Below the pieces are notes generated by a model. That model was given only the letters and a program-made list of their open reading frames with translations. It was not told where the DNA came from and did not search any database. This document shows, piece after piece, positions 1-64,000 of a stretch of 64,000 nt of DNA; position 1 is the first letter of the stretch, and the number at the start of each line of letters is the position of its first letter. This stretch comes from a virus: the IMG/VR virus record IMGVR_UViG_3300018080_000149, positions 23,401-87,400 of that record, one strand, 5' to 3'. The position numbers and the translations under genes were made by a program.

Positions 1-1723
1 CGGTCCCCTCAATGAGGAGAACGTCGGGGTCGTTAGTGTTGGAGACCGCCCTGAGTACGTCGAGGACTCTCCCCTTGTACGCATTGGCGGATCGTACACC
101 ACGACCTTTGTGGCCGATGAACGGGCGCTCAACGTTTCGCCGCAGAAGACGGTGGAGCCACAGGCGCGACTCGACAACCTCCAACATGATATGGCCATCA
201 TTGTCAGAAGTCTTGTAAGTCGTGATGCCCTTGGCGAAGCGGATACCGACACCGGGGTCCGCCTCCAAAAAGAGGAGACCAGCGTTGATCGCGGCGGCGA
301 AGTCTGCGCTCTCGTCTGGGTCGAAGTCAGTAGCGACTGACCGGAAGTCATACGCTCTGACATACTTGAACGTCAACGGTGTACCGATGGGAGAGCCCGC
401 CATGATAGCCGCCGCAGCGACAGCCATACAGTGAGCCCCCATCCATTGGATGGTACCGGAAGGCCCCTCTCTGTACACCTCGTTCTGAGTGACTGCGAAC
501 CATTCGTTGTTGTAGCTCGCGAAGTCCGAGACCAACTGAGCCAGAGTCAAGGTTGAGGCGTGATTCCAGCAACCGAACCCCTGACACTCTGATCTTCCTC
601 CGATTGGGTTACGCGCGTTCAAGCTGTCAGTAATCCAACCGTTGACTGACGAGAGTGCGATAGCCCCACCAGCTCCATACGTAGCGTCCGAGAACGCCGA
701 CGCCAGAAACCGACAGTTGATCTTCTTTGCGACTTTGAGGGCCGCCTTGATGGTGGTCTCCGTCGACTCTCCCTGAGTACCACCAGCGAGGTAGGTTGTA
801 GTGAACGTGTCAGGCACGTAACCACCGAGCCATGTAGCCTCAACGTACACAGAGTTGGCGTTGATCCATGTGACCATGTCGTAGGACACGCCAAAGAACG
901 ACGCCACGCCAGCAATAGCTGTAGCGGCGAATTCATCCATGTACGTAGCCACTACTTCCGCTCGCTCGGGGCGGAGTACAGTAGCCTCGTAGATCTGTGC
1001 ACCGCCGAACTGGAAGGAGTTGATCTCCGCCACGAGTTCCTGGATCGTCTTGCCAGTGGCGGTGAACGTAGTGTCCTCACCAGCGGTGTCAGAGTCCATA
1101 GTGAGCGTAGTCCCGTCGAAAGCCGCAGTAGCCGTTGGGCCAGTGAAACCGGCGGCGGGACCGATAGAGATCCATTCGTCCGTACCAGCGACAGCGAACA
1201 CACCAGAGGCGTCGCTTGAATCTTGCTCGCCAATGTTGGGCGCGTTGTCGCGACCAACGACGATCTTGATACCTGTACCAGAGGCTTCGACCTTGGCCCA
1301 GGTTTGGTTGCCTTTGAGACCCCAGATAAGGTCTTGGATCTTGAGCGCGTCGTTGGCCGACGCGTCTTTGAGAGTAAGCTCGGCTTGCCCACTCTGATTC
1401 GTCTTGATCACGTACACCTTGTCACAGCCGCCGATGGGGACACCATCTTCGTCTTGACCGTCGAGTGCAGGACCAAAAGCGAACCGAGCGACCTCGGCGA
1501 GATACCCAGACTGGAAGGTGTCTATCATCTGTTGGGCACTGGTGAACACATGGTACACGGGGTCACTAACCGAAGCTTGGGGCTTCCCCGCGTCCGCTTC
1601 CCCAATAATGGCAATCGCTCGCTCCGCCCCGAGGTCGAGGTTTGTGAGCGCTGACATATTGGTGAAGGTGTATGCGCCAGGCCGGTAGAGAGTCTGACCC
1701 TTCCACCGGATGTTCCTTGGCAT
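1..1723 (-). CDS. Contractile tail sheath protein (runs off the left edge; absent from the ORF track)
   Basis: Manual translation from ATG at 1723: MPRNIRWKGQTLYRPGAYTFTNMSALTNLDLGAERAIAIIGEADAGKPQ...VYHVFTSAQQMIDTFQSGYLAEVARFAFG...IWGLKGNQTW. The RPG / IIGEAxxG / FxSGxL / WGxxGN pattern is typical of SPO1/Twort-type sheath N-termini. Lies downstream of the neck genes. Confidence 0.85.
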   Translation of the reverse strand, partial: MPRNIRWKGQTLYRPGAYTFTNMSALTNLDLGAERAIAIIGEADAGKPQASVSDPVYHVFTSAQQMIDTFQSGYLAEVARFAFGPALDGQDEDGVPIGGCDKVYVIKTNQSGQAELTLKDASANDALKIQDLIWGLKGNQTWAKVEASGTGIKIVVGRDNAPNIGEQDSSDASGVFAVAGTDEWISIGPAAGFTGPTATAAFDGTTLTMDSDTAGEDTTFTATGKTIQELVAEINSFQFGGAQIYEATVLRPERAEVVATYMDEFAATAIAGVASFFGVSYDMVTWINANSVYVEATWLGGYVPDTFTTTYLAGGTQGESTETTIKAALKVAKKINCRFLASAFSDATYGAGGAIALSSVNGWITDSLNARNPIGGRSECQGFGCWNHASTLTLAQLVSDFASYNNEWFAVTQNEVYREGPSGTIQWMGAHCMAVAAAAIMAGSPIGTPLTFKYVRAYDFRSVATDFDPDESADFAAAINAGLLFLEADPGVGIRFAKGITTYKTSDNDGHIMLEVVESRLWLHRLLRRNVERPFIGHKGRGVRSANAYKGRVLDVLRAVSNTNDPDVLLIEGT

Positions 1724-1726
1724 TCG

Positions 1727-2722
1727 TTATACCTCACCACATTCGGGGTCTTCACCCCATGTTACTAGGTCAGTTTGGAATTGAAGTGTCGTACTGCCTG
1801 ATCGTCCTGGCGTGTTGGCGTCAAGCTCAGCGTTAGCTCCTCGGAGCCCGCTATCAGGCGGCGGTGAAATGTGCTTGTAAGCCACCCAATCAATCAGACC
1901 ACTGATCGTGATTTCTGATCTGTATCCGATAGCCGGACGAATCTGATCCCACAAGGACATGCTGCGAAAACCGAAGTCAAGGTCGACCAAACCCGCTTCA
2001 AGGATCTCGTCGTGTTTTAGCTGAAGCTCTCGCCAAATCAGCCCTTCTAGGAACAAGGTCAGCAATGGGTTTTCGGTCTCGATAAAGACCACGCCATTGA
2101 ACCGGAACGTGTGGGCGTACAAGTCACCGCCAGTTAGCCCATACGAAGCAAACCTAGTAACAACTAGGCTGTCACCCGCTACAAGGGGTGAGGCCAGAGT
2201 TATCCGACGCGACGCCGAATCCACACTGAACTCGTCCTCGTCTGCATCTAGCTCGATACGCTGACCACCACGTATGACAACAACGTCAACAGAGGACGAG
2301 ATCAACTCACCTGTGACGGGCAGCTTGTAAACGGTTTCACCGCCTACGGCTGACTCCTCTAAAACCGTCTCGGTCTCGACAGGGTTGATGTCCTCGTCAA
2401 CAGCCCCAGCATCATCCCCAATAATTGGGTCCTCTGAGGGCATTGTCTCTCTCATGACAGTGATCATCGGTAGCTGTTGACGCTCAACCGGGAATCGTAA
2501 GGAAACTGACGGGGGTCTTTGCTGGAGTTTGTGGAGACAGGAGTCCACCTGATCGTTTGTCAACGTGGCGAACAGCCGCTCCTCTTGCTCATACTTCGCG
2601 TACTCACCTTTACCAAACACCTCTGGTAGGTGAGACAGCGCCGCGTGAAGAACAATCTGCGGGATCGTGATACCCGCGTTGTCCCTCACAGGCCGTAGGT
2701 ATCGGGGACGAAGTTTCCTCAT
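1727..2722 (-). CDS. Putative tail completion/terminator protein
   Basis: 331 aa immediately upstream of the sheath. The FPxxxxxLPxIxV motif and position fit myovirus tail-terminator genes. Confidence 0.5.
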   Translation of the reverse strand: MRKLRPRYLRPVRDNAGITIPQIVLHAALSHLPEVFGKGEYAKYEQEERLFATLTNDQVDSCLHKLQQRPPSVSLRFPVERQQLPMITVMRETMPSEDPIIGDDAGAVDEDINPVETETVLEESAVGGETVYKLPVTGELISSSVDVVVIRGGQRIELDADEDEFSVDSASRRITLASPLVAGDSLVVTRFASYGLTGGDLYAHTFRFNGVVFIETENPLLTLFLEGLIWRELQLKHDEILEAGLVDLDFGFRSMSLWDQIRPAIGYRSEITISGLIDWVAYKHISPPPDSGLRGANAELDANTPGRSGSTTLQFQTDLVTWGEDPECGEV

Positions 2723-3156
2723 CTTATTGCCTCGCTAACATAGCTAGCGAGTTTCTCCCGGACACGCTCAACAACATTGGCCCCTTTGAAGCCTGGATGT
2801 TTCCATCCTTTGCTATTGGCTGTGACGGTACGGAACTCAGGCTCAGACTGGCCCGGGAGCTGAAGCGGGATTACCCTGCTAAACTGTCCCTTCAAAAGCC
2901 CAGGCTTCATGTCAAAGGACTTCCATCCTGTCTCAAGCAGCCTAGCCACTTTGTCTAGAATGTAGGCTCCTGGCCGAGTCTTGTATGGTGTGATCGCGTG
3001 TAGGTACCTGTTCTTTGCCCTAGCGGACAACCCAGCTCGTTCAACCTCGTTACGCCAGAGTTTCACAGCTACGTTAGCTATGTTCCTACGAGAGCGTGCG
3101 AGTTTACCACGAGCCACATTGGCCAATGAACCTTTGATGGTGAAGCGGGCTTTCAT
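2719..3156 (-). CDS. Putative neck/tail-completion protein
   Basis: 145 aa, basic, with LETGWKSFDMKPGLL and WKHPG motifs. Sits in the neck cluster with ATGA overlaps. Confidence 0.5.
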   Translation of the reverse strand: MKARFTIKGSLANVARGKLARSRRNIANVAVKLWRNEVERAGLSARAKNRYLHAITPYKTRPGAYILDKVARLLETGWKSFDMKPGLLKGQFSRVIPLQLPGQSEPEFRTVTANSKGWKHPGFKGANVVERVREKLASYVSEAIR

Positions 3157-3971
3157 GAGCCCTCCCCAGAGTCGACGTCGCCGCGCTGCGAGACATCTTT
3201 CTCGAACCTACCAGACCAAATATCAGCTCTGACAGCGCTACAGGACTGAGGCATCTTTACCCACTCCTCCGAGCCATCCTTCGAGAAGGCCGTGGACATT
3301 TGTCCACGAAACGCAGAGGACAGGGAGTCAATGATGTAGTATGGAGACGCCATGAAGACACCACTAATGATGCTCTGATCCCACACAACACCCCTCTCTG
3401 GAAAGCGAAGGATGTTTTTCTTTCTGTCAAGCTGGTAGTCTGTGCCTCGGTTCAAGACACGTATCTTTAGAGTCGTGGGTTCGTTAGTGACAAGAGAGCG
3501 GACGTCCTGTACGTCAAACGGAAGTCTTATGCCCTTCATCCTGGCGTGGTATCGCCTAACGTGGCGGATAGGAACAATCGTCCTATACAGGTGAAGCCTA
3601 TCCCCCTCTGCGATAGTCACGTCAGAGGGCGTCACGACTCTTATTTGGTTAGTCGACAGTGTACCCTCGGGAATGTAAGAGTCCGATGCGCCAGACCCCA
3701 TCACTGGGGCCATGATCTCAATCGGATCACCTGGATAAGCGTAGCCTGTTCCGCTACACTCCGGGCAATCAACAACAGCTTCTCCAGACCCACCTTCCCG
3801 AATGGGTTTGATACATGGACAGATGACATGTGGTGTGAGCTTTATGGGCGTACCCCGCTGACGCAACAGAGTGTTGAGCCACGGAACCTGTTTCGCCAGA
3901 TCGAATCTCATAAATGAGTTCGGAAGACGGGGCAGATTCAGACGGGGGAGCCCATTATCGTCTTTCGACAT
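3153..3971 (-). CDS. Putative head-closure/neck protein (Twort-like, Cys motif)
   Basis: CPC...CPECSGTGY motif as in Herelleviridae-type neck proteins. Start moved to MSKDD (3971), which has a GGGAGG RBS. Confidence 0.55.
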   Translation of the reverse strand: MSKDDNGLPRLNLPRLPNSFMRFDLAKQVPWLNTLLRQRGTPIKLTPHVICPCIKPIREGGSGEAVVDCPECSGTGYAYPGDPIEIMAPVMGSGASDSYIPEGTLSTNQIRVVTPSDVTIAEGDRLHLYRTIVPIRHVRRYHARMKGIRLPFDVQDVRSLVTNEPTTLKIRVLNRGTDYQLDRKKNILRFPERGVVWDQSIISGVFMASPYYIIDSLSSAFRGQMSTAFSKDGSEEWVKMPQSCSAVRADIWSGRFEKDVSQRGDVDSGEGS

Positions 3972-4094
3972 GGTGAGCCTCCCTAGAGGAGTGACCAGCC
4001 AGCGCCGGGCCGCAAAGCGCCAAAGATACCAGGCGGAACGGGCGACCAACCTGATACCTGGCTAATCACCCCACTAGGGGGGCTCACCCGGCAC

Positions 4095-4925
4095 TCACAA
4101 CAAAGCGATACCTGGCCTTCTCCACTGTTTCTGAAGTGTCTGGATGAGGCCAGGAACGCCCTGTTCCCCATACAACTCTCTACGGTGCATGATGATCCTG
4201 GCCGAGTAAGCCGCGTTCTCAGCGGAGGATGTCGTGTTGACTGACGTCGACACGCCATCCACTGACCCTGAAATGCTAGCGATACCGGCTCCAAGGACAA
4301 TGTCCCCAAGGATGTTGAGCGGGTGAATAGCCGCCCGAAGTGAAACAGCGCGAATTATGCTCTGTCTCATTCGGCGGTCCTTCCCATTCTCGTCCTTCAT
4401 CCCCTCAATTCCAGCATCGTACTCTACCCTAATCAGAGACGGAGCCCTGTGAGCTTTCACAACGCCAGGGAACAGAAGGGCGTAGTATGGGTCGTAGTTA
4501 TTGCTAATACCCAACATAGGAAGGATATTGACAATACCGAACTTTGACCCCGAGCCGTGGATCTGAATCAGATCAGAAGGCACATCCCACAAGTCCTGAC
4601 CTTGTTCACCATAAGTCAGCTTCAAGCTGTGAACACGAATAACAGGGTACCTACGAAGATTCACTTGCATGAAGTCCTCGAAAGTGTCCATGTCGTAGTC
4701 GTGTCGTTCAACGATGTGCTCATCAAACCTTATGGCGACATCCAGTGTGTCCTCCAACCAGTCAATAGACTCCTCGATTGCCTGTTGGATAACAGAGTCG
4801 GGGATAGTCTGTGACGGGTTCTGAGGATTGGGAAGCGCGACCTCTCCGGTCTCAGGGTCTTCTAGGTATATGCCAAAGAAGTGTTGACGAACCAACCACT
4901 GAGGGGTGAGGTCCTTTAGTAGCAT
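4095..4925 (-). CDS. Putative head-tail adaptor (neck 1)
   Basis: 276 aa with ERHDY, LRRYPV, VEYDAG and SVDGVSTS motifs. Located downstream of the capsid genes. Confidence 0.6.
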   Translation of the reverse strand: MLLKDLTPQWLVRQHFFGIYLEDPETGEVALPNPQNPSQTIPDSVIQQAIEESIDWLEDTLDVAIRFDEHIVERHDYDMDTFEDFMQVNLRRYPVIRVHSLKLTYGEQGQDLWDVPSDLIQIHGSGSKFGIVNILPMLGISNNYDPYYALLFPGVVKAHRAPSLIRVEYDAGIEGMKDENGKDRRMRQSIIRAVSLRAAIHPLNILGDIVLGAGIASISGSVDGVSTSVNTTSSAENAAYSARIIMHRRELYGEQGVPGLIQTLQKQWRRPGIALL

Positions 4926-5381
4926 CTACCGCCTCTTCGTCTTCTTGGGCTTCTTGGGCTTCAGCTTCGGCTTCGGCTTCGGCTTCGGCTTTTGCTTTTG
5001 TTTCTTGGAAGGTATCTTGACAACAGTTTTGGATTCAGCCTCATCACCATCCACAACCTCGCCAACAGTAACGCCCGGGAGGTCTTCATCGGAAGGCATG
5101 TCTTCTACCGACACAGCCTCCGTGACAACCTCCGTGGTAGGCGCAATAGGCTTCACAGGTACAGACGGTGTGGGAGCTGGCGACTTTTTGTTTTTTGTGA
5201 GAACGCCATAGCTTTTGTACATGTTAGCAATGACAAAAGCCGCAACATCGTCACTTACCGGGTCGCTTACTTCATACCCATCGTCACCTTTGCGAAGTGT
5301 AACGACCTCACTACCAATCAACAAGGTGAATGGCTCGGAATCTCGCCGATGTGAGGGCGCTTTCGCCTTTAGTCTTTTCAC
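4926..5381 (-). CDS. Hypothetical protein with (KP)n basic C-terminal tail
   Basis: 151 aa ending KQKQKPKPKPKPKLKPKKPKKTKRR. Abuts the next gene. Confidence 0.65.
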   Translation of the reverse strand: MKRLKAKAPSHRRDSEPFTLLIGSEVVTLRKGDDGYEVSDPVSDDVAAFVIANMYKSYGVLTKNKKSPAPTPSVPVKPIAPTTEVVTEAVSVEDMPSDEDLPGVTVGEVVDGDEAESKTVVKIPSKKQKQKPKPKPKPKLKPKKPKKTKRR

Positions 5382-5391
5382 GGGTGACCCC

Positions 5392-6165
5392 CTAAATGTC
5401 CGTATCGGGCAGGGCGTCAGGAATAGTGGCCGACGGATCTGTCAACGCGCCAGCGGAAATGGCGGCAACGTCCGCTGTGGCCAACGGTGTGTGAACAGCC
5501 AAACGTCGAGGGTACCCCTGAGTAAACCATGCAGTCTGAACAGCGGTAACGCCGTTTGTGAAGTTCTCCGGGATCTGAATCACACCAACGCCGACCTCAC
5601 CAGACGGGACACGAGGGGCCTCGACAGGAGCCGCAGCCGCTACCGCCGAAATCGTCTGTGACAAAACACCAGCGGAAGAGACACCGAGCGTAATAGCTCT
5701 GTACTCTCCAGCACCAGTGTCCGCCCCAGCGCCGCCAGCGTCAATCTGGGTGTCCTGAGTGGCAGCGTACACAGCGGCTAGGTACACACCATTGACCACA
5801 GCGTCGATAGCCGTACCATTCTCAAACTGTGTGTTACCGCCGCCACCAGTATTCTGCTTCCAATCAGGGTCAACCAGAATCTGGTTGAACGCCTTGTCCT
5901 CCAAATCAAGGAGACGATCTGCGATGTCGCCACCAGAGACAAGAAGCGCCCTGATAGCTGAGATAAGGACTTGGTAGTCCCCCGCAGTATTGAGTCGAGT
6001 CCGAAGCTCGTTGACGAGGTCTTGAACTCCACCACCAGAAGCGAGGGAAGCGTGAAGCTCACGCATGAAAGTCGTCCACTGGTAGAAACGTGTACCCAGC
6101 GTGTACTTCGCGAACGGGTACGGCCACTTGTTGAGAGCGGCCACGCTCTTAGGGATTCCGGGCAT
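5392..6165 (-). CDS. Putative virion (head decoration/fibre) protein
   Basis: Gly/Ala/Thr-rich and directly downstream of the capsid gene. Start MPGIPK (6165) has a GGAGG RBS. Confidence 0.55.
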   Translation of the reverse strand: MPGIPKSVAALNKWPYPFAKYTLGTRFYQWTTFMRELHASLASGGGVQDLVNELRTRLNTAGDYQVLISAIRALLVSGGDIADRLLDLEDKAFNQILVDPDWKQNTGGGGNTQFENGTAIDAVVNGVYLAAVYAATQDTQIDAGGAGADTGAGEYRAITLGVSSAGVLSQTISAVAAAAPVEAPRVPSGEVGVGVIQIPENFTNGVTAVQTAWFTQGYPRRLAVHTPLATADVAAISAGALTDPSATIPDALPDTDI

Positions 6166-6271
6166 TCTTTCCTCCATCGACGTGTGATTATGGGGCGACC
6201 CAATACAAAGTGATCTGAATTGGATCGCCACCATAACCACAACATCAGGGGCAGAGAACTAGTGGTTACTG

Positions 6272-7735
6272 TCAGACGGTACGACGCCCGATGTTCTTGA
6301 ACATCACCCAACGGTTGGGGATACGCATGATGAGCGCCACAAACATGACGAGAGCGAACCGCTCGGCCAGCGCAAGGGCCGGAAGAGGGATTCGGGTGAA
6401 GGGGAGAAGCTGCGACATGTGAAGAACGTTCTGGTTGAGTTCGCCGAAGAACGCTCGTGACATACCAGGCATGTCCGAACCATCGTCGTCCCAAACAGTG
6501 GTCGCGCCGGGGGTGAGAGCGGAAACCGGGAGGCGCTTTACGCAGCCCCACGGAGAGGCGGTACCGTCGGCGTAGGTATCTCGGCGGTAAATCGAGATGA
6601 AGGCCGGAGCGTTGACGAATCCAGCAGGGTTCGTGATTGTGATCCGAACCTTCTTCTGTCGGTCGGCGTAGGGAACCGCAATGCTAGCCGGGCTCGACAG
6701 AACCGGGACGCCCTCACCGAACTTGTTGCCGAAGGACGCCTGGTACTCAGCCTGGCCCGCGGAGCCAGCGCCAGCCGAGTTGAGGCCGAGGCTGTTGCCC
6801 CAGTCACCATCGCTGGACGCGATGAGGCCGGTGATGGCGACGGACGGATCAGGGGAAGGCGCGTTCAACGCAGCCTGTGTCGGTGGAGTCTCGCGAGTGA
6901 GACCCTTGTACAAGAAGAGGGGGCGAAGCATGTAGTCGCCACCAACCGTCATGAGACGGTCGACCTTCATACCAGCGGCAATTCCGCCACCCGCGACGGG
7001 GGTCGGAATGAACTGCTGCTTGAGGTAGCTCGCCGAATAGTCTTCGAGAACCTCGGTCGGAGCGTAGATGTGGGAGCCGACACCATAGTTTGACACAACA
7101 ACCTGACCGGCGTTGCGAATGTGGCCCTCCTCCAACGGCTGGCCGTGGAGATTGATCACGTTGTCAGCGGGGGCATCGCGCTCTACGTAGGTCTCCAAGC
7201 CGTCGATCTCCTCGAACTCCGCCCCAGCGACGCCAAGCTTGGCGTTCCCTTTGAACAGAGTGCGTTCGAGATTCGACAGAAGCCAGAGAGTACCAGACTG
7301 GGTGACCTCATTACGCTGGTCAACCAAGGTCCGAACCAAAAGGAACGGCATCTTGATCTCACGAACGTCGCCGAGGAACTTGATCAGACCGACTTGACGG
7401 TCATAGTCGCTGTCGTGCGAGAGAGGAAGCTCACCGGACGAGTACCACCCGCCCATCATGTCGCTTCCAAGAGAAGTGCGTCGCGCGTACTCGATGGCTG
7501 TCGATGTAGCCGCAACTTTGGGAACGTCGTTGTAGAACACGATGTGGCGATTCTGTTGTGTGAGAATCGCGAGAGTGTTCTCCAAGAACTCAAGACGCCA
7601 AGCTGCGCCGCCCGCCTGGGAAGCGCCTCCGACGTCGTAACCTGAGTCAATGGCTTTACGGAGCATCTCGAACTCGTCGCCACTCATGGCTCCGAACCCA
7701 CGATGTCCCGCTGCCAGGGAATCGCCGAAATTCAT
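6272..7735 (-). CDS. Major capsid protein (HK97 fold, SPO1/Twort-like)
   Basis: N-terminal LRKAIDSGY...GGAAWRLEFLENTLAILT...IVFYNDVPKVAATSTAIEY, plus IKFLGD and FEEIDGL, resembles phage K/A511-type Cps. Follows protease and scaffold. Confidence 0.92.
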   Translation of the reverse strand: MNFGDSLAAGHRGFGAMSGDEFEMLRKAIDSGYDVGGASQAGGAAWRLEFLENTLAILTQQNRHIVFYNDVPKVAATSTAIEYARRTSLGSDMMGGWYSSGELPLSHDSDYDRQVGLIKFLGDVREIKMPFLLVRTLVDQRNEVTQSGTLWLLSNLERTLFKGNAKLGVAGAEFEEIDGLETYVERDAPADNVINLHGQPLEEGHIRNAGQVVVSNYGVGSHIYAPTEVLEDYSASYLKQQFIPTPVAGGGIAAGMKVDRLMTVGGDYMLRPLFLYKGLTRETPPTQAALNAPSPDPSVAITGLIASSDGDWGNSLGLNSAGAGSAGQAEYQASFGNKFGEGVPVLSSPASIAVPYADRQKKVRITITNPAGFVNAPAFISIYRRDTYADGTASPWGCVKRLPVSALTPGATTVWDDDGSDMPGMSRAFFGELNQNVLHMSQLLPFTRIPLPALALAERFALVMFVALIMRIPNRWVMFKNIGRRTV

Positions 7736-7802
7736 TGAGTTGTCCTCCCGAAACTGATGATCGGATTTCGATCAGGGTTTACTCCGATTGTGTTGTTGCT
7801 TG

Positions 7803-8096
7803 TCAGCCCGCCGCGACCCTGGAACGCGCGGCCATGGAACGCCGACCAGTCGCCGTCTGTGCTGAAGCCTCGCGAGAGGCCGCCAGAACGGCCTCTCGCG
7901 AACGTGCCTCACGGTCCCGGGCGGTGGCGGCGCGGTTCCGAGTGATCACGACCTTCGCGAGCTGGTTCTGGAAGCGATTGATGTCGGCCTGGTTGCCCTC
8001 ACGGCGGGCCTGAGCCAGAGCATCTCGAATACCGGGCTCTCGGGCGTTCGCCTCGGCGACGGTCCACCCAGCGTGAACGAATGCAGTACGATTCAT
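7803..8096 (-). CDS. Small Arg/Ala-rich head-region protein
   Basis: 97 aa with a strong GGGGAGG RBS, between scaffold and capsid. Confidence 0.65.
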   Translation of the reverse strand: MNRTAFVHAGWTVAEANAREPGIRDALAQARREGNQADINRFQNQLAKVVITRNRAATARDREARSREAVLAASREASAQTATGRRSMAARSRVAAG

Positions 8097-8167
8097 TGTT
8101 TCCTCCCCTAGTGGGAATTTTCGTGAAAGCGGCCCGGCTTTTACGATGTTTGGATACCGCCCTATCT

Positions 8168-8809
8168 CTAGAGCTTCTGCGACTCGATGAGCCCCTTGAC
8201 GATTCGCTGACCGCCAGGCGACAGCGAAGGGATGAAGTCCTCGACCTCGACAACACGCATCGAAGAACCGCCACCCAGAGAGGACTCGGCCTTCATGACA
8301 TCGTCAGGGGTGCAAGCCTCATCCTTGGAACCTTCAACCAGAACACGGACCACGTCGGCCTTCGACAGTGTAGCCCCCTCCAGGGGATTCACCTGCGGAG
8401 CGTCGACAGGATTGTCCGTCTGAGCGTCGAGGACTTCCTGGGCCTCACCCTTCGAGAGCGCAGCCTTACGAGGTCGAGGAACCGCACCAAGCGACACAAT
8501 GGCCTCGCTGAGATTCTCAAGCTTCTCATTGAAGCCCTTGAGAACGTCTCCGAGCGCAGCCGTAGCCGCCATGTTGTTACCGACAGCTTGAGCGAGAAGC
8601 TCGACGTTGGCGTCCTGGTTTCTGGCCAAGGACAGCATGAAGTCGTCAGCCTGAATCAACTCAGCGACGTCGTCTTCCGCCTTGATCATGTCAATCTCGA
8701 CGTCACTTTTCTGCACGTCCTCTTCCTCTGTCTCGACGACCTCTTCCTCGGGCTCCTCACCCTTGAGAAGATCCATAGCGCTGTCGATGTCGTTAGCGAA
8801 GTTGCTCAT
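8168..8809 (-). CDS. Putative capsid scaffolding protein
   Basis: Acidic and helical, with repeated hydrophobic-x-K-[AGS] sites. Lies between protease and capsid. Confidence 0.65.
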   Translation of the reverse strand: MSNFANDIDSAMDLLKGEEPEEEVVETEEEDVQKSDVEIDMIKAEDDVAELIQADDFMLSLARNQDANVELLAQAVGNNMAATAALGDVLKGFNEKLENLSEAIVSLGAVPRPRKAALSKGEAQEVLDAQTDNPVDAPQVNPLEGATLSKADVVRVLVEGSKDEACTPDDVMKAESSLGGGSSMRVVEVEDFIPSLSPGGQRIVKGLIESQKL

Positions 8810-8838
8810 TGATTTCTCCCATGGTGGTGAAGTCTGGG

Positions 8839-9735
8839 CTACTCGCCCAGTCCGAACACCTTGAAGCAGTCTGTCAGCGAAGCTTCGCTGACAAGGAATG
8901 TGTAGAGGGCGGACTCAGCTTTTGTGAGCCTCCCCCCACGCGTACCGGAGATATTGACAAGTGCTGTTCCGATCTTGTGAAGCTCCCCGCTCTTGTCGAG
9001 CTTACCAAGGAGCTTAGCGTTTTGTTCCGAGAACGCGACGAGGTCTGCGTAGTCGCCTTCAACCTCTTCCTTCCTCACAGCGGCTCCTCCCTTTTGGTCG
9101 GTACCACCGATCTCGAAGCCTGAGCCGAGTGCCTTAGTGATGGCTGACGTAACGAGCCCTTCGACTCGCTCGATGATCTGATCCCGATCACTGTCATCAA
9201 GAATTGGGGCAAACCTGTCAGACGCCCCGTCCTCTTCGTGGACAATAGCCTTGACCAGCGCTTCTGCCGTTGTATCCGTGTTCTTCGGAGTCGGCGTCAG
9301 AGCGATGTTCATCACCTTGGCCTTTTTGATTGCGCCTTTAGGCCCCACCGCGAGTTTCTTTCCCTCGAGTGACAGCCCAAGAGAGCGGCCAGTACCCTTG
9401 AGAGATCTGCTGAGTTCCCAAACTTCTTTGGCGAAGCTGTGATCCTTCAGCAGTTCAAACTCAGTGTAAAGCCCCTTCCCGAGGGATTCGCCCCTGTCGC
9501 GAAGCTCTGCCACCTTTGGGATTCCGATGATCTTGTGACTCTGGTGGTTCCAGTTGATCCAGCCGCTCTTGAGCAGCGGGTCGACGTCCAAGCCTTCCTG
9601 GATAACTCGCTCGCCATCGGCGTCAAGGTTAGGCGTAGAGGCCCAACCAAACATCCTCATCTCGTTGCCTTCACCGGCTTTGAGGAAACCAACGTCGTCA
9701 AGCGTACACACCATGTCAAAGCGTTCTGAAGACAT
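8839..9735 (-). CDS. Prohead maturation protease
   Basis: GWAST..D.DGE, INWNH (His), LGLSLEG (Ser) and IALTPTPKN motifs of HK97/herpes-fold prohead proteases. Probable start MSSERF. Confidence 0.88.
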   Translation of the reverse strand: MSSERFDMVCTLDDVGFLKAGEGNEMRMFGWASTPNLDADGERVIQEGLDVDPLLKSGWINWNHQSHKIIGIPKVAELRDRGESLGKGLYTEFELLKDHSFAKEVWELSRSLKGTGRSLGLSLEGKKLAVGPKGAIKKAKVMNIALTPTPKNTDTTAEALVKAIVHEEDGASDRFAPILDDSDRDQIIERVEGLVTSAITKALGSGFEIGGTDQKGGAAVRKEEVEGDYADLVAFSEQNAKLLGKLDKSGELHKIGTALVNISGTRGGRLTKAESALYTFLVSEASLTDCFKVFGLGE

Positions 9736-12700
9736 GTATAATACCTCGTGGAGGCGCATCAACCGCGCCCAAGATGTGCGTTTGTGTAGAGAAAGCGAAC
9801 TTAGGTCGCCCGGCGGAGGTTACTACGTCGGGGTGTTTGTAGCTTGGTGACTCGGCAACTTTTTTCTGTTGACGAGTCTCGTCAGATGGTAGTGAGCCGC
9901 GATAGGCGCTTAGCGCTTCCCTGTATGCGTCTTGATAGCTGTCAAGGACCGCCTGTCTAGAACGTGGGATAGGCTTACCATCCGACTTCATCTTGTGCTG
10001 AGACTTTAGCTCCCTCACAAGGCGACTCCTGGCGTCAATGTAAGCCTGACGTACCTCTGATACATGTTCTGCTGTAGGCGGTATAGGTGTGTGAACAGCC
10101 TCACCGCCTTTCGGGGTATCGTACTTAGGCTTAGTCGGTATGCCCATACGCTTATAGGCTGACCACTCACGCGCTATAGCTTTCGCTGTCACTGGGTCAA
10201 TCGGCTTGACCTCGTTAGCACTTGGTTTATCCACGCTAACGGCGACGGCTCCTGTTCGAGCCTTCTTGGTCTTCGCCGGAGGACGAGCGCGACCTATACT
10301 AGTCGGCGGTTTGTCGTAACCAGCAACACGAGCTTGGTGAGACATTGATTGCGGAGGGGCCTCTGGAGGAATCTCCGACGGCGGTTTGAGAGTAACGGAC
10401 TCAGCCACATCACCATGGTAGTACCCATGATGTTCTTGCGGTATATGAATCGCCTCTGGCTTACCCTGAAGGGACGGTGGAACTGGCGGTTGTTTGGGCG
10501 CTGTGACCTTTACAACCTGCTCCTTGGGTGTTTTGTAAACAACAGTCTGCGACCCGTCTTTGTGGTCGACAACCTGAGGCTGACTCACCCTCGGCCTTCC
10601 AGTTTTCGGCAGAACTCTCGAAACCTCCTCGTAGTGTTCCTCGTATGTCTTACCTGAGTTTGAAGCAGTCTGACCACGGTACCTAGCCCCCCTCGCCGTA
10701 ACCCTGCCCTTTTTCTTCCGGGTGACAGTGTATATGTCATCCCGAAGAACGGGCTCTTTCGTCTTACTGTCGCGGATTACTTTGCCGTTTTCATCCCTGG
10801 CGTAAGCCTGAGAGACTGACGTCAAAGCGTGGAGGACATTACGAACTTCCGACCGTCTACTTGCTACACGGTCGGAGTTACGCGCCATGTTGTCGTGTAT
10901 AGCGCGTATGACGGAAAGGACTTGGTCAGTAGATATGAAACGAAGGAACGGATGGTGCATCTCAGCGCTGGCTATTATCTCAGGGTGGCCGGAAGGGTCT
11001 AGAGCTGATGACGGGTCTTTGGCCCCCATCGCCTGCTTGAAAGCCTGGTCAGCTTCATACATTATGATAGAGTGACTGTCAAACACAGCGTCAGTAGAGA
11101 TGTTGATATCGGCCAAAAACCGTGCGTACTCTTCGCCAAACCTAGACCCGTGAATGAGCCCATCCAATAGCGCCGAGTGAACCTTGACTGCGTCATACGA
11201 CCTAGCTTCTAGAACAGCGAGCTTGCCCTGTAGGGACTTCAGCTTCCGCTTGTTCTTAGTCTTGGAGATCTCGTCTTTGAGCGCGGCGATCTTATTCAGA
11301 TCAGCTTTGTCTTGCCCATACGAGCGGTTCATCCACTTCTCTAGCTCGTCAGCGCGGGGGTCCTTGCCAGCCTTTAGCTTCTCACTCCACCTGTCAAGAG
11401 AGCGTCGCAATTTCTTATTGAAGATAGGGAGATCGACCTCACGAGACCTCGCAACCGTACCACGAGGTTCTCTTTGGTGTTCTGTAATACCATGGCGGAA
11501 CTCCCTGAGACGCTGATTGAAAGCCTTTCGTGTGCGATCTTTCCAGTCAAGAAAGGCAATGACCTCCTTGTACCTGACCTTGGCTTCCGCCAGTGCCTTC
11601 TTGGCGTTTTTCTTCTTCTCGCCCTTTGTAACCTTGACGCGCTCCTTCAGCTTTTTGACGCGCTCTGCCCGAGACTTAGCCTCAGTCCGAGTGAAGTCCT
11701 GTTTGCGGGTGACATACCGAATCTCACCCGAGGGTTCGATTTCTTCGTCTACCACATACTTACTCTGACCAAGTGGCGGGCCGCTAATGAACAGCTCAGG
11801 AGCATCCTCTTTGAGGTCTTTGACAAGCTGGAGTGTCGGTTTGTCCTTATCGAAGTAACCTCGTGTCCTCACCAGGTCCTTCATGCGCCTGACGTCTTCT
11901 AGCGCCGCCTCAACCATGTCGTCTGTCAAGACGGAGTACATGGGTATCGTCTTTCCTCGTTTGCCGTCCTCGTCAACCAAGGTCGCGTCGTGAACCAAGG
12001 GCTGGCGCTCACCCGGTTGTTGTTTAGGCAACCCGGGGGGGAAGATGAACTCGGTCTTAGTACGCTCCAGAACCTTAGTACCGTCCTTAGCCACTCTGGT
12101 ACGTAGTCCATGTTTGCTTGGGGAGATCCTCTCCTCGTACTCGGCGCTGGTTCCAGGGTGGCGCGTTACAGTGACCTCAGCCGGAAGTTCGCCTGTCTCA
12201 AAAAAGACACGCGCCGCCTTGCGTAGGTCTGGATTGTCTAAGACCTCAGGTTTGAACACACTAGTTGTTCTACCGTACTTAGGCTCCGCTAGCTCTCGCC
12301 GCAAAGCTATGTGAAGCGCGGCGTCATAGTCAGCGCTCTTACCGATCCGCGACACGATGTCTTTGCTAAGGTATCGCGCCAGTAGCTTCCTGTTGGGGTT
12401 CCCCTCGGCGTCAACAGGGACACCAGGGAAGTTCAACATGCCCTCTGTGGCCATACTGGCTGGAGCCGCGTCTGGGTAGAACACCTCTGGGTTTGAGGAG
12501 CTGTAAGCTTCAGCGGCGGCTTTGCGTTCTTTCTTCAGCTTACGCTTCTTATTCTCCGCTGTGATCCGATGACGATCAATAGCCGACTCTTTCGCGCCTT
12601 CCTCTCGCATTCGGAGGATAGCGTTACCGACGGACATCTCGAACGGTGTGGTAGTAGAGCCCAGCTTCAGCTTACTACCAGACCAAGCTTCGATAGCTGC

Positions 12701-15370
12701 CTTAGCTCCAGGGTTGTCCTTGAGGTACTTGGATGTGATCTTTATCGGATCAACCAAGCCCTTCAGCCTTGACAGCTCTCTGCGACGCTCCTCGACCCTG
12801 TCATGTTCGTCATGGTAGTCTTGGTATGGGTCTATCGGGAGCCCCCGGAAGTACAACATATCAAGTATGCGAGCGTCCTCAGCGGTCAACACATACTGTT
12901 CACCGGGCCTCTGTCTTGACAGAGCCTCGAACAGCTCGCGACGAATATGTGCCGCTACTTCTAGCTTTTCTAGCTGGAGCGGTGACACAACAGAGCCGCC
13001 AGCGAACGTTGAATAAGCCCTATTGTTTGGCACAAGCTGGTCGAGGACAATAAGCTTACCGCTTTTATCCTCTTCGTACTTGACAGAGTCGGGCTCAACA
13101 CGAGGAACCTCTGAGCCGTTCTTGCGGCGATAGACACCATGGCGATCACGATAGAAGTCCAAGCGTGATAACTCGGACTTGTCTATACGTACGGCATCAC
13201 CTTCAGCGTCTCTAAGGGGCTCTCGCTTGAACGTACCGTCCCTATTACGAACCCACTCTTCGCGCAGGATAAGAGGCCCCTTAGGGTCATCCTTGATCTC
13301 ACCTGTCCAGTGGTCTCGAAAGCCGCGCCTGATGTTCTTCTTTGCATCTCTTTCGTAGGTACGAACGCGAACAGCGGACGCCCCAACTTGACCCATGGTC
13401 TTTGGACCGCCACGATATTGCAGGTTGTACCACTGTCTAGCGTCCGAGTACAACTTACCAACAGGCATTCGCCTTGTCTGATCGGCGGAGTCTTCCTCGT
13501 CGCCTGATTGTGACTCGTCGAATAGCTCTAGCTCCAAGCCTTTTGTAAGTTGCTCCTTGATCCACGCCATGACAGCGTTCGGGTCTTTCTCCCGGATGGA
13601 GGCGGGGACATACTCTAGGAATTGCCCCTCCATCGTCTTCGCTGTTTCCATCATGTCAGCGAGAGATGGCTCCTCGAATACTCCGCGTGCCGCTAGCCGT
13701 CGCTGTGTATCGGCCATCAACAAAGCTAGCTTCTTGAAGACCCCATACGAACCTGACGTGTACTGTCGAATTGTTAGACTTGCAAGCTTATCGTCACCCT
13801 CGTTCTCACCCTTGATATTGAGAGCCTCTAACTCTGCAAAGTCGGAAGCCCTATTAGTTACGTGGTTCATTAGGGCGAGTACAGGGTCGACACTGTAGTC
13901 TTTGTAGCGTTTCCTGCCAAGGTCTGGTCCGTAGGACACTAGCGCGTCCATCATACCAGTCATGGCCGCTCCCATGACACGCTCGAAGTCATGCTGCGTA
14001 ACACCTTGTATCTTGAGCGTCGTTCTAACGATGGGAACGATTGTATCCATAAAGCCACCAAGCCAAACCTTCTTTGCAAGGGTTGACCTGATGTCACCTT
14101 CTGGTAGAGATACAGCCGAGGGTATCGCGTTACCGTCACTGTCAAAGACAGCCATGCGAGCGCCCATCAACTCGGAGACAAGGGTGTCATACTCGACGGC
14201 TGTCAAGTAGCGCTTACCGCCAGGCCCCATCTTACCCATGAGGCTTTTGTCTGCCTTGTTGACTACACGCTTCCGCTGGCCCTTCGGCTGAATAGTAGTC
14301 CTGTGTACAGGAACTAGAAGCTCACCTGCTGCGACCTTACGCGACAAGGAGAACGCCTCACCACGGGCGGTCTCGGGTAGCGTCGGCTCCGACTTAGGCT
14401 CATCTGAAAACGGATGCTCTGTGACGTCCACAAGAGCGCCGTATGTTGACGGGTACATATCCGCCAACGTGTTCTTCATGTGCCAAGTTATGATACGCCT
14501 GATAGCGCGTCGTGTCGCTTCCCAGCGAGCCGTGTGATCGTCCTTCGATTCGTTGGGTCCAGGATTGGAAGACTGCTGGTCCTTCAAAAAGCCGAACATC
14601 TTGTTCCGCTCGGAAGCGAACTTAGCGTCTTCCTCAATGCGCCTGTTTATGATCTTTCTCAGATCATCGTCAGAAACATCTTCGCTGGGTAGTGACTGTA
14701 CGAGTTTCTCAACACGCCGGTTCAGCTTTGCGATAACAGCGGGGCTTACCGTAAGCCCGAGGCCATCAACGTCTTCAGAGCTGATCTTCGGTTTTAGCCT
14801 GCGCTTTTTCTTACCGCCGCCAATATCTTCCAGGACCTCTTCATAATGCTCCTCGATGGAGCGAATAGCGTCCTTCAGGTCAGACGCTTGTCCTTTCAGC
14901 TTGTCGAGGTTCTTAGTCGGCTTACCTACTTGCTTGGCTACTACGTTCTCCTCGGCGATCTCCTTCTGTACAGCTTGGAGGTCTTTTCTGACACGCGCCA
15001 AATCATGAGGCGCGTGACCGAGGTTAGCTAGCAAAGTCTCAGCGTGTATTCTAGCGTCGAGTCGTCGCTGTTCATTCGGGTTTAGGAACTTGTCTAAGTC
15101 CCCCTCACGGATGTAAACGATTGCGGGATATGACCGCTCATTCTCACCGCGCCCTACGATATGTAGCTTGTCTTTATCGTGGTCAGGACCGACGTACTCT
15201 AGCTCGTGCGGGTCAACCTCACCGGGTTTCTTGTACACCAGCTTGGTATGAGCCCGTACCTTTCCACTGCCAGACACGAACACGCGAACAGGAATCAATC
15301 CTGGGCGTGGTGGTCCTTTTCTGGCCTTCATAAGAGTGGGCTCACTCATCCGAAAGCAGTATACCTTCAC
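9716..15370 (-). CDS. Giant (1884 aa) basic head-cargo protein with a sigma-70-like region
   Basis: Long uninterrupted ORF in the head module. N-terminal LMKA plus a basic hairpin motif. Internal segments resemble sigma regions 2, 3 and 4.1. Confidence 0.7.
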   Translation of the reverse strand: MKVYCFRMSEPTLMKARKGPPRPGLIPVRVFVSGSGKVRAHTKLVYKKPGEVDPHELEYVGPDHDKDKLHIVGRGENERSYPAIVYIREGDLDKFLNPNEQRRLDARIHAETLLANLGHAPHDLARVRKDLQAVQKEIAEENVVAKQVGKPTKNLDKLKGQASDLKDAIRSIEEHYEEVLEDIGGGKKKRRLKPKISSEDVDGLGLTVSPAVIAKLNRRVEKLVQSLPSEDVSDDDLRKIINRRIEEDAKFASERNKMFGFLKDQQSSNPGPNESKDDHTARWEATRRAIRRIITWHMKNTLADMYPSTYGALVDVTEHPFSDEPKSEPTLPETARGEAFSLSRKVAAGELLVPVHRTTIQPKGQRKRVVNKADKSLMGKMGPGGKRYLTAVEYDTLVSELMGARMAVFDSDGNAIPSAVSLPEGDIRSTLAKKVWLGGFMDTIVPIVRTTLKIQGVTQHDFERVMGAAMTGMMDALVSYGPDLGRKRYKDYSVDPVLALMNHVTNRASDFAELEALNIKGENEGDDKLASLTIRQYTSGSYGVFKKLALLMADTQRRLAARGVFEEPSLADMMETAKTMEGQFLEYVPASIREKDPNAVMAWIKEQLTKGLELELFDESQSGDEEDSADQTRRMPVGKLYSDARQWYNLQYRGGPKTMGQVGASAVRVRTYERDAKKNIRRGFRDHWTGEIKDDPKGPLILREEWVRNRDGTFKREPLRDAEGDAVRIDKSELSRLDFYRDRHGVYRRKNGSEVPRVEPDSVKYEEDKSGKLIVLDQLVPNNRAYSTFAGGSVVSPLQLEKLEVAAHIRRELFEALSRQRPGEQYVLTAEDARILDMLYFRGLPIDPYQDYHDEHDRVEERRRELSRLKGLVDPIKITSKYLKDNPGAKAAIEAWSGSKLKLGSTTTPFEMSVGNAILRMREEGAKESAIDRHRITAENKKRKLKKERKAAAEAYSSSNPEVFYPDAAPASMATEGMLNFPGVPVDAEGNPNRKLLARYLSKDIVSRIGKSADYDAALHIALRRELAEPKYGRTTSVFKPEVLDNPDLRKAARVFFETGELPAEVTVTRHPGTSAEYEERISPSKHGLRTRVAKDGTKVLERTKTEFIFPPGLPKQQPGERQPLVHDATLVDEDGKRGKTIPMYSVLTDDMVEAALEDVRRMKDLVRTRGYFDKDKPTLQLVKDLKEDAPELFISGPPLGQSKYVVDEEIEPSGEIRYVTRKQDFTRTEAKSRAERVKKLKERVKVTKGEKKKNAKKALAEAKVRYKEVIAFLDWKDRTRKAFNQRLREFRHGITEHQREPRGTVARSREVDLPIFNKKLRRSLDRWSEKLKAGKDPRADELEKWMNRSYGQDKADLNKIAALKDEISKTKNKRKLKSLQGKLAVLEARSYDAVKVHSALLDGLIHGSRFGEEYARFLADINISTDAVFDSHSIIMYEADQAFKQAMGAKDPSSALDPSGHPEIIASAEMHHPFLRFISTDQVLSVIRAIHDNMARNSDRVASRRSEVRNVLHALTSVSQAYARDENGKVIRDSKTKEPVLRDDIYTVTRKKKGRVTARGARYRGQTASNSGKTYEEHYEEVSRVLPKTGRPRVSQPQVVDHKDGSQTVVYKTPKEQVVKVTAPKQPPVPPSLQGKPEAIHIPQEHHGYYHGDVAESVTLKPPSEIPPEAPPQSMSHQARVAGYDKPPTSIGRARPPAKTKKARTGAVAVSVDKPSANEVKPIDPVTAKAIAREWSAYKRMGIPTKPKYDTPKGGEAVHTPIPPTAEHVSEVRQAYIDARSRLVRELKSQHKMKSDGKPIPRSRQAVLDSYQDAYREALSAYRGSLPSDETRQQKKVAESPSYKHPDVVTSAGRPKFAFSTQTHILGAVDAPPRGIIHVFRTL

Positions 15371-15373
15371 ACC

Positions 15374-16294
15374 CTACTCCATCTTGACCCCTAACCCGCT
15401 CAACGGGTCATAGGTCACACGAGCTTTCTGCCCATACGGTATGATCGTATTTAGATCACCTAGATGCCCAAAGTCGACACCGCTTACCATCTGAAGGTCT
15501 GGGAACACAGCTTTGTAGTCATACAGTACATCAGACGCAAATGGTACGGAGCCGACAGCGAGGATACCATCGCTAATTGCCAGAGCCTCAACAACCTCAG
15601 TAAGAGCCGTAAGGTCCTCATACAGTGCGAGAGTACCGACAGCGTTGTTTGGATACGCGTCGTCAAACATAAGTACGCTGGGGTCTCTTTGGAGACGATC
15701 AACTAGCGCCTGTTTGACTCTGCGACTTGTTTGACGTAATGTACCTGGACAAACCGGGACAAGTTTGTACGTCTTAGGCTGTGGACGACCAAATCCGTTG
15801 ACAATCTCTGCGGAATGGAAAGTTACGTTAGAGTTGGGAACAGTAGCCTGAGTCAACAAGCCATACATGTCTCTCAACCCCTCAGCGTCCATTGCGCCAA
15901 AGTCTACAACGTTTGGCCCATGGTAACAGTTTCTATAGCCCCACAGCCAAGCCATAAGTGGGTACACGGATGCGTCGGAGAAACCCATCACCATTGGGTG
16001 GTCTAGTCTGCCGCCTCTTGTAATGAGCGTATCTCCACTGAAGTACCTTGTAGTTCTGGCAGCGCCCGTACCGCCATCAGCGAAGAGGATAACATCGTCC
16101 CCGTCACTTCGTTTGAGGATACTAAGGAACATACTGAAGAGTTCGTGCGGTCGGCCATCAAGCCAACGATGTTGGCTATCCACCTGGGAAACCTCCACAG
16201 GCTCCCCCTCTTCACACGAAAGCTGCACCGCCCTTAGCCCTCTACGGAACTTCCCAACATCAGGTCGTATGCTACCTGATATGATGTAGATCAT
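15374..16294 (-). CDS. S66-family (LdcA/MccF-like) serine peptidase
   Basis: ADGGTG (cf. RGGYG), GFSDAS (catalytic Ser), YHGP and DFGH...NTIIPYG (catalytic His). Confidence 0.75.
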   Translation of the reverse strand: MIYIISGSIRPDVGKFRRGLRAVQLSCEEGEPVEVSQVDSQHRWLDGRPHELFSMFLSILKRSDGDDVILFADGGTGAARTTRYFSGDTLITRGGRLDHPMVMGFSDASVYPLMAWLWGYRNCYHGPNVVDFGAMDAEGLRDMYGLLTQATVPNSNVTFHSAEIVNGFGRPQPKTYKLVPVCPGTLRQTSRRVKQALVDRLQRDPSVLMFDDAYPNNAVGTLALYEDLTALTEVVEALAISDGILAVGSVPFASDVLYDYKAVFPDLQMVSGVDFGHLGDLNTIIPYGQKARVTYDPLSGLGVKME

Positions 16295-16314
16295 TCGGCC
16301 CCTCCCTGATTACC

Positions 16315-17532
16315 CTAGTTCATTATCACGGCTGGTTTCTTGCGTTTCTTACGATCTACCTTTGACTTGGACTGTTCCTTGTCCCGCTTCTCTTGTAGCT
16401 TCGCCAGTCGGCCCTCAGCGCTTTGCGCTTTCTTTTCCGCCGACTTCGCCCGCTTCTTAGCGGCTTCATGTCTAGCTTTGTGTTTCTTCGCGACAGAATT
16501 ATGCTTATCTGTCAGCGTGGCGTAGCGTTCCCGCTTCGCCTTGGCGCGTTCATGAGCCACCTCGTACCCTTTGGCTTTCGCCTTACCCTCAACGGTAGAA
16601 ACGTCCTGGGTCATCTGACCGCCACGCTCCATCTCAGCGCCAGCCGCCAAACTGCCTGTGGCCATTTGACCCATACTAGCAGCGGCTCGCTCCGTACCGG
16701 ATGTGACGTGTCGTAGACCAACCAGCAGAACAGAAGTGGCCTTGAAGCCGTGAGCTACGAGCCCGTTGACTCGGAACCGCCTACCGTCCTTGTGGCGCTC
16801 TACCTCGTGCCCTTCGACCGTTCCCTTAGTCCCCGGTTTCAACTTACGAAGACCACCAACGATCTTGTTGAGCGTCTTTTTATACGCCTCACTGGCTTTG
16901 ACTTGCTGTACCTTCTCTTTGACCTTTTCAACCCCAGCCTTGATGTCCTTCTCAGCATCGCCGACAGTGTACTTGGTTGTACGCTTGATGCCTTCTTTGA
17001 CCCTCTCGCCAAGGGGCTTTTTCTGTTCTTCTTTTTCCTTGCGACCAACAAGACGCTCCTGGTAGAATGTCTTACCGCCGCGTGTGACCTTGACCTTTTC
17101 ACGGTGCTTACCCAATTGTTGAGTGGCCATAGTAGCCCCATCAGGACCCTTCACAAATACATGAGCTTTACGACCAGTAATGAGCAAGTCAGACCGCGAA
17201 AGCTGTTCACCCTTCCTCACTACTTTCTCCGTTGACCATGTACACAAACAGTTAGGGTGCGGAAGTGGATACCGCCAACCGATAACTGTTTTGAGTCTCT
17301 GACGACGACCATCATGTTTTTGACACAGTGGGCAACAATTAGGATTGGCGTGAAACACAGCGTGAGTGTGGCCCAGTAAAGCCCCGTTATACAGGATACT
17401 ACGAATGATCGGATTGCGATCACGTATCACCGAAGGAGCCCAGTCTTTAGGGTCTTTTGTTTTCCCTATGCCGGGACGCCAGCCCTTCGGCCACTTGTGT
17501 TTGAAGGGCTTTCGCGAACGCTTTTTAGGCAT
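16315..17532 (-). CDS. MuF-like minor head protein fused to a basic cargo region
   Basis: CCPLC...YPLPHPNCLC is the MuF metal-binding signature. The C-terminal two-thirds is Lys-rich. Confidence 0.65.
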   Translation of the reverse strand: MPKKRSRKPFKHKWPKGWRPGIGKTKDPKDWAPSVIRDRNPIIRSILYNGALLGHTHAVFHANPNCCPLCQKHDGRRQRLKTVIGWRYPLPHPNCLCTWSTEKVVRKGEQLSRSDLLITGRKAHVFVKGPDGATMATQQLGKHREKVKVTRGGKTFYQERLVGRKEKEEQKKPLGERVKEGIKRTTKYTVGDAEKDIKAGVEKVKEKVQQVKASEAYKKTLNKIVGGLRKLKPGTKGTVEGHEVERHKDGRRFRVNGLVAHGFKATSVLLVGLRHVTSGTERAAASMGQMATGSLAAGAEMERGGQMTQDVSTVEGKAKAKGYEVAHERAKAKRERYATLTDKHNSVAKKHKARHEAAKKRAKSAEKKAQSAEGRLAKLQEKRDKEQSKSKVDRKKRKKPAVIMN

Positions 17533-17548
17533 CCCCGTTACATCCTTT

Positions 17549-17575
17549 CCTATCCCTGAGGAACCCCCTCACGAA
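17549..17575 (-). promoter_or_regulatory. Bipartite phage promoter motif (TTCGTGAG-N10-AGGGATAGG)
   Basis: Same two boxes and 10-nt spacer as the copies at 37221, 52245, 56641 and 63388. Lies just upstream of the 17532 ATG. Confidence 0.65.
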
Positions 17576-17623
17576 AGAAATATCATATTTTTGCGATATT
17601 TCTTGTGGGTGATCTGACGAAGA

Positions 17624-18328
17624 TCACTTTTTCAGGGCGCGTTCCCGGAGTTGACACTCGAAACAGACCCCACACGGGGGCCAGAGGTCGCAACTATTTG
17701 TGGCTTCTATGTCCACCCCTAGCTCTCTGGCTAGGCCCATGACCTCTTCCTTGTAGAGAGTTGCCAGTGGAGGAAGGTCGAACAATGGGGCGTTTGGCCC
17801 CCACAGAACATCCCTCATCTCATTGAGCACGTTTAGGAACGATATTGACGTGTCCATCAGATCAGACGTCACACGTTCCAAAAGATCTTTTGGTTGCTTA
17901 TGGTGTCCTGTCCAAATCAGGTCGTAAAGCTCTGACGCGCCAAGGGCTCCCACAAGATTCCAGATCATCATATAAAGCCCAGGCACATACAGTTCCAGAA
18001 ACCTGTCGTCGCTGATACACATATCAGCCACGCCCTGCTTACGGCGCTTTACCTCCGCCTCATACAGAGCTTTATTGAACAGGTAGTATCTATCCCGTAT
18101 CTGCGAAGGTACTTCAGCCCGGAGGGCGAAGAACTCACAACCAAGGTTCGTCTTCAGGTGACGAACCACCACCTCTGCCTTGTGAGCGTGTACCGTACCA
18201 GTGTCGACATAGACCAAGCCGACGTTGTCATGGCCGTAGTCCCTTACGGCCAGGTGAGCGGCTACTGCTGAGTCTAGGCCGCCACTGACCGTCACGAGGA
18301 CCCTAATCCGGCCCTTCTGTTTCGTCAT
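17624..18328 (-). CDS. Divergent QueC-family ATP pyrophosphatase (second paralogue)
   Basis: SGGLDS PP-loop and C-terminal SC...CGVCFEC zinc motif. Lacks the canonical YGQ, VPxRN and YPDC motifs. Confidence 0.8.
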   Translation of the reverse strand: MTKQKGRIRVLVTVSGGLDSAVAAHLAVRDYGHDNVGLVYVDTGTVHAHKAEVVVRHLKTNLGCEFFALRAEVPSQIRDRYYLFNKALYEAEVKRRKQGVADMCISDDRFLELYVPGLYMMIWNLVGALGASELYDLIWTGHHKQPKDLLERVTSDLMDTSISFLNVLNEMRDVLWGPNAPLFDLPPLATLYKEEVMGLARELGVDIEATNSCDLWPPCGVCFECQLRERALKK

Positions 18329-19008
18329 AGGTCAAGACCCTTTCTCTGCATACAGGAGCCACACTTACCACACGGTGACAGTTGGTCACGACCCATGGTG
18401 TCCTTCGTCACCGTAGGAAAGAAGCAACCCCATGTGTGTTCCAGCGGGACACCTAGCTCTTTGGCCTCCGCTACGATCTCATCCTTCAGATGTTTGATGA
18501 GCGGTGCCCTAAACTTCGGCTTGACAGCGTCACGGGCCAGTCCAGTATTCTCCCACTCGAACAGGGTTGAAACTATTGCAACCCAGTGAGGTGTACAGTC
18601 TGGATACGGTAGCTCCCCATCCTCATGTACAGAGGAGTTGATGCCGATGACAACAATCTCCGCCCCGAGAGAAACGGCCTGACCATACGCCGTCATGGCG
18701 AACAGTGTGTTGCGCCCAGGAACCAGGAGCGGTGTCATACCCTCGGCGTACTCCACAGCGTCACCACCGCATACGTAGTGGCTACCAGCGTTATGCTGGA
18801 CTGTGACACGCCCACAGTAATGACCAGGAAAGTCCAGACGCTTCACGGCGTGTGTCAGATTGTGAATGGCCTGCAAGTCGCCCATAAGGCTCTGCTGGCC
18901 GTAGTCGAAGTACAGCGCGTGTACGTCGTATCCATCTCTCAGGCACCGATACAGACAGACTGTGGAGTCGATCCCACCGCTCCATAGTACGATTGCTTTC
19001 TTAGCCAT
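18325..19008 (-). CDS. queC: 7-cyano-7-deazaguanine synthase
   Basis: SGGIDS, DYGQ, VPGRN, YPDC and C...CGKCGSC are all present. Start MAKKA follows AGGAGGAG. Confidence 0.92.
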   Translation of the reverse strand: MAKKAIVLWSGGIDSTVCLYRCLRDGYDVHALYFDYGQQSLMGDLQAIHNLTHAVKRLDFPGHYCGRVTVQHNAGSHYVCGGDAVEYAEGMTPLLVPGRNTLFAMTAYGQAVSLGAEIVVIGINSSVHEDGELPYPDCTPHWVAIVSTLFEWENTGLARDAVKPKFRAPLIKHLKDEIVAEAKELGVPLEHTWGCFFPTVTKDTMGRDQLSPCGKCGSCMQRKGLDL

Positions 19009-19837
19009 GGGTCTCCTCCTCGAATCCAGGCTCGGCGTACACACAGACCTCGCCGCTAGGTGATGTAAGCGTCAGGTGAGATTCTGCCTGACCTATGATG
19101 TAATCGTTGGTCAAGGGAATCTTCCCGAGGCGGGTGTACGCTATGTATCTGGGTATTGCGTATCCAGAGACGGTGTGGTGTAGGTCTCGTATGATGAGAC
19201 GCCCTGTGTAGCTGTGAACCCTTAGATGCGCGAGACTAGGCTGTGGGTCACACTGGTATAGGTAGTAGGGTCGAACCCCACACTCGATCAGCGCCCCCAC
19301 GAGATCCCTCTGTGCTTGTGGTGTATCGTTGATCCCTTTGAGTAGGACGGACTGGTTCAGGACACTGACGCCAAACTGACGTAGACGATGGAGTGCTCGT
19401 TTGACAGGCCGTGATAGCTCGTTGGCGTGGTTGACGTGAACCGCCAGCCACGTACCATGTAGAGCCATACACAGCGCATCATCGAACAGGTCCGGTCGTA
19501 CTACTGGCGCTCTTGATCCGATTCGGATCACCCCCACCCCCATCAGCCTTAGTCTGGCTATGATGCGAAGTAGGTTGTCGACCGAGGTAAAGGGGTCGCC
19601 CCCGGTTAGCAGTACCTCACGAACGTCACTCTTCTCGATGTAAAAGAGTGCCTTATCTAAGTCAGCCCAGGTTGGGCCGTCACCCTGAACCACGTCGCCT
19701 CGACAGCAATGTTCACAGTATGTAAAACACCGTGTTGTTACCATCAAGGCGACGCGGTCAGGGTAACGGTGGATCAACCATGGAACAGGCATCAGTTCCT
19801 TGTCACCAGCGTAGTCCAACCATCGCGGCCCGGACAT
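19001..19837 (-). CDS. KamA/EpmB-family radical SAM, PLP-dependent aminomutase-like protein
   Basis: HRYPDR, CFTYCEHC (CxxxCxxC), LLTGGDP, IRIGSR, HVNH, NQSVLLKGIND, PYYLYQCD, SGYAIP and GKIP (PLP Lys). Confidence 0.9.
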   Translation of the reverse strand: MSGPRWLDYAGDKELMPVPWLIHRYPDRVALMVTTRCFTYCEHCCRGDVVQGDGPTWADLDKALFYIEKSDVREVLLTGGDPFTSVDNLLRIIARLRLMGVGVIRIGSRAPVVRPDLFDDALCMALHGTWLAVHVNHANELSRPVKRALHRLRQFGVSVLNQSVLLKGINDTPQAQRDLVGALIECGVRPYYLYQCDPQPSLAHLRVHSYTGRLIIRDLHHTVSGYAIPRYIAYTRLGKIPLTNDYIIGQAESHLTLTSPSGEVCVYAEPGFEEETHG

Positions 19838-19838
19838 A

Positions 19839-20114
19839 TTACCTCAACATGTCCGTGAGTAGGAAGGACACGCCACGCAACGACATGACGTCCATCCCAG
19901 TGACGTCCGCGATGATCTGAGCGAGATCAACTTCCTTGGTTGGGTCCACTTTGCGAACTTTCGCCTTGACAGCGTCCTTCTGTTCAGCGGTCAAGACGAT
20001 CTTTGAGACGTCGATGTTTTCAGAGATGCTAGCTCCATCGCTAGAGTCAGCGATCTCCACCTTTCGCCCGCTACGCTCGATATCATCGAGCTTCTTACCG
20101 ACATCATCACTCAT
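19839..20114 (-). CDS. Hypothetical protein
   Basis: 91 aa with an AGGAG RBS, tightly packed with its neighbours. Confidence 0.7.
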   Translation of the reverse strand: MSDDVGKKLDDIERSGRKVEIADSSDGASISENIDVSKIVLTAEQKDAVKAKVRKVDPTKEVDLAQIIADVTGMDVMSLRGVSFLLTDMLR

Positions 20115-20123
20115 TGCGGTCTC

Positions 20124-23087
20124 CTAGTTCCCTTTCTTCGCGGCCTTCCGTTGAGACGGAGTCATCCCGAAGGCTTCGAGATGGACGGCGGCGCAGAAAG
20201 CGTTGGGGTCTGACGCAAAGTCCCTAGCCTTCTTGAGACAGAACGTGTACGGGTGGTCCCCGCCCTCGCGCTTCATCTTGGCTGCCCAAGCCTGGATAGC
20301 CTTGGACGGATGGGCCTTGAGGAAGTCTACAAGGTCGAGTGACTCACCGATGATCGGAATCGGATCACTGCCCTTCATCATCTTCTTGAGACGGGCGGCG
20401 AGCTTCTTGGGGTCTTCACCACGCTCAAAAGCTGCCTTCAACTCCTTGGGACCGAACTTCCCTCGGAGCTTTGTCATGGCCCCGCCAAGGGCCATACCGA
20501 GAGCCTGGCCAACTGCAAAGGAGAAGTTGTTACGGGCGATCCTGTACTCGTCAGAGTTGGGGTCCATCTTCCCAGCCTTAGACGCCCCAGCGGACGCACG
20601 AGACTTGGGAACCGGCGAAGTCTTCTTGGGGCGTACCTTGATACCAGCCTTCTTTGGGGTCTTCCCTTGCGGTGTGGGTCCAGCCTTCGGCTCTTTCTTC
20701 GGCTTGGGGGGCTTCCCCGGCTTGGACTTGACAGTGACGCCTTTGCCCTTGGGGACCGCAGATTCAGGCGTAGCCAACGGATCGTGCTTCGGAGTCTTTC
20801 GTCGAGACTTGACGGGAGTCGAGCTGAGAGTTTTTTCAGCACCCTTGGGCTTCTTCTCCGAGGACTTGCGCTTGACACCCCTGATCTTTGCAAACGGATT
20901 ACCACGCTTCATAGCCTGGTCAATCGGCTCGCGTCGCGTGACACCGCCCATTTTCCGCCGCACCTTGAGGTCGCTATGGTGGAATGGGCCTTTGACCTTG
21001 CCGTCTTTGTGGGACCTGACCTTGACACCATCAGGGCCGACTTCGACGACATCAGCGTAGTTGCCCGACTTCAACTGGACAACAACCCCAACCTTGATAC
21101 CTGACGCCTCCGCTGAAGCCATACGAGCGGCATCTTCAGTCTTCTTTTTCTCGTCCAAACTACCAGCGCCGCCATAGCCCTGAGACTTCAGCTTCTCGAT
21201 GTATCGTTGTGCCCCAGCCGCCGTGGAGAAATCCTTGGACAACCCCGGACGCTGGACGACATACTCTTTGTTGTACTGCGTAGGCTTACCACGCTTTACG
21301 TGAATCGAACCGCCGATAGAGAAGCCCTCACCTGTCTTGAGGTCTTTGACAGGCTTCTCACTGCCACCAAGGGAACTCCTCGTGATCGGGTTCTCTGGAT
21401 CGTCAGGGCCAACCTGCTTGACGTAGACCGTCTGACGACGCCCACGCTTGTTGGTGATAGTCTTCTTAGTCAGCTTGGTAACGTCTTTACGACCAGCCTT
21501 GTGAAAGTCGATGAACTCAGCTTTGGAGTAGCTCTTACTACCAGACATAGCACAGTTGTCGATGACGGTGTACACCTTCTTGGCGAGTGGAGTACACACG
21601 TCACAGGTGTGCATGACCTCGCCACCCTTCAGCGTGAGCTTCGTCGTGGCGGGCTTCTTACAGCCCTTGTACTCGCAGGTCATGTCACCCTTGATCAGAT
21701 TCAGATCAGTGTCGGACTTTGGAAAGTAGCCGCCACCGCCATAGTCGCGCCGTGCCCTGGAGCGTTCCGCCCGCCCAACATCGGAAGCGAGCTTGGCTTC
21801 ATTTGATGACTTCCCGCCACCTCGACGGCCACCACCGTAATGCCGCTTCACACCCTCGCGCTCGCGCTGAGCCGCCCCGGCGAGAGATTTGGCCTCGGCG
21901 GCCTCATCGGCTGTACGTGTCGTGTGGTAGTTTTGCAACTTTCGGAAAAAGTCCCCTGACGAGAGACCACTAGACTTACCATACTTCTCGTACAGTTTGT
22001 CCGCTGCGGCCTTCATCTGTGAGACACTGGCGTCATCATCCCAGAGCTTTTCCGCTACTGATTTCACAGCGGACGCTACAGTAGATCCCCCCTTGGGCTT
22101 CTGCTCAGACTTTGAGGGGCGAACCCACTTGGTCTGTCGTCGACCACGCTTGTCCGTGATGACCTTGCGAACGAGACCCTCACGGGCTTTGAAGACGTCA
22201 TAGCCTCCGGCCCACGCTTCCTCAGAGAACTCGTCAAGGAGGTCGACGTTCTCATCCTTGAGCATCGCTTCGGCCCAAGCCTCGGCGTTGGTGTGAATGT
22301 CGTAGACGATCCGCTGAGCGATGTCTTGACGGAATCGCTCCTCACGAATGAGGGGCATCTGAGCCTTGAACATCTCAGCGCCACACGGGGGACAGATGTC
22401 TGTAACTTGAGCCCGAGAGAGGAACCCCTTGGGGACCACGCCATGCGAACGGAACAGCTCCAGGTCCTCACGGGACCTCGGTACGAAGTCAGCGATGTTC
22501 GGCTTAGGCGCGAATGCCTTGACCAGGTCCTCACGGACCTCGTCGGCCAGAGCGACGACCTGTTCTGAATAGGTCATGGACTTGGCGTTTTCGTTCTTGT
22601 GCCCGATGTCGATAGTGACAGAGCCCCTTGGCGTAGCCGACTCATCATCAGACTTCACGGGCTCGGGCTCCTTGTATTTGCGGTCTTGGTATTGTTCCGC
22701 CGAGCGCTTCCCGGCTTTACAGAGTTCGATCTCTTGCTCAATGGCGTCGTCGACAGCCTCACGACAGGCTGACTTGGTGACCACGTCCTTCGCGGCTTTG
22801 AGCCATTTGTTTATGCCCATAGCGGCTGTGAGCTTGTCACAGATGGACTGACCAGCGATCTTGGAAACCTTGTCCTTGAACTCTTGCGAGGCTTTCTCCC
22901 AGAACGTGTCGCCATTCTCGCGAACCTTGGCCCAGTCGATACCTTTATCGTGGCTTGCGTATCTCTTCCACTCGTATGAATGATGAATCGTGTCTCTAGC
23001 CGAATCGCGAATAATCGCCTTGGCGTAGGACTCTGCATCATCTTTACCCATAGCGGGAGAGTCCTTGTCAGTGGACGGAACGTACAT
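20124..23087 (-). CDS. Large basic multi-module head-cargo/internal protein (987 aa)
   Basis: Follows the portal. Has many hydrophobic-x-K-[AGS] sites, two copies of a KxITxKRGRRQT motif, and small Cys modules. Confidence 0.7.
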   Translation of the reverse strand: MYVPSTDKDSPAMGKDDAESYAKAIIRDSARDTIHHSYEWKRYASHDKGIDWAKVRENGDTFWEKASQEFKDKVSKIAGQSICDKLTAAMGINKWLKAAKDVVTKSACREAVDDAIEQEIELCKAGKRSAEQYQDRKYKEPEPVKSDDESATPRGSVTIDIGHKNENAKSMTYSEQVVALADEVREDLVKAFAPKPNIADFVPRSREDLELFRSHGVVPKGFLSRAQVTDICPPCGAEMFKAQMPLIREERFRQDIAQRIVYDIHTNAEAWAEAMLKDENVDLLDEFSEEAWAGGYDVFKAREGLVRKVITDKRGRRQTKWVRPSKSEQKPKGGSTVASAVKSVAEKLWDDDASVSQMKAAADKLYEKYGKSSGLSSGDFFRKLQNYHTTRTADEAAEAKSLAGAAQREREGVKRHYGGGRRGGGKSSNEAKLASDVGRAERSRARRDYGGGGYFPKSDTDLNLIKGDMTCEYKGCKKPATTKLTLKGGEVMHTCDVCTPLAKKVYTVIDNCAMSGSKSYSKAEFIDFHKAGRKDVTKLTKKTITNKRGRRQTVYVKQVGPDDPENPITRSSLGGSEKPVKDLKTGEGFSIGGSIHVKRGKPTQYNKEYVVQRPGLSKDFSTAAGAQRYIEKLKSQGYGGAGSLDEKKKTEDAARMASAEASGIKVGVVVQLKSGNYADVVEVGPDGVKVRSHKDGKVKGPFHHSDLKVRRKMGGVTRREPIDQAMKRGNPFAKIRGVKRKSSEKKPKGAEKTLSSTPVKSRRKTPKHDPLATPESAVPKGKGVTVKSKPGKPPKPKKEPKAGPTPQGKTPKKAGIKVRPKKTSPVPKSRASAGASKAGKMDPNSDEYRIARNNFSFAVGQALGMALGGAMTKLRGKFGPKELKAAFERGEDPKKLAARLKKMMKGSDPIPIIGESLDLVDFLKAHPSKAIQAWAAKMKREGGDHPYTFCLKKARDFASDPNAFCAAVHLEAFGMTPSQRKAAKKGN

Positions 23088-23131
23088 CAGGGTATGCCCT
23101 CCCAGCGCTTGTGGCGCTGATATGAATTAGA

Positions 23132-23401
23132 TCACCTCTGAAGTTTAGGAGGCACTTTCTCCAGGTCCTTCACGAAGTCTTGAATAGTGTCGTAACGAGT
23201 ACCCAGCGCTTCAAGCAACTGGATAGCTACGAGGTGACTGGTAGTAAGCTCACCGCCCGTCTGAGCCGCCTCCGCCACCTCGCGTCGAACAGCCATCAAA
23301 AGATGAGCAAGCTTCGACTGGACTACCAGAGATCTCCCTCCTCTGGCTCGTCCATGTCCCACTGCTCGCCCTTCGAGGCCGGTGTCGTCGAGGATTCCCA
23401 C
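23132..23401 (-). CDS. Hypothetical protein (start uncertain)
   Basis: Fills the gap between the portal and the 987-aa gene. The annotated start overlaps the portal. Confidence 0.45.
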   Translation of the reverse strand: MGILDDTGLEGRAVGHGRARGGRSLVVQSKLAHLLMAVRREVAEAAQTGGELTTSHLVAIQLLEALGTRYDTIQDFVKDLEKVPPKLQR

Positions 23402-24888
23402 TCTTCGCCTCCTCCAGCGTCACCACCTTGTTGTGCGGCCTCTCCCTCGCCCTCTTCGCCCTGTTGGGCCATCATCTGGTCAGCCTGTTTGGCTTGCATC
23501 CAGATAGCGTCTCGAATGACATCACCGTCGTCCCGAGTGTCCAATCCATGCGACACCCGGATCTCGTTGATCGTCATGTATACCCTGGACTTTTTGTCGT
23601 CCTGGTCAAGCCTCTCAGAATCCGACTGCCGGTCAAACCCAATGAAAGAAAACTCAAAGTCTTCTGTCTGGTCAAGAAGGGGCATCAACTCTTCGTTGAG
23701 ACAGTCCTCCAAGAAAGCCAACAGCGTCCTGAGTCCCTTGTCTCTTGAAGCAGTCAAACGTGTGGCTTCGGGTGAGGATTGAATCATCGCTGGTGACGCC
23801 CCAGCTATACCGCCTGAGCGGTTCGGAAAGTTCACCTCTGCCGGGTCCATCCCATACAGAGCCGTCACTGTGTTGACTAGGTAGTCAAGAAAGTTCCCAA
23901 ATTCGATGTCCGTCGCTTGTGGAAAGTGGATGAATTGCATCTGTCCACCGCGAGGGATTGGTAGAAGGGGGATACGGTGTTTCCCCCTGTACGTTGCAAC
24001 CTGTGTCTTATACTTGTTTTCCAAGACCTGGAGCTGAGCCTCTGACATGTCAGCGCCCGTCAGCGCCATGAGCCCCTTCGGCATTGAGCCGGGGTGGAAC
24101 TGACGGCTATTTGTCTCGTCAATCCCCAGATGAGCCATCACCTTCTTCAGCGCAATTTCTGTCTCGGCGAGAGAATACCCTGAGTAAGCCAGCTCAGTCG
24201 TTACATTCTCTGGGCAGAACATAAGTTCCTTGTCGGAGAACGTGGCGACAGCCTGATTATTGTAGAGCTGTACGTATGCCTGATCTGGTGTCTTACGCTT
24301 GGTCGGGTCGACGATTCTGATCGAAGCCCCGTCAATAGCGTAAAACTGGATTGGGTCGCCCTTCCTGTCAAGCTGAATCTCAGCGCACGCTTGATCAATG
24401 GTGAGCCTGTCCTTCGTAAACCTCCACAGGAACGTGGCGAAGGATCGCTCAATACGCTGATCCTGTGGCACGTCTTCACGACAACAGCGAGCTAGGAAAC
24501 CATTGATCTCGTCTTCGCGCTTCTCTACCGCTGGCGTCCTATCACCAGCAGCGGCTTTCAACCTAACCCGGAAGCCTGTGGCGTTTGTCTTTTCAGCCTC
24601 GTCATGGGTGCGGATTCGCGAGAAAGCTTTGACCTGTCGAAGACGGGTCAAGATAATCATCGCTAGTACAGTGTCGCGCTTACAGAGGTATCGCAGGACA
24701 TTGTAGTTCACTACCTGGGGTTTCTCTTTATGAGCGATCCCAGCGATGGCCCACACATCGGGGTCCACCACAAGTGCTACTCCTGGCCCTCGCGCTTCGT
24801 CGTACTTAGCCGCTCCCATCTTGGTAGCTTTTTGGATATCCATGGTGGTGTCTTGCACCCATCCAACGATATCCGTAATCAGCCCCAT
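23323..24888 (-). CDS. Portal protein
   Basis: Follows the large terminase. DRLTIDQ, FYAIDGASI, F...SMPKG, YGMDPAEVNF, SRDKGL..LL and TINEIR motifs of Twort/HK97-type portals. Confidence 0.92.
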   Translation of the reverse strand: MGLITDIVGWVQDTTMDIQKATKMGAAKYDEARGPGVALVVDPDVWAIAGIAHKEKPQVVNYNVLRYLCKRDTVLAMIILTRLRQVKAFSRIRTHDEAEKTNATGFRVRLKAAAGDRTPAVEKREDEINGFLARCCREDVPQDQRIERSFATFLWRFTKDRLTIDQACAEIQLDRKGDPIQFYAIDGASIRIVDPTKRKTPDQAYVQLYNNQAVATFSDKELMFCPENVTTELAYSGYSLAETEIALKKVMAHLGIDETNSRQFHPGSMPKGLMALTGADMSEAQLQVLENKYKTQVATYRGKHRIPLLPIPRGGQMQFIHFPQATDIEFGNFLDYLVNTVTALYGMDPAEVNFPNRSGGIAGASPAMIQSSPEATRLTASRDKGLRTLLAFLEDCLNEELMPLLDQTEDFEFSFIGFDRQSDSERLDQDDKKSRVYMTINEIRVSHGLDTRDDGDVIRDAIWMQAKQADQMMAQQGEEGEGEAAQQGGDAGGGEEWESSTTPASKGEQWDMDEPEEGDLW

Positions 24889-24899
24889 TGAACTACCTC

Positions 24900-26729
24900 C
24901 TAAAAGTCGAACAGATCCATGGCATCTACCACATCGTCAAACGTTGGTAGCCCCAAGGAGCTGTGTGGATCTGTATCAGATCGAATGGAGCCTGGCGGGT
25001 CAATCTCTCGCACACTTACGTTGTGTACCCTCAACCACCTTAGCCCTATCATAGCGTAGTTGAACGCGTGCAGGAAGTGGTCTGGACCCGTACTCTCCGC
25101 CACCTCGACCATCGACCCATCCCTCAGTTCTTCAACCGTGATAGCCACGTTTCTGAAGTGCATGTCGATAACGTCGAGGTGTTTCTCAAGGTGTTGTAAC
25201 TTTGGTATGGTGAGTTGCTTGTTGTACAGTTCGTTGAGCCGCTCCTTGATCGAAGGAGCCCTACCTATGGCACACGATGGGTACGCCGCGTTGTTACTCG
25301 GGTTCTGAGGCCCGAAGAGAACTTCTGACGTAGCCCCAGCCGTTCCTGCCGGTGGGTACTTACAGATCCAGGTCTGACACGGAGCGCGTTGGTAGAGTTT
25401 AGGATTCCTGTCTTGCCCATAGCCGTAGTCAGCGACCACACAGTCAGCCTTCCACCGCTGGGCCAACTCCACCATTGCGTTGACGGTGTCCTCTGGGTCC
25501 GTGGTGTCAAGGAACATAAACGGTTCGAGTAGTATGGGATTCTGATGCTCTGGTGTGATACCGAGTACAAAGGCCCAGTTCGATTTACCCCAGTCAATAC
25601 CGACTACGACATTAGTTGCCTTGAACTGACGGTCGAAGTCTGATCTTGATGAGATCATGATCTCAGGGTGAACCAACTGGTACACGAAGTTTTCTGCTAG
25701 CTGAGCGGAGTCTCCCATGTACCCCTCGGCTAGTACGTAGTTGTACCACTTACCGATAGGCTTGTACTCACGAAGCTTCCGCATAATGTCATCGGCGGTG
25801 ATCCAGACACAGTCGAGCTGACTCGCCTTGTAGCCTCGAATCTCGCCTTTAGCGTTGTGCGATACCCATTCGTTCTTGGCCCCCCAACGGTCAAGCTCCT
25901 TCCCACACTTTAGACACGCGATGATGAAAGCGCCATCAGGAACACTTGCTGTTTCATCATGGGCCTCTAGCCTTTGAAGGAGCGTAGAGGAGCCCTTGAC
26001 CTGTTGTATGTTGGAGCTTGTCAAGAACTGCCAATGGCCACACTTGTTACACTTGTACATCCATCTGTGTTGGTCACTGTTGACATATTGCCCATCGACG
26101 CCAACCTTTGGGAACGTTGGCGTAGAGAAGATACGAAGGTGTTTCATCTTTGATGACGACAGGCACTCTCGGAAGGCCGCGATGACCCCCGGTTTCATCC
26201 TGTCAAACTCATCAAGGAACACTCTATCGGCTGCGGTTGATTCACCGAGGTCTTCGTTCCAGCTACCAGTAATGAGAATGTCAGACTCACCGCCACCATT
26301 CAGCGGAGTGATCTGCTTGTTCATCACTGACCCCCAACCGTCCAACAACCCGAGGACCGGATCAATGAACGCATCGGGGTGGCCTGGCTTACCTACTGGA
26401 GAGATACGAGTCCGCGCGATCTCTTGGGCCTTATCCCACTTAGGCATCGTGTAGATTGTACGACACCGACCGAGGGTAGCCATGTAGATCATGTTGCTGA
26501 TGAAGATCTCAGTGAACCCCATCTGTCGGCCCTTGGTAATAACCACTGTCCGGGACATGTCGTCGACCGGAGCGATCTGCCATGGCCTATGAGAGTGGGG
26601 GTCTTTCTTCGAGTAGAATTGCATAGGGCGTCGCTTGAGGTTACGGTACTTCGTCAACCACATCGACGGTACTAGCCAGTCCCCTATGCTTTTCTTATAC
26701 GCGGCTCGGTTCCGCTTCTTTTTCGCCAC
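24900..26729 (-). CDS. Terminase large subunit
   Basis: KGRQMGFTE (Walker A), FLDEFD (Walker B), STPT, CxxC pairs, and nuclease motifs GIDWG and DHFLHA. Confidence 0.92.
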   Translation of the reverse strand: MAKKKRNRAAYKKSIGDWLVPSMWLTKYRNLKRRPMQFYSKKDPHSHRPWQIAPVDDMSRTVVITKGRQMGFTEIFISNMIYMATLGRCRTIYTMPKWDKAQEIARTRISPVGKPGHPDAFIDPVLGLLDGWGSVMNKQITPLNGGGESDILITGSWNEDLGESTAADRVFLDEFDRMKPGVIAAFRECLSSSKMKHLRIFSTPTFPKVGVDGQYVNSDQHRWMYKCNKCGHWQFLTSSNIQQVKGSSTLLQRLEAHDETASVPDGAFIIACLKCGKELDRWGAKNEWVSHNAKGEIRGYKASQLDCVWITADDIMRKLREYKPIGKWYNYVLAEGYMGDSAQLAENFVYQLVHPEIMISSRSDFDRQFKATNVVVGIDWGKSNWAFVLGITPEHQNPILLEPFMFLDTTDPEDTVNAMVELAQRWKADCVVADYGYGQDRNPKLYQRAPCQTWICKYPPAGTAGATSEVLFGPQNPSNNAAYPSCAIGRAPSIKERLNELYNKQLTIPKLQHLEKHLDVIDMHFRNVAITVEELRDGSMVEVAESTGPDHFLHAFNYAMIGLRWLRVHNVSVREIDPPGSIRSDTDPHSSLGLPTFDDVVDAMDLFDF

Positions 26730-26739
26730 TTGATCTGTT

Positions 26740-27567
26740 TCAGATCAGGCCAGCTTTGCGAGCTAGCTCACTGTGAATGTCAGCTACCGTCATGAACGGG
26801 AAGCGCCAGGCGAAGCCGTAGCCCTCCTTCCCAGGCTTGACCTTGAGAAGCTGCCCAAGCGCCTTGTACGTCTTAGACCCGTTCTTCGCCAACGGGAGAC
26901 CACCATGGCCACCGATTGGTGAACCCATGCCGTCCATGATCTTGATGTCTCTGTTGTAGAACGTATGGCCAGGCGAGTAGTGGGTCACAACCCTGTTGAA
27001 CGTACACTGGCGAGCGCACAGCGCGTCACGTAGGAGATCACCGAAACTGTCATCACCGGAGCCGGGAGCCGAGTTTGGGTCATCGTCAGGATCGTCCCCC
27101 GTCGAGCAGGCGTAGAGAATCACAACCGGAGCGGGGTGACGACCGATAGCCGCCACGAACCGCTCCCAGTGACCCCTGTCGGTGCTCGTGAACCGTCGAC
27201 CTGGGGTAGGACTCCTGATACCAAACTGGATACCGGAGATGTAGCCGTGACAGAAGAACACGTAGACTTGCGGATACAGATAGTCCCCTGTCTCCGGCCA
27301 GACTGTCCTGGCGGCTTCCATCTTTGACAAAAGCTGTCGGGCTTGAATGTGCTTGGAGTTCTCATTGTCGATGTAGTGGACTACCTTTTCGCGGTCGAGG
27401 CCGTAGTAGTCACAGAACATCTTTGCTCCTGGGTGAAACGCTCCCGTGGCGTCACGCTTACCCTGAGTGTTGAACTCTGGAGCGAAGACGATAACCTCTT
27501 CGTTTGAAAGCAATGGTTGTTCCACTCCGCTAGCGATCTTATCATTGTAAGGGTTAGGTTCCAACAT
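26740..27567 (-). CDS. Putative caspase/hemoglobinase-fold cysteine peptidase
   Basis: VFFCHG and ILYACSTG give a His-Cys dyad, each residue following a hydrophobic strand. Confidence 0.5.
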   Translation of the reverse strand: MLEPNPYNDKIASGVEQPLLSNEEVIVFAPEFNTQGKRDATGAFHPGAKMFCDYYGLDREKVVHYIDNENSKHIQARQLLSKMEAARTVWPETGDYLYPQVYVFFCHGYISGIQFGIRSPTPGRRFTSTDRGHWERFVAAIGRHPAPVVILYACSTGDDPDDDPNSAPGSGDDSFGDLLRDALCARQCTFNRVVTHYSPGHTFYNRDIKIMDGMGSPIGGHGGLPLAKNGSKTYKALGQLLKVKPGKEGYGFAWRFPFMTVADIHSELARKAGLI

Positions 27568-27583
27568 TGCGGCCCTTCCTTCC

Positions 27584-28105
27584 TCAAATTGGTCTGAAAT
27601 TAGGGTGGTAGGGATACATGAAGTTGAACAGCTTGCCTGGGTGTATAACCTCGGCGTCTAACTGTTCCCAGCTCTCAACCCCAACGTCCCGTAGGACTAC
27701 CGACACAAACTCTGAGCAGTGAAGCTCACGAGGATTGTAACGAGGGCGCGAGATATGGCCCGTCTTCAGATACCACCACAGTTTGATCCCGTTCATAATG
27801 ATGCCCCAGTCATAGGGCGTACCGATCTTGTCTATCGCTGAAGCGATAGCTTGTCGCACTGTATCCTGACTGACACCAACAAGCTCAAAGCGCCTGAACG
27901 TTGGGTACTTGGCCCACACTTTACCCATGCGCTCTTTGACAACACCGTCTGACTGAGCGTGTATGGCCCACATACCACCAAAGGAAAGAGAACTGTACTC
28001 AATCCAGGCATGTGAACACCAGGAATCTGTCATACGACAAATCATCTTGGATGTGCGCTCGGTGTTCGTCCCTACGCCAACAACAAAGACATCAGCGGCG
28101 GGCAT
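27584..28105 (-). CDS. Permuted NlpC/P60 (YiiX-like) papain-fold enzyme
   Basis: SHAWI (His first), IGTPYDW, CSEFV (Cys last) and a C-terminal IHPG. Confidence 0.75.
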   Translation of the reverse strand: MPAADVFVVGVGTNTERTSKMICRMTDSWCSHAWIEYSSLSFGGMWAIHAQSDGVVKERMGKVWAKYPTFRRFELVGVSQDTVRQAIASAIDKIGTPYDWGIIMNGIKLWWYLKTGHISRPRYNPRELHCSEFVSVVLRDVGVESWEQLDAEVIHPGKLFNFMYPYHPNFRPI

Positions 28106-28316
28106 CGAAGTCTCCTGTCAGACCAAGACCCGAGGCGATAGTCCTAAGCCCTGTACACGCGTCGCAAGTATCAACCATACGACACGTAGATTCCACAGGG
28201 GAGATACCATCTACCTCCTCCTCTGTCTCAGTTATGGAATTGCATAGCCGACAGATCAAGGTCAACTGACGCTTAGATTTGTCAAAAGCTGACCCGTCAC
28301 ACCACGGCCACCCCAT
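28092..28316 (-). CDS. Small Cys-rich hypothetical protein
   Basis: CRLC and CDAC pairs. Translationally coupled to both neighbours. Confidence 0.5.
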   Translation of the reverse strand: MGWPWCDGSAFDKSKRQLTLICRLCNSITETEEEVDGISPVESTCRMVDTCDACTGLRTIASGLGLTGDFDARR

Positions 28317-28960
28317 TACCCGACGTTCCTCTCAAGCCAGCGAATAGCCACTTGCGATGTAGCGTTGATGACACCACCAGCCTCCACAGTCTTGTACGAC
28401 ATGCGAAGAAACTTCTTGACCACAGCGATGTCATCGGAGGAACACCCGTAGTTCTTCAGGGCTTCGGCGACACTCTGTGCCTGGTATATAGTGAACTCAC
28501 CCTCAGTGAGCCACCACGAAATCTCCAGGTTACAGCGGAACGCTTCCGCCTCAAAGATTGCTCTCTGGGCTCTATCCGCCAGGTAACGGATAACGAATGA
28601 GATAGGCTCGTGTCGATACTGTAGAACGTGTTGGTGCTCGTGGACACAGACCTTTACCTGGCTCTCAAGCGAGTGTGTCGAGGCGTCCCCGATCTCGAAC
28701 GGAATGTAGATGCGGTCACCGAGCGTCGTGGTGTACCGCTCCATGAATGTTCGTTTGTCAATAACATCAAGCTTGTCAAGGAACAACGCTACAAGTTGCA
28801 TCTCAGCGCCACCGCCGAGATTGGCCAACAAGTCGACAAAGTTCCCACCATCACCGATCTTACTAAGATCAATGTCACCCTTGCGAATGAGAGTAGTCCT
28901 GTAGTGGTCCATCATGTAATCCCAGAACCGACGGACATCTCTGCTTGTAAGGTCCTTCAT
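28316..28960 (-). CDS. Putative HExxH zinc metallopeptidase
   Basis: TTTLGDRIY, VHEHQHVLQY and a downstream FEAEA (gluzincin-like). Confidence 0.7.
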   Translation of the reverse strand: MKDLTSRDVRRFWDYMMDHYRTTLIRKGDIDLSKIGDGGNFVDLLANLGGGAEMQLVALFLDKLDVIDKRTFMERYTTTLGDRIYIPFEIGDASTHSLESQVKVCVHEHQHVLQYRHEPISFVIRYLADRAQRAIFEAEAFRCNLEISWWLTEGEFTIYQAQSVAEALKNYGCSSDDIAVVKKFLRMSYKTVEAGGVINATSQVAIRWLERNVG

Positions 28961-29202
28961 TGAAACGCGTTCCTTTCGCTTCTCAACGGTGGAGCCATAC
29001 GCCCCACATGATGTGTACAGACGTAATGCCTCTCTTTGACCGGCCTAAATGGGTCGTTATTCTTGAAGTAGACAACGACCTCTACTGACGTAAACGCCGG
29101 ACGTCCACAATCCGTAACCCAGCACTTGTGGGCGCGTCTAGTCCCCGGTCCCCTCACTGGACCCCTCCTCTGGCTCAGGTAGGCACGTATGGCCAACCTC
29201 AT
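28957..29202 (-). CDS. Small hypothetical protein (Cys/His zinc-finger-like)
   Basis: CxxxxC...CxHH, with an ATGA overlap onto the next gene. Confidence 0.45.
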   Translation of the reverse strand: MRLAIRAYLSQRRGPVRGPGTRRAHKCWVTDCGRPAFTSVEVVVYFKNNDPFRPVKERHYVCTHHVGRMAPPLRSERNAFQ

Positions 29203-29431
29203 CGCCGTCCATCGTCTCCTGACACGAGAACGTTACATCACCGTTCACCTGGTCGCAGTCCATCATCGAACGCCAATGGCCTCGGGAGTCACAGATCTGA
29301 GCCTCATGGCCCTCACACCTTGTCGATTGAGCTGTACAGACTGCACAGCCGTAGGAAAAAACCAACAGCGCCAACATCAGTAGCGCCATGGCTATTGTTG
29401 CAAGGTTTAGCTTGTACAGATAGTCCTTCAC
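29138..29431 (-). CDS. Cys-rich lipoprotein
   Basis: Hydrophobic signal ending FSYGC (lipobox-like), followed by several Cys. Confidence 0.65.
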   Translation of the reverse strand: MKDYLYKLNLATIAMALLMLALLVFSYGCAVCTAQSTRCEGHEAQICDSRGHWRSMMDCDQVNGDVTFSCQETMDGDEVGHTCLPEPEEGSSEGTGD

Positions 29432-29563
29432 TTCTTCACCCCTTTACACGGCCCCATGTGAGCGAGGCCAGGCATCTTGTATCTGTTAGACGTGAGTCCA
29501 CACTTATCACAGCGCCACCTTGGTTTGAGATAACAACTATGATAGGTGCGAACCCACGCGTGT

Positions 29564-29743
29564 CTAATTGACGGAGATGATATCTTCGACATCGGTGAAC
29601 ACCCCGCCGAGGAGAACTTCGCAAATGGCTATGAACACCCGGACCAGCCAGCGAAGGAGCTTCAACGGTTGCGTAAATGAACGTAGGAGCCTGACCCACC
29701 AGAACCAAAGGATCTCAGGCCCAAACTGTACGATACCAGGCAT
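29564..29743 (-). CDS. Small hydrophobic protein (59 aa, below the ORF-track cutoff)
   Basis: Manual translation MPGIVQFGPEILWFWWVRLL...IISVN*, with a GAGG RBS. Confidence 0.45.
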   Translation of the reverse strand: MPGIVQFGPEILWFWWVRLLRSFTQPLKLLRWLVRVFIAICEVLLGGVFTDVEDIISVN

Positions 29744-29745
29744 TA

Positions 29746-29937
29746 CTACCTCGTGTACTTCAAGGTGGTGAGTAGATTCTCCAGCTTGTTTACCCTGTCG
29801 TAGTGGAAGTCCCTACTTGGTAGCTCTTGCTCCGTAAAGCTCTCATACAGACTGAGTGACGCCCTGGACTGTTTGAGTTCACACGCCAACAGGTACTCGA
29901 CAGCCTCCTGAAGTGCCTTTAGTTTCTCCTCACTCAT
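29746..29937 (-). CDS. Hypothetical protein
   Basis: Probable start MSEEK with a GGGAGG RBS. Confidence 0.55.
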   Translation of the reverse strand: MSEEKLKALQEAVEYLLACELKQSRASLSLYESFTEQELPSRDFHYDRVNKLENLLTTLKYTR

Positions 29938-30160
29938 CCCGTTCCTCCCAGCGTCGAGCCAATCTCCCGAAGTAGCGGCCAAAGATGGGCATTATACCTA
30001 CAGAGGACAGCTTACTGTCCGCTCGAAGGCTACTAGATCGTACCATGTCATCGGCCAGCTTTCTTGCCTCAGATCTGAACAGTGGGTATGGGTAGCGATG
30101 GTATGGCCCAGTCTCCCCAACGTATGAGTACAGAAGACTGACATATGTATAGGCTCGCAC
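29930..30160 (-). CDS. Hypothetical protein
   Basis: Abuts the thyX stop codon. Confidence 0.5.
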   Translation of the reverse strand: MRAYTYVSLLYSYVGETGPYHRYPYPLFRSEARKLADDMVRSSSLRADSKLSSVGIMPIFGRYFGRLARRWEERDE

Positions 30161-30844
30161 CTACAGATCCTCTACGAGTACAGGACTGATCTGACTCAGA
30201 TCATCCTTGACTTTGTTGAATAGTGTTTGCATCTCTGGGGCGGCTTTCTTCGATGTACGGAGCCGTATCATGTGACGCCACTGTCGGAAGTTAGCCGTGA
30301 CTACTATGTCAGCCTTGAGACAGTGCGGTAGTAGGTAGCGGGCTGACTCACGGGCTACACCCTGATCGCGTTCGTGTTGGTAGTCTCGCACAGCCTCAGT
30401 AGCCACCTGTACCCAACGAGAAGGCTGAACCCCACTGTCAGACGTCAGCACAGTACCAGACTCATCGTAGCTCAACGTGTAGAGACCAACGTCACCGCTA
30501 AACATATGCGGTGGCTTGACAAATACAACCGCGTCCTTCTCTTCGATGTAGCGTGTAGAGGACTGAGTGAAGGCACACAGCCTGTGTCTAACGATCTCGT
30601 GAGTAGCGATTCGTGAACACTGGAACAGGAACGATACAGCGCTATGTTCCAGCACTGACTCATGAGGGTTCGGCCTGAACCCGAGGAGTTTCTTCAGGAG
30701 TTCCTCAGCCTCGGGCAGTAGGTAGACATTACCCACGCGCCCTCGCGAAATACCGGCGGCGTAAGCGCAGCGTATAAACTGGCTCACACACTCGTCCATT
30801 GGCGTCAACGCAGTAACGCGAGGATCTATGACTTGGATCTTCAT
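30161..30844 (-). CDS. thyX: Flavin-dependent thymidylate synthase
   Basis: HESVLEH, RHRLCAFTQSSTRY (RHRx7S signature), ARYLLP and NFRQW. Confidence 0.93.
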   Translation of the reverse strand: MKIQVIDPRVTALTPMDECVSQFIRCAYAAGISRGRVGNVYLLPEAEELLKKLLGFRPNPHESVLEHSAVSFLFQCSRIATHEIVRHRLCAFTQSSTRYIEEKDAVVFVKPPHMFSGDVGLYTLSYDESGTVLTSDSGVQPSRWVQVATEAVRDYQHERDQGVARESARYLLPHCLKADIVVTANFRQWRHMIRLRTSKKAAPEMQTLFNKVKDDLSQISPVLVEDL

Positions 30845-30988
30845 GGGGTTGCGGCCCCTTTCTTTAGTGGTTAGCGAGTCCGTTGGCGTAGCCACACGCC
30901 ACACACGTCGCTAGTGGTAAAACAACGAACACGAGTGCTAGCGCCGCTAAGACGCCCATCGTAGATTTGAATGCTCTCACAATAGCCC

Positions 30989-31591
30989 CTAGTCTATTGG
31001 CCAAGACTCGTCACAGTCTGGCCGGATCATACAGTAGAAGCGTCTGGCTTGCTTAGCTGAGAAGTCTAGCCTGGCGGCCTCCTCAGAGACACAACGACCA
31101 TACTTGTAGCTCGCAACCTTTCTCCACAGTGACCCCGGACACTCACGGAACATGTGAGACAACATGTTGACCCCTGTTCTGAATGAGCACTGAGGCGTCA
31201 TGTTGTACAGGTTCTTATGTTGACACCCGGAGGGCTGGAACTGTCGCCAGCCAGAGCTAGGGTGGATCTGCATAGCTCCAAGCTCGCCTCTCTTACCGCG
31301 TAGCCTACCGAGCCATACACTGTTCCAGAATGCGCTCTCCCGCCGGATGATAGCTGTTAGTACGTATGGGTAGTCCAGGCCGAACTCAGCGTCAGCGTCA
31401 ATGATACGCTGTGCCCACTCCAGGCGGCTGTCAGGCGACAGCTTTGAGTAACGGCCCAACTCCTCGACAGCCTCACTGATCTGATACAGATCGGCAAAGT
31501 CATCGGGTGACGTCCCGTCTGTGACGTCTGTCGGCTGAGCCAACACTGTCAGTGGGACAATGATTGCTAGTAGCGTAAGCGTCCACCTCAT
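30989..31591 (-). CDS. Secreted SLT-domain lytic transglycosylase
   Basis: Signal peptide, IIRRESAF (catalytic Glu), GAMQI and ASYKYG. Confidence 0.78.
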   Translation of the reverse strand: MRWTLTLLAIIVPLTVLAQPTDVTDGTSPDDFADLYQISEAVEELGRYSKLSPDSRLEWAQRIIDADAEFGLDYPYVLTAIIRRESAFWNSVWLGRLRGKRGELGAMQIHPSSGWRQFQPSGCQHKNLYNMTPQCSFRTGVNMLSHMFRECPGSLWRKVASYKYGRCVSEEAARLDFSAKQARRFYCMIRPDCDESWPID

Positions 31592-31594
31592 AGG

Positions 31595-31816
31595 TCACTC
31601 CGTGTTGATTGGCTTGTGTAGGACGCCGTGGTCATCACAGAACGAGATCACAGCATCCTGATCAGTAAAGCTAATCTTCTCACCGCTGGGTAATGTCATC
31701 GAGCCAGGCATCTTCGCCGAGCGAGTTCCCGGCTTACCACAGTAGATACATTTCGCCCCAGGAGGGGCGTATGGGATGCCGAGATGGATCTCAACCATAG
31801 GCTGGGCTTCTGTCAT
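31595..31816 (-). CDS. Small zinc-finger-like hypothetical protein
   Basis: CIYC...CDDH. Confidence 0.55.
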   Translation of the reverse strand: MTEAQPMVEIHLGIPYAPPGAKCIYCGKPGTRSAKMPGSMTLPSGEKISFTDQDAVISFCDDHGVLHKPINTE

Positions 31817-32295
31817 CGCTTCTCCCCAGCGACACGGATCGTAATCGTGTCGCCCTTTGTTCTATACTCTGCTGTTGTGTGTCCTATGACAGAGCCGTGA
31901 CGATACATGGAGTCGCCCTTGTCCAGTACCTCACAGTGTACTGTGACCCACATGTTCTCTTTGCGGTCAATACGGTACTCCTCAAAGATACACAGGAACC
32001 CCTTTTTGAAGTGGTCCATGATGTATTCACAGAGATCTCCCACTGGATTTGCTTGGGGCCACTCCTCGTCTGGAATGGCTATCGCCACCCGGACGGTTGG
32101 GACGGTGTGTACTTTGACCGAGACGTCTGTGGGTGCGATGTCCATCGCGACACACACCGATTCTATGGGCGGTTCCTCCGCCCATTGGAAAGCGAGTGGA
32201 ACCGGCCCTGATTGCTTTTTAGCGTTCCAACCCCTACGGGTCAGGCGGCTAGCGATCAGGGCCGGTATATCCACACCTAAGCCGTTACTCTTCAT
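31813..32295 (-). CDS. Hypothetical protein
   Basis: 160 aa, coupled to both neighbours. Confidence 0.6.
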   Translation of the reverse strand: MKSNGLGVDIPALIASRLTRRGWNAKKQSGPVPLAFQWAEEPPIESVCVAMDIAPTDVSVKVHTVPTVRVAIAIPDEEWPQANPVGDLCEYIMDHFKKGFLCIFEEYRIDRKENMWVTVHCEVLDKGDSMYRHGSVIGHTTAEYRTKGDTITIRVAGEKR

Positions 32296-33424
32296 TGCCT
32301 GAAACGATCTTATTCAGATCACGGAGGCGACTCAGTACCTCGATCCCCATGACCTGTGTGTCAGATCTTGCCATTGTGTTCTCAACCCACTCGATGAGGT
32401 TTGTCAGTTTGTAACGCGCCCTCGGTACGTCAATCACGTCTGCGTGATCCAGTTGATCCACCTTCGCCATGAGTTCTCGAATCTGTGCGTTTTTGTCCGC
32501 GAGCTTGACCTTGAGATCGTCAAAGAGCTTCTGCCAGTCAGCGCTACCTGACGTATCGCGCTCCAACATCACCTGATTTGACACAGGAGACTGGATACTC
32601 ACAGGGAGTCTCGTGTTTGCCTCGTATATACGCTCTCTAAGGAACTGAATGTACTCGACAACCGTTCGACAGGTATCCTCGACACCGGACATGTCCTCTT
32701 CGATGAGCCCTGTGTGAGCACAGATCATCTGACGAAACTGGACCATTGACTCGACCCAGCCGTCCAGTTTCTCTTGTGTCTCTGCGAGCCGTCGTTCCGC
32801 GTCTATCTTAGCCGCTGTAATCGTGTCGACACCGTCAGCCATACGCTGGTATGTATCTATAATCTCCTCGGGAGACATGCCGGTCTTGGAGATACCCATC
32901 GGACCCGGAAGCTCCAAGGTCTCGTACTGACGGAGGCGTTCTTCCTTGGCCAGCCATTGCTCTTTGTCTTTGAGCCTGGGCTCAGCGCGTTCCGCTTCGA
33001 GCCGTTTACGGAGTTCCAAGTTACGCTCGTCAGATTGCCTAAGTTTCGCCTCAAGATTACCAATCTTGTCGAGAAGCTTTGGAACCTTATCGGCCTCAAC
33101 AATCAATGCGTCGACCTTATCCTCTATGTCCCTTCGTATATGGTCTAGCGGGACATGAGAGGCTGCGCGGGAAGTATACCTCGTTGTAGAGTTACCCAGC
33201 TTCACAGCGAGGCTAATCAACTGTCTACGAAGTGAACGTGTCTCAACAATCGGTGCGTCGGCCTTATCCTCCATGGCTTTCCATTGAACCCACATAGGAC
33301 AAACCTTGGTACGCGCCCTAGCAATACCGTAGTAGTGAGCCCTGGTGTTCAAACACTTCGACTTACCAGAGTCATCCACTACGTCCGCCTCGTAGAACTT
33401 GCAAGTTCTACAGAACCTATCCAT
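32285..33424 (-). CDS. Coiled-coil protein with an N-terminal Cys4 motif
   Basis: CRTC...C...C followed by long heptad-rich helices. Confidence 0.7.
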   Translation of the reverse strand: MDRFCRTCKFYEADVVDDSGKSKCLNTRAHYYGIARARTKVCPMWVQWKAMEDKADAPIVETRSLRRQLISLAVKLGNSTTRYTSRAASHVPLDHIRRDIEDKVDALIVEADKVPKLLDKIGNLEAKLRQSDERNLELRKRLEAERAEPRLKDKEQWLAKEERLRQYETLELPGPMGISKTGMSPEEIIDTYQRMADGVDTITAAKIDAERRLAETQEKLDGWVESMVQFRQMICAHTGLIEEDMSGVEDTCRTVVEYIQFLRERIYEANTRLPVSIQSPVSNQVMLERDTSGSADWQKLFDDLKVKLADKNAQIRELMAKVDQLDHADVIDVPRARYKLTNLIEWVENTMARSDTQVMGIEVLSRLRDLNKIVSGNEE

Positions 33425-33448
33425 TACGACCCTCCTAACTACACGCGT

Positions 33449-33652
33449 CTAGTGTTTTGCCCGTTCACCATACGCGCGAGTGATATTCCAACCTGTCACA
33501 CGGTAACCCTTCACCATGTTTACAAGTTTGGCCAACAGCTCAAGAGCCTCGGCCACCTCAACTAGTTTGCTTTGATCTTGTACTTCAACAGCTAGTTCTA
33601 TCGGATCACGATGACCCTCGGTATAGACCAGTAACACTATCCTGTCTGCCAT
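33449..33652 (-). CDS. Hypothetical protein
   Basis: 67 aa within the minus-strand operon. Confidence 0.55.
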   Translation of the reverse strand: MADRIVLLVYTEGHRDPIELAVEVQDQSKLVEVAEALELLAKLVNMVKGYRVTGWNITRAYGERAKH

Positions 33653-33665
33653 GATCTGACTCAGA

Positions 33666-34124
33666 TCACTTCGGAGGAATGAGCCCAGCCTGCTGAAGTT
33701 GGGCCATCTGTTCCGGCGTCACGCCGACTACGTTGTTGCCATCCATTGGTGGCCCATCATAGTCGTCCATGGGATTGTGGTTGAGATCGTTATCCACTTT
33801 CCTGTACTCCAGGAATGATGCGTACTCTCTGTGGATCATCTCATAGGCCGCCACCCCCACGTTCTCCGGTGTCACCTTGTACGCTGTGGTGTAACCCTGC
33901 ACCACGTAGCGTTTGATCGGACCTCGGTTGTATCCCCCGATACCAACCATGATCGCCTCTCTCATCACCTGTCCATTAGGCAACGGGGCGGTTCGGACCA
34001 TGATCTGGCCAGCGTCGAGAAGATGGTCGACCTTAGGGGATTCTACGAACTTACCGATGTAAAGCACGTTCATAACCATGATTACCGTAAGTTCTGGCTT
34101 TTTGTCGCCCATTTCAGCCCTCAT
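33666..34124 (-). CDS. Hypothetical protein
   Basis: 152 aa within the minus-strand operon. Confidence 0.65.
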   Translation of the reverse strand: MRAEMGDKKPELTVIMVMNVLYIGKFVESPKVDHLLDAGQIMVRTAPLPNGQVMREAIMVGIGGYNRGPIKRYVVQGYTTAYKVTPENVGVAAYEMIHREYASFLEYRKVDNDLNHNPMDDYDGPPMDGNNVVGVTPEQMAQLQQAGLIPPK

Positions 34125-34160
34125 TTGTCTTGATAGCGTGTAGCTACCGTTAGGTGAACT

Positions 34161-34238
34161 GCTTGATCGGATAACGATACTTTCTGTGTAGGTGTAATCA
34201 TGACACCGTAACTTCCAGTGATCGTTATCCGATCAAGC
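34161..34238. repeat. Intergenic 18-bp perfect inverted repeat with a 42-nt spacer
   Basis: GCTTGATCGGATAACGAT (34161-34178) and ATCGTTATCCGATCAAGC (34221-34238). Confidence 0.9.
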
Positions 34239-34260
34239 CATTGGAATCCTTGCGTTTGTA

Positions 34261-34761
34261 CTACGTAGCGTCACTGAACGGGTCACTCTCTGTGTTGGTA
34301 TCCCGACACCTTGATCGGACACGGACAGATTTCCCCCTTTGCCATTTCTTAGAGCCCACGGGAACCACGTCGACCGAATCGAATAGCCGGCTGACTATGT
34401 CCTCCAATCTACAACAAATCAGTGACCTGCTCGGCCTTCTATACCGACAAAGAGTCTCTTCGTTCTGGTGGTCTGTAGGAGCTATGGCGAGAGCTGGTCT
34501 CCACTTGTCGAAGTATACCAACCAACGGTCATAGCCCGTTTTTGCCGATGACGTACCGACTGGTTCTAGTTGGAAATGAGCCTCAACTACCTCCTCACCC
34601 ACTACTGCGCCAGACTCGTCTAGCGCTTCCGATGTATGTTCGATGACCAATTCACGGCCTCGCTTCCACACCCGGAAGTCGGAGATGATTCTGTTGCTTT
34701 TCATTTCCTGTAGAATCGGTACGAGGTCGCCGAGGTTGGCGACTGATCGTACTTCGATCAT
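34261..34761 (-). CDS. Hypothetical protein
   Basis: 166 aa, with an ATGA overlap on the MazG-like gene. Confidence 0.6.
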   Translation of the reverse strand: MIEVRSVANLGDLVPILQEMKSNRIISDFRVWKRGRELVIEHTSEALDESGAVVGEEVVEAHFQLEPVGTSSAKTGYDRWLVYFDKWRPALAIAPTDHQNEETLCRYRRPSRSLICCRLEDIVSRLFDSVDVVPVGSKKWQRGKSVRVRSRCRDTNTESDPFSDAT

Positions 34762-35177
34762 TTGAGTTCCAACTTTGCCTGATTCTCATGGCGTCTGATG
34801 ATGGCGTCGAGAATCCCCTTGATGTCTGGTTCCTTCCAGTTTGGGGGCTTCAGTATCTTGCCATCTTCTCTGACAGGTCCGCCGACCTTTTCCATGTTGG
34901 CGCGGTGAACTTCCTCGAAGAATGGTTCGATGTCGATGCCCATTGTTGACGCGGCCCCATACGTGACGTACAGGAGATCCGCGAGGGCGTCGATAGCCTT
35001 GTCCCATTCCAGCTTGCACTCATCGTCCTCATAGACGGCGTCGGCGAACTCTTCCGATTCCTCGTAGATGAGGTCGACTCTGAGATCTGCTGGATAGCCG
35101 TCGAACGTTGGCCTAGAGGGAACGTATTGTCCCGTCGCCTTCATGAACTCCTCGACCATCTTTTGATGCTTGTTCAT
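34758..35177 (-). CDS. MazG-like/all-alpha NTP pyrophosphohydrolase
   Basis: EESEEF, DALADLLYV, EVHRANMEK and REDGKILKP. Confidence 0.88.
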   Translation of the reverse strand: MNKHQKMVEEFMKATGQYVPSRPTFDGYPADLRVDLIYEESEEFADAVYEDDECKLEWDKAIDALADLLYVTYGAASTMGIDIEPFFEEVHRANMEKVGGPVREDGKILKPPNWKEPDIKGILDAIIRRHENQAKLELK

Positions 35178-35383
35178 GGCTTCACCGTGTCTTGTCGGAA
35201 CTTCAACCAAGAGTCACACACCTTGTCAAACCATGTGACGTGGACAGAGGCTAGGCGCTTCCACACCTTGAAATAAGGCGGGAACCTTTGCTCCAGGCGA
35301 ACAACGCCGGAACCTTCGTAGTGGATAAACCGAAACCGTCCAGGTTTGTCGGTCAACTCCCATGCTGTAACTCTAGCCATCAC
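35174..35383 (-). CDS. Hypothetical protein
   Basis: 69 aa, coupled to neighbours. Confidence 0.5.
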   Translation of the reverse strand: MMARVTAWELTDKPGRFRFIHYEGSGVVRLEQRFPPYFKVWKRLASVHVTWFDKVCDSWLKFRQDTVKP

Positions 35384-35718
35384 ATACCCCTCCTCATGAT
35401 AGGCTTAGGTGGGATCTTTGGGCTTGGCGGAGACTCTCCACCTCTGTAGTCGGAGAACCATACGGGCTTGAATGCGTCGTATGTTTCCCTGGACAACAGG
35501 TAGAAAGCTAGTCCGTTGATCGGAACCTTTTTCAAGTCGTCAACGGTCAGCTTTCTTCCGATGAGCTTTTCGAGGCACCCCAGGTGTAGGACACCGCCAC
35601 GCTTCTCCAAGCCTGACTCCTTCCACACAGAGTCAAGTACCATGTACTGCTCTGAGACGTAACCGCCACATTCGTTACAGTCCAGGTACTTATTGAACGG
35701 TCTGCGTTGTCTGCCCAT
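35380..35718 (-). CDS. Conserved-type phage hypothetical protein (CxxC, YMV..VW, CLE..IGR.L)
   Basis: This motif pattern is common in small phage zinc-binding proteins. Confidence 0.65.
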   Translation of the reverse strand: MGRQRRPFNKYLDCNECGGYVSEQYMVLDSVWKESGLEKRGGVLHLGCLEKLIGRKLTVDDLKKVPINGLAFYLLSRETYDAFKPVWFSDYRGGESPPSPKIPPKPIMRRGM

Positions 35719-36179
35719 CAGAACGCCTCCTGGTCGTGTATCCCGAGTTTCTTCGCCACCTTCTCGGTGAACTGAGGTACGTGTATTGCTAGATAGGAAC
35801 AGATCCTCACGCGAGAATCCTTCATACCCGCCCCAGGGTACATCCTGGCCCAGGTCTCATACCTAGCGCACTCTTCGTGGTTCGGACACTCCTCGTCACA
35901 GTCCGAGACGCCAACACATCGGACACCAGCTTGGCGACCGTACCAGCCTCGTAGGACTGCATCTATCAGAATGGAGCCGAGTTCGTAGTGGTCCTGTGTG
36001 ATCTGACAAAAATCAAGTTGCGACTCCAGCTCCCGCTGGAGCCCCAGAGCCCTTCGTAGGCGAGAATCATTGTCTGGAAACTCCGATATATCATCCATGA
36101 TATTGCGGAGCCATTTATCCCAGGTAATGAACGGTCGTTCTACGAAAGGCTCTGGGACGACGTCTTTGGCTTTTGCCAT
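35718..36179 (-). CDS. Hypothetical protein with a Cys cluster
   Basis: 153 aa, coupled to neighbours. Confidence 0.6.
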   Translation of the reverse strand: MAKAKDVVPEPFVERPFITWDKWLRNIMDDISEFPDNDSRLRRALGLQRELESQLDFCQITQDHYELGSILIDAVLRGWYGRQAGVRCVGVSDCDEECPNHEECARYETWARMYPGAGMKDSRVRICSYLAIHVPQFTEKVAKKLGIHDQEAF

Positions 36180-36472
36180 CAGTCCTGGTAATCCTCGTCC
36201 TCTGGCTCCTCGGGCTTTAGCGTCGTCGCGATGGACGAGATCTCAACCCCAGAGACCGCTGGACGATTGGCGAACTGCGACATGACATCGGTGATCGTGT
36301 GACCCCCGATAGCCAAGCCTGTCAAACCGAGAACGAACGTCATGACCTGCTCAGACGTGAACGTCACCGTACCCGTCAAAGCGAAAGTCGTGAAGACCGC
36401 TGCGGCGAGAACCGTGTACCAGAACTTACGGCTCAGCCAGAAAACTCCCTCTTCGTTCTTTTGCTCGCTCAT
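36179..36472 (-). CDS. Putative holin
   Basis: LSRKFW motif, two predicted transmembrane segments and a charged C-terminus. Confidence 0.6.
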   Translation of the reverse strand: MSEQKNEEGVFWLSRKFWYTVLAAAVFTTFALTGTVTFTSEQVMTFVLGLTGLAIGGHTITDVMSQFANRPAVSGVEISSIATTLKPEEPEDEDYQD

Positions 36473-36502
36473 TGAGCTACCTCCCTCTTCTGTAGTAGGT
36501 CA

Positions 36503-36877
36503 TCAACCATTAGACAACCAACCACGACCAAAACCGTCAGGAACATGCTTGTCAACCTCCACCTTTGGCGCTTGGGTAAGCGGATACCTAATATCGACCT
36601 CGTCCTCGTGGACAGTGCCGAACATAGCTTTCGTGAGATATGTAGTAGAAGGACCAGACAGTTTTGGCCTATCCTTCTTTGCCCATATAGGACACAACAA
36701 GTCAACACGCTTGGGGAACGTCACATCGCCCGTAACTGAGCGAAGTGCCCCATGGTATCTAAGAGTATTCCACGACCATTCATCGCAAATATCAATCCGA
36801 GGCGGCGGGACAGGGAACCAACCCATACCCAACACAGCGGAAAACAATCTATTTGCGTTTGATCTTGATCGTGACAC
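36503..36877 (-). CDS. Hypothetical protein
   Basis: 124 aa with a GGGAGG RBS. Confidence 0.5.
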   Translation of the reverse strand: MSRSRSNANRLFSAVLGMGWFPVPPPRIDICDEWSWNTLRYHGALRSVTGDVTFPKRVDLLCPIWAKKDRPKLSGPSTTYLTKAMFGTVHEDEVDIRYPLTQAPKVEVDKHVPDGFGRGWLSNG

Positions 36878-37199
36878 TCTTACCTCCCTGGCTTGGGTGG
36901 AGACCAGCTTTCATGAGTGCTCGTCTGTGTTCACGATAGGGCTTCAGCCCACACGTCATACAGATGAGATGGGGTTCGCCGCTTTGCCTTATCAACACAT
37001 TGAGGTAGCGCTTCTTACCACACAACGGACACCGACCATTTCGACATGGTGGTATCTCAAAGCTGCGATCTTTACGCCGGGCCTCTATACGCTGAATAAG
37101 CGCCCTCATCTCAGCCTTTGCCTCTTTCGAGGTTATGTTGACCGGATCAGGCTTCACGACGACCTTGACACGCTTGTTCTTGCGTATCGAGATCTTCAT
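36849..37199 (-). CDS. Basic zinc-ribbon protein
   Basis: CPLC...CMTC, with Lys/Ile-rich N- and C-termini. Confidence 0.65.
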   Translation of the reverse strand: MKISIRKNKRVKVVVKPDPVNITSKEAKAEMRALIQRIEARRKDRSFEIPPCRNGRCPLCGKKRYLNVLIRQSGEPHLICMTCGLKPYREHRRALMKAGLHPSQGGKSVTIKIKRK

Positions 37200-37220
37200 A
37201 GTACCTCCCTCATTACTAAC

Positions 37221-37250
37221 TTACATGTCCTGGCGAGAGGGTATCACGAG
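37221..37250 (-). promoter_or_regulatory. Bipartite phage promoter motif (CTCGTGAT-N10-CAGGACATGTAA)
   Basis: Variant copy with the same spacer length, upstream of the 37199 ATG. Confidence 0.6.
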
Positions 37251-37276
37251 AGGAAGTTACTGTGTAGGGAATACAC

Positions 37277-38011
37277 CTACCCTTCGTCAGCCTCTCTGCT
37301 AAGATTGGCCTTTCTGACCAAGTCGGCCACCTTGGAATGGTCCTGTGGGTTTGACTTGGCCAATGACTCTATGTGCTGGTAGACGACATCCATGTCGCCC
37401 TCTTCGATCCCAGTAGCGTGAGATGACGCGCCTTGTGCTTGAGACTGATTGACGTTCACTGTAACACCCTGTTGAGTGTCTGGGTCCGTCATAGCCATAG
37501 CCAAGCGTGCGTTGGCTTGAAACTCGCGACTGAATGTAGCGAAGTCCTGTACTGTTGGTTCCTCGGCTATCTTCTCAGCTAGTGCTCGTTCATTAGAAGG
37601 AAGGTTTGGATTATCAAGCGCCATCGCGGCCCGAGTACGAGCTATGAAGCGCTGACCAGCCATACCTGCGGAAGCGCTACTGATCTGAATAAGATTAGCG
37701 GCCCTCTCCGTCAGCTTCCCGTCTTGAATTTCTAGAGCTTTGTGCAGAATCCTGGCGCGTCGCCTGTACAGAGGCTCGATCTCCCTAGCGGGGTCGCCTT
37801 CCTCAATGTACTTATGTACTGTTGTGCGAGAAACTCCAAGTGTAGACGCTATAGCCCCCTCTGACATGTCCTGACAATAGAGGTCGAACATCTCCGCCAC
37901 TACATGTAGTGAGAGTTTGCGCCGCTTCTTTACCTCTGGAACGATCTTTAGCTTCACCTTCTTAGGCTTCGCCTCTTTGGGCTTCACCCTCGGTTTTATC
38001 TTTATCTTCAT
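37277..38011 (-). CDS. HTH protein, candidate terminase small subunit
   Basis: MSEGAIASTLGVSRTTVHKYI helix-turn-helix, a helical middle and a VTVNVN C-terminal strand. Confidence 0.5.
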   Translation of the reverse strand: MKIKIKPRVKPKEAKPKKVKLKIVPEVKKRRKLSLHVVAEMFDLYCQDMSEGAIASTLGVSRTTVHKYIEEGDPAREIEPLYRRRARILHKALEIQDGKLTERAANLIQISSASAGMAGQRFIARTRAAMALDNPNLPSNERALAEKIAEEPTVQDFATFSREFQANARLAMAMTDPDTQQGVTVNVNQSQAQGASSHATGIEEGDMDVVYQHIESLAKSNPQDHSKVADLVRKANLSREADEG

Positions 38012-38786
38012 GTGCTACCCATTCGGCCATAGCCTCGACGTTATGAGGGTGTATACTCTCATAACTCGTTGCAGTGACTTCGACCCGTCTGGCTAGCTGT
38101 CCAACTCGTCGTATGCTGGCTTCTAGAGTGGCTCTGACCACGTCCTCGACGAACATGGGATTACTAAAGCCGTCGTCAACCACACGCTTTTCGTCTTCCC
38201 TGCGAAGTACAGAAAAGACAGGGGCGGAGCCTCTAACACTATCTACCAGCGATTCGAGCCAAACTGTATTAGGTGCAGACGATTCGGCCACAACGCTTAC
38301 ATCACAGCGTTGGGAGTGAGCGGCCACTCCTCCACTAAGTTCTAGACTGCAAGGACACACCGTCATAACGGGAACTGTAACGCCGGAAGTTGTTACTCCT
38401 GTAGTGCCGACAGACTCATACTCCAGAAATGCGGGAATGTACACCTCAAAAGGTATTCCCGACTCTGGGCTGGTCCTGTCAACGCGATACAGAAAGTCCA
38501 TCCTAGCCCTAGCAATCGCTGTGTCCATAGACTGTCGTAGCTGGGCCACCAAAGCGGGGAGAATAGGACTAGCCTTTCTCACGACCCTGAGCGCACGAAG
38601 GAAGCGACTCATATGAGCGCCTCTAGAGTAGCAACTCAGGTGAGCTGACATAGTGAACACAGCGTCTACGTGTTGATCTTTGCCCGTTTGTGACCTGAGG
38701 ATAATCCGCTTATGTACGGACTTCACTGTCACAACCAGAGGTATGCCCCTCTGATCGGATTCCGACTGTACGTCTGGTAGTTTCAT
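37962..38786 (-). CDS. folE2: GTP cyclohydrolase IB
   Basis: LPDVQ, RGAHMSRF, TVCPCS, AHSQR, NPMFVEDVVR and ESIHPH. Confidence 0.92.
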   Translation of the reverse strand: MKLPDVQSESDQRGIPLVVTVKSVHKRIILRSQTGKDQHVDAVFTMSAHLSCYSRGAHMSRFLRALRVVRKASPILPALVAQLRQSMDTAIARARMDFLYRVDRTSPESGIPFEVYIPAFLEYESVGTTGVTTSGVTVPVMTVCPCSLELSGGVAAHSQRCDVSVVAESSAPNTVWLESLVDSVRGSAPVFSVLRREDEKRVVDDGFSNPMFVEDVVRATLEASIRRVGQLARRVEVTATSYESIHPHNVEAMAEWVAHEDKDKTEGEAQRGEA

Positions 38787-38792
38787 GGTTGC

Positions 38793-39863
38793 TCACGAGA
38801 AAAGGAAGTAGGCGTCGTAAAGCTCGCCGTTCCCAAAGGACGACACATCCAAAAGGATCTCGACCCGGTACATCTTTGTGGAACCAGTCTTTAGGTCACC
38901 AGGAGCCACACCAACAGGTATGACTGATGACACGACATTTGTCGGATTGGGTGTGCCTATGACGTTCACAAGAGAGTTTGTCACAACCTCACTGTCTGTA
39001 ATGTTGTACAATCTGGCGTCAATACGTGCGCTCCCGGTATCAGCTATCACAGCGCCAAACTGGACGTTTGTGAATGAGATACCCATAGACGCAAAATCTA
39101 ACGGCCTCATAAGAGCCACAATTGTCCAAAAGCCTACAGAATAGGCGGATTGTTGATTACAGAAAGGGGTACTGGACAACGGAAAGTGAACAGCAGGGTA
39201 CACACCACCACCGCCACCACCCGGTATTGTGACGTTGGCTTTACCACCCCCAGCATCGGAAGCTGTAACGCCAGCGCCAGTGAAGTTGATAGTGTCAAAA
39301 TTGCCAAGTGGCGAACCACCGTTCTCAACATCGACACCACCCCCGCCTCCGCCACCCAAAAGGGGCACAGCTTCACCGGAGCGAAGCTGGTACAGTATCC
39401 TCCATAATTCCTGCTGAGCGCCATGAACATTCTCGGCGCTGTAGTAGTCTTGCCAGTTAGCGTATGTCGCCTCGGAGAACGCTGGGAGGTCCCAGTCACA
39501 CAACTCGTCGCCCCAGCTTGCTGTCCCAAGCGATGGGAAAGAGACAGACGCGACGAGTATTTGGCTGCCTGGTGTGTCATCTCCCATGTCATTCACACGA
39601 AGCTGTACAACGTACCTACCGTATACATCGGCTTCAAGTTCTGCTGTTCTCGTGTTAGCGCCCGAAAGGACGGCTACCGAGCCGGGAGGAGATTCGAGTA
39701 ATGACCATTCGTACTTCACTGCCCCGACGTGTCCATCGTCGGAGTTTGTAAACACAATTGGTTCTGTATTTGTTGCGTGCAAGTCCAGCCCACGGGCTGA
39801 TTTCCCAGCCTGGCCAACCGGCCTTGGTGTGGTCTGAGTGATAACAATGTCAGCCTTGGGCAT
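38793..39863 (-). CDS. PKD/Ig-like domain virion protein
   Basis: YEWSLLESPPGS...DVYGRYVVQLRVND (PKD-like), with Gly-rich linkers. Confidence 0.65.
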   Translation of the reverse strand: MPKADIVITQTTPRPVGQAGKSARGLDLHATNTEPIVFTNSDDGHVGAVKYEWSLLESPPGSVAVLSGANTRTAELEADVYGRYVVQLRVNDMGDDTPGSQILVASVSFPSLGTASWGDELCDWDLPAFSEATYANWQDYYSAENVHGAQQELWRILYQLRSGEAVPLLGGGGGGGVDVENGGSPLGNFDTINFTGAGVTASDAGGGKANVTIPGGGGGGVYPAVHFPLSSTPFCNQQSAYSVGFWTIVALMRPLDFASMGISFTNVQFGAVIADTGSARIDARLYNITDSEVVTNSLVNVIGTPNPTNVVSSVIPVGVAPGDLKTGSTKMYRVEILLDVSSFGNGELYDAYFLFS

Positions 39864-39871
39864 TTCGCCTC

Positions 39872-40546
39872 CTACGGATTGTTTACGTACTTGTGACCTT
39901 GAATAGACAGCCTCGGGCGGTAGCCTGTGATCTCTTCATAGATCTCAGCACAGCGCTTTACACCCTTCATAGCGTTCCACTCAATCGGCCACTGTGGCTG
40001 GAAGTACACCCTACTTGGGTCTGCACCAAAGTCTAGGACCTGACGCGCTATCCCCTCAGGGGACTCCCAATCACCGGGCACCACATACTTCAAGTGATAT
40101 CGTCCTGGGTCTTCCATGTATCGGACAGGAAAACCGGCCTTCGGCGATATGACTGTGTGGTGGTTCAACAGAGCTTGTATTGCAGACGAGCGCGGTTTGA
40201 CACCGTTCGTCTCTATCAGAATCTTCGGCGGCTCAGAAGTAACAAACTGCTTCTGGTATTTACTAAGTACCCGTACTAGTGAGTCGTCTATGTACAACGT
40301 GGGCTCACCGCCAGTCAACAGAATGTGTCTATACTTGGATGGTAATTGCACTTCGAGCCCGGAGATGGAAAGTCTCCTGTCAGCCGCGAGCCCGTAGTCA
40401 CTCCTAGCGTCGGGCTGGTCACACCACGAGCACGTAAGGTTACACCCGGCGAACCGGATAAGCCAGATCGCTAGACCAGCGTGTGGCCCTTCGCCTTGCC
40501 AAGTATCTGCCATCTCTATGACAGGATACTTTTTCACTATTCTCAT
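39872..40546 (-). CDS. queE: 7-carboxy-7-deazaguanine synthase (radical SAM)
   Basis: QGEG, IRFAGCNLTCSWCD, LTGGEP, IETNG, ISPK and RLSIQGHK. Confidence 0.93.
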   Translation of the reverse strand: MRIVKKYPVIEMADTWQGEGPHAGLAIWLIRFAGCNLTCSWCDQPDARSDYGLAADRRLSISGLEVQLPSKYRHILLTGGEPTLYIDDSLVRVLSKYQKQFVTSEPPKILIETNGVKPRSSAIQALLNHHTVISPKAGFPVRYMEDPGRYHLKYVVPGDWESPEGIARQVLDFGADPSRVYFQPQWPIEWNAMKGVKRCAEIYEEITGYRPRLSIQGHKYVNNP

Positions 40547-40562
40547 GGTTCGGCCCTCGCAG

Positions 40563-40606
40563 AAAAAGGATGGGGCGGACTCGTCGGGTCAAAACGAGTC
40601 CGCCCC
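40563..40606 (-). terminator. Intrinsic terminator
   Basis: 13-bp stem GGGGCGGACTCGT/ACGAGTCCGCCCC followed on the minus strand by a T tract. Confidence 0.75.
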
Positions 40607-40627
40607 CAGGAGGTACAGTGATCTGGA

Positions 40628-41008
40628 TCAGATCACGACGAAGATGCGAAGGACGTCGGCGAGGTTGTTGAGATCGGCGTCCGTACCGATGGTCAGAGAC
40701 CCGTCAGCGAGCGTAAGCCCGTCAGCCGCGATCATGCCCACAGCGGCGGTCTTGATCTTGAACGCGTGAGCCGCCGTCATACCATAGACAGCGACAAAAG
40801 CGCAATCGGTTGTCTCGTTGACCACGACAGCGAACTTGGGATAGCCGTCGATGTCAACCGTGATATTTGCGCCAGTTCCAACCTCACTCACAGCCTGAAT
40901 CTGGCCAACACGGGACATACCAGCCGCGAGAGCACGGTTGTCAGGGTAAGGAATCTCGGTGGCGGCGAGAAGGGCCGCGATCTTGGTGCGAAGAATGTCA
41001 TCACTCAT
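40628..41008 (-). CDS. Putative small virion/decoration protein
   Basis: Ala/Val/Thr/Gly-rich beta-type protein with its own terminator. Start MSDD. Confidence 0.55.
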   Translation of the reverse strand: MSDDILRTKIAALLAATEIPYPDNRALAAGMSRVGQIQAVSEVGTGANITVDIDGYPKFAVVVNETTDCAFVAVYGMTAAHAFKIKTAAVGMIAADGLTLADGSLTIGTDADLNNLADVLRIFVVI

Positions 41009-41846
41009 TGTTGTCTCCCTCGTCCACAATTTCCGCGCCTGAAACAGCACGTAAGGCTAGGACGACAGCCTCGGCGTATGTATCGACCCCAAATAACTCC
41101 TGAGAGTATTGGATCAGCTCCCTCACTTCAGTAGTGCCTGGAAGGGGAACGACAATAGCGGCCCCCCGCGAGGACTCATGGGTCACCTCGTCAGACTCAG
41201 CCGCCCCGAATGGCGTTGCAGAATCATATCGTGACTTGTCCTCTGGAGCCGCCTCGTCAGTAGAACCTGGGTCAAGCGTTGGTGCGCTGTCTAGGTCAGC
41301 CGTGAAAGCGCCAACCAACTCCTCAACAGCGTCGGCCTCTTTGGCCGTAGCGCGTGCAATGTCATCCAAAGACACACCACTAGATGACATGTCATGGATA
41401 AATTCTAGGTACTCTTCGCCTTCAGTATTAGCTGTGATATAATTGAATCGCAACATCGAAAGGTCGGCCTCGGTAGGAGACACAATCTCCCCATCCTTGT
41501 CCGTAAGAACAATGGCGGGCAGGTGTTCAGCCTCCTGAGCTGTGGCCTCATCAAGTCGATGGTGCCCATCAATTAGCTCATAACCACCGTTTTTCGCTGG
41601 AATGACCATGATCGGATCACGAAACCCCAAGCGAGACACGGAATCTTTCAGCGCCGCTACTTGCGAAAAGTCCATACGACGAAACCTCTTCCGTCGTAGC
41701 TTCAAGTCACTTACAGAAACCTCCCCCACGATCATACCACCAGGCAGTTTTACGAATTCACCTGGTGACAACTCGCGAGCTTGAGGAGGCTTCACTTTGA
41801 TGCGTACTTTTCTCTTCCTATTCTTCTTCGTCGTTTTCAGCTTCAA
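41001..41846 (-). CDS. ParB/Srx N-terminal domain protein adjacent to dpdA
   Basis: LGFRDPIMV...YELIDGHHRL. Probable TTG start at 41846 after GGAGG. Confidence 0.82.
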   Translation of the reverse strand: MKLKTTKKNRKRKVRIKVKPPQARELSPGEFVKLPGGMIVGEVSVSDLKLRRKRFRRMDFSQVAALKDSVSRLGFRDPIMVIPAKNGGYELIDGHHRLDEATAQEAEHLPAIVLTDKDGEIVSPTEADLSMLRFNYITANTEGEEYLEFIHDMSSSGVSLDDIARATAKEADAVEELVGAFTADLDSAPTLDPGSTDEAAPEDKSRYDSATPFGAAESDEVTHESSRGAAIVVPLPGTTEVRELIQYSQELFGVDTYAEAVVLALRAVSGAEIVDEGDNNE

Positions 41847-42831
41847 AGCGACCCTCCAATTGCGCCTCCCAATCGAAGCCCCGGAGCCGCCAATACGTAG
41901 TGTAATAGCGAGCCATGTCAGCGAACACTTTTGCCTGATCAAGGAAGATGGCGTGGTTGTCAGCCCGAGGGCGGCCTTTCACCATCTTGCGGCCCACCAC
42001 GTCAAGCGGCTTGAGCTTTGAACCGTGGCCTTGAATCTTGAGAATGTTTTTGGCTACAGCAGTTGCGCCTTTTTTCTTTACTAGGCCCTTACCAGCGTCG
42101 ACTCTCACAATGTCACCCGTCGTCTGGTCAAAGACCATAGCGCCGCCAAAGTGGAGCGCTTGTTGCCAGGTAACGGAGTCACAGGAGTAGAAAGGAACTT
42201 TCTTGAGTACACTTGGTCTCGTTACCGCATAGCCGTGTAGCTTTACCCCTTTTAGGTAACATAGCTCCGCTGCCATAGCGGCGACCTCGACCAGCTTGTC
42301 TAGCTGTGTCGCCTTAGTCTGCATCGTCATACCAATGTAGTACACGTCAGGATGAGCTACCAACACCTCGATAGAGTCGTCGGCGTTTGTCATATGTGAC
42401 GCAAACACAACTGGTACTCCGGTCTGTTCCTGAAATGGGAACATGTACTTGTCACGCCAGCGTTTGACAACGTCCATCCCGTAAAGTTCTTGCAGATCTA
42501 GCTCAGCTACACCAGCGAGCGGGATGTCATTGTCAACTAGCCAGTAACAAGCGCCAAGGTGCGATTCAATTACCTTTTCACACTCCTCGATGGCTAAGGA
42601 CTTTCCGCCATGTTTGAAGAACTTTGACTTGATGATAAATGCCCCGGAATCGACGAACAGCCTATCAGGTGACAGGGCTTGACAAGCCAAGTCGAGTATC
42701 CGGGCGCGAGACGGAGCTTTGCCGTTACACGTCAGGAGTAGGTTGACAGGAAAACCAATCTCTCCTATTTCTTTGTAACGAGACACGACAGGGGAAGCCT
42801 CGTCAGCTATGTAGACGTGCATCAGGGCCAC
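41818..42831 (-). CDS. dpdA: DpdA-like DNA 7-deazaguanine transglycosylase (TGT fold)
   Basis: LFVDSGAF, ELD, KLHGYAVT and FYSCDSVTW motifs. Adjacent to queD and near queE and folE2. Confidence 0.78.
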   Translation of the reverse strand: MALMHVYIADEASPVVSRYKEIGEIGFPVNLLLTCNGKAPSRARILDLACQALSPDRLFVDSGAFIIKSKFFKHGGKSLAIEECEKVIESHLGACYWLVDNDIPLAGVAELDLQELYGMDVVKRWRDKYMFPFQEQTGVPVVFASHMTNADDSIEVLVAHPDVYYIGMTMQTKATQLDKLVEVAAMAAELCYLKGVKLHGYAVTRPSVLKKVPFYSCDSVTWQQALHFGGAMVFDQTTGDIVRVDAGKGLVKKKGATAVAKNILKIQGHGSKLKPLDVVGRKMVKGRPRADNHAIFLDQAKVFADMARYYTTYWRLRGFDWEAQLEGRFEAENDEEE

Positions 42832-43208
42832 TCAACTTCGACGCTGTTGTTTACACCCTCCCACAAATACACACGCATCCAATATATCTCGTTATCCAGC
42901 GAGTTAGCTTTGTGGACAAGTGTGTCCAAGATGTGTATTGCGATAGTTTCAGCGGTTGGCGGCGCTATGATCTCATTCAGATTACAATGGTCAAGCGCCT
43001 GATATGCGGCCTTGATGTCACCGAAATCCATGACCACGCCCAAAGGACCAATATCGCCTCCCACACGAACCTTCACGCGATACGTATGCCCATGTAAGGC
43101 TTCGCACTTACCGAACCCAGGGAGCCTATGTGAGGCGTCAAAGTGCCCGTTATGTTCCAAAGTTGCCATGGGTTTATGTTCCAAAGTTACCATGAGTTCC
43201 TCACACAA
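42822..43208 (-). CDS. queD: 6-carboxytetrahydropterin synthase
   Basis: FDASHRL, CEALHGHTY, MDFGDIK, LDH..LN, PTAE and LWE. Confidence 0.93.
   Translation of the reverse strand: MCEELMVTLEHKPMATLEHNGHFDASHRLPGFGKCEALHGHTYRVKVRVGGDIGPLGVVMDFGDIKAAYQALDHCNLNEIIAPPTAETIAIHILDTLVHKANSLDNEIYWMRVYLWEGVNNSVEVEWP
43150..43197. repeat. 24-bp imperfect tandem duplication at the queD 5' end
   Basis: TTATGTTCCAAAGTTGCCATGGGT and TTATGTTCCAAAGTTACCATGAGT, giving MVTLEHKP-MATLEHNG. Confidence 0.85.
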
Positions 43209-43569
43209 AGAGGTGGACTTCTGTAACTACCTTGACGCTAGACAAAGCAATAACAGCCGCCTCAAATATGATGAGCGATCTGAGTATGATCGCTCGCTCC
43301 CATGGTGAGCCCGCTCTGATTTGCGCTATTGTTACAGCGTCAGCCGAACACAGACCGGCTGTAATGAGAAGGCCCCAGCCTACCCAACCACAACCTGTAT
43401 GCGCTGAAATACCACCTATAATAGCCAGAACTGGTAGCGGTAGGAGTCGCCCCATACCAACAAGGTCTGTTGCTGGCTTGTTACGGCCTCGCCACCGTAG
43501 GGCGAGGTCTAGGGACAGGAGCCCCAGGACCACAGCCGCTACAATGACAGTTACTTGCTCTGTACTCAT
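43201..43569 (-). CDS. Membrane protein (about 4 TM segments)
   Basis: Four hydrophobic segments. Confidence 0.7.
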   Translation of the reverse strand: MSTEQVTVIVAAVVLGLLSLDLALRWRGRNKPATDLVGMGRLLPLPVLAIIGGISAHTGCGWVGWGLLITAGLCSADAVTIAQIRAGSPWERAIILRSLIIFEAAVIALSSVKVVTEVHLFV

Positions 43570-43916
43570 CCCTGGTCCTTCACTATGGACGGAGCGCTCA
43601 ACTGGCGATTGATCTCTTTACGAGCCATATCGCGAATGAGAGTTGCCCAATGTGTGTTGGCGTAGTCACGGAGTCTTGGATGGATCATGGCCATCGTTGT
43701 CTCTGGTACTTCTCTGTGTTGCATGATCGCCGAAGGACCACCCATAGCCAACAAGCTATTGAACAAGCGCTCTGTGACCTCACGGACCACGGCCTCAGAA
43801 CGAACACGAATCTGCAACATCTCTTTAGCTTCCGTCTGACGTCGCTTCCGTGTATCCTTCTTCGTCTGTACCCGCTTTCTTTTGCGACGATTTCTGTCGC
43901 GTGTATCAGCGGACAT
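43566..43916 (-). CDS. Hypothetical basic protein
   Basis: Arg/Lys-rich N-terminus. Confidence 0.6.
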   Translation of the reverse strand: MSADTRDRNRRKRKRVQTKKDTRKRRQTEAKEMLQIRVRSEAVVREVTERLFNSLLAMGGPSAIMQHREVPETTMAMIHPRLRDYANTHWATLIRDMARKEINRQLSAPSIVKDQG

Positions 43917-43917
43917 G

Positions 43918-44526
43918 TTATACCTCTTTGACCTCGCCCCGACCTACAGAATAGGCTTTTATTTTGCCCATCATCCATTTCGGAGCTTCACCGAGACTCA
44001 CAACCTCGCCTACCTTGGCAAGAGCGAAAGCCTCATAGAGGTCTTGTGAACCGAAGTCGGGAATATCATCCTTGAACCACTTACGTAGGATGCCCTCGAT
44101 AACCGGGAGCTTCCCAGCGTTCCCCTTACCTGTGACGTACTTTTTCAACACCATTGGCGGTGCCACAATCACTCGCGCGAATCGGAGCGCCACCACGGCG
44201 TCGTAAATGGCTTGGTGTAGGAAACCAACCTGTAGGCGCTTATGCCCAACCATAGCTGGCCCCTCTATCGTCACCACAGGCCCGTTGATTATCTGACCAG
44301 CCACACGAACAGGCTTGACAATAGGAATAATTGCCACAAGCCACGCGTACAGAGCTTTACGAAGCTCTCGACAACGAAGGTAGTCAGACATGACAAAACT
44401 TGCGTCGAGATCTCCAGCCGGAAAGGTCAGCTTTTCTACAGCGATATCCCCTCTATCGGTTATTGCGGCCAAACCCAAGTTGTTCACGCCTGGGTCAATA
44501 CCAATCAGAGTTGGCATTGAATTCAT
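43918..44526 (-). CDS. RuvC-like Holliday junction resolvase
   Basis: IGIDPG, VTIEG, LKKYVTGKGNAGK and DLYEAFALA. Confidence 0.82.
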   Translation of the reverse strand: MNSMPTLIGIDPGVNNLGLAAITDRGDIAVEKLTFPAGDLDASFVMSDYLRCRELRKALYAWLVAIIPIVKPVRVAGQIINGPVVTIEGPAMVGHKRLQVGFLHQAIYDAVVALRFARVIVAPPMVLKKYVTGKGNAGKLPVIEGILRKWFKDDIPDFGSQDLYEAFALAKVGEVVSLGEAPKWMMGKIKAYSVGRGEVKEV

Positions 44527-44547
44527 CTCCAGACCCCCAATTGGGGA

Positions 44548-44961
44548 TCAGATGTCAGCAAAACCCAACATCAGCGAGAACGTAACCTCGCTACTACTGT
44601 CTGGGTTACTAAAGTACAGTGCGTCCGCGCTAGTCCACAGTACGAACTGTCCTTCCTGGTCTGACCCAATCCCTGGCTTGATCAGAATCGGATCATTTGC
44701 GGCATTGTCGAAATGAACCTGAACACCGTTCAGGTTTGTAACGTGCATAACCGAAATGAAGCGTAGCTTTACCGCCCCCGGAGGGAAGGCGATCTCAGTG
44801 CCCGAGGCGCTGGCGGGTAGAGCTACATCATAGGGCGCGATAACCTGTGTAAGGTTATCGTTGTCTTGCTCCTCATCGAAGCCACCCCTGTCGTGTTCCC
44901 CCGCCAGGTCTTCCCACACACGAATCGTGAGTTCGGTATGGAGTCTGCGTTGTGTCGTCAT
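44548..44961 (-). CDS. Hypothetical beta-rich protein
   Basis: 137 aa with a GGAGG RBS. Confidence 0.6.
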   Translation of the reverse strand: MTTQRRLHTELTIRVWEDLAGEHDRGGFDEEQDNDNLTQVIAPYDVALPASASGTEIAFPPGAVKLRFISVMHVTNLNGVQVHFDNAANDPILIKPGIGSDQEGQFVLWTSADALYFSNPDSSSEVTFSLMLGFADI

Positions 44962-46589
44962 CCGACTATTCCTCCCTTGACCCGTCCGCGTGACACCTTG
45001 TGGGTAATTGCGGCGGGGAAAAGCTCTCTGGTACTGTCATCGTGAGAAAAGACGAGGACTGAATCACCTCGCCCCTCTGACCGTATAAACGAAGCGAGAC
45101 GTTCTTTATTGCCCCCATCGACGGCGTCTGTGACATCATCATAAATGAGGGGGAGTCGGGCGGCTCCAGTTGTAGCTGTGGGTATCGACGCAAGAGCTTT
45201 GAGAAGACTAAAGTCGATGAGGCTTCTCTCCCCCTCCGAGAGTCCGCGATATGAAATCTCCTGGCCGTCTCGCAGTTGAATTCTGAGAGAGACAGTCTCA
45301 AGAGCTTCAGAAGGCCGCACCTCGACGTACACCGGCTCTCGGTAAACCTCCCCACACACTTTAGTCGCGACACCGCTCAACACCTTGAATGCTTCCTGTA
45401 GAAGGGCCACACGGGCTCCGCGAGGCCCATACACACGAGCCAAGTCAGACAACCGCCGAACCCTGGTCTCCAATGTCAGTATGCGGGATCTAATCTTATT
45501 CAGATCACGGCGAGCGTGGTCCCTCTTGGCTATTGTTGTTGTACGCTGATGCTTGTAGTAACGCTTGGCACGCTTCCATTCCCCAAGGTCTTCGCGGTAC
45601 CTTTGAACTACGTACTCAGCTCTTTGCCTGGTAGACTTGAACTCTTCGTAGTGGTGAAGCGCCTGGTCATAGTCAGCTTCAGACTGTAACAGCTTGCTAC
45701 GTTCACGCTCTACACGCTTGGCGAGTTTTTCCTTCTTGACCTTCAGCTCGTCGACCTTACCCATCAGGTCGACAACCGTATGCTTATGACGCTTTGTGTT
45801 TGTACTAGCGCCACACTCAGGACACTTCCCCTGAAGTACGAGACCGTTGGCTTCGTCTCTAGCCCTACGCACATTACGTAGCCGCTCGCCAGTCCTCTCA
45901 AATCGTCTCCTAGCCTTATCGCAAGATGAGGTGTCTGGTCGACTAGGACGATCTGGAGTCGGCTTTTCGAGGTACTTACGCGCAGCCTTTACGGCTTTGC
46001 TGAGTTTGGGCTTGGTCGGGGGTCGTAGGACTCGAAGCTCTCCCTCATAGGCCGCGAGTTCCGCTTGAAACCTTGCGAGCTTTTGTGTCTCCGTCAAGAG
46101 TCTGTCTTTGGTGACCCGGAGTTCTGATCTGACTTGTTTGTGCCAAGTATCAAACTGGCTGGCCCCCAGTAGAAATTCGATGAGCCCTTTTCGCTCAGAA
46201 TCAGTCGCGTTCGAGAACTTGACAAGCAAAGAGCGGTGAAAAACTCTTGTCGCGAGATACAGTCGAGCCGACCCAAAGGTTTGCTCGACTGTGACGTTGT
46301 TGTCGCGGGTCTTTCCCTCTCCGTCTATTGTAAGGGTGGTCCCTGACTTTGTTCTGCGTCTTTCGTAGACGACACCATCGACCTCCATCCTAACCACAGT
46401 ACCGGGTATGGCCGGAGACCAACCCCTACGGCTAGTGCGGATATTCTCCGACCAGAGACACCATACTATAGCCTCCCCAATCATCGACTTGCCCGAGCCA
46501 TTGGGGCCAGTAAACAGCCCGACGCCGGTTTCCGGTAGCTCTATGTTCGTCGCCTCATGGTTACCGAAGTTAGTGAGTGCGAGCTTCAT
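44958..46589 (-). CDS. SbcC/Rad50-like SMC ATPase
   Basis: GPNGSGKS, zinc hook CPEC, LSEGE signature, IYDD and FSH. Confidence 0.9.
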   Translation of the reverse strand: MKLALTNFGNHEATNIELPETGVGLFTGPNGSGKSMIGEAIVWCLWSENIRTSRRGWSPAIPGTVVRMEVDGVVYERRRTKSGTTLTIDGEGKTRDNNVTVEQTFGSARLYLATRVFHRSLLVKFSNATDSERKGLIEFLLGASQFDTWHKQVRSELRVTKDRLLTETQKLARFQAELAAYEGELRVLRPPTKPKLSKAVKAARKYLEKPTPDRPSRPDTSSCDKARRRFERTGERLRNVRRARDEANGLVLQGKCPECGASTNTKRHKHTVVDLMGKVDELKVKKEKLAKRVERERSKLLQSEADYDQALHHYEEFKSTRQRAEYVVQRYREDLGEWKRAKRYYKHQRTTTIAKRDHARRDLNKIRSRILTLETRVRRLSDLARVYGPRGARVALLQEAFKVLSGVATKVCGEVYREPVYVEVRPSEALETVSLRIQLRDGQEISYRGLSEGERSLIDFSLLKALASIPTATTGAARLPLIYDDVTDAVDGGNKERLASFIRSEGRGDSVLVFSHDDSTRELFPAAITHKVSRGRVKGGIVG

Positions 46590-47869
46590 CGTCGCCTCTC
46601 TAGCTCCAGACTAACAGGGAGTGGAGGGGCCGTGACAGAGGCCACCACAGGGTCGCCATGGGTTCTGCTCAGAGCCTCTTCAAGTAGGCCAAACGCTGGC
46701 CCCTCTAGCTCCCCTTTCCATCGAAGCGTCTTACAGTGGTACGCGATAGCGTGCTGCGGGGATAAACCCATAGGACCTATCTGTTCGTCCTTATACCTCT
46801 GGCTCGGCTTATGGTAGTTCGCAATAGTAACAGCGCCACCTACTATGTCATCAACGGACTTAGGGTTCTGAACGACCTTTGTTCTGATCGGAAACGGATC
46901 AATCTTTTGCTTTAGGACAAACCAACAGCGACGGAGGGTGTCAAGGTCGACGCCCTCAGTCCATGGCTTCTGTAACTGCCCACAAGACACGACGTATCGA
47001 ACGCCCGACACAGCCCCTATGTGGTGTGTAGCTTCAACAGGCCCTTCTGCGGTACCCCAGAGTTCTAGAACACTACCAAAGCGTGCTCCATTCTCACCGA
47101 AGTTCCTGGGGCTCAACGAGCCCACCTGAAACACTGTGAGGTTCTTCAACTGAAACTCTGCGGCGTTGTGGTAGTGACCACAGGCCACCACCTCGATACC
47201 TGCCCCTCTAAGGAGCTTTTCCAAGTCGCTAATGTGCAAGCTGAGAGGATCAGCTTCCTCCCAGCTTGGAGCCCCGTCACTGTAAACGCCGAAGTGCCCC
47301 ACCAAAACCCTTGGGGGGTTACCAGGCCACGCGTCAAGGCTTTTCGTCGCCGCCTTGATACTGTCCACAGCGGACATACCACAAACATACGGGGCAAACA
47401 GGACAGAAGTAGATGGTAACATATTCGACATGTCGTCAATGTGACCAACAACACCTGGCCCCGTAACTTTGTGAACGTATATATCCGGCAAGTAGTCCAA
47501 AGCGTTACCACTATGTACGTCAACATCGTGATTACCCGACATGACGTACATGTGATAGCCACTAGCCGAATACTGCTCGAAAAGCGCTTGAAGTTCGCCA
47601 ACAACCCGGGGCGAGATGACACGCCTGTCGAAGAAATCACCTGCGACAATTACTGTACGACAGTGGTTCTCCTCCATCCAGTAGAAAACCTCGCGAAACG
47701 TAGCCAACATGCGGTCAGCTACAACACCCTGTTCCCACACCTGACCTACAGATACACCGCGAGGCCCAAGGTGAACGTCAGCTATGATTGCGAGTCTACC
47801 GCTAGTCGTCTTCGATCCAGCCTTCGGCGAACTCATCTTCTTCTGCTTCTGTTTCGTCAAGATCTTCAC
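46586..47869 (-). CDS. SbcD/Mre11-like metallophosphoesterase nuclease
   Basis: DVH, AGDFFD, GNHD and GHYH. Probable GTG start at 47869 after GGGGAGG. Confidence 0.88.
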   Translation of the reverse strand: MKILTKQKQKKMSSPKAGSKTTSGRLAIIADVHLGPRGVSVGQVWEQGVVADRMLATFREVFYWMEENHCRTVIVAGDFFDRRVISPRVVGELQALFEQYSASGYHMYVMSGNHDVDVHSGNALDYLPDIYVHKVTGPGVVGHIDDMSNMLPSTSVLFAPYVCGMSAVDSIKAATKSLDAWPGNPPRVLVGHFGVYSDGAPSWEEADPLSLHISDLEKLLRGAGIEVVACGHYHNAAEFQLKNLTVFQVGSLSPRNFGENGARFGSVLELWGTAEGPVEATHHIGAVSGVRYVVSCGQLQKPWTEGVDLDTLRRCWFVLKQKIDPFPIRTKVVQNPKSVDDIVGGAVTIANYHKPSQRYKDEQIGPMGLSPQHAIAYHCKTLRWKGELEGPAFGLLEEALSRTHGDPVVASVTAPPLPVSLELERRR

Positions 47870-48905
47870 TGTCGTCGTCCTCCCCAGTGTACTCCTCATC
47901 CATCCAAGGCCAAAGCTTTTGCTCCATCTCAGAGATAAAGTCGTCATCCATGTCTTGGGGGAGGACACCCTTTGTACCCCTTGGAGCGCCCTTCAGTTTG
48001 TATCTGCCTCTTGTTTTCGAGACAATACCCTCGGCCTCCGCGTTTAGGAGCGAGGACAGGTCCGACTTGTAGCCGTCCCTAAAGCTGAGGTACAAATGCG
48101 ATCTCTGGAACGGTGGATGAAAGGCGTTCGCGATAGTCTCGCCATACACCACTTGTCCGACCTTACGCTTCCCGACCTTGAGTTTTTTGCCCGCTTTCAG
48201 AATCAACCTAATACGGGCTGTGTATTTCAAGCCCCCACCACCAGCCGTGATTTCCTTGGGAGCAAATTGTGCTCCCCAGCCAGTCACGATGTTGGCTGTG
48301 AGTTGGTTGACGACGACCATAGGAGCGCCTTGCTTGTAACACTCACCAGCCATCGTTCTACAGAACCGCCAGATCGCCTTGGCCTTAGAACCAACCATGA
48401 CAGTGTCTTGCTTTGTTGACTTATCCTTGTTTGGGTTCAACTCCGAGTCCGTCGGAGTGAGCCCCATGTCATCCCAGAAGAAAGCTAGGCCAATACCCTC
48501 TTTGGTCAACTTCTTCATGCCCTCGCGGGTCTTCTGAAGCGCCTCTTCTGAGGAGTCAACAGGTACAATGACAACGCCGTCAGGGTCCACGCCAATCCTA
48601 CGACACCGCGCTACGTCAGAAGTTACTGCCCCCTTTGGATCAATCACCAAAGGGACCAGATCTGACTCTTGAGCGGTTGCGATCATGTGGAGTACCATTG
48701 TTGTTTTGCCAGCCTTCTCTTCACCGGCTAGCTCTAGGAAGTGACCCCGTGGATAACCCCCAATCCCGAAGAGACCAAAATCCACGGCGGTAATGCCCGT
48801 TGGTATCGCGTCGTCCCCAGCGTCCCCAACGTCACTCATAAGGTAGGTGACGTCTGCCTTGAAAACCTTGTTCAGAACGCTACGGACCTTGTCCGCGTCA
48901 GCCAC
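47802..48905 (-). CDS. recA: RecA/UvsX-like recombinase
   Basis: IPTG...D...GIGGYPRG, GEEKAGKTT, VVNQL, GGGGLKY and an acidic tail. Confidence 0.88.
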   Translation of the reverse strand: MADADKVRSVLNKVFKADVTYLMSDVGDAGDDAIPTGITAVDFGLFGIGGYPRGHFLELAGEEKAGKTTMVLHMIATAQESDLVPLVIDPKGAVTSDVARCRRIGVDPDGVVIVPVDSSEEALQKTREGMKKLTKEGIGLAFFWDDMGLTPTDSELNPNKDKSTKQDTVMVGSKAKAIWRFCRTMAGECYKQGAPMVVVNQLTANIVTGWGAQFAPKEITAGGGGLKYTARIRLILKAGKKLKVGKRKVGQVVYGETIANAFHPPFQRSHLYLSFRDGYKSDLSSLLNAEAEGIVSKTRGRYKLKGAPRGTKGVLPQDMDDDFISEMEQKLWPWMDEEYTGEDDDSEDLDETEAEEDEFAEGWIEDD

Positions 48906-48919
48906 TAGAACCTCCTGAT

Positions 48920-49441
48920 CTAAATCTGATCACCCATTGCGTCCCATCCGTCACGCTCACACCTAGCGAAGAACTCGACACGCGGGCCTGGTGAGGCCCT
49001 CTCAACTAGCTCATAGAACTCGTCAGGCTTCTGTGAGTGCTTTGTACGGGGCGCGTCTACCCGCGTGGGTAGGCTGTTCTCCATTGTCGCCATGTAGGTT
49101 CCACGGACGCCAAAGAGACACAACTCGTGCTGACCTCTGAAGTACCGACCAATACCAAAGCGATCCTTGACCCATACGATATTGGTCTTGTACGTGAACC
49201 CCAGGGCTTGCATAACAACCAGCCCCGACTGGAGAAAGTTGTTAGTCACCCAGAGGTACAAGTGAGCTTGCTTATCTGGACGCCACACGTCGTCAGTCAC
49301 CATCACGCGAATGATCTCGTCAACCGACAGTAACTTATAGTGCCTGTCAGCTCCTCGTTTGTACTTAGCGCCGCCCCCACGTTCTTTCCACGGAGGGTCA
49401 GCGACAATGGTTTTGTAACGCTTGCGTAGCTTTACTCTCAT
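48920..49441 (-). CDS. MT-A70-family N6-adenine methyltransferase
   Basis: IVADPPW, LYLWVTN, WVK, GRYFRGQHE, HSQKP and EFFAR. Confidence 0.9.
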   Translation of the reverse strand: MRVKLRKRYKTIVADPPWKERGGGAKYKRGADRHYKLLSVDEIIRVMVTDDVWRPDKQAHLYLWVTNNFLQSGLVVMQALGFTYKTNIVWVKDRFGIGRYFRGQHELCLFGVRGTYMATMENSLPTRVDAPRTKHSQKPDEFYELVERASPGPRVEFFARCERDGWDAMGDQI

Positions 49442-49463
49442 ATGAACCCCGCAAAAAGAAAGG

Positions 49464-49639
49464 TGGGCCACTGGCCCCATAGGGCTCACAGACAAGGTAG
49501 GAGACCTACTTTGTAGGCCGGTCTTATGCTGACAGAGCCCTGTTATACGGGATATCTCAGCCCTACTGTTTTGGTCACAGAATGTCTAGAATCTCCTGCA
49601 ACTACTCACATCTATGAACCCTACGGGACCAGTGGCCCA
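49464..49639 (-). ncRNA. Candidate structured ncRNA (29-bp closing stem, multibranch interior, T tract)
   Basis: Arms 49611-49639 and 49464-49492 pair over 29 nt. All four non-Watson-Crick positions are G-U on the minus strand only. Confidence 0.65.
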
Positions 49640-49671
49640 GCGCCTAGACGTGTGAAAGGAGGACTATCGTA

Positions 49672-49992
49672 TCATCGGCGCACTTTGATACGAATCTTTT
49701 TCTTCCGGCGCTTGACCTTGACTTTGAAGCTACCGCTCTTAGCCTCGGCCTTTTGCCGGTTACTTTCTCTGTGTTCCTCCATAATGAAACGTCGCGCGTT
49801 CTGAGACGCGGCGAGCCAATCGCCCTTCCTACTCTGCCACCATTTGATAGGATCATCCTCAGCTTGAGGTAGGAAAGCGTAAAGGGGACACGCCCGAGCG
49901 CGACAATCCATTCGGGTGTGCCCCCCTCTACACTCAAAACACAACGCGCTGATGGCCCGCCACAGGTCCCTTTTAGGAACCCTGACGCTCAT
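49672..49992 (-). CDS. Small Cys4 basic protein
   Basis: AISALCFEC...C...CPLY, with a KVKVKRRKKKIRIKVRR tail. Confidence 0.7.
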   Translation of the reverse strand: MSVRVPKRDLWRAISALCFECRGGHTRMDCRARACPLYAFLPQAEDDPIKWWQSRKGDWLAASQNARRFIMEEHRESNRQKAEAKSGSFKVKVKRRKKKIRIKVRR

Positions 49993-51276
49993 CTACTTCT
50001 TCTTTTTGCTCTTGGGCTTCGGGAGCTTCGGCTTGGCCTTGTTGGCCTTTTTCGCCGCACCCTTTTTCTTGGCGGGCTTGGTCTTACCCTTACCCTTCTT
50101 GGCGTTCGCGGCGGCTTTCTTCTCACGGCCCTTCTTGAGATTCTCAAGACGCTGCTGCTTCTTCTCCTCCGCTTCCGCTTCCAGCTTTCGCTCGATTTCG
50201 GCGGGGTCAATGGGGGAGTCGTTCGGGGAGTCGAGAATGCCCAGAATGAACTGGAACACCGAGGCTACAAGGCGATTCGACTTGGTGCGCTTCTCAGTGA
50301 AGTACACCTTCTCAGCGGCGAGACACGCGTCGATCAATTCCCCCACGGGACGGGTCTTGAACTTGCGATTCTTGACCTTCTTCTTCCGGTCATCCTTGCC
50401 CTGGTGTCGGGGGAGGTCTCCAGCCTTCTCACGCTCCTCCTGAACGTGCTTTCGGAGGTCCCGGACGTCGATGTCAGCGGCGAGCTTGAGAGCCTTGAGC
50501 TGGCTCTTGGACGGAAGTTGCTTGATGAGAGCCGCTTTGGAAACTGGGATCTCACCACTAGTAACCGCCTGGCTCACCTTGGGGTGAAGGTCAGACACGA
50601 TCCCGAGGAGGTCGGAGACCTTGGACTGTGAAATGCCCAACATCTTCGACACGTCCCTCTGTGACGGCTTCTTCATCTTGCCCGTCTTGGGGCTCTTGAC
50701 CTTCTCGGACATGATCGCCTTGATCGCGGTAGCCATCTCCAGCGGCTTCATGTCCTCGCGAAGGTTCTCCAGGATACCTGCGACCTTCGGGGACACGGAG
50801 TCGTCGATGATAGTGATCGGGATCAGATCAATGTCAAGTCGCCTCGACGCCTCGAACCGGCGAAAGCCTGCTCGAAGTACGTACATCGCTGGCTTGTTGT
50901 CCAGAGAGCGCTGGACCATGAGAGGCTGAAGAATCCCCTCGGACTTGATGCTTTCCATCAGGTCCAAGAACTCAGTGGCTCTCGTAGAGAACCGTCGAAC
51001 GTTCTTCTTGGGGTCCGCGAACACCGCGTTGCGATGAACGAGGAAACACCCTCGCGCCTTCTCCATCCTCATGTGCTCAACAGCCAGCTCACGACTGGAG
51101 AAAACCCGTTCCTCACCAGCCAGGATAGCCTCTTCGTTGACGCCACCTGAGAACTTGACCTTCTTGCCACTGGACTCACACACAAGAACATTGGGATTGG
51201 CTTCCTTGGAAACCTTCCCCTTCTTGGTTGACTTCTTGCTATTCTTCGTTCCCTTCTTACCGACCGTCAACTTCAT
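49993..51276 (-). CDS. ParB/Spo0J-family protein with HTH
   Basis: LMESIKSEGILQPLMV, AGFRRFEA, ENLREDMKPLE and HTH SQRDVSKMLGISQSKVSDLL. Confidence 0.88.
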   Translation of the reverse strand: MKLTVGKKGTKNSKKSTKKGKVSKEANPNVLVCESSGKKVKFSGGVNEEAILAGEERVFSSRELAVEHMRMEKARGCFLVHRNAVFADPKKNVRRFSTRATEFLDLMESIKSEGILQPLMVQRSLDNKPAMYVLRAGFRRFEASRRLDIDLIPITIIDDSVSPKVAGILENLREDMKPLEMATAIKAIMSEKVKSPKTGKMKKPSQRDVSKMLGISQSKVSDLLGIVSDLHPKVSQAVTSGEIPVSKAALIKQLPSKSQLKALKLAADIDVRDLRKHVQEEREKAGDLPRHQGKDDRKKKVKNRKFKTRPVGELIDACLAAEKVYFTEKRTKSNRLVASVFQFILGILDSPNDSPIDPAEIERKLEAEAEEKKQQRLENLKKGREKKAAANAKKGKGKTKPAKKKGAAKKANKAKPKLPKPKSKKKK

Positions 51277-51300
51277 CGCGGCCCTCCTTTTTTGCTTTTC

Positions 51301-52221
51301 CTAGAACGGAACATCGTCGTCATCGGTGTCGTCGAAATCGTCATCGCCCATACCCACATCGCCATCGCTTTCAGCGTCGGCGGCTGCGAGTAACATGTCG
51401 ATAACTTCCTGGGCTTCGTCTGGCCCCGGAACGTCGGGGCGGTATTGGCTCAAGTCAGTCATGGTCTTGAACCACCTCTTTTTGAGCTTGCCAATGACCT
51501 TCTTCGACTGAACGCGAACGTCGTAGTCGACCTCCCACACCTGTTTGCCCTTTTTGATCTTCCTGATAATGATCATCATCAGGGCGTCAGGGTCGTAAAA
51601 GTGGTCGCCATCTTCGATTGCGGCGAGAAGCTGGTTTCTAATGGTCTTACCAAAACGATAAGGCCGAGCCACCTTCGGTGCCGACAAATCGACAATGTTG
51701 GCGTAAGCGCCAAAAGTCATCTTCAGCGCCTTGGCGAGCTTTTTGTCGCGGGCGTGCTTTGACTTGAACAACTTACTGACGAAGTTGTCCAACTCACACG
51801 GGCGCTTCTCATGAAATTTTGCACAGCCGACAACCATGGGAATCTCGTCAGGACGATTATCCAAACCGAGCGACGCCATGGCGTCTTTGCCACCTGTGTA
51901 GTGGCCAGCCGTCTCAACCCACGGATAGTTGGTCCCCCACTCTTCGAGTGACGGTAACATGAGAATCTTGTTGCGCCCCTCTTTCGGCTTCCAGAACTCA
52001 CCAGCCGCCTCCTCCTCAAGAGCCTGTTGAGCTTCCTCAGGGGTGGTTCTCGTGAACTTTGGTTTGCCGGACGAAGCGGCTTTCCTCGCGGACTTCCGCT
52101 CCGTCTCCGTCGAGACTCGCCTACCCAGCTTCGTTTTCTTTTTGCTGGACTTCAGCTTTGTTGATTTGGGCTTGTTCTTTTTCAGCTTTGTTTTTTGCTT
52201 TTCTCCAACAGCTATTTTCAT
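51301..52221 (-). CDS. Single-stranded DNA-binding protein (gp32-like)
   Basis: FWKPKEGRNKI, YANIVD, FGKTI, FYDP, and an acidic tail ending DDDDVPF. Confidence 0.75.
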   Translation of the reverse strand: MKIAVGEKQKTKLKKNKPKSTKLKSSKKKTKLGRRVSTETERKSARKAASSGKPKFTRTTPEEAQQALEEEAAGEFWKPKEGRNKILMLPSLEEWGTNYPWVETAGHYTGGKDAMASLGLDNRPDEIPMVVGCAKFHEKRPCELDNFVSKLFKSKHARDKKLAKALKMTFGAYANIVDLSAPKVARPYRFGKTIRNQLLAAIEDGDHFYDPDALMMIIIRKIKKGKQVWEVDYDVRVQSKKVIGKLKKRWFKTMTDLSQYRPDVPGPDEAQEVIDMLLAAADAESDGDVGMGDDDFDDTDDDDVPF

Positions 52222-52244
52222 ACGGCCCTCCTTCTAACAGCCTA

Positions 52245-52271
52245 CCTATCTCGAGGGTCACTCCTCACGAA
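52245..52271 (-). promoter_or_regulatory. Bipartite phage promoter motif (TTCGTGAG-N10-CGAGATAGG)
   Basis: Upstream of the SSB gene and preceded by an A6 tract. Confidence 0.65.
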
Positions 52272-52941
52272 ACTTTTTTGAGAATTTTCTCATTTTGTTC
52301 TGTGCGGCGACTAGGGAGTCGTTTACGCCCTCATCTGGGTGATCTGAATCCGATATATAAGCCTCTGACGCCATGCCCATCTCAGGGCGAACGAAGAAAG
52401 ACATCATCTTCAGAGCTTCCCTCTTCGTAACGATTGCGTCTACAAGACCCTTTATTCGGACCCATTCGGTCTCCGCCCTAGCCTCAACCAAACAGAGTCT
52501 TGCGAATTCCTCTGTAGCTTTAGCCCGCTCATTGACCATACCCTCTGTGACCTTCTCGTACATACGGTTCAGGGCACGTCTACGATCCGCCTTCAGCGCT
52601 TCAAGGCCGATCTCTCTAGCGGCTTTCGCCGCTGAGTGTCTGCCCTTAGCGTAGGCTAGACGAGTAGTCCAATGGCTCATCAGGCCGTGGAGCCTACCCA
52701 TAGCCGACAACATCAGTACGGGCTCTAGTTGCAGAGCTTCCGCCATATCCTTCGGGATAGAGCGTAAGGCTTCACGCGTAAACTCTTCCGAGGCGTATGC
52801 TTGAAGGTTTTGCCAGCTTACGTTTGGGTCTTCGACCGGGGGCTCGATGTCCCCGTCTGACCAACCCTCTTCTTCTCTTTCCTCTTCCGCTTCTTCCTGC
52901 GCCTCTTCGCTGTCATTTCTCCTCGCAATCTTGATCTTCAT
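52258..52941 (-). CDS. Helical protein, possibly a UvsY-like recombination mediator
   Basis: Coiled helices with a KVTEGMVN segment. Lies next to SSB. Probable start MKIKI. Confidence 0.45.
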   Translation of the reverse strand: MKIKIARRNDSEEAQEEAEEEREEEGWSDGDIEPPVEDPNVSWQNLQAYASEEFTREALRSIPKDMAEALQLEPVLMLSAMGRLHGLMSHWTTRLAYAKGRHSAAKAAREIGLEALKADRRRALNRMYEKVTEGMVNERAKATEEFARLCLVEARAETEWVRIKGLVDAIVTKREALKMMSFFVRPEMGMASEAYISDSDHPDEGVNDSLVAAQNKMRKFSKKFREE

Positions 52942-53270
52942 CCGATCTGTCCTGTGTAACAAACTTCGACAATGATCGGCAACGGCTTCTCAACCAGACG
53001 GTCATTTGAGACCTCGTACTTGGCGAGCCAACGAGACAGGCCCATACGTAAAGTATGCGTAGAGTTTGGTATGACGTCATCTTCCGCGTTTATGAAGTTA
53101 CCATTTGCGTCACGTAAGATACGCTGAATACGAGGTGTAACCTTTTCCTCTGGGATGAGAAAGAACATCGACACTGTTCGATAGTGGTTCCAAATAAGCA
53201 GATATGATCTCACACAGTCCTTACGGACCTTGATCTTGATCTTCGACTTCTTTTTCACCAGTATCTTCAT
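52938..53270 (-). CDS. Hypothetical protein
   Basis: 110 aa with an MKILVKKKSKIKIKVRK N-terminus. Confidence 0.6.
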   Translation of the reverse strand: MKILVKKKSKIKIKVRKDCVRSYLLIWNHYRTVSMFFLIPEEKVTPRIQRILRDANGNFINAEDDVIPNSTHTLRMGLSRWLAKYEVSNDRLVEKPLPIIVEVCYTGQIG

Positions 53271-55831
53271 GCCACCCCCTTCGTAATGTAAATGGTGGTC
53301 TTCTTAGGGCGAACAGCGTCGAGTGACGACACCACACCGATCTCTTTTGTGTCTGCTAGTGTTGGGCCAGCCTTACCCTCAACCTCCAGGGGAACCCTGA
53401 CGGTCGGGTGACTGACCATGGCCCAGCCTATGCGCTGGAGCGCTATGTTGACCATAGACCGCTTGACAGCGACAATGACAGAGTCATGAATGGTGTGAAC
53501 TAGTCTAGTGACTCCCGGCAGAGATCCATCCTTGATCATCCGATTGAGAAGAACCAGGGACTTCATCATGTACATCGCTGCTCCTCCCTGGACAGGAGTA
53601 TTGATAGCCTGTCGCCGTGCATGTCCACGGCGACCTCCATCCCGAGAGCCTAGATTTGGAAGCCAGCGACGCGCGATTGGTTCACCACACCAGTACGTGT
53701 AAGCACAACCACGCTTGGTAGCCGAGGCTATCTCCCTCAACATCCACGCGCGATATCCACGATACAGCTTGAAGAAACCACGACGCCACATGCGAGCCTC
53801 ATCGACAGTCAGGTCAACATCGTATTCCTTCTTGGCGTTTTCCTTCAGCCCGTACTCTGACATGTCGAAGATAGTGCCGAAGTTGATAGGCTTCGCGGCC
53901 TGGCGCTGTTCCTTGCCAACCTCGTCCAACCCACAGCGAAGAACGCTTGCGGCGGTCTTCCTGTGAATGTCGATCTCGTTGCGGAAACAGTCCATCATGA
54001 CAGGGTCATTGGATAGGTCTCCACCTATACGCATCTCAATCTGTGAGTAGTCGACCTCCAAAAACCACTCGTCGTCTTTCAGCCCCAATAGTGCTCTGAG
54101 GGACTCTAGGCTCGCGTGGGGAATGAAACAACGACGAATTGCCTTATCCTCCTCCCACCACCTGTTGGGAACGTTCTGTAGGTTGGGGTCTGAACTCGAC
54201 AGTCGGTGTGTACCTGTGCCGCCCTGTTTGTAGCTGGTGTGTAACGCCCCATCCGAGGCGATTCTCCCACGGTAGCCCTTTACGAAAGTACCATGCTTAC
54301 TTTTGATACGGTTGAACTCAGAGATGTGTTCCAACACGACGGGCGACCTTTTCTTTGCCGCCTTGACTGTGTGTTTGTCCACCTTACCAAGACCCGTCGG
54401 AGTGAACTCCCTCACCTTCATATCGAGACCATATTTGCTGAACATCAGGTCTCTCATCTGTGGCGCTGACTTGGGGTTGAACTCGTCAGAGGATATGTCC
54501 CTGTCCCAATTAGCGCACAGACGCTTGACGACTCGGCTTGATCGGATCGCGATCAACTCACGCTCCATCTCAGCCTTGAACCGCTCATCCAATGCGTCTA
54601 GCGCCTCGCGATTGACAGGTAGACCATTGTACTCCATCTGTAGGAGCGCCGCCCCGAGTGGGCCGAATATCTCCTCCCAGAGTTGCCAATGACCTTCGCG
54701 TCTCATCTTTCGTTCGTAGAACGTGACCAGTCGACGGGTGGCGATTGTGTCCCACCCACAGTAACGCATGACAACTTCTGGGTAGTTGTAGTACGCTTGT
54801 TCGTACCTGTCACCGATTGTCTTGACCTCTTTGTTTGCTGTACCCAGTAGGCCGAATAACTCGGCTTTGTGGCCACCCATCCCGACCATCCAACCACACA
54901 AATCCAGGTTGGCTAACTGCTCGGGGTAGTCCAGTTTCCTGTACGTTAGGGTGTCTTCCCACCAGTTGTCGTAATGAAGGACAATCTCAGGGTCGATACC
55001 CATTGCTTTGATTAGTACCCATACGTCGAACTTCCAGTTGTGACCAGCCATACGAGTAGTCGCTAGAAGCTTCTCGAATGCCGCTATCACACGTCGTCGC
55101 TTTAGTACCTTGTCCGAGAAGACGAACGCCTTGTTGGGCTCCCACGCGATTGCGAGACACAACAGGGCGTTAGTCCTGGTGTTGTACTCTGTGTCAAGAG
55201 CCACCACTCGTTGACCAGTAGCTCTCTCAAGTACCGTCAAGGCCGTAGCCTCTTTGCGTATACTTACTGTCTTGGTGTCGTTCAACGAAACCCAGTCCTC
55301 CGGTGGTGGCCGTAGAATCGCCTGCTTCAGTGTTTCAGCGAAATACGGCTTCAGCGAAGGATTATGGAGACACGCTGATGGATGTAGTAGGAATTGCGTT
55401 GTTACGTTAGTAATGTCACTTGACCGTTGAAAACCACCGACAATCTGCGTTATCGGTAAGCGCTCATCTGTGAGAGCTTCTGTGGCTACTCGCCCGAGGG
55501 CGATGATCCGCCCTGGATTGGTGCGCTCTATCTCTTTGAGTAGATACCCGCGACAAGCCATAATCCCGCGAACAGGATCAGCCTCACCTGGGTAACATCG
55601 TACTGCGTTTGTGTATCTGATCGGAAACCGATCACCAACGTAACGGGCGACCAGTGACCTCAAAAGCCTCCCTGTAGGACCTACGAAACACTTTCCCTGC
55701 GCGTCCTCTACTTCGCCGGGAGCTTCCCCAACAAACAGAACGCCCTCCCCGCCAAGGTCCTTTGCGCCATCACCACCGACCCGTATGTGGCGACAACCAG
55801 CGGAAAGGTCACAGCGTCTACACTTAGACAT
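53267..55831 (-). CDS. polA: Family A DNA polymerase with an N-terminal family-4 UDG-like domain (SPO1-type architecture)
   Basis: UDG: CxxC, VGEAPG, FVGPTG, TNAVRC, HPS. Exonuclease: LDTE, HNWKFD, YCGWD. Polymerase: RLSSSDPNLQN, DYSQIEMR, RxxAKxxNFG, NTPVQG, IHDS. Confidence 0.93.
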   Translation of the reverse strand: MSKCRRCDLSAGCRHIRVGGDGAKDLGGEGVLFVGEAPGEVEDAQGKCFVGPTGRLLRSLVARYVGDRFPIRYTNAVRCYPGEADPVRGIMACRGYLLKEIERTNPGRIIALGRVATEALTDERLPITQIVGGFQRSSDITNVTTQFLLHPSACLHNPSLKPYFAETLKQAILRPPPEDWVSLNDTKTVSIRKEATALTVLERATGQRVVALDTEYNTRTNALLCLAIAWEPNKAFVFSDKVLKRRRVIAAFEKLLATTRMAGHNWKFDVWVLIKAMGIDPEIVLHYDNWWEDTLTYRKLDYPEQLANLDLCGWMVGMGGHKAELFGLLGTANKEVKTIGDRYEQAYYNYPEVVMRYCGWDTIATRRLVTFYERKMRREGHWQLWEEIFGPLGAALLQMEYNGLPVNREALDALDERFKAEMERELIAIRSSRVVKRLCANWDRDISSDEFNPKSAPQMRDLMFSKYGLDMKVREFTPTGLGKVDKHTVKAAKKRSPVVLEHISEFNRIKSKHGTFVKGYRGRIASDGALHTSYKQGGTGTHRLSSSDPNLQNVPNRWWEEDKAIRRCFIPHASLESLRALLGLKDDEWFLEVDYSQIEMRIGGDLSNDPVMMDCFRNEIDIHRKTAASVLRCGLDEVGKEQRQAAKPINFGTIFDMSEYGLKENAKKEYDVDLTVDEARMWRRGFFKLYRGYRAWMLREIASATKRGCAYTYWCGEPIARRWLPNLGSRDGGRRGHARRQAINTPVQGGAAMYMMKSLVLLNRMIKDGSLPGVTRLVHTIHDSVIVAVKRSMVNIALQRIGWAMVSHPTVRVPLEVEGKAGPTLADTKEIGVVSSLDAVRPKKTTIYITKGVA

Positions 55832-55851
55832 GTACCTCCAAAAACGCAGAC

Positions 55852-55900
55852 AAAAAAAGGGTGGCCGCTGGGAGTAGATCGAAACCTACTCCCAGCGGCC
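55852..55900 (-). terminator. Intrinsic terminator
   Basis: 15-bp perfect stem GGCCGCTGGGAGTAG/CTACTCCCAGCGGCC, then T7 on the minus strand. Confidence 0.8.
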
Positions 55901-55940
55901 TATTAGGAGGGGAGATAGGCGACTTGACGTTCTGACGTTC

Positions 55941-56594
55941 CTACTCGATAGCGGCGGCTGCGGCCTTCTTGAGACCGGCCTTCTTCTTACCCTTCAGCGC
56001 CTTCACGCCACTGGACCGAAGTGCCTCGAGAATCTCGACGAGAGTGTCAACGTCATCAATCTCGGTGTCCTTGACGACCAGTGAGGCGACCTTCATGGGG
56101 GTCTGAGCCTTGCCGATCTTCTTCATCGTGGACTCGGAGATCTCGATGCCTTCCTCGTCTTCCTCTTCCTCCTCTTCCTCGTCTTCCTCGTCTTCGTCGT
56201 CCTCTTCCTCGTCTTCGTCGTCCTCTTCCTCGTCTTCCTCCTCGTCTTCGTCGTCCTCTTCCTCTGCCTCTTCCTCGTCATCCTCCTCTTCCTCTTCCTC
56301 CGGCTCCTCGGCCTCGGATTCGGAAAGGCTGATGCCAACGGCTTCCAGCGTAGAGAGGACTTCGTCGCCGCTCAGATCGGAGATGACAAGCTGATAAGCC
56401 CTGTCTGCTGCGCTCTGAACGTTGAGAAGGACACGATGGTTTCCGATGCGGGCTCCGACCTCATAAAGGCCGTCACTCGCTCCGGCGAGACCCTCAAACA
56501 GCCCGGCGGCCTCTTCAGCGGCGGCCTGAGCCTGCTTCTTGGCGCTCGTGTTCTTCTTGGACGTTGTCGACTTCTTACCCTTCTTTGCCATCAC
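55941..56594 (-). CDS. Protein with a long Asp/Glu tract and basic termini
   Basis: More than 50 nearly continuous D/E residues. Has its own promoter motif and terminator. Confidence 0.8.
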   Translation of the reverse strand: MMAKKGKKSTTSKKNTSAKKQAQAAAEEAAGLFEGLAGASDGLYEVGARIGNHRVLLNVQSAADRAYQLVISDLSGDEVLSTLEAVGISLSESEAEEPEEEEEEDDEEEAEEEDDEDEEEDEEEDDEDEEEDDEDEEDEEEEEEEDEEGIEISESTMKKIGKAQTPMKVASLVVKDTEIDDVDTLVEILEALRSSGVKALKGKKKAGLKKAAAAAIE

Positions 56595-56640
56595 GGCCCT
56601 CCTAGTTGGGTTGGGGGACTCCTCCCCCTTGGTTACAGAG

Positions 56641-56670
56641 TTACATATCCCGTAAAGGGACTCTCACGAA
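56641..56670 (-). promoter_or_regulatory. Bipartite phage promoter motif (TTCGTGAG-N10-CGGGATATGTAA)
   Basis: Both boxes are identical to the 63388 copy. A6 tract upstream. Confidence 0.72.
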
Positions 56671-56677
56671 AGTTTTT

Positions 56678-57517
56678 TCAAATGTAAGTACGTGTAGGTA
56701 GGTTGACTACCTCGTCGTAACCCAGGTTGCCAGGATCTCTCCCAGCGGGAATCTTCACCCACGAAGCGTTTTCTTTGCCTCGGAGGTTCAATCGCCTCGC
56801 GATCACCATTGAATTTCTCCAGGCGTCGCCATCATGTGCGATGATTACCTCGCCGTCAAACGAGGTCAGCCTATCAAGCTGTTCCTCTGTAACAGACGTT
56901 CCGAGAGTAGCTACAGCGTGCCCTTTCATAGCGAGCGTATCGTGGACTCCTTCAACAACGAAAATGCTGTCTAATTTGTCCAACACACGCCCATTATACA
57001 GAGCCCCGTCACGGGTCAAACCTTTTGAATTGGAATAACCTTGGTGCTTTGGGTTTTTACGTATGTAGCCTTTTCGGTCGCCGTCCATGATAGGGTATAT
57101 GATGTTCCCTGCCATGTACCAGAGGTCTTCAGGCGGATCGAAAACCACCCCAAGCTTGAAACTCTCCATTAGTTTAGGTGTAACTTTTCTGCGTCGTAGA
57201 TATTTGACAAAACGCCTAAGCGCTATGCTGTCTTTGACCTCACGCCACGGGTACAGAGGAACGAAGCCTTCCGGGAATGATGATGCCACCTTTTCCCTCG
57301 GCTTTTCCTCACCAATGATCTGTAACAGATCACTAGGCTTTGCTAGTACCTCTGGGACGTCGAGTGTCTTAGCTATCCACTTGGTGACGCGGCCAGCTTT
57401 GCCACATCTCCAACAGTAGTACACACCCTTCTCTGTATCAACAGAGATGTTCTCACGAGAGCCGACGCTGCCGACCCGTTCAAGACAAAACGGACAGCGT
57501 CTCCTAATCTGACCCAC
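56678..57517 (-). CDS. DNA primase (zinc finger plus TOPRIM)
   Basis: CPFC...CWRC, VVEGVHD, ATLG, HDGDA and DPG. Confidence 0.88.
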   Translation of the reverse strand: MGQIRRRCPFCLERVGSVGSRENISVDTEKGVYYCWRCGKAGRVTKWIAKTLDVPEVLAKPSDLLQIIGEEKPREKVASSFPEGFVPLYPWREVKDSIALRRFVKYLRRRKVTPKLMESFKLGVVFDPPEDLWYMAGNIIYPIMDGDRKGYIRKNPKHQGYSNSKGLTRDGALYNGRVLDKLDSIFVVEGVHDTLAMKGHAVATLGTSVTEEQLDRLTSFDGEVIIAHDGDAWRNSMVIARRLNLRGKENASWVKIPAGRDPGNLGYDEVVNLPTRTYI

Positions 57518-58094
57518 CGGGGAGTTTCTCCCGTAGTCCTTTGCGGAGTTCGAGAAGCTTCACTCGCCACTCATCAGGGTTCCTGGACACAACCGTCTCA
57601 ACCTCATCGAGGTCACGGTCAATCTGCTTTCGGAGCCTATCGGTCTCCATTTCGATGTAGGGCTCAATGCCCCGCTCGTACAGTTCTACAAGGGCCTCGA
57701 TGTAGTGTGGTAGATCCTCAAAGAATCCCTGCCGAGACAGACCAATCGGTGATCGTTGGTCGTCACGGCCCACAACGAATCTGAGGAAACCTCGCCCGTC
57801 AGGAATCCGAAGTTCAGCCCGTACCTTGATCTGTTTGCCTACAGGATTGGTAAACGCCCGCTCTGTGGCCTTCACCAACTTATAGGTCTTCCACCCACGC
57901 TGCTCAGTAGCGGCGGGGGGGCCGTTATCGCCGCGACCTTGTGGTTTCGGCTCTGGCTTTTGCTGTTCAGGTTCGGGGACGATGGGTTCGACGTCAACAG
58001 CCTTCTTGGTTTTAGCCTTGGCCTTTGGCTTTGTTGCCTTGGCCTTGACAGAGACTTTCTTTGTCCCAATAGCTTTCTTCTTAGCTTCTGCCAT
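57504..58094 (-). CDS. Hypothetical protein with a Lys/Ala-rich N-terminus
   Basis: 196 aa, overlapping the helicase 3' end by 223 nt. Confidence 0.6.
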   Translation of the reverse strand: MAEAKKKAIGTKKVSVKAKATKPKAKAKTKKAVDVEPIVPEPEQQKPEPKPQGRGDNGPPAATEQRGWKTYKLVKATERAFTNPVGKQIKVRAELRIPDGRGFLRFVVGRDDQRSPIGLSRQGFFEDLPHYIEALVELYERGIEPYIEMETDRLRKQIDRDLDEVETVVSRNPDEWRVKLLELRKGLREKLPGGSD

Positions 58095-59488
58095 TTCTCG
58101 CCTGTCTCCTGTGTGAACCTCTGGACGGTTGAATCAAATTGAACCAACCGACCGTGTGCGTAGTCCCTACTAAACGGTCCTACTTCCTGGGGGAACGGGG
58201 CGTACCTACATGCCGCGACATAAAGTCTGACAATGTCGGCCTCCCGTTCCTCTTCGTCGCGACACAGACCGACCATGAGGTCAACCTTTGCCGCCTTTAG
58301 GATTGAGTCCGCGACGTCACGGAATTCTAGGACTTCTTTGCCTATGGCTCCTCGTTGAACCTGGCTAGCCGTCCATACCGCACAGTCAAAGCCTCCACGC
58401 GTTCCGCTTGACCCTGACGGTGGCGCTCCAATCGCTCTCAGATCAGTATATATCTTGCCCATCCCATGATAGGTCGTGGTACTGTCAACCACCTTGACTT
58501 TCTGGCCTGTAGCCAGCTCATCTGCGTAGTCGATTACCAAGACATCGGGCTTGACACCCCATATCCTACCAATGTCCCTGAGATATGCTTCGATATCCTT
58601 CACTGTAACGGTCCCCGGGGGGAACGTTTTGACGATGAAATCACCACCAGTCAAGCCGAACACTTTGCTGAGAATTCGTACAGCCTTGTCTGACACTTTC
58701 TTCCCACCGTCCTCAAGACAGTTTATGGGAATTCCCGTTACGTTTGCCGTGAATCGGTTTTTTACCTCCAACTCACCAAGCTCAGCGCTAATGTAAACCA
58801 CGGTCTTGCCGAGTAATACATTTGACGCGCCGATGTGTGACAGAGCCATGCTCTTCCCGTCTTTTTCAGCGCCAAGAATACAACCAAGTTCACCCCGACC
58901 CAATCCGCCTTTGATGCTAAGATCAAGTGGGGCTACGCCAATCGGTAGCCGATCAACTTTGGCCTCGCCAGTCTCTAGCTGACGGCCATACTCAGTTAGT
59001 CCTTGCCTCATGTTGAAGCCGACAGAGCCTAGCTGGAGGAGCCTGGTTCGTTCTTGGGCGGATTCCATCCTCTCAAACACAGTATGGTATTGCCGGTCTT
59101 TATACAGCTTGTAGCTGTCATCGAGCGCGGCCAGTACCTCCGTGTCAAGGATTGCCTCCGTCAGAACGGCTTGGGCGTCGTCCCTGGATACGGGTTCAAC
59201 CCGTATAGCTTTCCGGTGAACACTAAGTGCCTTCTTGTATAGCTTCTCGGTGATAGCGCCAGCGTGATAGCGTTGGCGGACCAACTGCTTCATCATAGCG
59301 CGATCAGGGATCGCTCCCTCATCCTCCGAGTAACTTCTAGCTACCGAAAACAATAGTGCGTAAGCCCGGAATGGAATTAGCTCTGGGTCAATAGCCTCTA
59401 GGACTCTGATACCAAAGCCTCTGTCTGCTAACACTAAACTGAAAAGTCTTAGGACGAACTCTTGGTTCAGTCCGTAACTTTCTTGCGT
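57872..59488 (-). CDS. DnaB-like replicative helicase (probable ACG start at 59488)
   Basis: GAEKDGKS (Walker A), YISAE, VIDYAD, WTASQ and DVADS..K. Confidence 0.88.
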   Translation of the reverse strand, partial: TQESYGLNQEFVLRLFSLVLADRGFGIRVLEAIDPELIPFRAYALLFSVARSYSEDEGAIPDRAMMKQLVRQRYHAGAITEKLYKKALSVHRKAIRVEPVSRDDAQAVLTEAILDTEVLAALDDSYKLYKDRQYHTVFERMESAQERTRLLQLGSVGFNMRQGLTEYGRQLETGEAKVDRLPIGVAPLDLSIKGGLGRGELGCILGAEKDGKSMALSHIGASNVLLGKTVVYISAELGELEVKNRFTANVTGIPINCLEDGGKKVSDKAVRILSKVFGLTGGDFIVKTFPPGTVTVKDIEAYLRDIGRIWGVKPDVLVIDYADELATGQKVKVVDSTTTYHGMGKIYTDLRAIGAPPSGSSGTRGGFDCAVWTASQVQRGAIGKEVLEFRDVADSILKAAKVDLMVGLCRDEEEREADIVRLYVAACRYAPFPQEVGPFSRDYAHGRLVQFDSTVQRFTQETGEKWQKLRRKLLGQRKSLSRPRQQSQRPRLKPRRLLTSNPSSPNLNSKSQSRNHKVAAITAPPPLLSSVGGRPISW

Positions 59489-59528
59489 GTCTAAACCTCC
59501 TTTCTACCCTTTCAGGTTCAGACCCCTA

Positions 59529-59555
59529 CCTAGCCTTAGAAACCCGCCCGAGGAA
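59529..59555 (-). promoter_or_regulatory. Degenerate copy of the bipartite promoter motif (TTCCTCGG-N10-AAGGCTAGG)
   Basis: Same spacing and upstream A tract. Lies upstream of the helicase RBS. Confidence 0.45.
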
Positions 59556-59692
59556 AGTTTTTACACTTTTTTCTCGGATTTGATCTGCTATAGATCACGG
59601 TTTTACCCCACCTCCCCCCTACCCCCCTTTAGGGGGGGTAGGGGTGGGGGGATTCTAAGGGGGGAGGGGATTTGTGCTGTTATTCTCAAGCC

Positions 59693-59842
59693 TTAGCTTG
59701 ACGAACTCCTATGTGGTGCCTCGGATGGGTACGATCCCACCTTACGCCCTTTCGGGCCGAGGCTATTCTCTGTAACTTCCAACCAGCCTTGTAGATTGTT
59801 CTTCGCCGTTTGTTGCTTCTTTTTCTTGATTCTGATCTTCAT
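59693..59842 (-). CDS. 49-aa basic peptide MKIRIKKKKQQ... (below the ORF-track cutoff)
   Basis: AAAGGAG RBS. The 3' half overlaps a tRNA-like element. Confidence 0.5.
   Translation of the reverse strand: MKIRIKKKKQQTAKNNLQGWLEVTENSLGPKGRKVGSYPSEAPHRSSSS
59714..59763 (-). ncRNA. 50-nt tRNA-like mini-element ending in ACCA
   Basis: GCCTCGG-CCCGAAAGGG-CGTAAG-GTGGG ATCGTA CCCAT-CCGAGGC-A-CCA. Confidence 0.7.
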
Positions 59843-59854
59843 AAAGTCTCCTTT

Positions 59855-59906
59855 TAGGGCTCCGGGGGTAGGTCTGAACCTACCTCACACCCTTTCGGGC
59901 CGGAGC
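59855..59906 (-). ncRNA. 52-nt tRNA-like mini-element
   Basis: GCTCCGG-CCCGAAAGGG-TGTGA-GGTAGG TTCAGA CCTACC-C-CCGGAGC-CCTA. Covaries with 59714-59763. Confidence 0.7.
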
Positions 59907-59914
59907 AAGAGATC

Positions 59915-60145
59915 TCAAAAGTTCATAGCCGACATTTCGATAACGTCAGCTTCCACCGACGAATGCTCTATCAGACGCCCAGCGTATCCGACCTCTGTCA
60001 GCGACTTGGCTTTCACCATAGCCTCTGTGAGAGACACGGCTTCGACATAAAAAGTCGGTAGTACCTCCGTGACATGACTTTTTGTGCCATCACTCTCGTT
60101 TACAAGGTACGACGTCCTAACCGGACAAACACGATACAGCATCAA
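59915..60145 (-). CDS. Small early hypothetical protein
   Basis: AGGAGG RBS, coupled to the upstream gene. Confidence 0.6.
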   Translation of the reverse strand: MMLYRVCPVRTSYLVNESDGTKSHVTEVLPTFYVEAVSLTEAMVKAKSLTEVGYAGRLIEHSSVEADVIEMSAMNF

Positions 60146-60486
60146 CGTCCTCCTGTAAGCTCTCGTCTGACACCTTCCAGCGTCAGCGCGTCCATAGTTT
60201 GCCCCTCGACAAACTCGTCAGGGCCGGTCTCGTCATTCCGGTAGACTTCGAGTGTGCCACACTTGAGAAGCTCTCTGGCGTCAGGCCCCTTGAAGGTCTC
60301 AAGGGTCTCAGTGCTGCCCTTTTCATACACACTGACTTCGACGAAGCCGCAAAGGTAACAGAACCCTCGCTCATCTCCGTCGGAGTCTGTCCAGTAGATC
60401 TCGGCATCACCGAAAGCGTGATCCCGGACCTCAAGGCGCTTACAGCGTTCCAGAACTTTCTTTGCCTCTTCCAATTCCAAGGTCAT
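60142..60486 (-). CDS. Small acidic early hypothetical protein
   Basis: 114 aa, with its RBS directly after a tRNA-like element. Confidence 0.7.
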   Translation of the reverse strand: MTLELEEAKKVLERCKRLEVRDHAFGDAEIYWTDSDGDERGFCYLCGFVEVSVYEKGSTETLETFKGPDARELLKCGTLEVYRNDETGPDEFVEGQTMDALTLEGVRRELTGGR

Positions 60487-60503
60487 AATGACCCCCTTTC
60501 ACA

Positions 60504-60613
60504 CAGCGACCACGGCTGGAATCGAACCAGCTATAGCGTGCCGAGCCGAGATGGCTGGCTTGGTCCTCGACACACCTTACCAAAACCCCAGGGGAGATGC
60601 CTGGGTCGTGGTC
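60504..60613 (-). ncRNA. About 110-nt tRNA-like element with an extended central arm
   Basis: Acceptor GACCACG/CGTGGTC, hairpin CCCAGG/CCTGGG, 10-bp G-U-containing stem GTGTGTCGAG/CTCGGCACGC, and T-arm GCTGG-TTCGATT-CCAGC. Confidence 0.65.
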
Positions 60614-60639
60614 AGTGGCCCGATAACGGGCCGTTAGGC

Positions 60640-60861
60640 TTACAACAGATCGCTTACACCGACACACAAGTAACAAACACGGCTGTCAAACCAGCACAAG
60701 TAACAAACACGGCTGTCAAACCAGTATCGTGCGTCTGGGAGACTATCCTCCCATGTCAACATCTCGATGTCTGCCAACATCTTCTGGAACAACGTAGTAG
60801 CGTCTCCGGTATACCATGTGTGGCTATGCTGCTCACCCATTGACAAACTCCTCTGTTCCAT
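60640..60861 (-). CDS. Small hypothetical protein
   Basis: Probable start MGEQH. Contains a duplicated WFDSRVCYLC. Confidence 0.5.
   Translation of the reverse strand: MEQRSLSMGEQHSHTWYTGDATTLFQKMLADIEMLTWEDSLPDARYWFDSRVCYLCWFDSRVCYLCVGVSDLL
60665..60724. repeat. 30-bp perfect tandem duplication (2 copies)
   Basis: CACAAGTAACAAACACGGCTGTCAAACCAG twice. Confidence 0.95.
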
Positions 60862-61141
60862 CTACTGGTTGTAGAAGCTCCCCACACTCAGGACACCTAT
60901 CAGAGGTGCTGAGAACAACAGCCTCACACTCGGGACAAACCCAGTCGTAGCCCAAATCGCCTTGATCATCGCGTTTCAACTTTATGACAAGTGCCATATT
61001 GTTGAGTTGTGGCGTAGACATCTTGGCGAGCCCCTCTCTGATGTAAGCCATAAACCCAGTCTGGGTCTCATATGGCGTGCCATCAGCCAGGTAATCGGCT
61101 ATGTAACAAATCAAGGTATGTTTCTTACCGAGTGACTTCAT
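60833..61141 (-). CDS. Small protein with a C-terminal zinc ribbon
   Basis: CPEC...CPECG. Confidence 0.65.
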   Translation of the reverse strand: MKSLGKKHTLICYIADYLADGTPYETQTGFMAYIREGLAKMSTPQLNNMALVIKLKRDDQGDLGYDWVCPECEAVVLSTSDRCPECGELLQPVDGTEEFVNG

Positions 61142-61518
61142 GCCGCTACCTCCTCTTCCGTACCGTGTTCGAGCTTGTTGGCCTCGATGAAGAATTGCGT
61201 AGCTCTCAGTCTCAGCTTAGCCCTATGAAGGGCCAGCGAGATCTCAGGACACAACATCACCGAATGCGTCGAAACCTTGTCGATCTCGAAGCCGTCGAGA
61301 ACGAGTCGGATGGTATCGTAGCCGATCCCAGCTTGCCTCATTCTCCAAGCCAACACGACTTGGAAGACTTGTTCCATCCCTACGATGTAGGGGCTGCCCT
61401 TACTGGGGTTCTCCCGAATATCGTCGAGGACCAGTTGGTATACCAACCCTCGTGCCCATCCTGGGGTCACACCCATGACAGCGGCTAGTGTTGTAAGCCT
61501 TACTTCGTACAGTTTCAT
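61138..61518 (-). CDS. Putative MerR-like HTH protein
   Basis: LAAVMGVTPGWARGLV and MRQAGIGYDTIR. Start MKLYEV with a GAGGAG RBS. Confidence 0.5.
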   Translation of the reverse strand: MKLYEVRLTTLAAVMGVTPGWARGLVYQLVLDDIRENPSKGSPYIVGMEQVFQVVLAWRMRQAGIGYDTIRLVLDGFEIDKVSTHSVMLCPEISLALHRAKLRLRATQFFIEANKLEHGTEEEVAA

Positions 61519-61540
61519 GTGCTTTCTCCTCTCTTTCACA

Positions 61541-61587
61541 CGGAGCCCCTCCGGGAGTCGAACCCGGAAAGAAGACCATCGGGGCTT
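61541..61587 (-). ncRNA. Minimal tRNA-like element (acceptor stem plus T-arm)
   Basis: AGCCCC...CCGGG-TTCGACT-CCCGG-AGGGGCT-CCG, then TGTGAAA and an RBS. Confidence 0.6.
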
Positions 61588-61604
61588 ACTTGATCTGATG
61601 CCGA

Positions 61605-61817
61605 TCACTTCTCGACTAGGTGGAGTTTCTTCGGGGGCGGGTCGTACTGAACTTGGATGCTTTGGGCGTTCTTGACTATCTTGACAATGTCCTCGTGGAT
61701 GTCTGATACCCAGTTAGGGTGCGCGTCGTCAACAAGCCAACATAACTCTTCCCAATTCTCCTCACTCAGGATAACGACCCGCCTTTTACCTTCCCATGCG
61801 CCCACTCGTACCTCCAA
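61605..61817 (-). CDS. Small hypothetical protein
   Basis: 70 aa downstream of the SF2 helicase. Confidence 0.5.
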   Translation of the reverse strand: MEVRVGAWEGKRRVVILSEENWEELCWLVDDAHPNWVSDIHEDIVKIVKNAQSIQVQYDPPPKKLHLVEK

Positions 61818-63366
61818 TCTCTGAGAACAGGACAGACCCGTCCCCAGCGTATCGTAACTCGCCCATATTGAGCGTTTTGCCTTCAGCTCGTGGCCACTCC
61901 AGGGCCGGAGGGGCCTTGACCCCTATTAGCTCCCCGCGTCGATTCACGAGCCCTATTTGGACGAGTTTTTCCATTGCGTCAGCGAGCGAGTCAGTCGCCA
62001 GGACAGCGAGCCCCTCTCGGCGATAGGTTCGAGACCTATCGCGCGAATGCTGTAGGAGCGTGTCGTGGTGGCCGTCTATCATATCCCAATACACAAACTG
62101 GTCTTTGCCAGAGACCTCGGACGCCCTCATAGGGCGACCCATTTTCTGCATGGATGTGATGACAGCTTTGTAACCCGCCGCGTTCACGGCTGAGCGAATT
62201 TCTGGGATGTCGATGCCTTTGTTGAACACGCGACTAGCTAGTAAGACATCTAGCTCGCCCCTGTTCAATTTCCCGGCCAACTTCATCCGATCTGTGCCGC
62301 TGTGGGCTCCATAGACGATCTCCACATTGAATCCTTCCTGTTGGAGCGCGTCCAACAGAGCGAATCCATGCCGCTTCCTCTCGAAGAAAACCAGCGTAGG
62401 TTTTGGAGTCACCTTACAGATGCGTATTATAGCTCTGTTTCGCGCCTCCTCCCGTACAATGGCTTGTTCGTACAGAATGTGCCACTTCATAGGCTCATCC
62501 CCGAGGAATGTCGCCCCAGGATAGCGATAGAATATGACCATGGCTTTTGCCAATCGACCTAGCTCTACGAGCTGATCGATCTTGGCCTTGTACCTCACAG
62601 GCCCGAGGGCTCCGACCACGTATGCGTCTTTTTTGTCTGACCTCCCCGTGGGGGTGGCTGACAAGCCGATTCGGTACACCGCTTTCGGTATGCTAATTAT
62701 CGTCTTGTAATACGACTTAGCCGCCGCGATGTGACACTCATCGACAATGACACAACCAACACGCTTGAGATATGCTTTGACCATCTCATCGCTCCGTTGT
62801 AGTCGTGAGCGAATCGACTGTAACATAGCGACAGTAAACTGCCCTATGAACACAGTGTTATCGCCTATCAACCCAGCGGGGCGACCTGTGATCTTGTACC
62901 ATCGGTCCATGGCTTGTTTTGCCAAACCTTTTTCGTCGACCAACCATAGAGTCTTTGTGTTCACCCGACACGCGATAGCGATTCCTATCTCGGTCTTTCC
63001 TGCCCCAGTCGGTAGCTTGATAATACCATTCCTCTTTTCGAGGATGGTGTCAACAGCCTCTCGCTGGAACTTGAATAGGTGCTGACAACTCTTTGGTAAC
63101 GGCTTGATCGGTTTTGGATCAGGCCGATTGTCGACTACTTGTAGTTGCTGGCCTATAGCCATGGCCTTCCGCCGGACAACGTGTAGTAATCCGGCTGGAA
63201 ACCTCATGCGCTTTTTGTCGAATAGCCTCAGTCTGTGGAAGTATATTCTACCTCTCACATAGGACTGCGTCGAGATTGAGAGAGCGTCATGGAGCCACTT
63301 GACTTCGTTTGGTGAAGTTGCTTTCGCGACCCAACACCAAACCGGAGTCTGTGTTATATGTAACAT
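61786..63366 (-). CDS. SF2 DEAD/DEAH-box helicase (UvsW/SSL2-like)
   Basis: FQREAV, LPTGAGKT, IVDECH, GLSATP, KGIDIP and QKMGRPMR. Confidence 0.92.
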   Translation of the reverse strand: MLHITQTPVWCWVAKATSPNEVKWLHDALSISTQSYVRGRIYFHRLRLFDKKRMRFPAGLLHVVRRKAMAIGQQLQVVDNRPDPKPIKPLPKSCQHLFKFQREAVDTILEKRNGIIKLPTGAGKTEIGIAIACRVNTKTLWLVDEKGLAKQAMDRWYKITGRPAGLIGDNTVFIGQFTVAMLQSIRSRLQRSDEMVKAYLKRVGCVIVDECHIAAAKSYYKTIISIPKAVYRIGLSATPTGRSDKKDAYVVGALGPVRYKAKIDQLVELGRLAKAMVIFYRYPGATFLGDEPMKWHILYEQAIVREEARNRAIIRICKVTPKPTLVFFERKRHGFALLDALQQEGFNVEIVYGAHSGTDRMKLAGKLNRGELDVLLASRVFNKGIDIPEIRSAVNAAGYKAVITSMQKMGRPMRASEVSGKDQFVYWDMIDGHHDTLLQHSRDRSRTYRREGLAVLATDSLADAMEKLVQIGLVNRRGELIGVKAPPALEWPRAEGKTLNMGELRYAGDGSVLFSEIGGTSGRMGR

Positions 63367-63387
63367 ACTGGCCCCTTTCTAGCTCCT

Positions 63388-63417
63388 TTACATATCCCGT
63401 CGAGCCCGTCTCACGAA
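63388..63417 (-). promoter_or_regulatory. Bipartite phage promoter motif (TTCGTGAG-N10-CGGGATATGTAA)
   Basis: Upstream of the SF2 helicase, with an A6 tract upstream. Confidence 0.72.
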
Positions 63418-63460
63418 TCTTTTTTGGGAAAGTTTTTGGTGAAATGGAGTGCCCACAACG

Positions 63461-63498
63461 AAGAAATAGTGGGGCCGGGCCACAAAAGGCCCGGCCCC
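63461..63498 (-). terminator. GC-rich hairpin, probable terminator
   Basis: 11-bp stem GGGGCCGGGCC/GGCCCGGCCCC followed by ACTATTTCTT on the minus strand. Confidence 0.55.
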
Positions 63499-63595
63499 GA
63501 AAGACACATCTCACTTCACTTGCCGTAATACTCACAGTGATACTTCTTCTTGGAGTGTGCTCTTTCATAATAATCATCTATCTCTCCTTTTCACC

Positions 63596-63646
63596 TAGCC
63601 CCCGAGGGAGGAATCGAACCTCCCAGAAATGCCACCTGGACGGGGG
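63596..63646 (-). ncRNA. 51-nt tRNA-like mini-element
   Basis: CCCCCG...CCAG/CTGG...GGAGG-TTCGATT-CCTCC-CTCGGGG-G-CTA, then GGTGAAAAGGAG. Confidence 0.65.
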
Positions 63647-63653
63647 TTTTGAG

Positions 63654-63956
63654 TTACACGTTGCCGACAACGAACCCGTCGGAGCCGTCGTCACTAACGA
63701 CCATACCGTCGAAGAACTCGGCCACGACCTTGCCGTTCGAGACATACCACGTCTTGTCTTCCTGGTAGACAGACAAATGGTCGAGGTACTGGTTCATGCA
63801 GCGCTTGGTCGTCACTGACCGCCAGCCACAGGAATCCAGTACCACACGACCCGACGAAAGGAACCGAATGATGTCGTTGCCGTGGAGGCTGACGACGTAG
63901 CTCCCGTCGGAGTAGTGTATCTCCTTAGTGTTCTTCCATTGCGTACTCTTGACCAT
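63654..63956 (-). CDS. Small early phage hypothetical protein
   Basis: LHGNDI...GWRSVTTKRCMNQYL, with an AAGGAGG RBS. Confidence 0.75.
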   Translation of the reverse strand: MVKSTQWKNTKEIHYSDGSYVVSLHGNDIIRFLSSGRVVLDSCGWRSVTTKRCMNQYLDHLSVYQEDKTWYVSNGKVVAEFFDGMVVSDDGSDGFVVGNV

Positions 63957-63973
63957 TTCTGGCCTCCTTTCAC

Positions 63974-64000
63974 TGGACCATGGGGCGGGAATCGAACCCG
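63974..64000 (-). ncRNA. 3' end of a tRNA or tRNA-like element (cut by the window edge)
   Basis: CGGG-TTCGATT-CCCGC-CCCATGG-T-CCA has exact T-arm, acceptor 3' strand, discriminator and CCA geometry. Confidence 0.7.

Follow-up and report, generated by a model that had tools for sequence, protein, structure and literature searches.

The window analyzed here, a 64,000-nucleotide stretch (positions 23,401 to 87,400 of IMG/VR record IMGVR_UViG_3300018080_000149), belongs to an uncultured sediment phage (G000) whose whole virus record spans 87.4 kb. Its genes all lie on one strand, and the following bear on the analysis:

37277–38011, minus strand, HTH38: 244 aa, conserved, HTH at the N terminus, adjoins folE2, alternative candidate reader
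41001–41942, minus strand, ParB2: ParB_N as sole domain, DGHHR motif, adjoins dpdA, possible DpdB analogue
41818–42831, minus strand, DpdA-like transglycosylase (TGT family)
48920–49495, minus strand, MT-A70 methyltransferase; in G000 and its relative G001, missing in the relative G012
49993–51276, minus strand, ParB1: ParB_N plus HTH_ParB, 427 aa, lysine-rich ends, proposed reader

Scattered along the window is a 17-bp palindrome. Its copies are listed below without strand as perfect sites (TGATC-N7-GATCA) or core sites (GATC-N7-GATC with an outer base changed), together with two near-cognate sites.

3713–3729, perfect site
4559–4575, core site, outer base changed
6211–6227, core site, outer base changed
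7758–7774, perfect site, intergenic; the major capsid gene starts 23 nt downstream
9174–9190, perfect site, intergenic (per the analysis ORF set)
11287–11303, core site, outer base changed
12562–12578, perfect site; aligned position also in G001
12736–12752, perfect site
14650–14666, perfect site
15442–15458, perfect site
17406–17422, perfect site
17610–17626, perfect site; TGA is the upstream gene's stop codon
19514–19530, perfect site
19913–19929, perfect site
20351–20367, perfect site
21692–21708, perfect site
24967–24983, core site, both outer bases changed
25641–25657, perfect site
26731–26747, perfect site, junction before the large terminase gene, includes the upstream stop
28855–28871, core site, outer base changed; sole position common to all three genomes
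30187–30203, perfect site; aligned position also in G001
31477–31493, core site, outer base changed
32305–32321, core site, outer base changed
33652–33668, perfect site; one end is the upstream stop TGA, the other overlaps the next gene's ATG
34219–34235, perfect site, intergenic
34744–34760, perfect site, gene junction
35999–36015, near-cognate, one core mismatch, within the largest gap between perfect sites
37681–37697, near-cognate, one core mismatch, within the same gap
40619–40635, perfect site; includes the upstream stop
43276–43292, core site, both outer bases changed
44679–44695, perfect site
46885–46901, perfect site
48916–48932, perfect site, end of the MT-A70 gene, includes its stop
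50814–50830, perfect site within the ParB1 gene
52932–52948, core site, gene junction
53522–53538, core site, outer base changed
54539–54555, perfect site in polA; aligned position also in G001
55618–55634, perfect site in polA; aligned position also in G001
57316–57332, perfect site in the primase gene; aligned position also in G001
59581–59597, perfect site
61591–61607, perfect site, first codons of ORF 61138–61608
63105–63121, perfect site in the helicase gene; aligned position also in G001

A preliminary description of this DNA had reported 30 perfect 17-mers and ten core sites with a changed outer base, and we found every one at the start it had given. Only 0.06 perfect copies are expected in the window, and none of 100 shuffles of the window reached 30, while GATC-N7-GATC occurs 40 times in total against 1.48 expected. 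When GATC-Nx-GATC was counted over x = 0–40, x = 7 gave 40 and all other spacings gave 0–7, leaving N7 as the sole peak. Sites with at most one mismatch number 47 compared to 2.5 expected; the one-mismatch examples offered previously at 16277, 23118, 37681 and 42968 are correct, but that at 52340 lies beyond one mismatch. The whole record contains 53 core sites.

The spacer bias noted before is also borne out, with a symmetrized logo of K-G-A-W-T-C-M. Pairing of spacer positions stays close to the prediction from independent half-sites (55 vs. 48.9 for positions 6/12, 48 vs. 50.9 for 7/11, and 58 vs. 63.1 for 8/10). Since the halves vary independently and compensatory pairing is absent, a dimer on duplex DNA fits and a hairpin does not. 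These sequence patterns support the earlier suggestion of a dimeric target: the motif behaves like one bound by a symmetric dimer on the double helix.

The same motif, in full T-GATC-K-G-A-N-T-C-M-GATC-A, recurs throughout two further complete phage genomes that are syntenic, at 64 and 77 sites (G012 being the genome with the most), and is also found in three short fragments of relatives. No other palindrome is strongly enriched in G000 or G001. The N7-only spacing and the enrichment hold in all three complete genomes, at a density in this phage and its relatives of roughly one site per 1.1–1.6 kb. A further viral fragment (G006, 20.9 kb, 36% complete) carries three sites; ParB1 is absent from the fragment, and a search for similarity to G000 proteins found none.

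The claim that the motif is under selection is supported by both shuffles and cross-genome comparison. Codon-preserving shuffles of the whole genome gave 4.2 ± 2.0 intragenic sites compared to 38 observed, and across the three complete genomes 38, 45 and 59 intragenic sites stand against 4.2, 6.0 and 7.3 after synonymous shuffling. Placement at gene junctions, as described previously, is real and enriched: 28% of sites lie on a gene boundary or in intergenic DNA, although intergenic DNA is 5.9% of the genome, and the 17-mer includes a gene's stop codon in 11 cases. Spacing is more even than under random placement, with coefficients of variation of 0.70, 0.59 and 0.52 in the three genomes compared to ~0.97 (P = 0.0045, <5e-5 and <1e-4, respectively). 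Flanked one-mismatch sites occur 5–7 times above expectation, and near-cognate sites fill gaps: their distances to perfect sites exceed those of random points (P = 0.02, 0.003 and 0.025).

Site positions themselves turn over. The pair of genomes at ~55% protein identity has 9/32 positions in common, falling to 1/28 with the more distant genome and 3/25 as divergence increases, so it is the number and spacing of sites that are conserved rather than their places. At common positions, the ten fixed bases are retained although the spacer and encoded residues differ; at unshared positions, D-L-x-x-I-type peptides are present in one genome and absent from the other. Together, the even spacing, the gap-filling by near-cognates and the retention of fixed bases despite spacer change point to selection on function.

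We next considered which protein reads the sites. The HTH-bearing ParB1, put forward before as the best candidate in the window, keeps that place: it is conserved in all motif-bearing genomes examined (61% and 40% identity), and its HTH region is rich in residues that are invariant down to 40% identity (Q217, S218, V220, S221 and D222; P244, S246 and K247; K252, Q253, L254 and P255). Both ParB_N and HTH_ParB exceed Pfam cut-offs, and residues 83–303 match solved ParB, Spo0J and KorB chains (E 1e-8 to 1e-11 for ParB/Spo0J structures; E 0.001 for KorB chain 8qa8). ParB1 retains the GxRR and ENL-RE-D boxes, and it also occurs in fragment L187, in G001 and in G012/G013, each of which carries the motif. 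Against it count an arginine patch of G-F-R-R-F-E in place of G-E-R-R-x-R, a putative 17-bp site that has a central base and differs from parS, and the lack of ParB1 in the incomplete fragment G006. However, since the motif-bearing genomes with ParB1 form one clade, this co-occurrence is confounded with ancestry and is not independent evidence, and DpdA, ParB2 and HTH38 co-occur with the motif just as well. The motif is absent from phages with more distant ParB homologues (25–33% identity), one of which has six dispersed parS-like palindromes. Searches for ParA (PF13614) and a tyrosine integrase found neither, and no similarity of ParB1 or the terminase to mycobacteriophages was detected.

A docking lattice could instead be read by another phage protein, either HTH38 or one without a recognizable domain, which we consider unlikely but credible. 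Conservation of HTH38 extends to G001 (39%) and G012 (34%), its gene always adjoining folE2, and its confident three-helix HTH leads into a long, potentially oligomerizing helix; many conserved ORFs also lack a family assignment. On the other hand, its putative recognition helix differs at three positions across the three genomes (R/V/H, T/P/S and H/T/S) while the motif is constant, and language-model features place small-terminase families in some of its nearest clusters, a lead only. The other HTH candidate named previously, at 61138, has no homologue found in G001. It is more doubtful that the motif is a base-modification target, a positive self-mark made by adenine methylation or by DpdA 7-deazaguanine insertion with ParB2 acting like DpdB. 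The deazaguanine pathway (folE2, queD, queE and dpdA) and the adjacent DGHHR ParB-fold protein are conserved in all three genomes, and bacterial DpdA/DpdB offers a precedent in which a G within a palindromic context is modified and the ParB-like ATPase DpdB is required (PMC10164549). The G of GATC sits in the GA context targeted by the DpdA of phage iggy, but that target is a two-base motif covering ~16.5% of G, not a 17-bp site (PMC10484667). A modification target also gives no obvious reason for enrichment, even spacing and gap-filling, and the spacer preference is graded like binding energy rather than all-or-none. The methylation sensitivity proposed earlier is weakened by the absence of MT-A70 from G012, the densest genome, so methylation by this enzyme is not essential.

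We regard it as improbable that a host protein reads the sites, be it a SeqA-like reader of paired GATC or a nucleoid or defence factor recruited or titrated by the phage. The paired GATCs lie 11 bp apart, centre to centre, on the same helix face, a geometry that suits SeqA-type dimers, and GATC outside the motif occurs at the expected frequency (354 vs. ~334). A GATC-only reader leaves the spacer unexplained, however, and the flanking T/A and graded spacer consensus are conserved across motif-bearing phages with GC contents from 46% to 58%; these phages also differ in TTAA avoidance, which suggests different hosts. Among the matches listed in a scan of bacterial genomes, each assembly appears at most once. 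A hairpin in RNA, or in single-stranded or cruciform DNA, serving processing, priming or transglycosylase recognition, is very improbable. Its 5-bp stem and 7-nt loop match anticodon-arm geometry, one G001 copy lies within a longer terminator-like stem, and site spacing is near Okazaki-fragment size. Yet spacer covariation is absent, the stem is short with G-C pairs at 2/5 positions, the fixed bases are sequence-specific beyond mere complementarity, and the loop preference is symmetric in a way that a single transcribed strand does not account for; ARAGORN and Rfam gave no matches. We give almost no credence to a by-product without a reader, arising from biased repair or the spread of a small selfish insertion, as discussed for highly iterated palindromes. 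In the gene for an 1884-aa protein, G000 differs from G001 by a five-codon insertion that is exactly the 15-nt core, and 6/32 intragenic sites lie in unaligned blocks compared to 7.5% of residues, but even spacing, gap-filling near-cognates and fixed bases kept while spacers change argue against this origin.

We therefore return to the reading in which the palindrome is a docking site for a phage-encoded symmetric dimer, kept by selection as a genome-wide array, with ParB1, an orphan member of the ParB family that combines an N-terminal NTPase fold with a ParB-type HTH, as its likeliest reader, and judge its chances to be about even. It retains the dimer site, the selection and the ParB candidate of the preliminary description, does not require MT-A70 and drops the likeness to stoperators. 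If it works as ParB, Noc and KorB do, ParB1 may bind the motif, use CTP and slide. One TGATC(K)GA half-site would then be recognized by each HTH, and the site would load the dimer as a nucleotide-dependent clamp that slides a limited distance. With sites so close and even, limited sliding would be enough to coat the entire phage chromosome, and we infer that such coating may organize, protect or silence phage DNA.

Among published cases, the closest is a 17-bp repeat in Cluster O mycobacteriophages, TGTTCGG-N3-CCGAACA, a dyad present in >30 copies over a ~70-kb genome (Cresawn et al. 2015, PMC4351075). These phages are not obviously temperate and encode a protein with a ParB-like domain, and the authors predict a dimeric binder with a role other than promoter control (PMC4351075). 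Both repeats are 17-bp palindromes with copies between and inside genes of phages encoding a ParB-like protein, whereas the sequences differ, the geometry is 7-N3-7 rather than 5-N7-5 with a graded spacer, and that report names no reader and describes neither even spacing nor turnover (PMC4351075). The likeness to Cluster A stoperators drawn previously fails on symmetry and lifestyle. Dozens of short sites over a phage genome, enriched at gene ends, are common to both, but stoperators lack symmetry, follow the direction of transcription and bind a temperate-phage immunity repressor (discussed in PMC4351075), while the present sites are symmetric in a phage where integrase was not found.

KorB of plasmid RK2, a ParB-family CTPase clamp, loads at dispersed palindromic OB operators, and sliding over as much as ~1.5 kb lets it act far from them (McLean et al. 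2025, PMC11790492). It is a plasmid protein with a partner, KorA, and silences transcription at promoters, whereas the candidate phage reader is not known to have a partner or CTPase activity; the phage sites are far denser and mostly intragenic. Noc/NBS and ParB/parS resemble the proposed system in that ParB-fold HTH dimers read palindromes scattered over a chromosome, and Noc works without ParA, but they belong to cells and not viruses, and serve there in segregation or in control of the division site. NBS and parS sites differ in sequence from the phage motif, have an even length of 14–16 bp, and lie tens of kb apart. HIP1 of cyanobacteria (GCGATCGC) likewise places a palindrome centred on GATC within coding sequence. 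It is maintained by selection with turnover, and we know of no reader for it. HIP1 is an 8-bp site across a cellular genome, whereas the phage motif, a 17-mer, is bipartite and restricted to a single clade of phages.

The window contains 30 copies of the full 17-mer TGATC-N7-GATCA where 0.06 would be expected, and ten further sites that keep only the core GATC-N7-GATC raise the core count to 40 (1.48 expected); the start coordinates proposed for both groups in the preliminary description were all confirmed. When GATC-Nx-GATC was counted for x=0-40, the spacing x=7 stood out as predicted, with 40 copies compared to 0-7 for each of the other spacings. Allowing up to one mismatch gave 47 sites (2.5 expected), and four of the five one-mismatch examples put forward earlier held, while the fifth, at 52340, is not within one mismatch. 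The suspected bias of the spacer is also real: the symmetrised logo reads T-GATC-K-G-A-W-T-C-M-GATC-A, with K-G-A-W-T-C-M between the GATC cores. The whole 87.4-kb IMG/VR virus record (G000), which is rated complete, has nearly all of its genes on the minus strand and includes the window as bases 23401-87400, carries 53 core sites, 41 of them full 17-mers. GATC overall occurs at 1.34 times the composition expectation, and the genome is near expectation once the 106 GATCs of the paired sites are removed.

Scanning IMG/VR with the consensus motif itself recovered two complete relatives, G001 (95.8 kb, 64 core sites) and G012 (87.1 kb, GC 58%, 77 core sites), the latter being the same phage as G013 (99.9-100% identity across aligned stretches). 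G000 and G001 are syntenic and have 60 proteins in common at roughly 30-74% identity, and G012 has 36 in common at lower identity. The three complete genomes share one logo, and each has N7 as its sole spacing peak. Short fragments of relatives carry full 17-mers as well, with three in L038 (7 kb), one in L001 (5.7 kb), and two in L187 (5.9 kb). GenBank phages gave no DNA match to G000, and its terminase has 33% identity to those of SPO1-like phages; in a pattern scan of bacterial genomes, each assembly appears only once among the matches listed. A sequencing-run search gave one DNA match, the assembled contigs of a sediment metagenome that is possibly the source of the G000 DNA, and listed no RNA dataset with this DNA, while a literature search on the motif string returned primer sequences only. 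A 20.9-kb viral fragment, G006 (IMGVR_UViG_3300008216_001984, locus L011), has full sites with consensus-like spacers at 927, 6572, and 9940, a weak Pfam match to the T4-type terminase N-domain, and one to the SU10-type portal; ParB1, the candidate reader considered below, was not found in it, and we rejected it as a relative because searches showed no similarity between its proteins and those of G000 or G001. We also noted that TTAA is absent (0 copies) from G000, G001, and G012, compared to about 86 expected in G000 under a second-order model, which suggests that a TTAA-specific nuclease is being avoided. Since L001, L187, and L038 carry both TTAA and the 17-mer, the two features are separable, and TTAA avoidance was rejected as a linked trait.

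The excess inside genes survives the codon-preserving shuffle that had been proposed as a check. With the protein and codon usage of each gene preserved, synonymous shuffles left 4.2 +/- 2.0, 6.0 +/- 2.2, and 7.3 +/- 2.6 intragenic sites in G000, G001, and G012, compared to 38, 45, and 59 observed. Intragenic sites strongly prefer the codon frame GAT-CNN-NNN-NNG-ATC and almost never use the frame that makes T-GA a stop. At gene ends, 8-11 genes in each genome use a TGA or TAG within the 17-mer as their actual stop codon, and occasionally the following gene begins at GATCAtg, so that the site forms a compact gene junction. Stop-containing sites in the window are as follows:

17610, 26731, 33652, 40619, 48916, and others: 17-mers that contain the stop codon of a gene

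The claim that sites sit on stop/start junctions was borne out, as 23-30% of sites are intergenic or at gene boundaries compared to the 6-7% of each genome that is non-coding. Between G000 and G001, 9 of 32 intragenic sites lie at the identical aligned codon, and at these nine positions the two genomes agree in all ten fixed bases but differ in the spacer and the encoded residues. Where a site has no such counterpart, a D-L-x-x-I-type peptide is present in one genome and missing from the other. In a 1884-aa ORF (window 9716-15370), G000 carries a five-codon insertion relative to the G001 orthologue, and this insertion is the exact 15-nt core of the site at 11287-11303. In comparisons with G012, just 1 of 28 and 3 of 25 positions are held in common. 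Site positions thus turn over between genomes, and it is the number of sites that is maintained rather than their location.

The sites are also spaced more evenly than random placement would give, with gap CVs of 0.70 (P = 0.0045), 0.59 (P < 5e-5), and 0.52 (P < 1e-4) in the three genomes and few gaps below 300 bp. Sites with one mismatch but both outer bases intact number 12, 10, and 8, compared to 1.3-2.0 expected, and these near-cognate sites are farther away from perfect sites than randomly placed points are (P = 0.02, 0.003, and 0.025). They fill gaps, and the CV drops further when they are included. The even spacing and the gap filling point to a function that acts over a limited range around each site.

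A palindrome of this kind might instead work as an RNA or single-strand hairpin, and the spacer argues against this. At spacer pairs 6/12, 7/11, and 8/10, Watson-Crick counts equal the prediction from independent half-sites, no compensatory pairing-preserving changes were found in the spacer, and its preference is symmetric and graded. ARAGORN and Rfam gave no match within the window, and neither G000 nor G001 has other strongly enriched palindromes. These features fit a symmetric dimer on duplex DNA, and we regard a protein-docking array on duplex DNA as highly probable. A single site in G001 (locus L032), at about 4238, is centred in a longer perfect stem, extended at either side by nine further G/C-rich pairs and leading into a T run, and resembles an intrinsic terminator.

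A Pfam scan of the window and early-region ORFs found two HTH-bearing DNA-binding proteins that are kept in all three genomes, ParB1 (49993-51276) and HTH38 (37277-38011). ParB1 has the N-terminal NTPase domain of ParB proteins (ParB_N, PF02195, 37.8 bits, cut-off 26.3) and a ParB-type HTH domain (HTH_ParB, PF17762, 31.8 bits, cut-off 22.6), matches solved ParB, Spo0J, and KorB chains (PDB ParB E 6.6e-11), and is lysine-rich at both ends. Its nucleotide pocket reads G-F-R-R-F-E and E-N-L-R-E-D compared to the canonical GERRxR and ENLQRxDL, so that it retains the arginine pair and the ENL box but has two canonical residues replaced. The HTH region has many invariant residues among homologues down to 40% identity. 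The ParB1 homologues P0002 and P0005 are encoded on 23-kb and 9.4-kb contigs. The preliminary description had favoured this protein as the binder of the array, and it does co-occur with the array in G001, G012/G013, and the fragment L187, a co-occurrence confounded by common descent. Outside the clade we found remote homologues only, with one weak match among GenBank phages and none in bacterial genomes. HTH38 may be the reader instead, being HTH-bearing and likewise common to all three genomes, where it is kept at 39% and 34% identity and always adjoins folE2; however, three positions of its putative recognition helix are variable. Language-model features placed small-terminase families among some of its nearest clusters, which we take as a lead only, and structure models of both proteins (mean pLDDT 50 for ParB1 and 54 for HTH38) were too poor for fold searches. 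The array pattern is robust; its reader and purpose we infer.

For ParB1 as the reader, each half of a dimer would recognise one TGATC(K)GA half-site, and by analogy to ParB and KorB, nucleotide-dependent clamp closure would be followed by limited sliding, with the dense, even array keeping the entire phage chromosome loaded. We give this combination of reader and mode about an even chance. The nearest mechanism is that of KorB and its operators. KorB can act on promoters at distances of up to 1.5 kb (PMC11790492), similar to the site spacing here. Among published patterns, the 17-bp dyad repeat of Cluster O mycobacteriophages comes closest; it is present in more than 30 copies, has a predicted dimeric binder, and occurs with a ParB-like domain protein (PMC4351075). 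Here too, one 17-bp palindrome occurs in 53, 64, and 77 copies inside and between genes, a resemblance of pattern only, with no common sequence or detectable homology to those phages. If ParB1 reads the sites, the virus would apply the ParB clamp principle genome-wide rather than at a centromere, with selection on spacing itself strong enough to change the sequences of proteins and their stop codons. The array would then offer a natural measure of clamp range (~1-1.5 kb) and a testable function for the repeat type first published in Cluster O mycobacteriophages.

Known systems that use dispersed or ParB-bound sites differ from the array. The ParA family PF13614 gave no match in G000, G001, or G012 but matched 14 of 14 control genomes, and a search for a tyrosine integrase likewise found none in these three phages although every control genome matched; because neither was found, this is neither a partition nor an immunity system. 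A ParABS system would also have a clustered centromere and a 16-bp parS consensus, whereas the sites are dispersed and the sole strongly enriched palindrome is the 17-mer. The earlier comparison to stoperators fails on symmetry and lifestyle: Cluster A-type stoperators are asymmetric, oriented with transcription, and typical of temperate phages, whereas the logo here is symmetric along the transcription direction, and the integrase search was negative. ParB homologues of more distant phages lie in genomes without the 17-bp motif. One of these is the 78-kb phage G014 (IMGVR_UViG_3300045977_000336, locus L194), which has six dispersed parS-like GTTTCC-RY-GGAAAC sites (159, 13552, 31635, 47323, 55167, and 57163); this clade is thus not alone in having ParB-type sites dispersed over a phage genome.

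The 17-mer may alternatively be the target of a DNA modification of the DpdA/DpdB type. The modification genes in the window are as follows:

48920-49495: MT-A70 methylase gene, present in G000 and G001, absent from G012
37962-43208 and 17624-19837: 7-deazaguanine set of folE2, queE, a DGHHR-motif ParB-fold protein, dpdA, and queD, together with QueC-like and KamA-like genes in the structural region

The folE2, queD, queE, and dpdA genes and the DGHHR ParB-fold protein that adjoins dpdA are kept in all three genomes, and bacterial DpdA, which needs the ParB-like ATPase DpdB, acts in a palindromic context (PMC10164549). On the other hand, the phage DpdA target described in the part of the literature consulted is a two-base GA motif, at ~16.5% of G (PMC10484667), and modification leaves the enrichment and even spacing unexplained. 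MT-A70 had been suggested to modulate binding, yet it is missing from G012, the genome with the densest array (77 core sites); it therefore cannot be required, and we rejected it as a necessary partner. Returning to ParB1, loading could be modification-gated because the half-sites are built on GATC (GA context), and the link between such a site and the deazaguanine pathway is another idea that can be tested. We consider improbable the fuller reading in which a phage that shows no signs of being lysogenic has its entire chromosome coated by a partner-less ParB-type clamp from selected sites ~1-1.5 kb apart, with the phage's 7-deazaguanine or adenine modification gating loading and marking phage versus host DNA; if so, such coating could serve protection, compartmentalisation, or timed silencing. 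By tblastn, G012 has counterparts of the QueC-like and KamA-like genes, and QueC1 is also found in G001. Separately, the ORF of the family A DNA polymerase (window 53267-55831) also encodes a domain of the uracil-DNA-glycosylase superfamily at its N-terminus.
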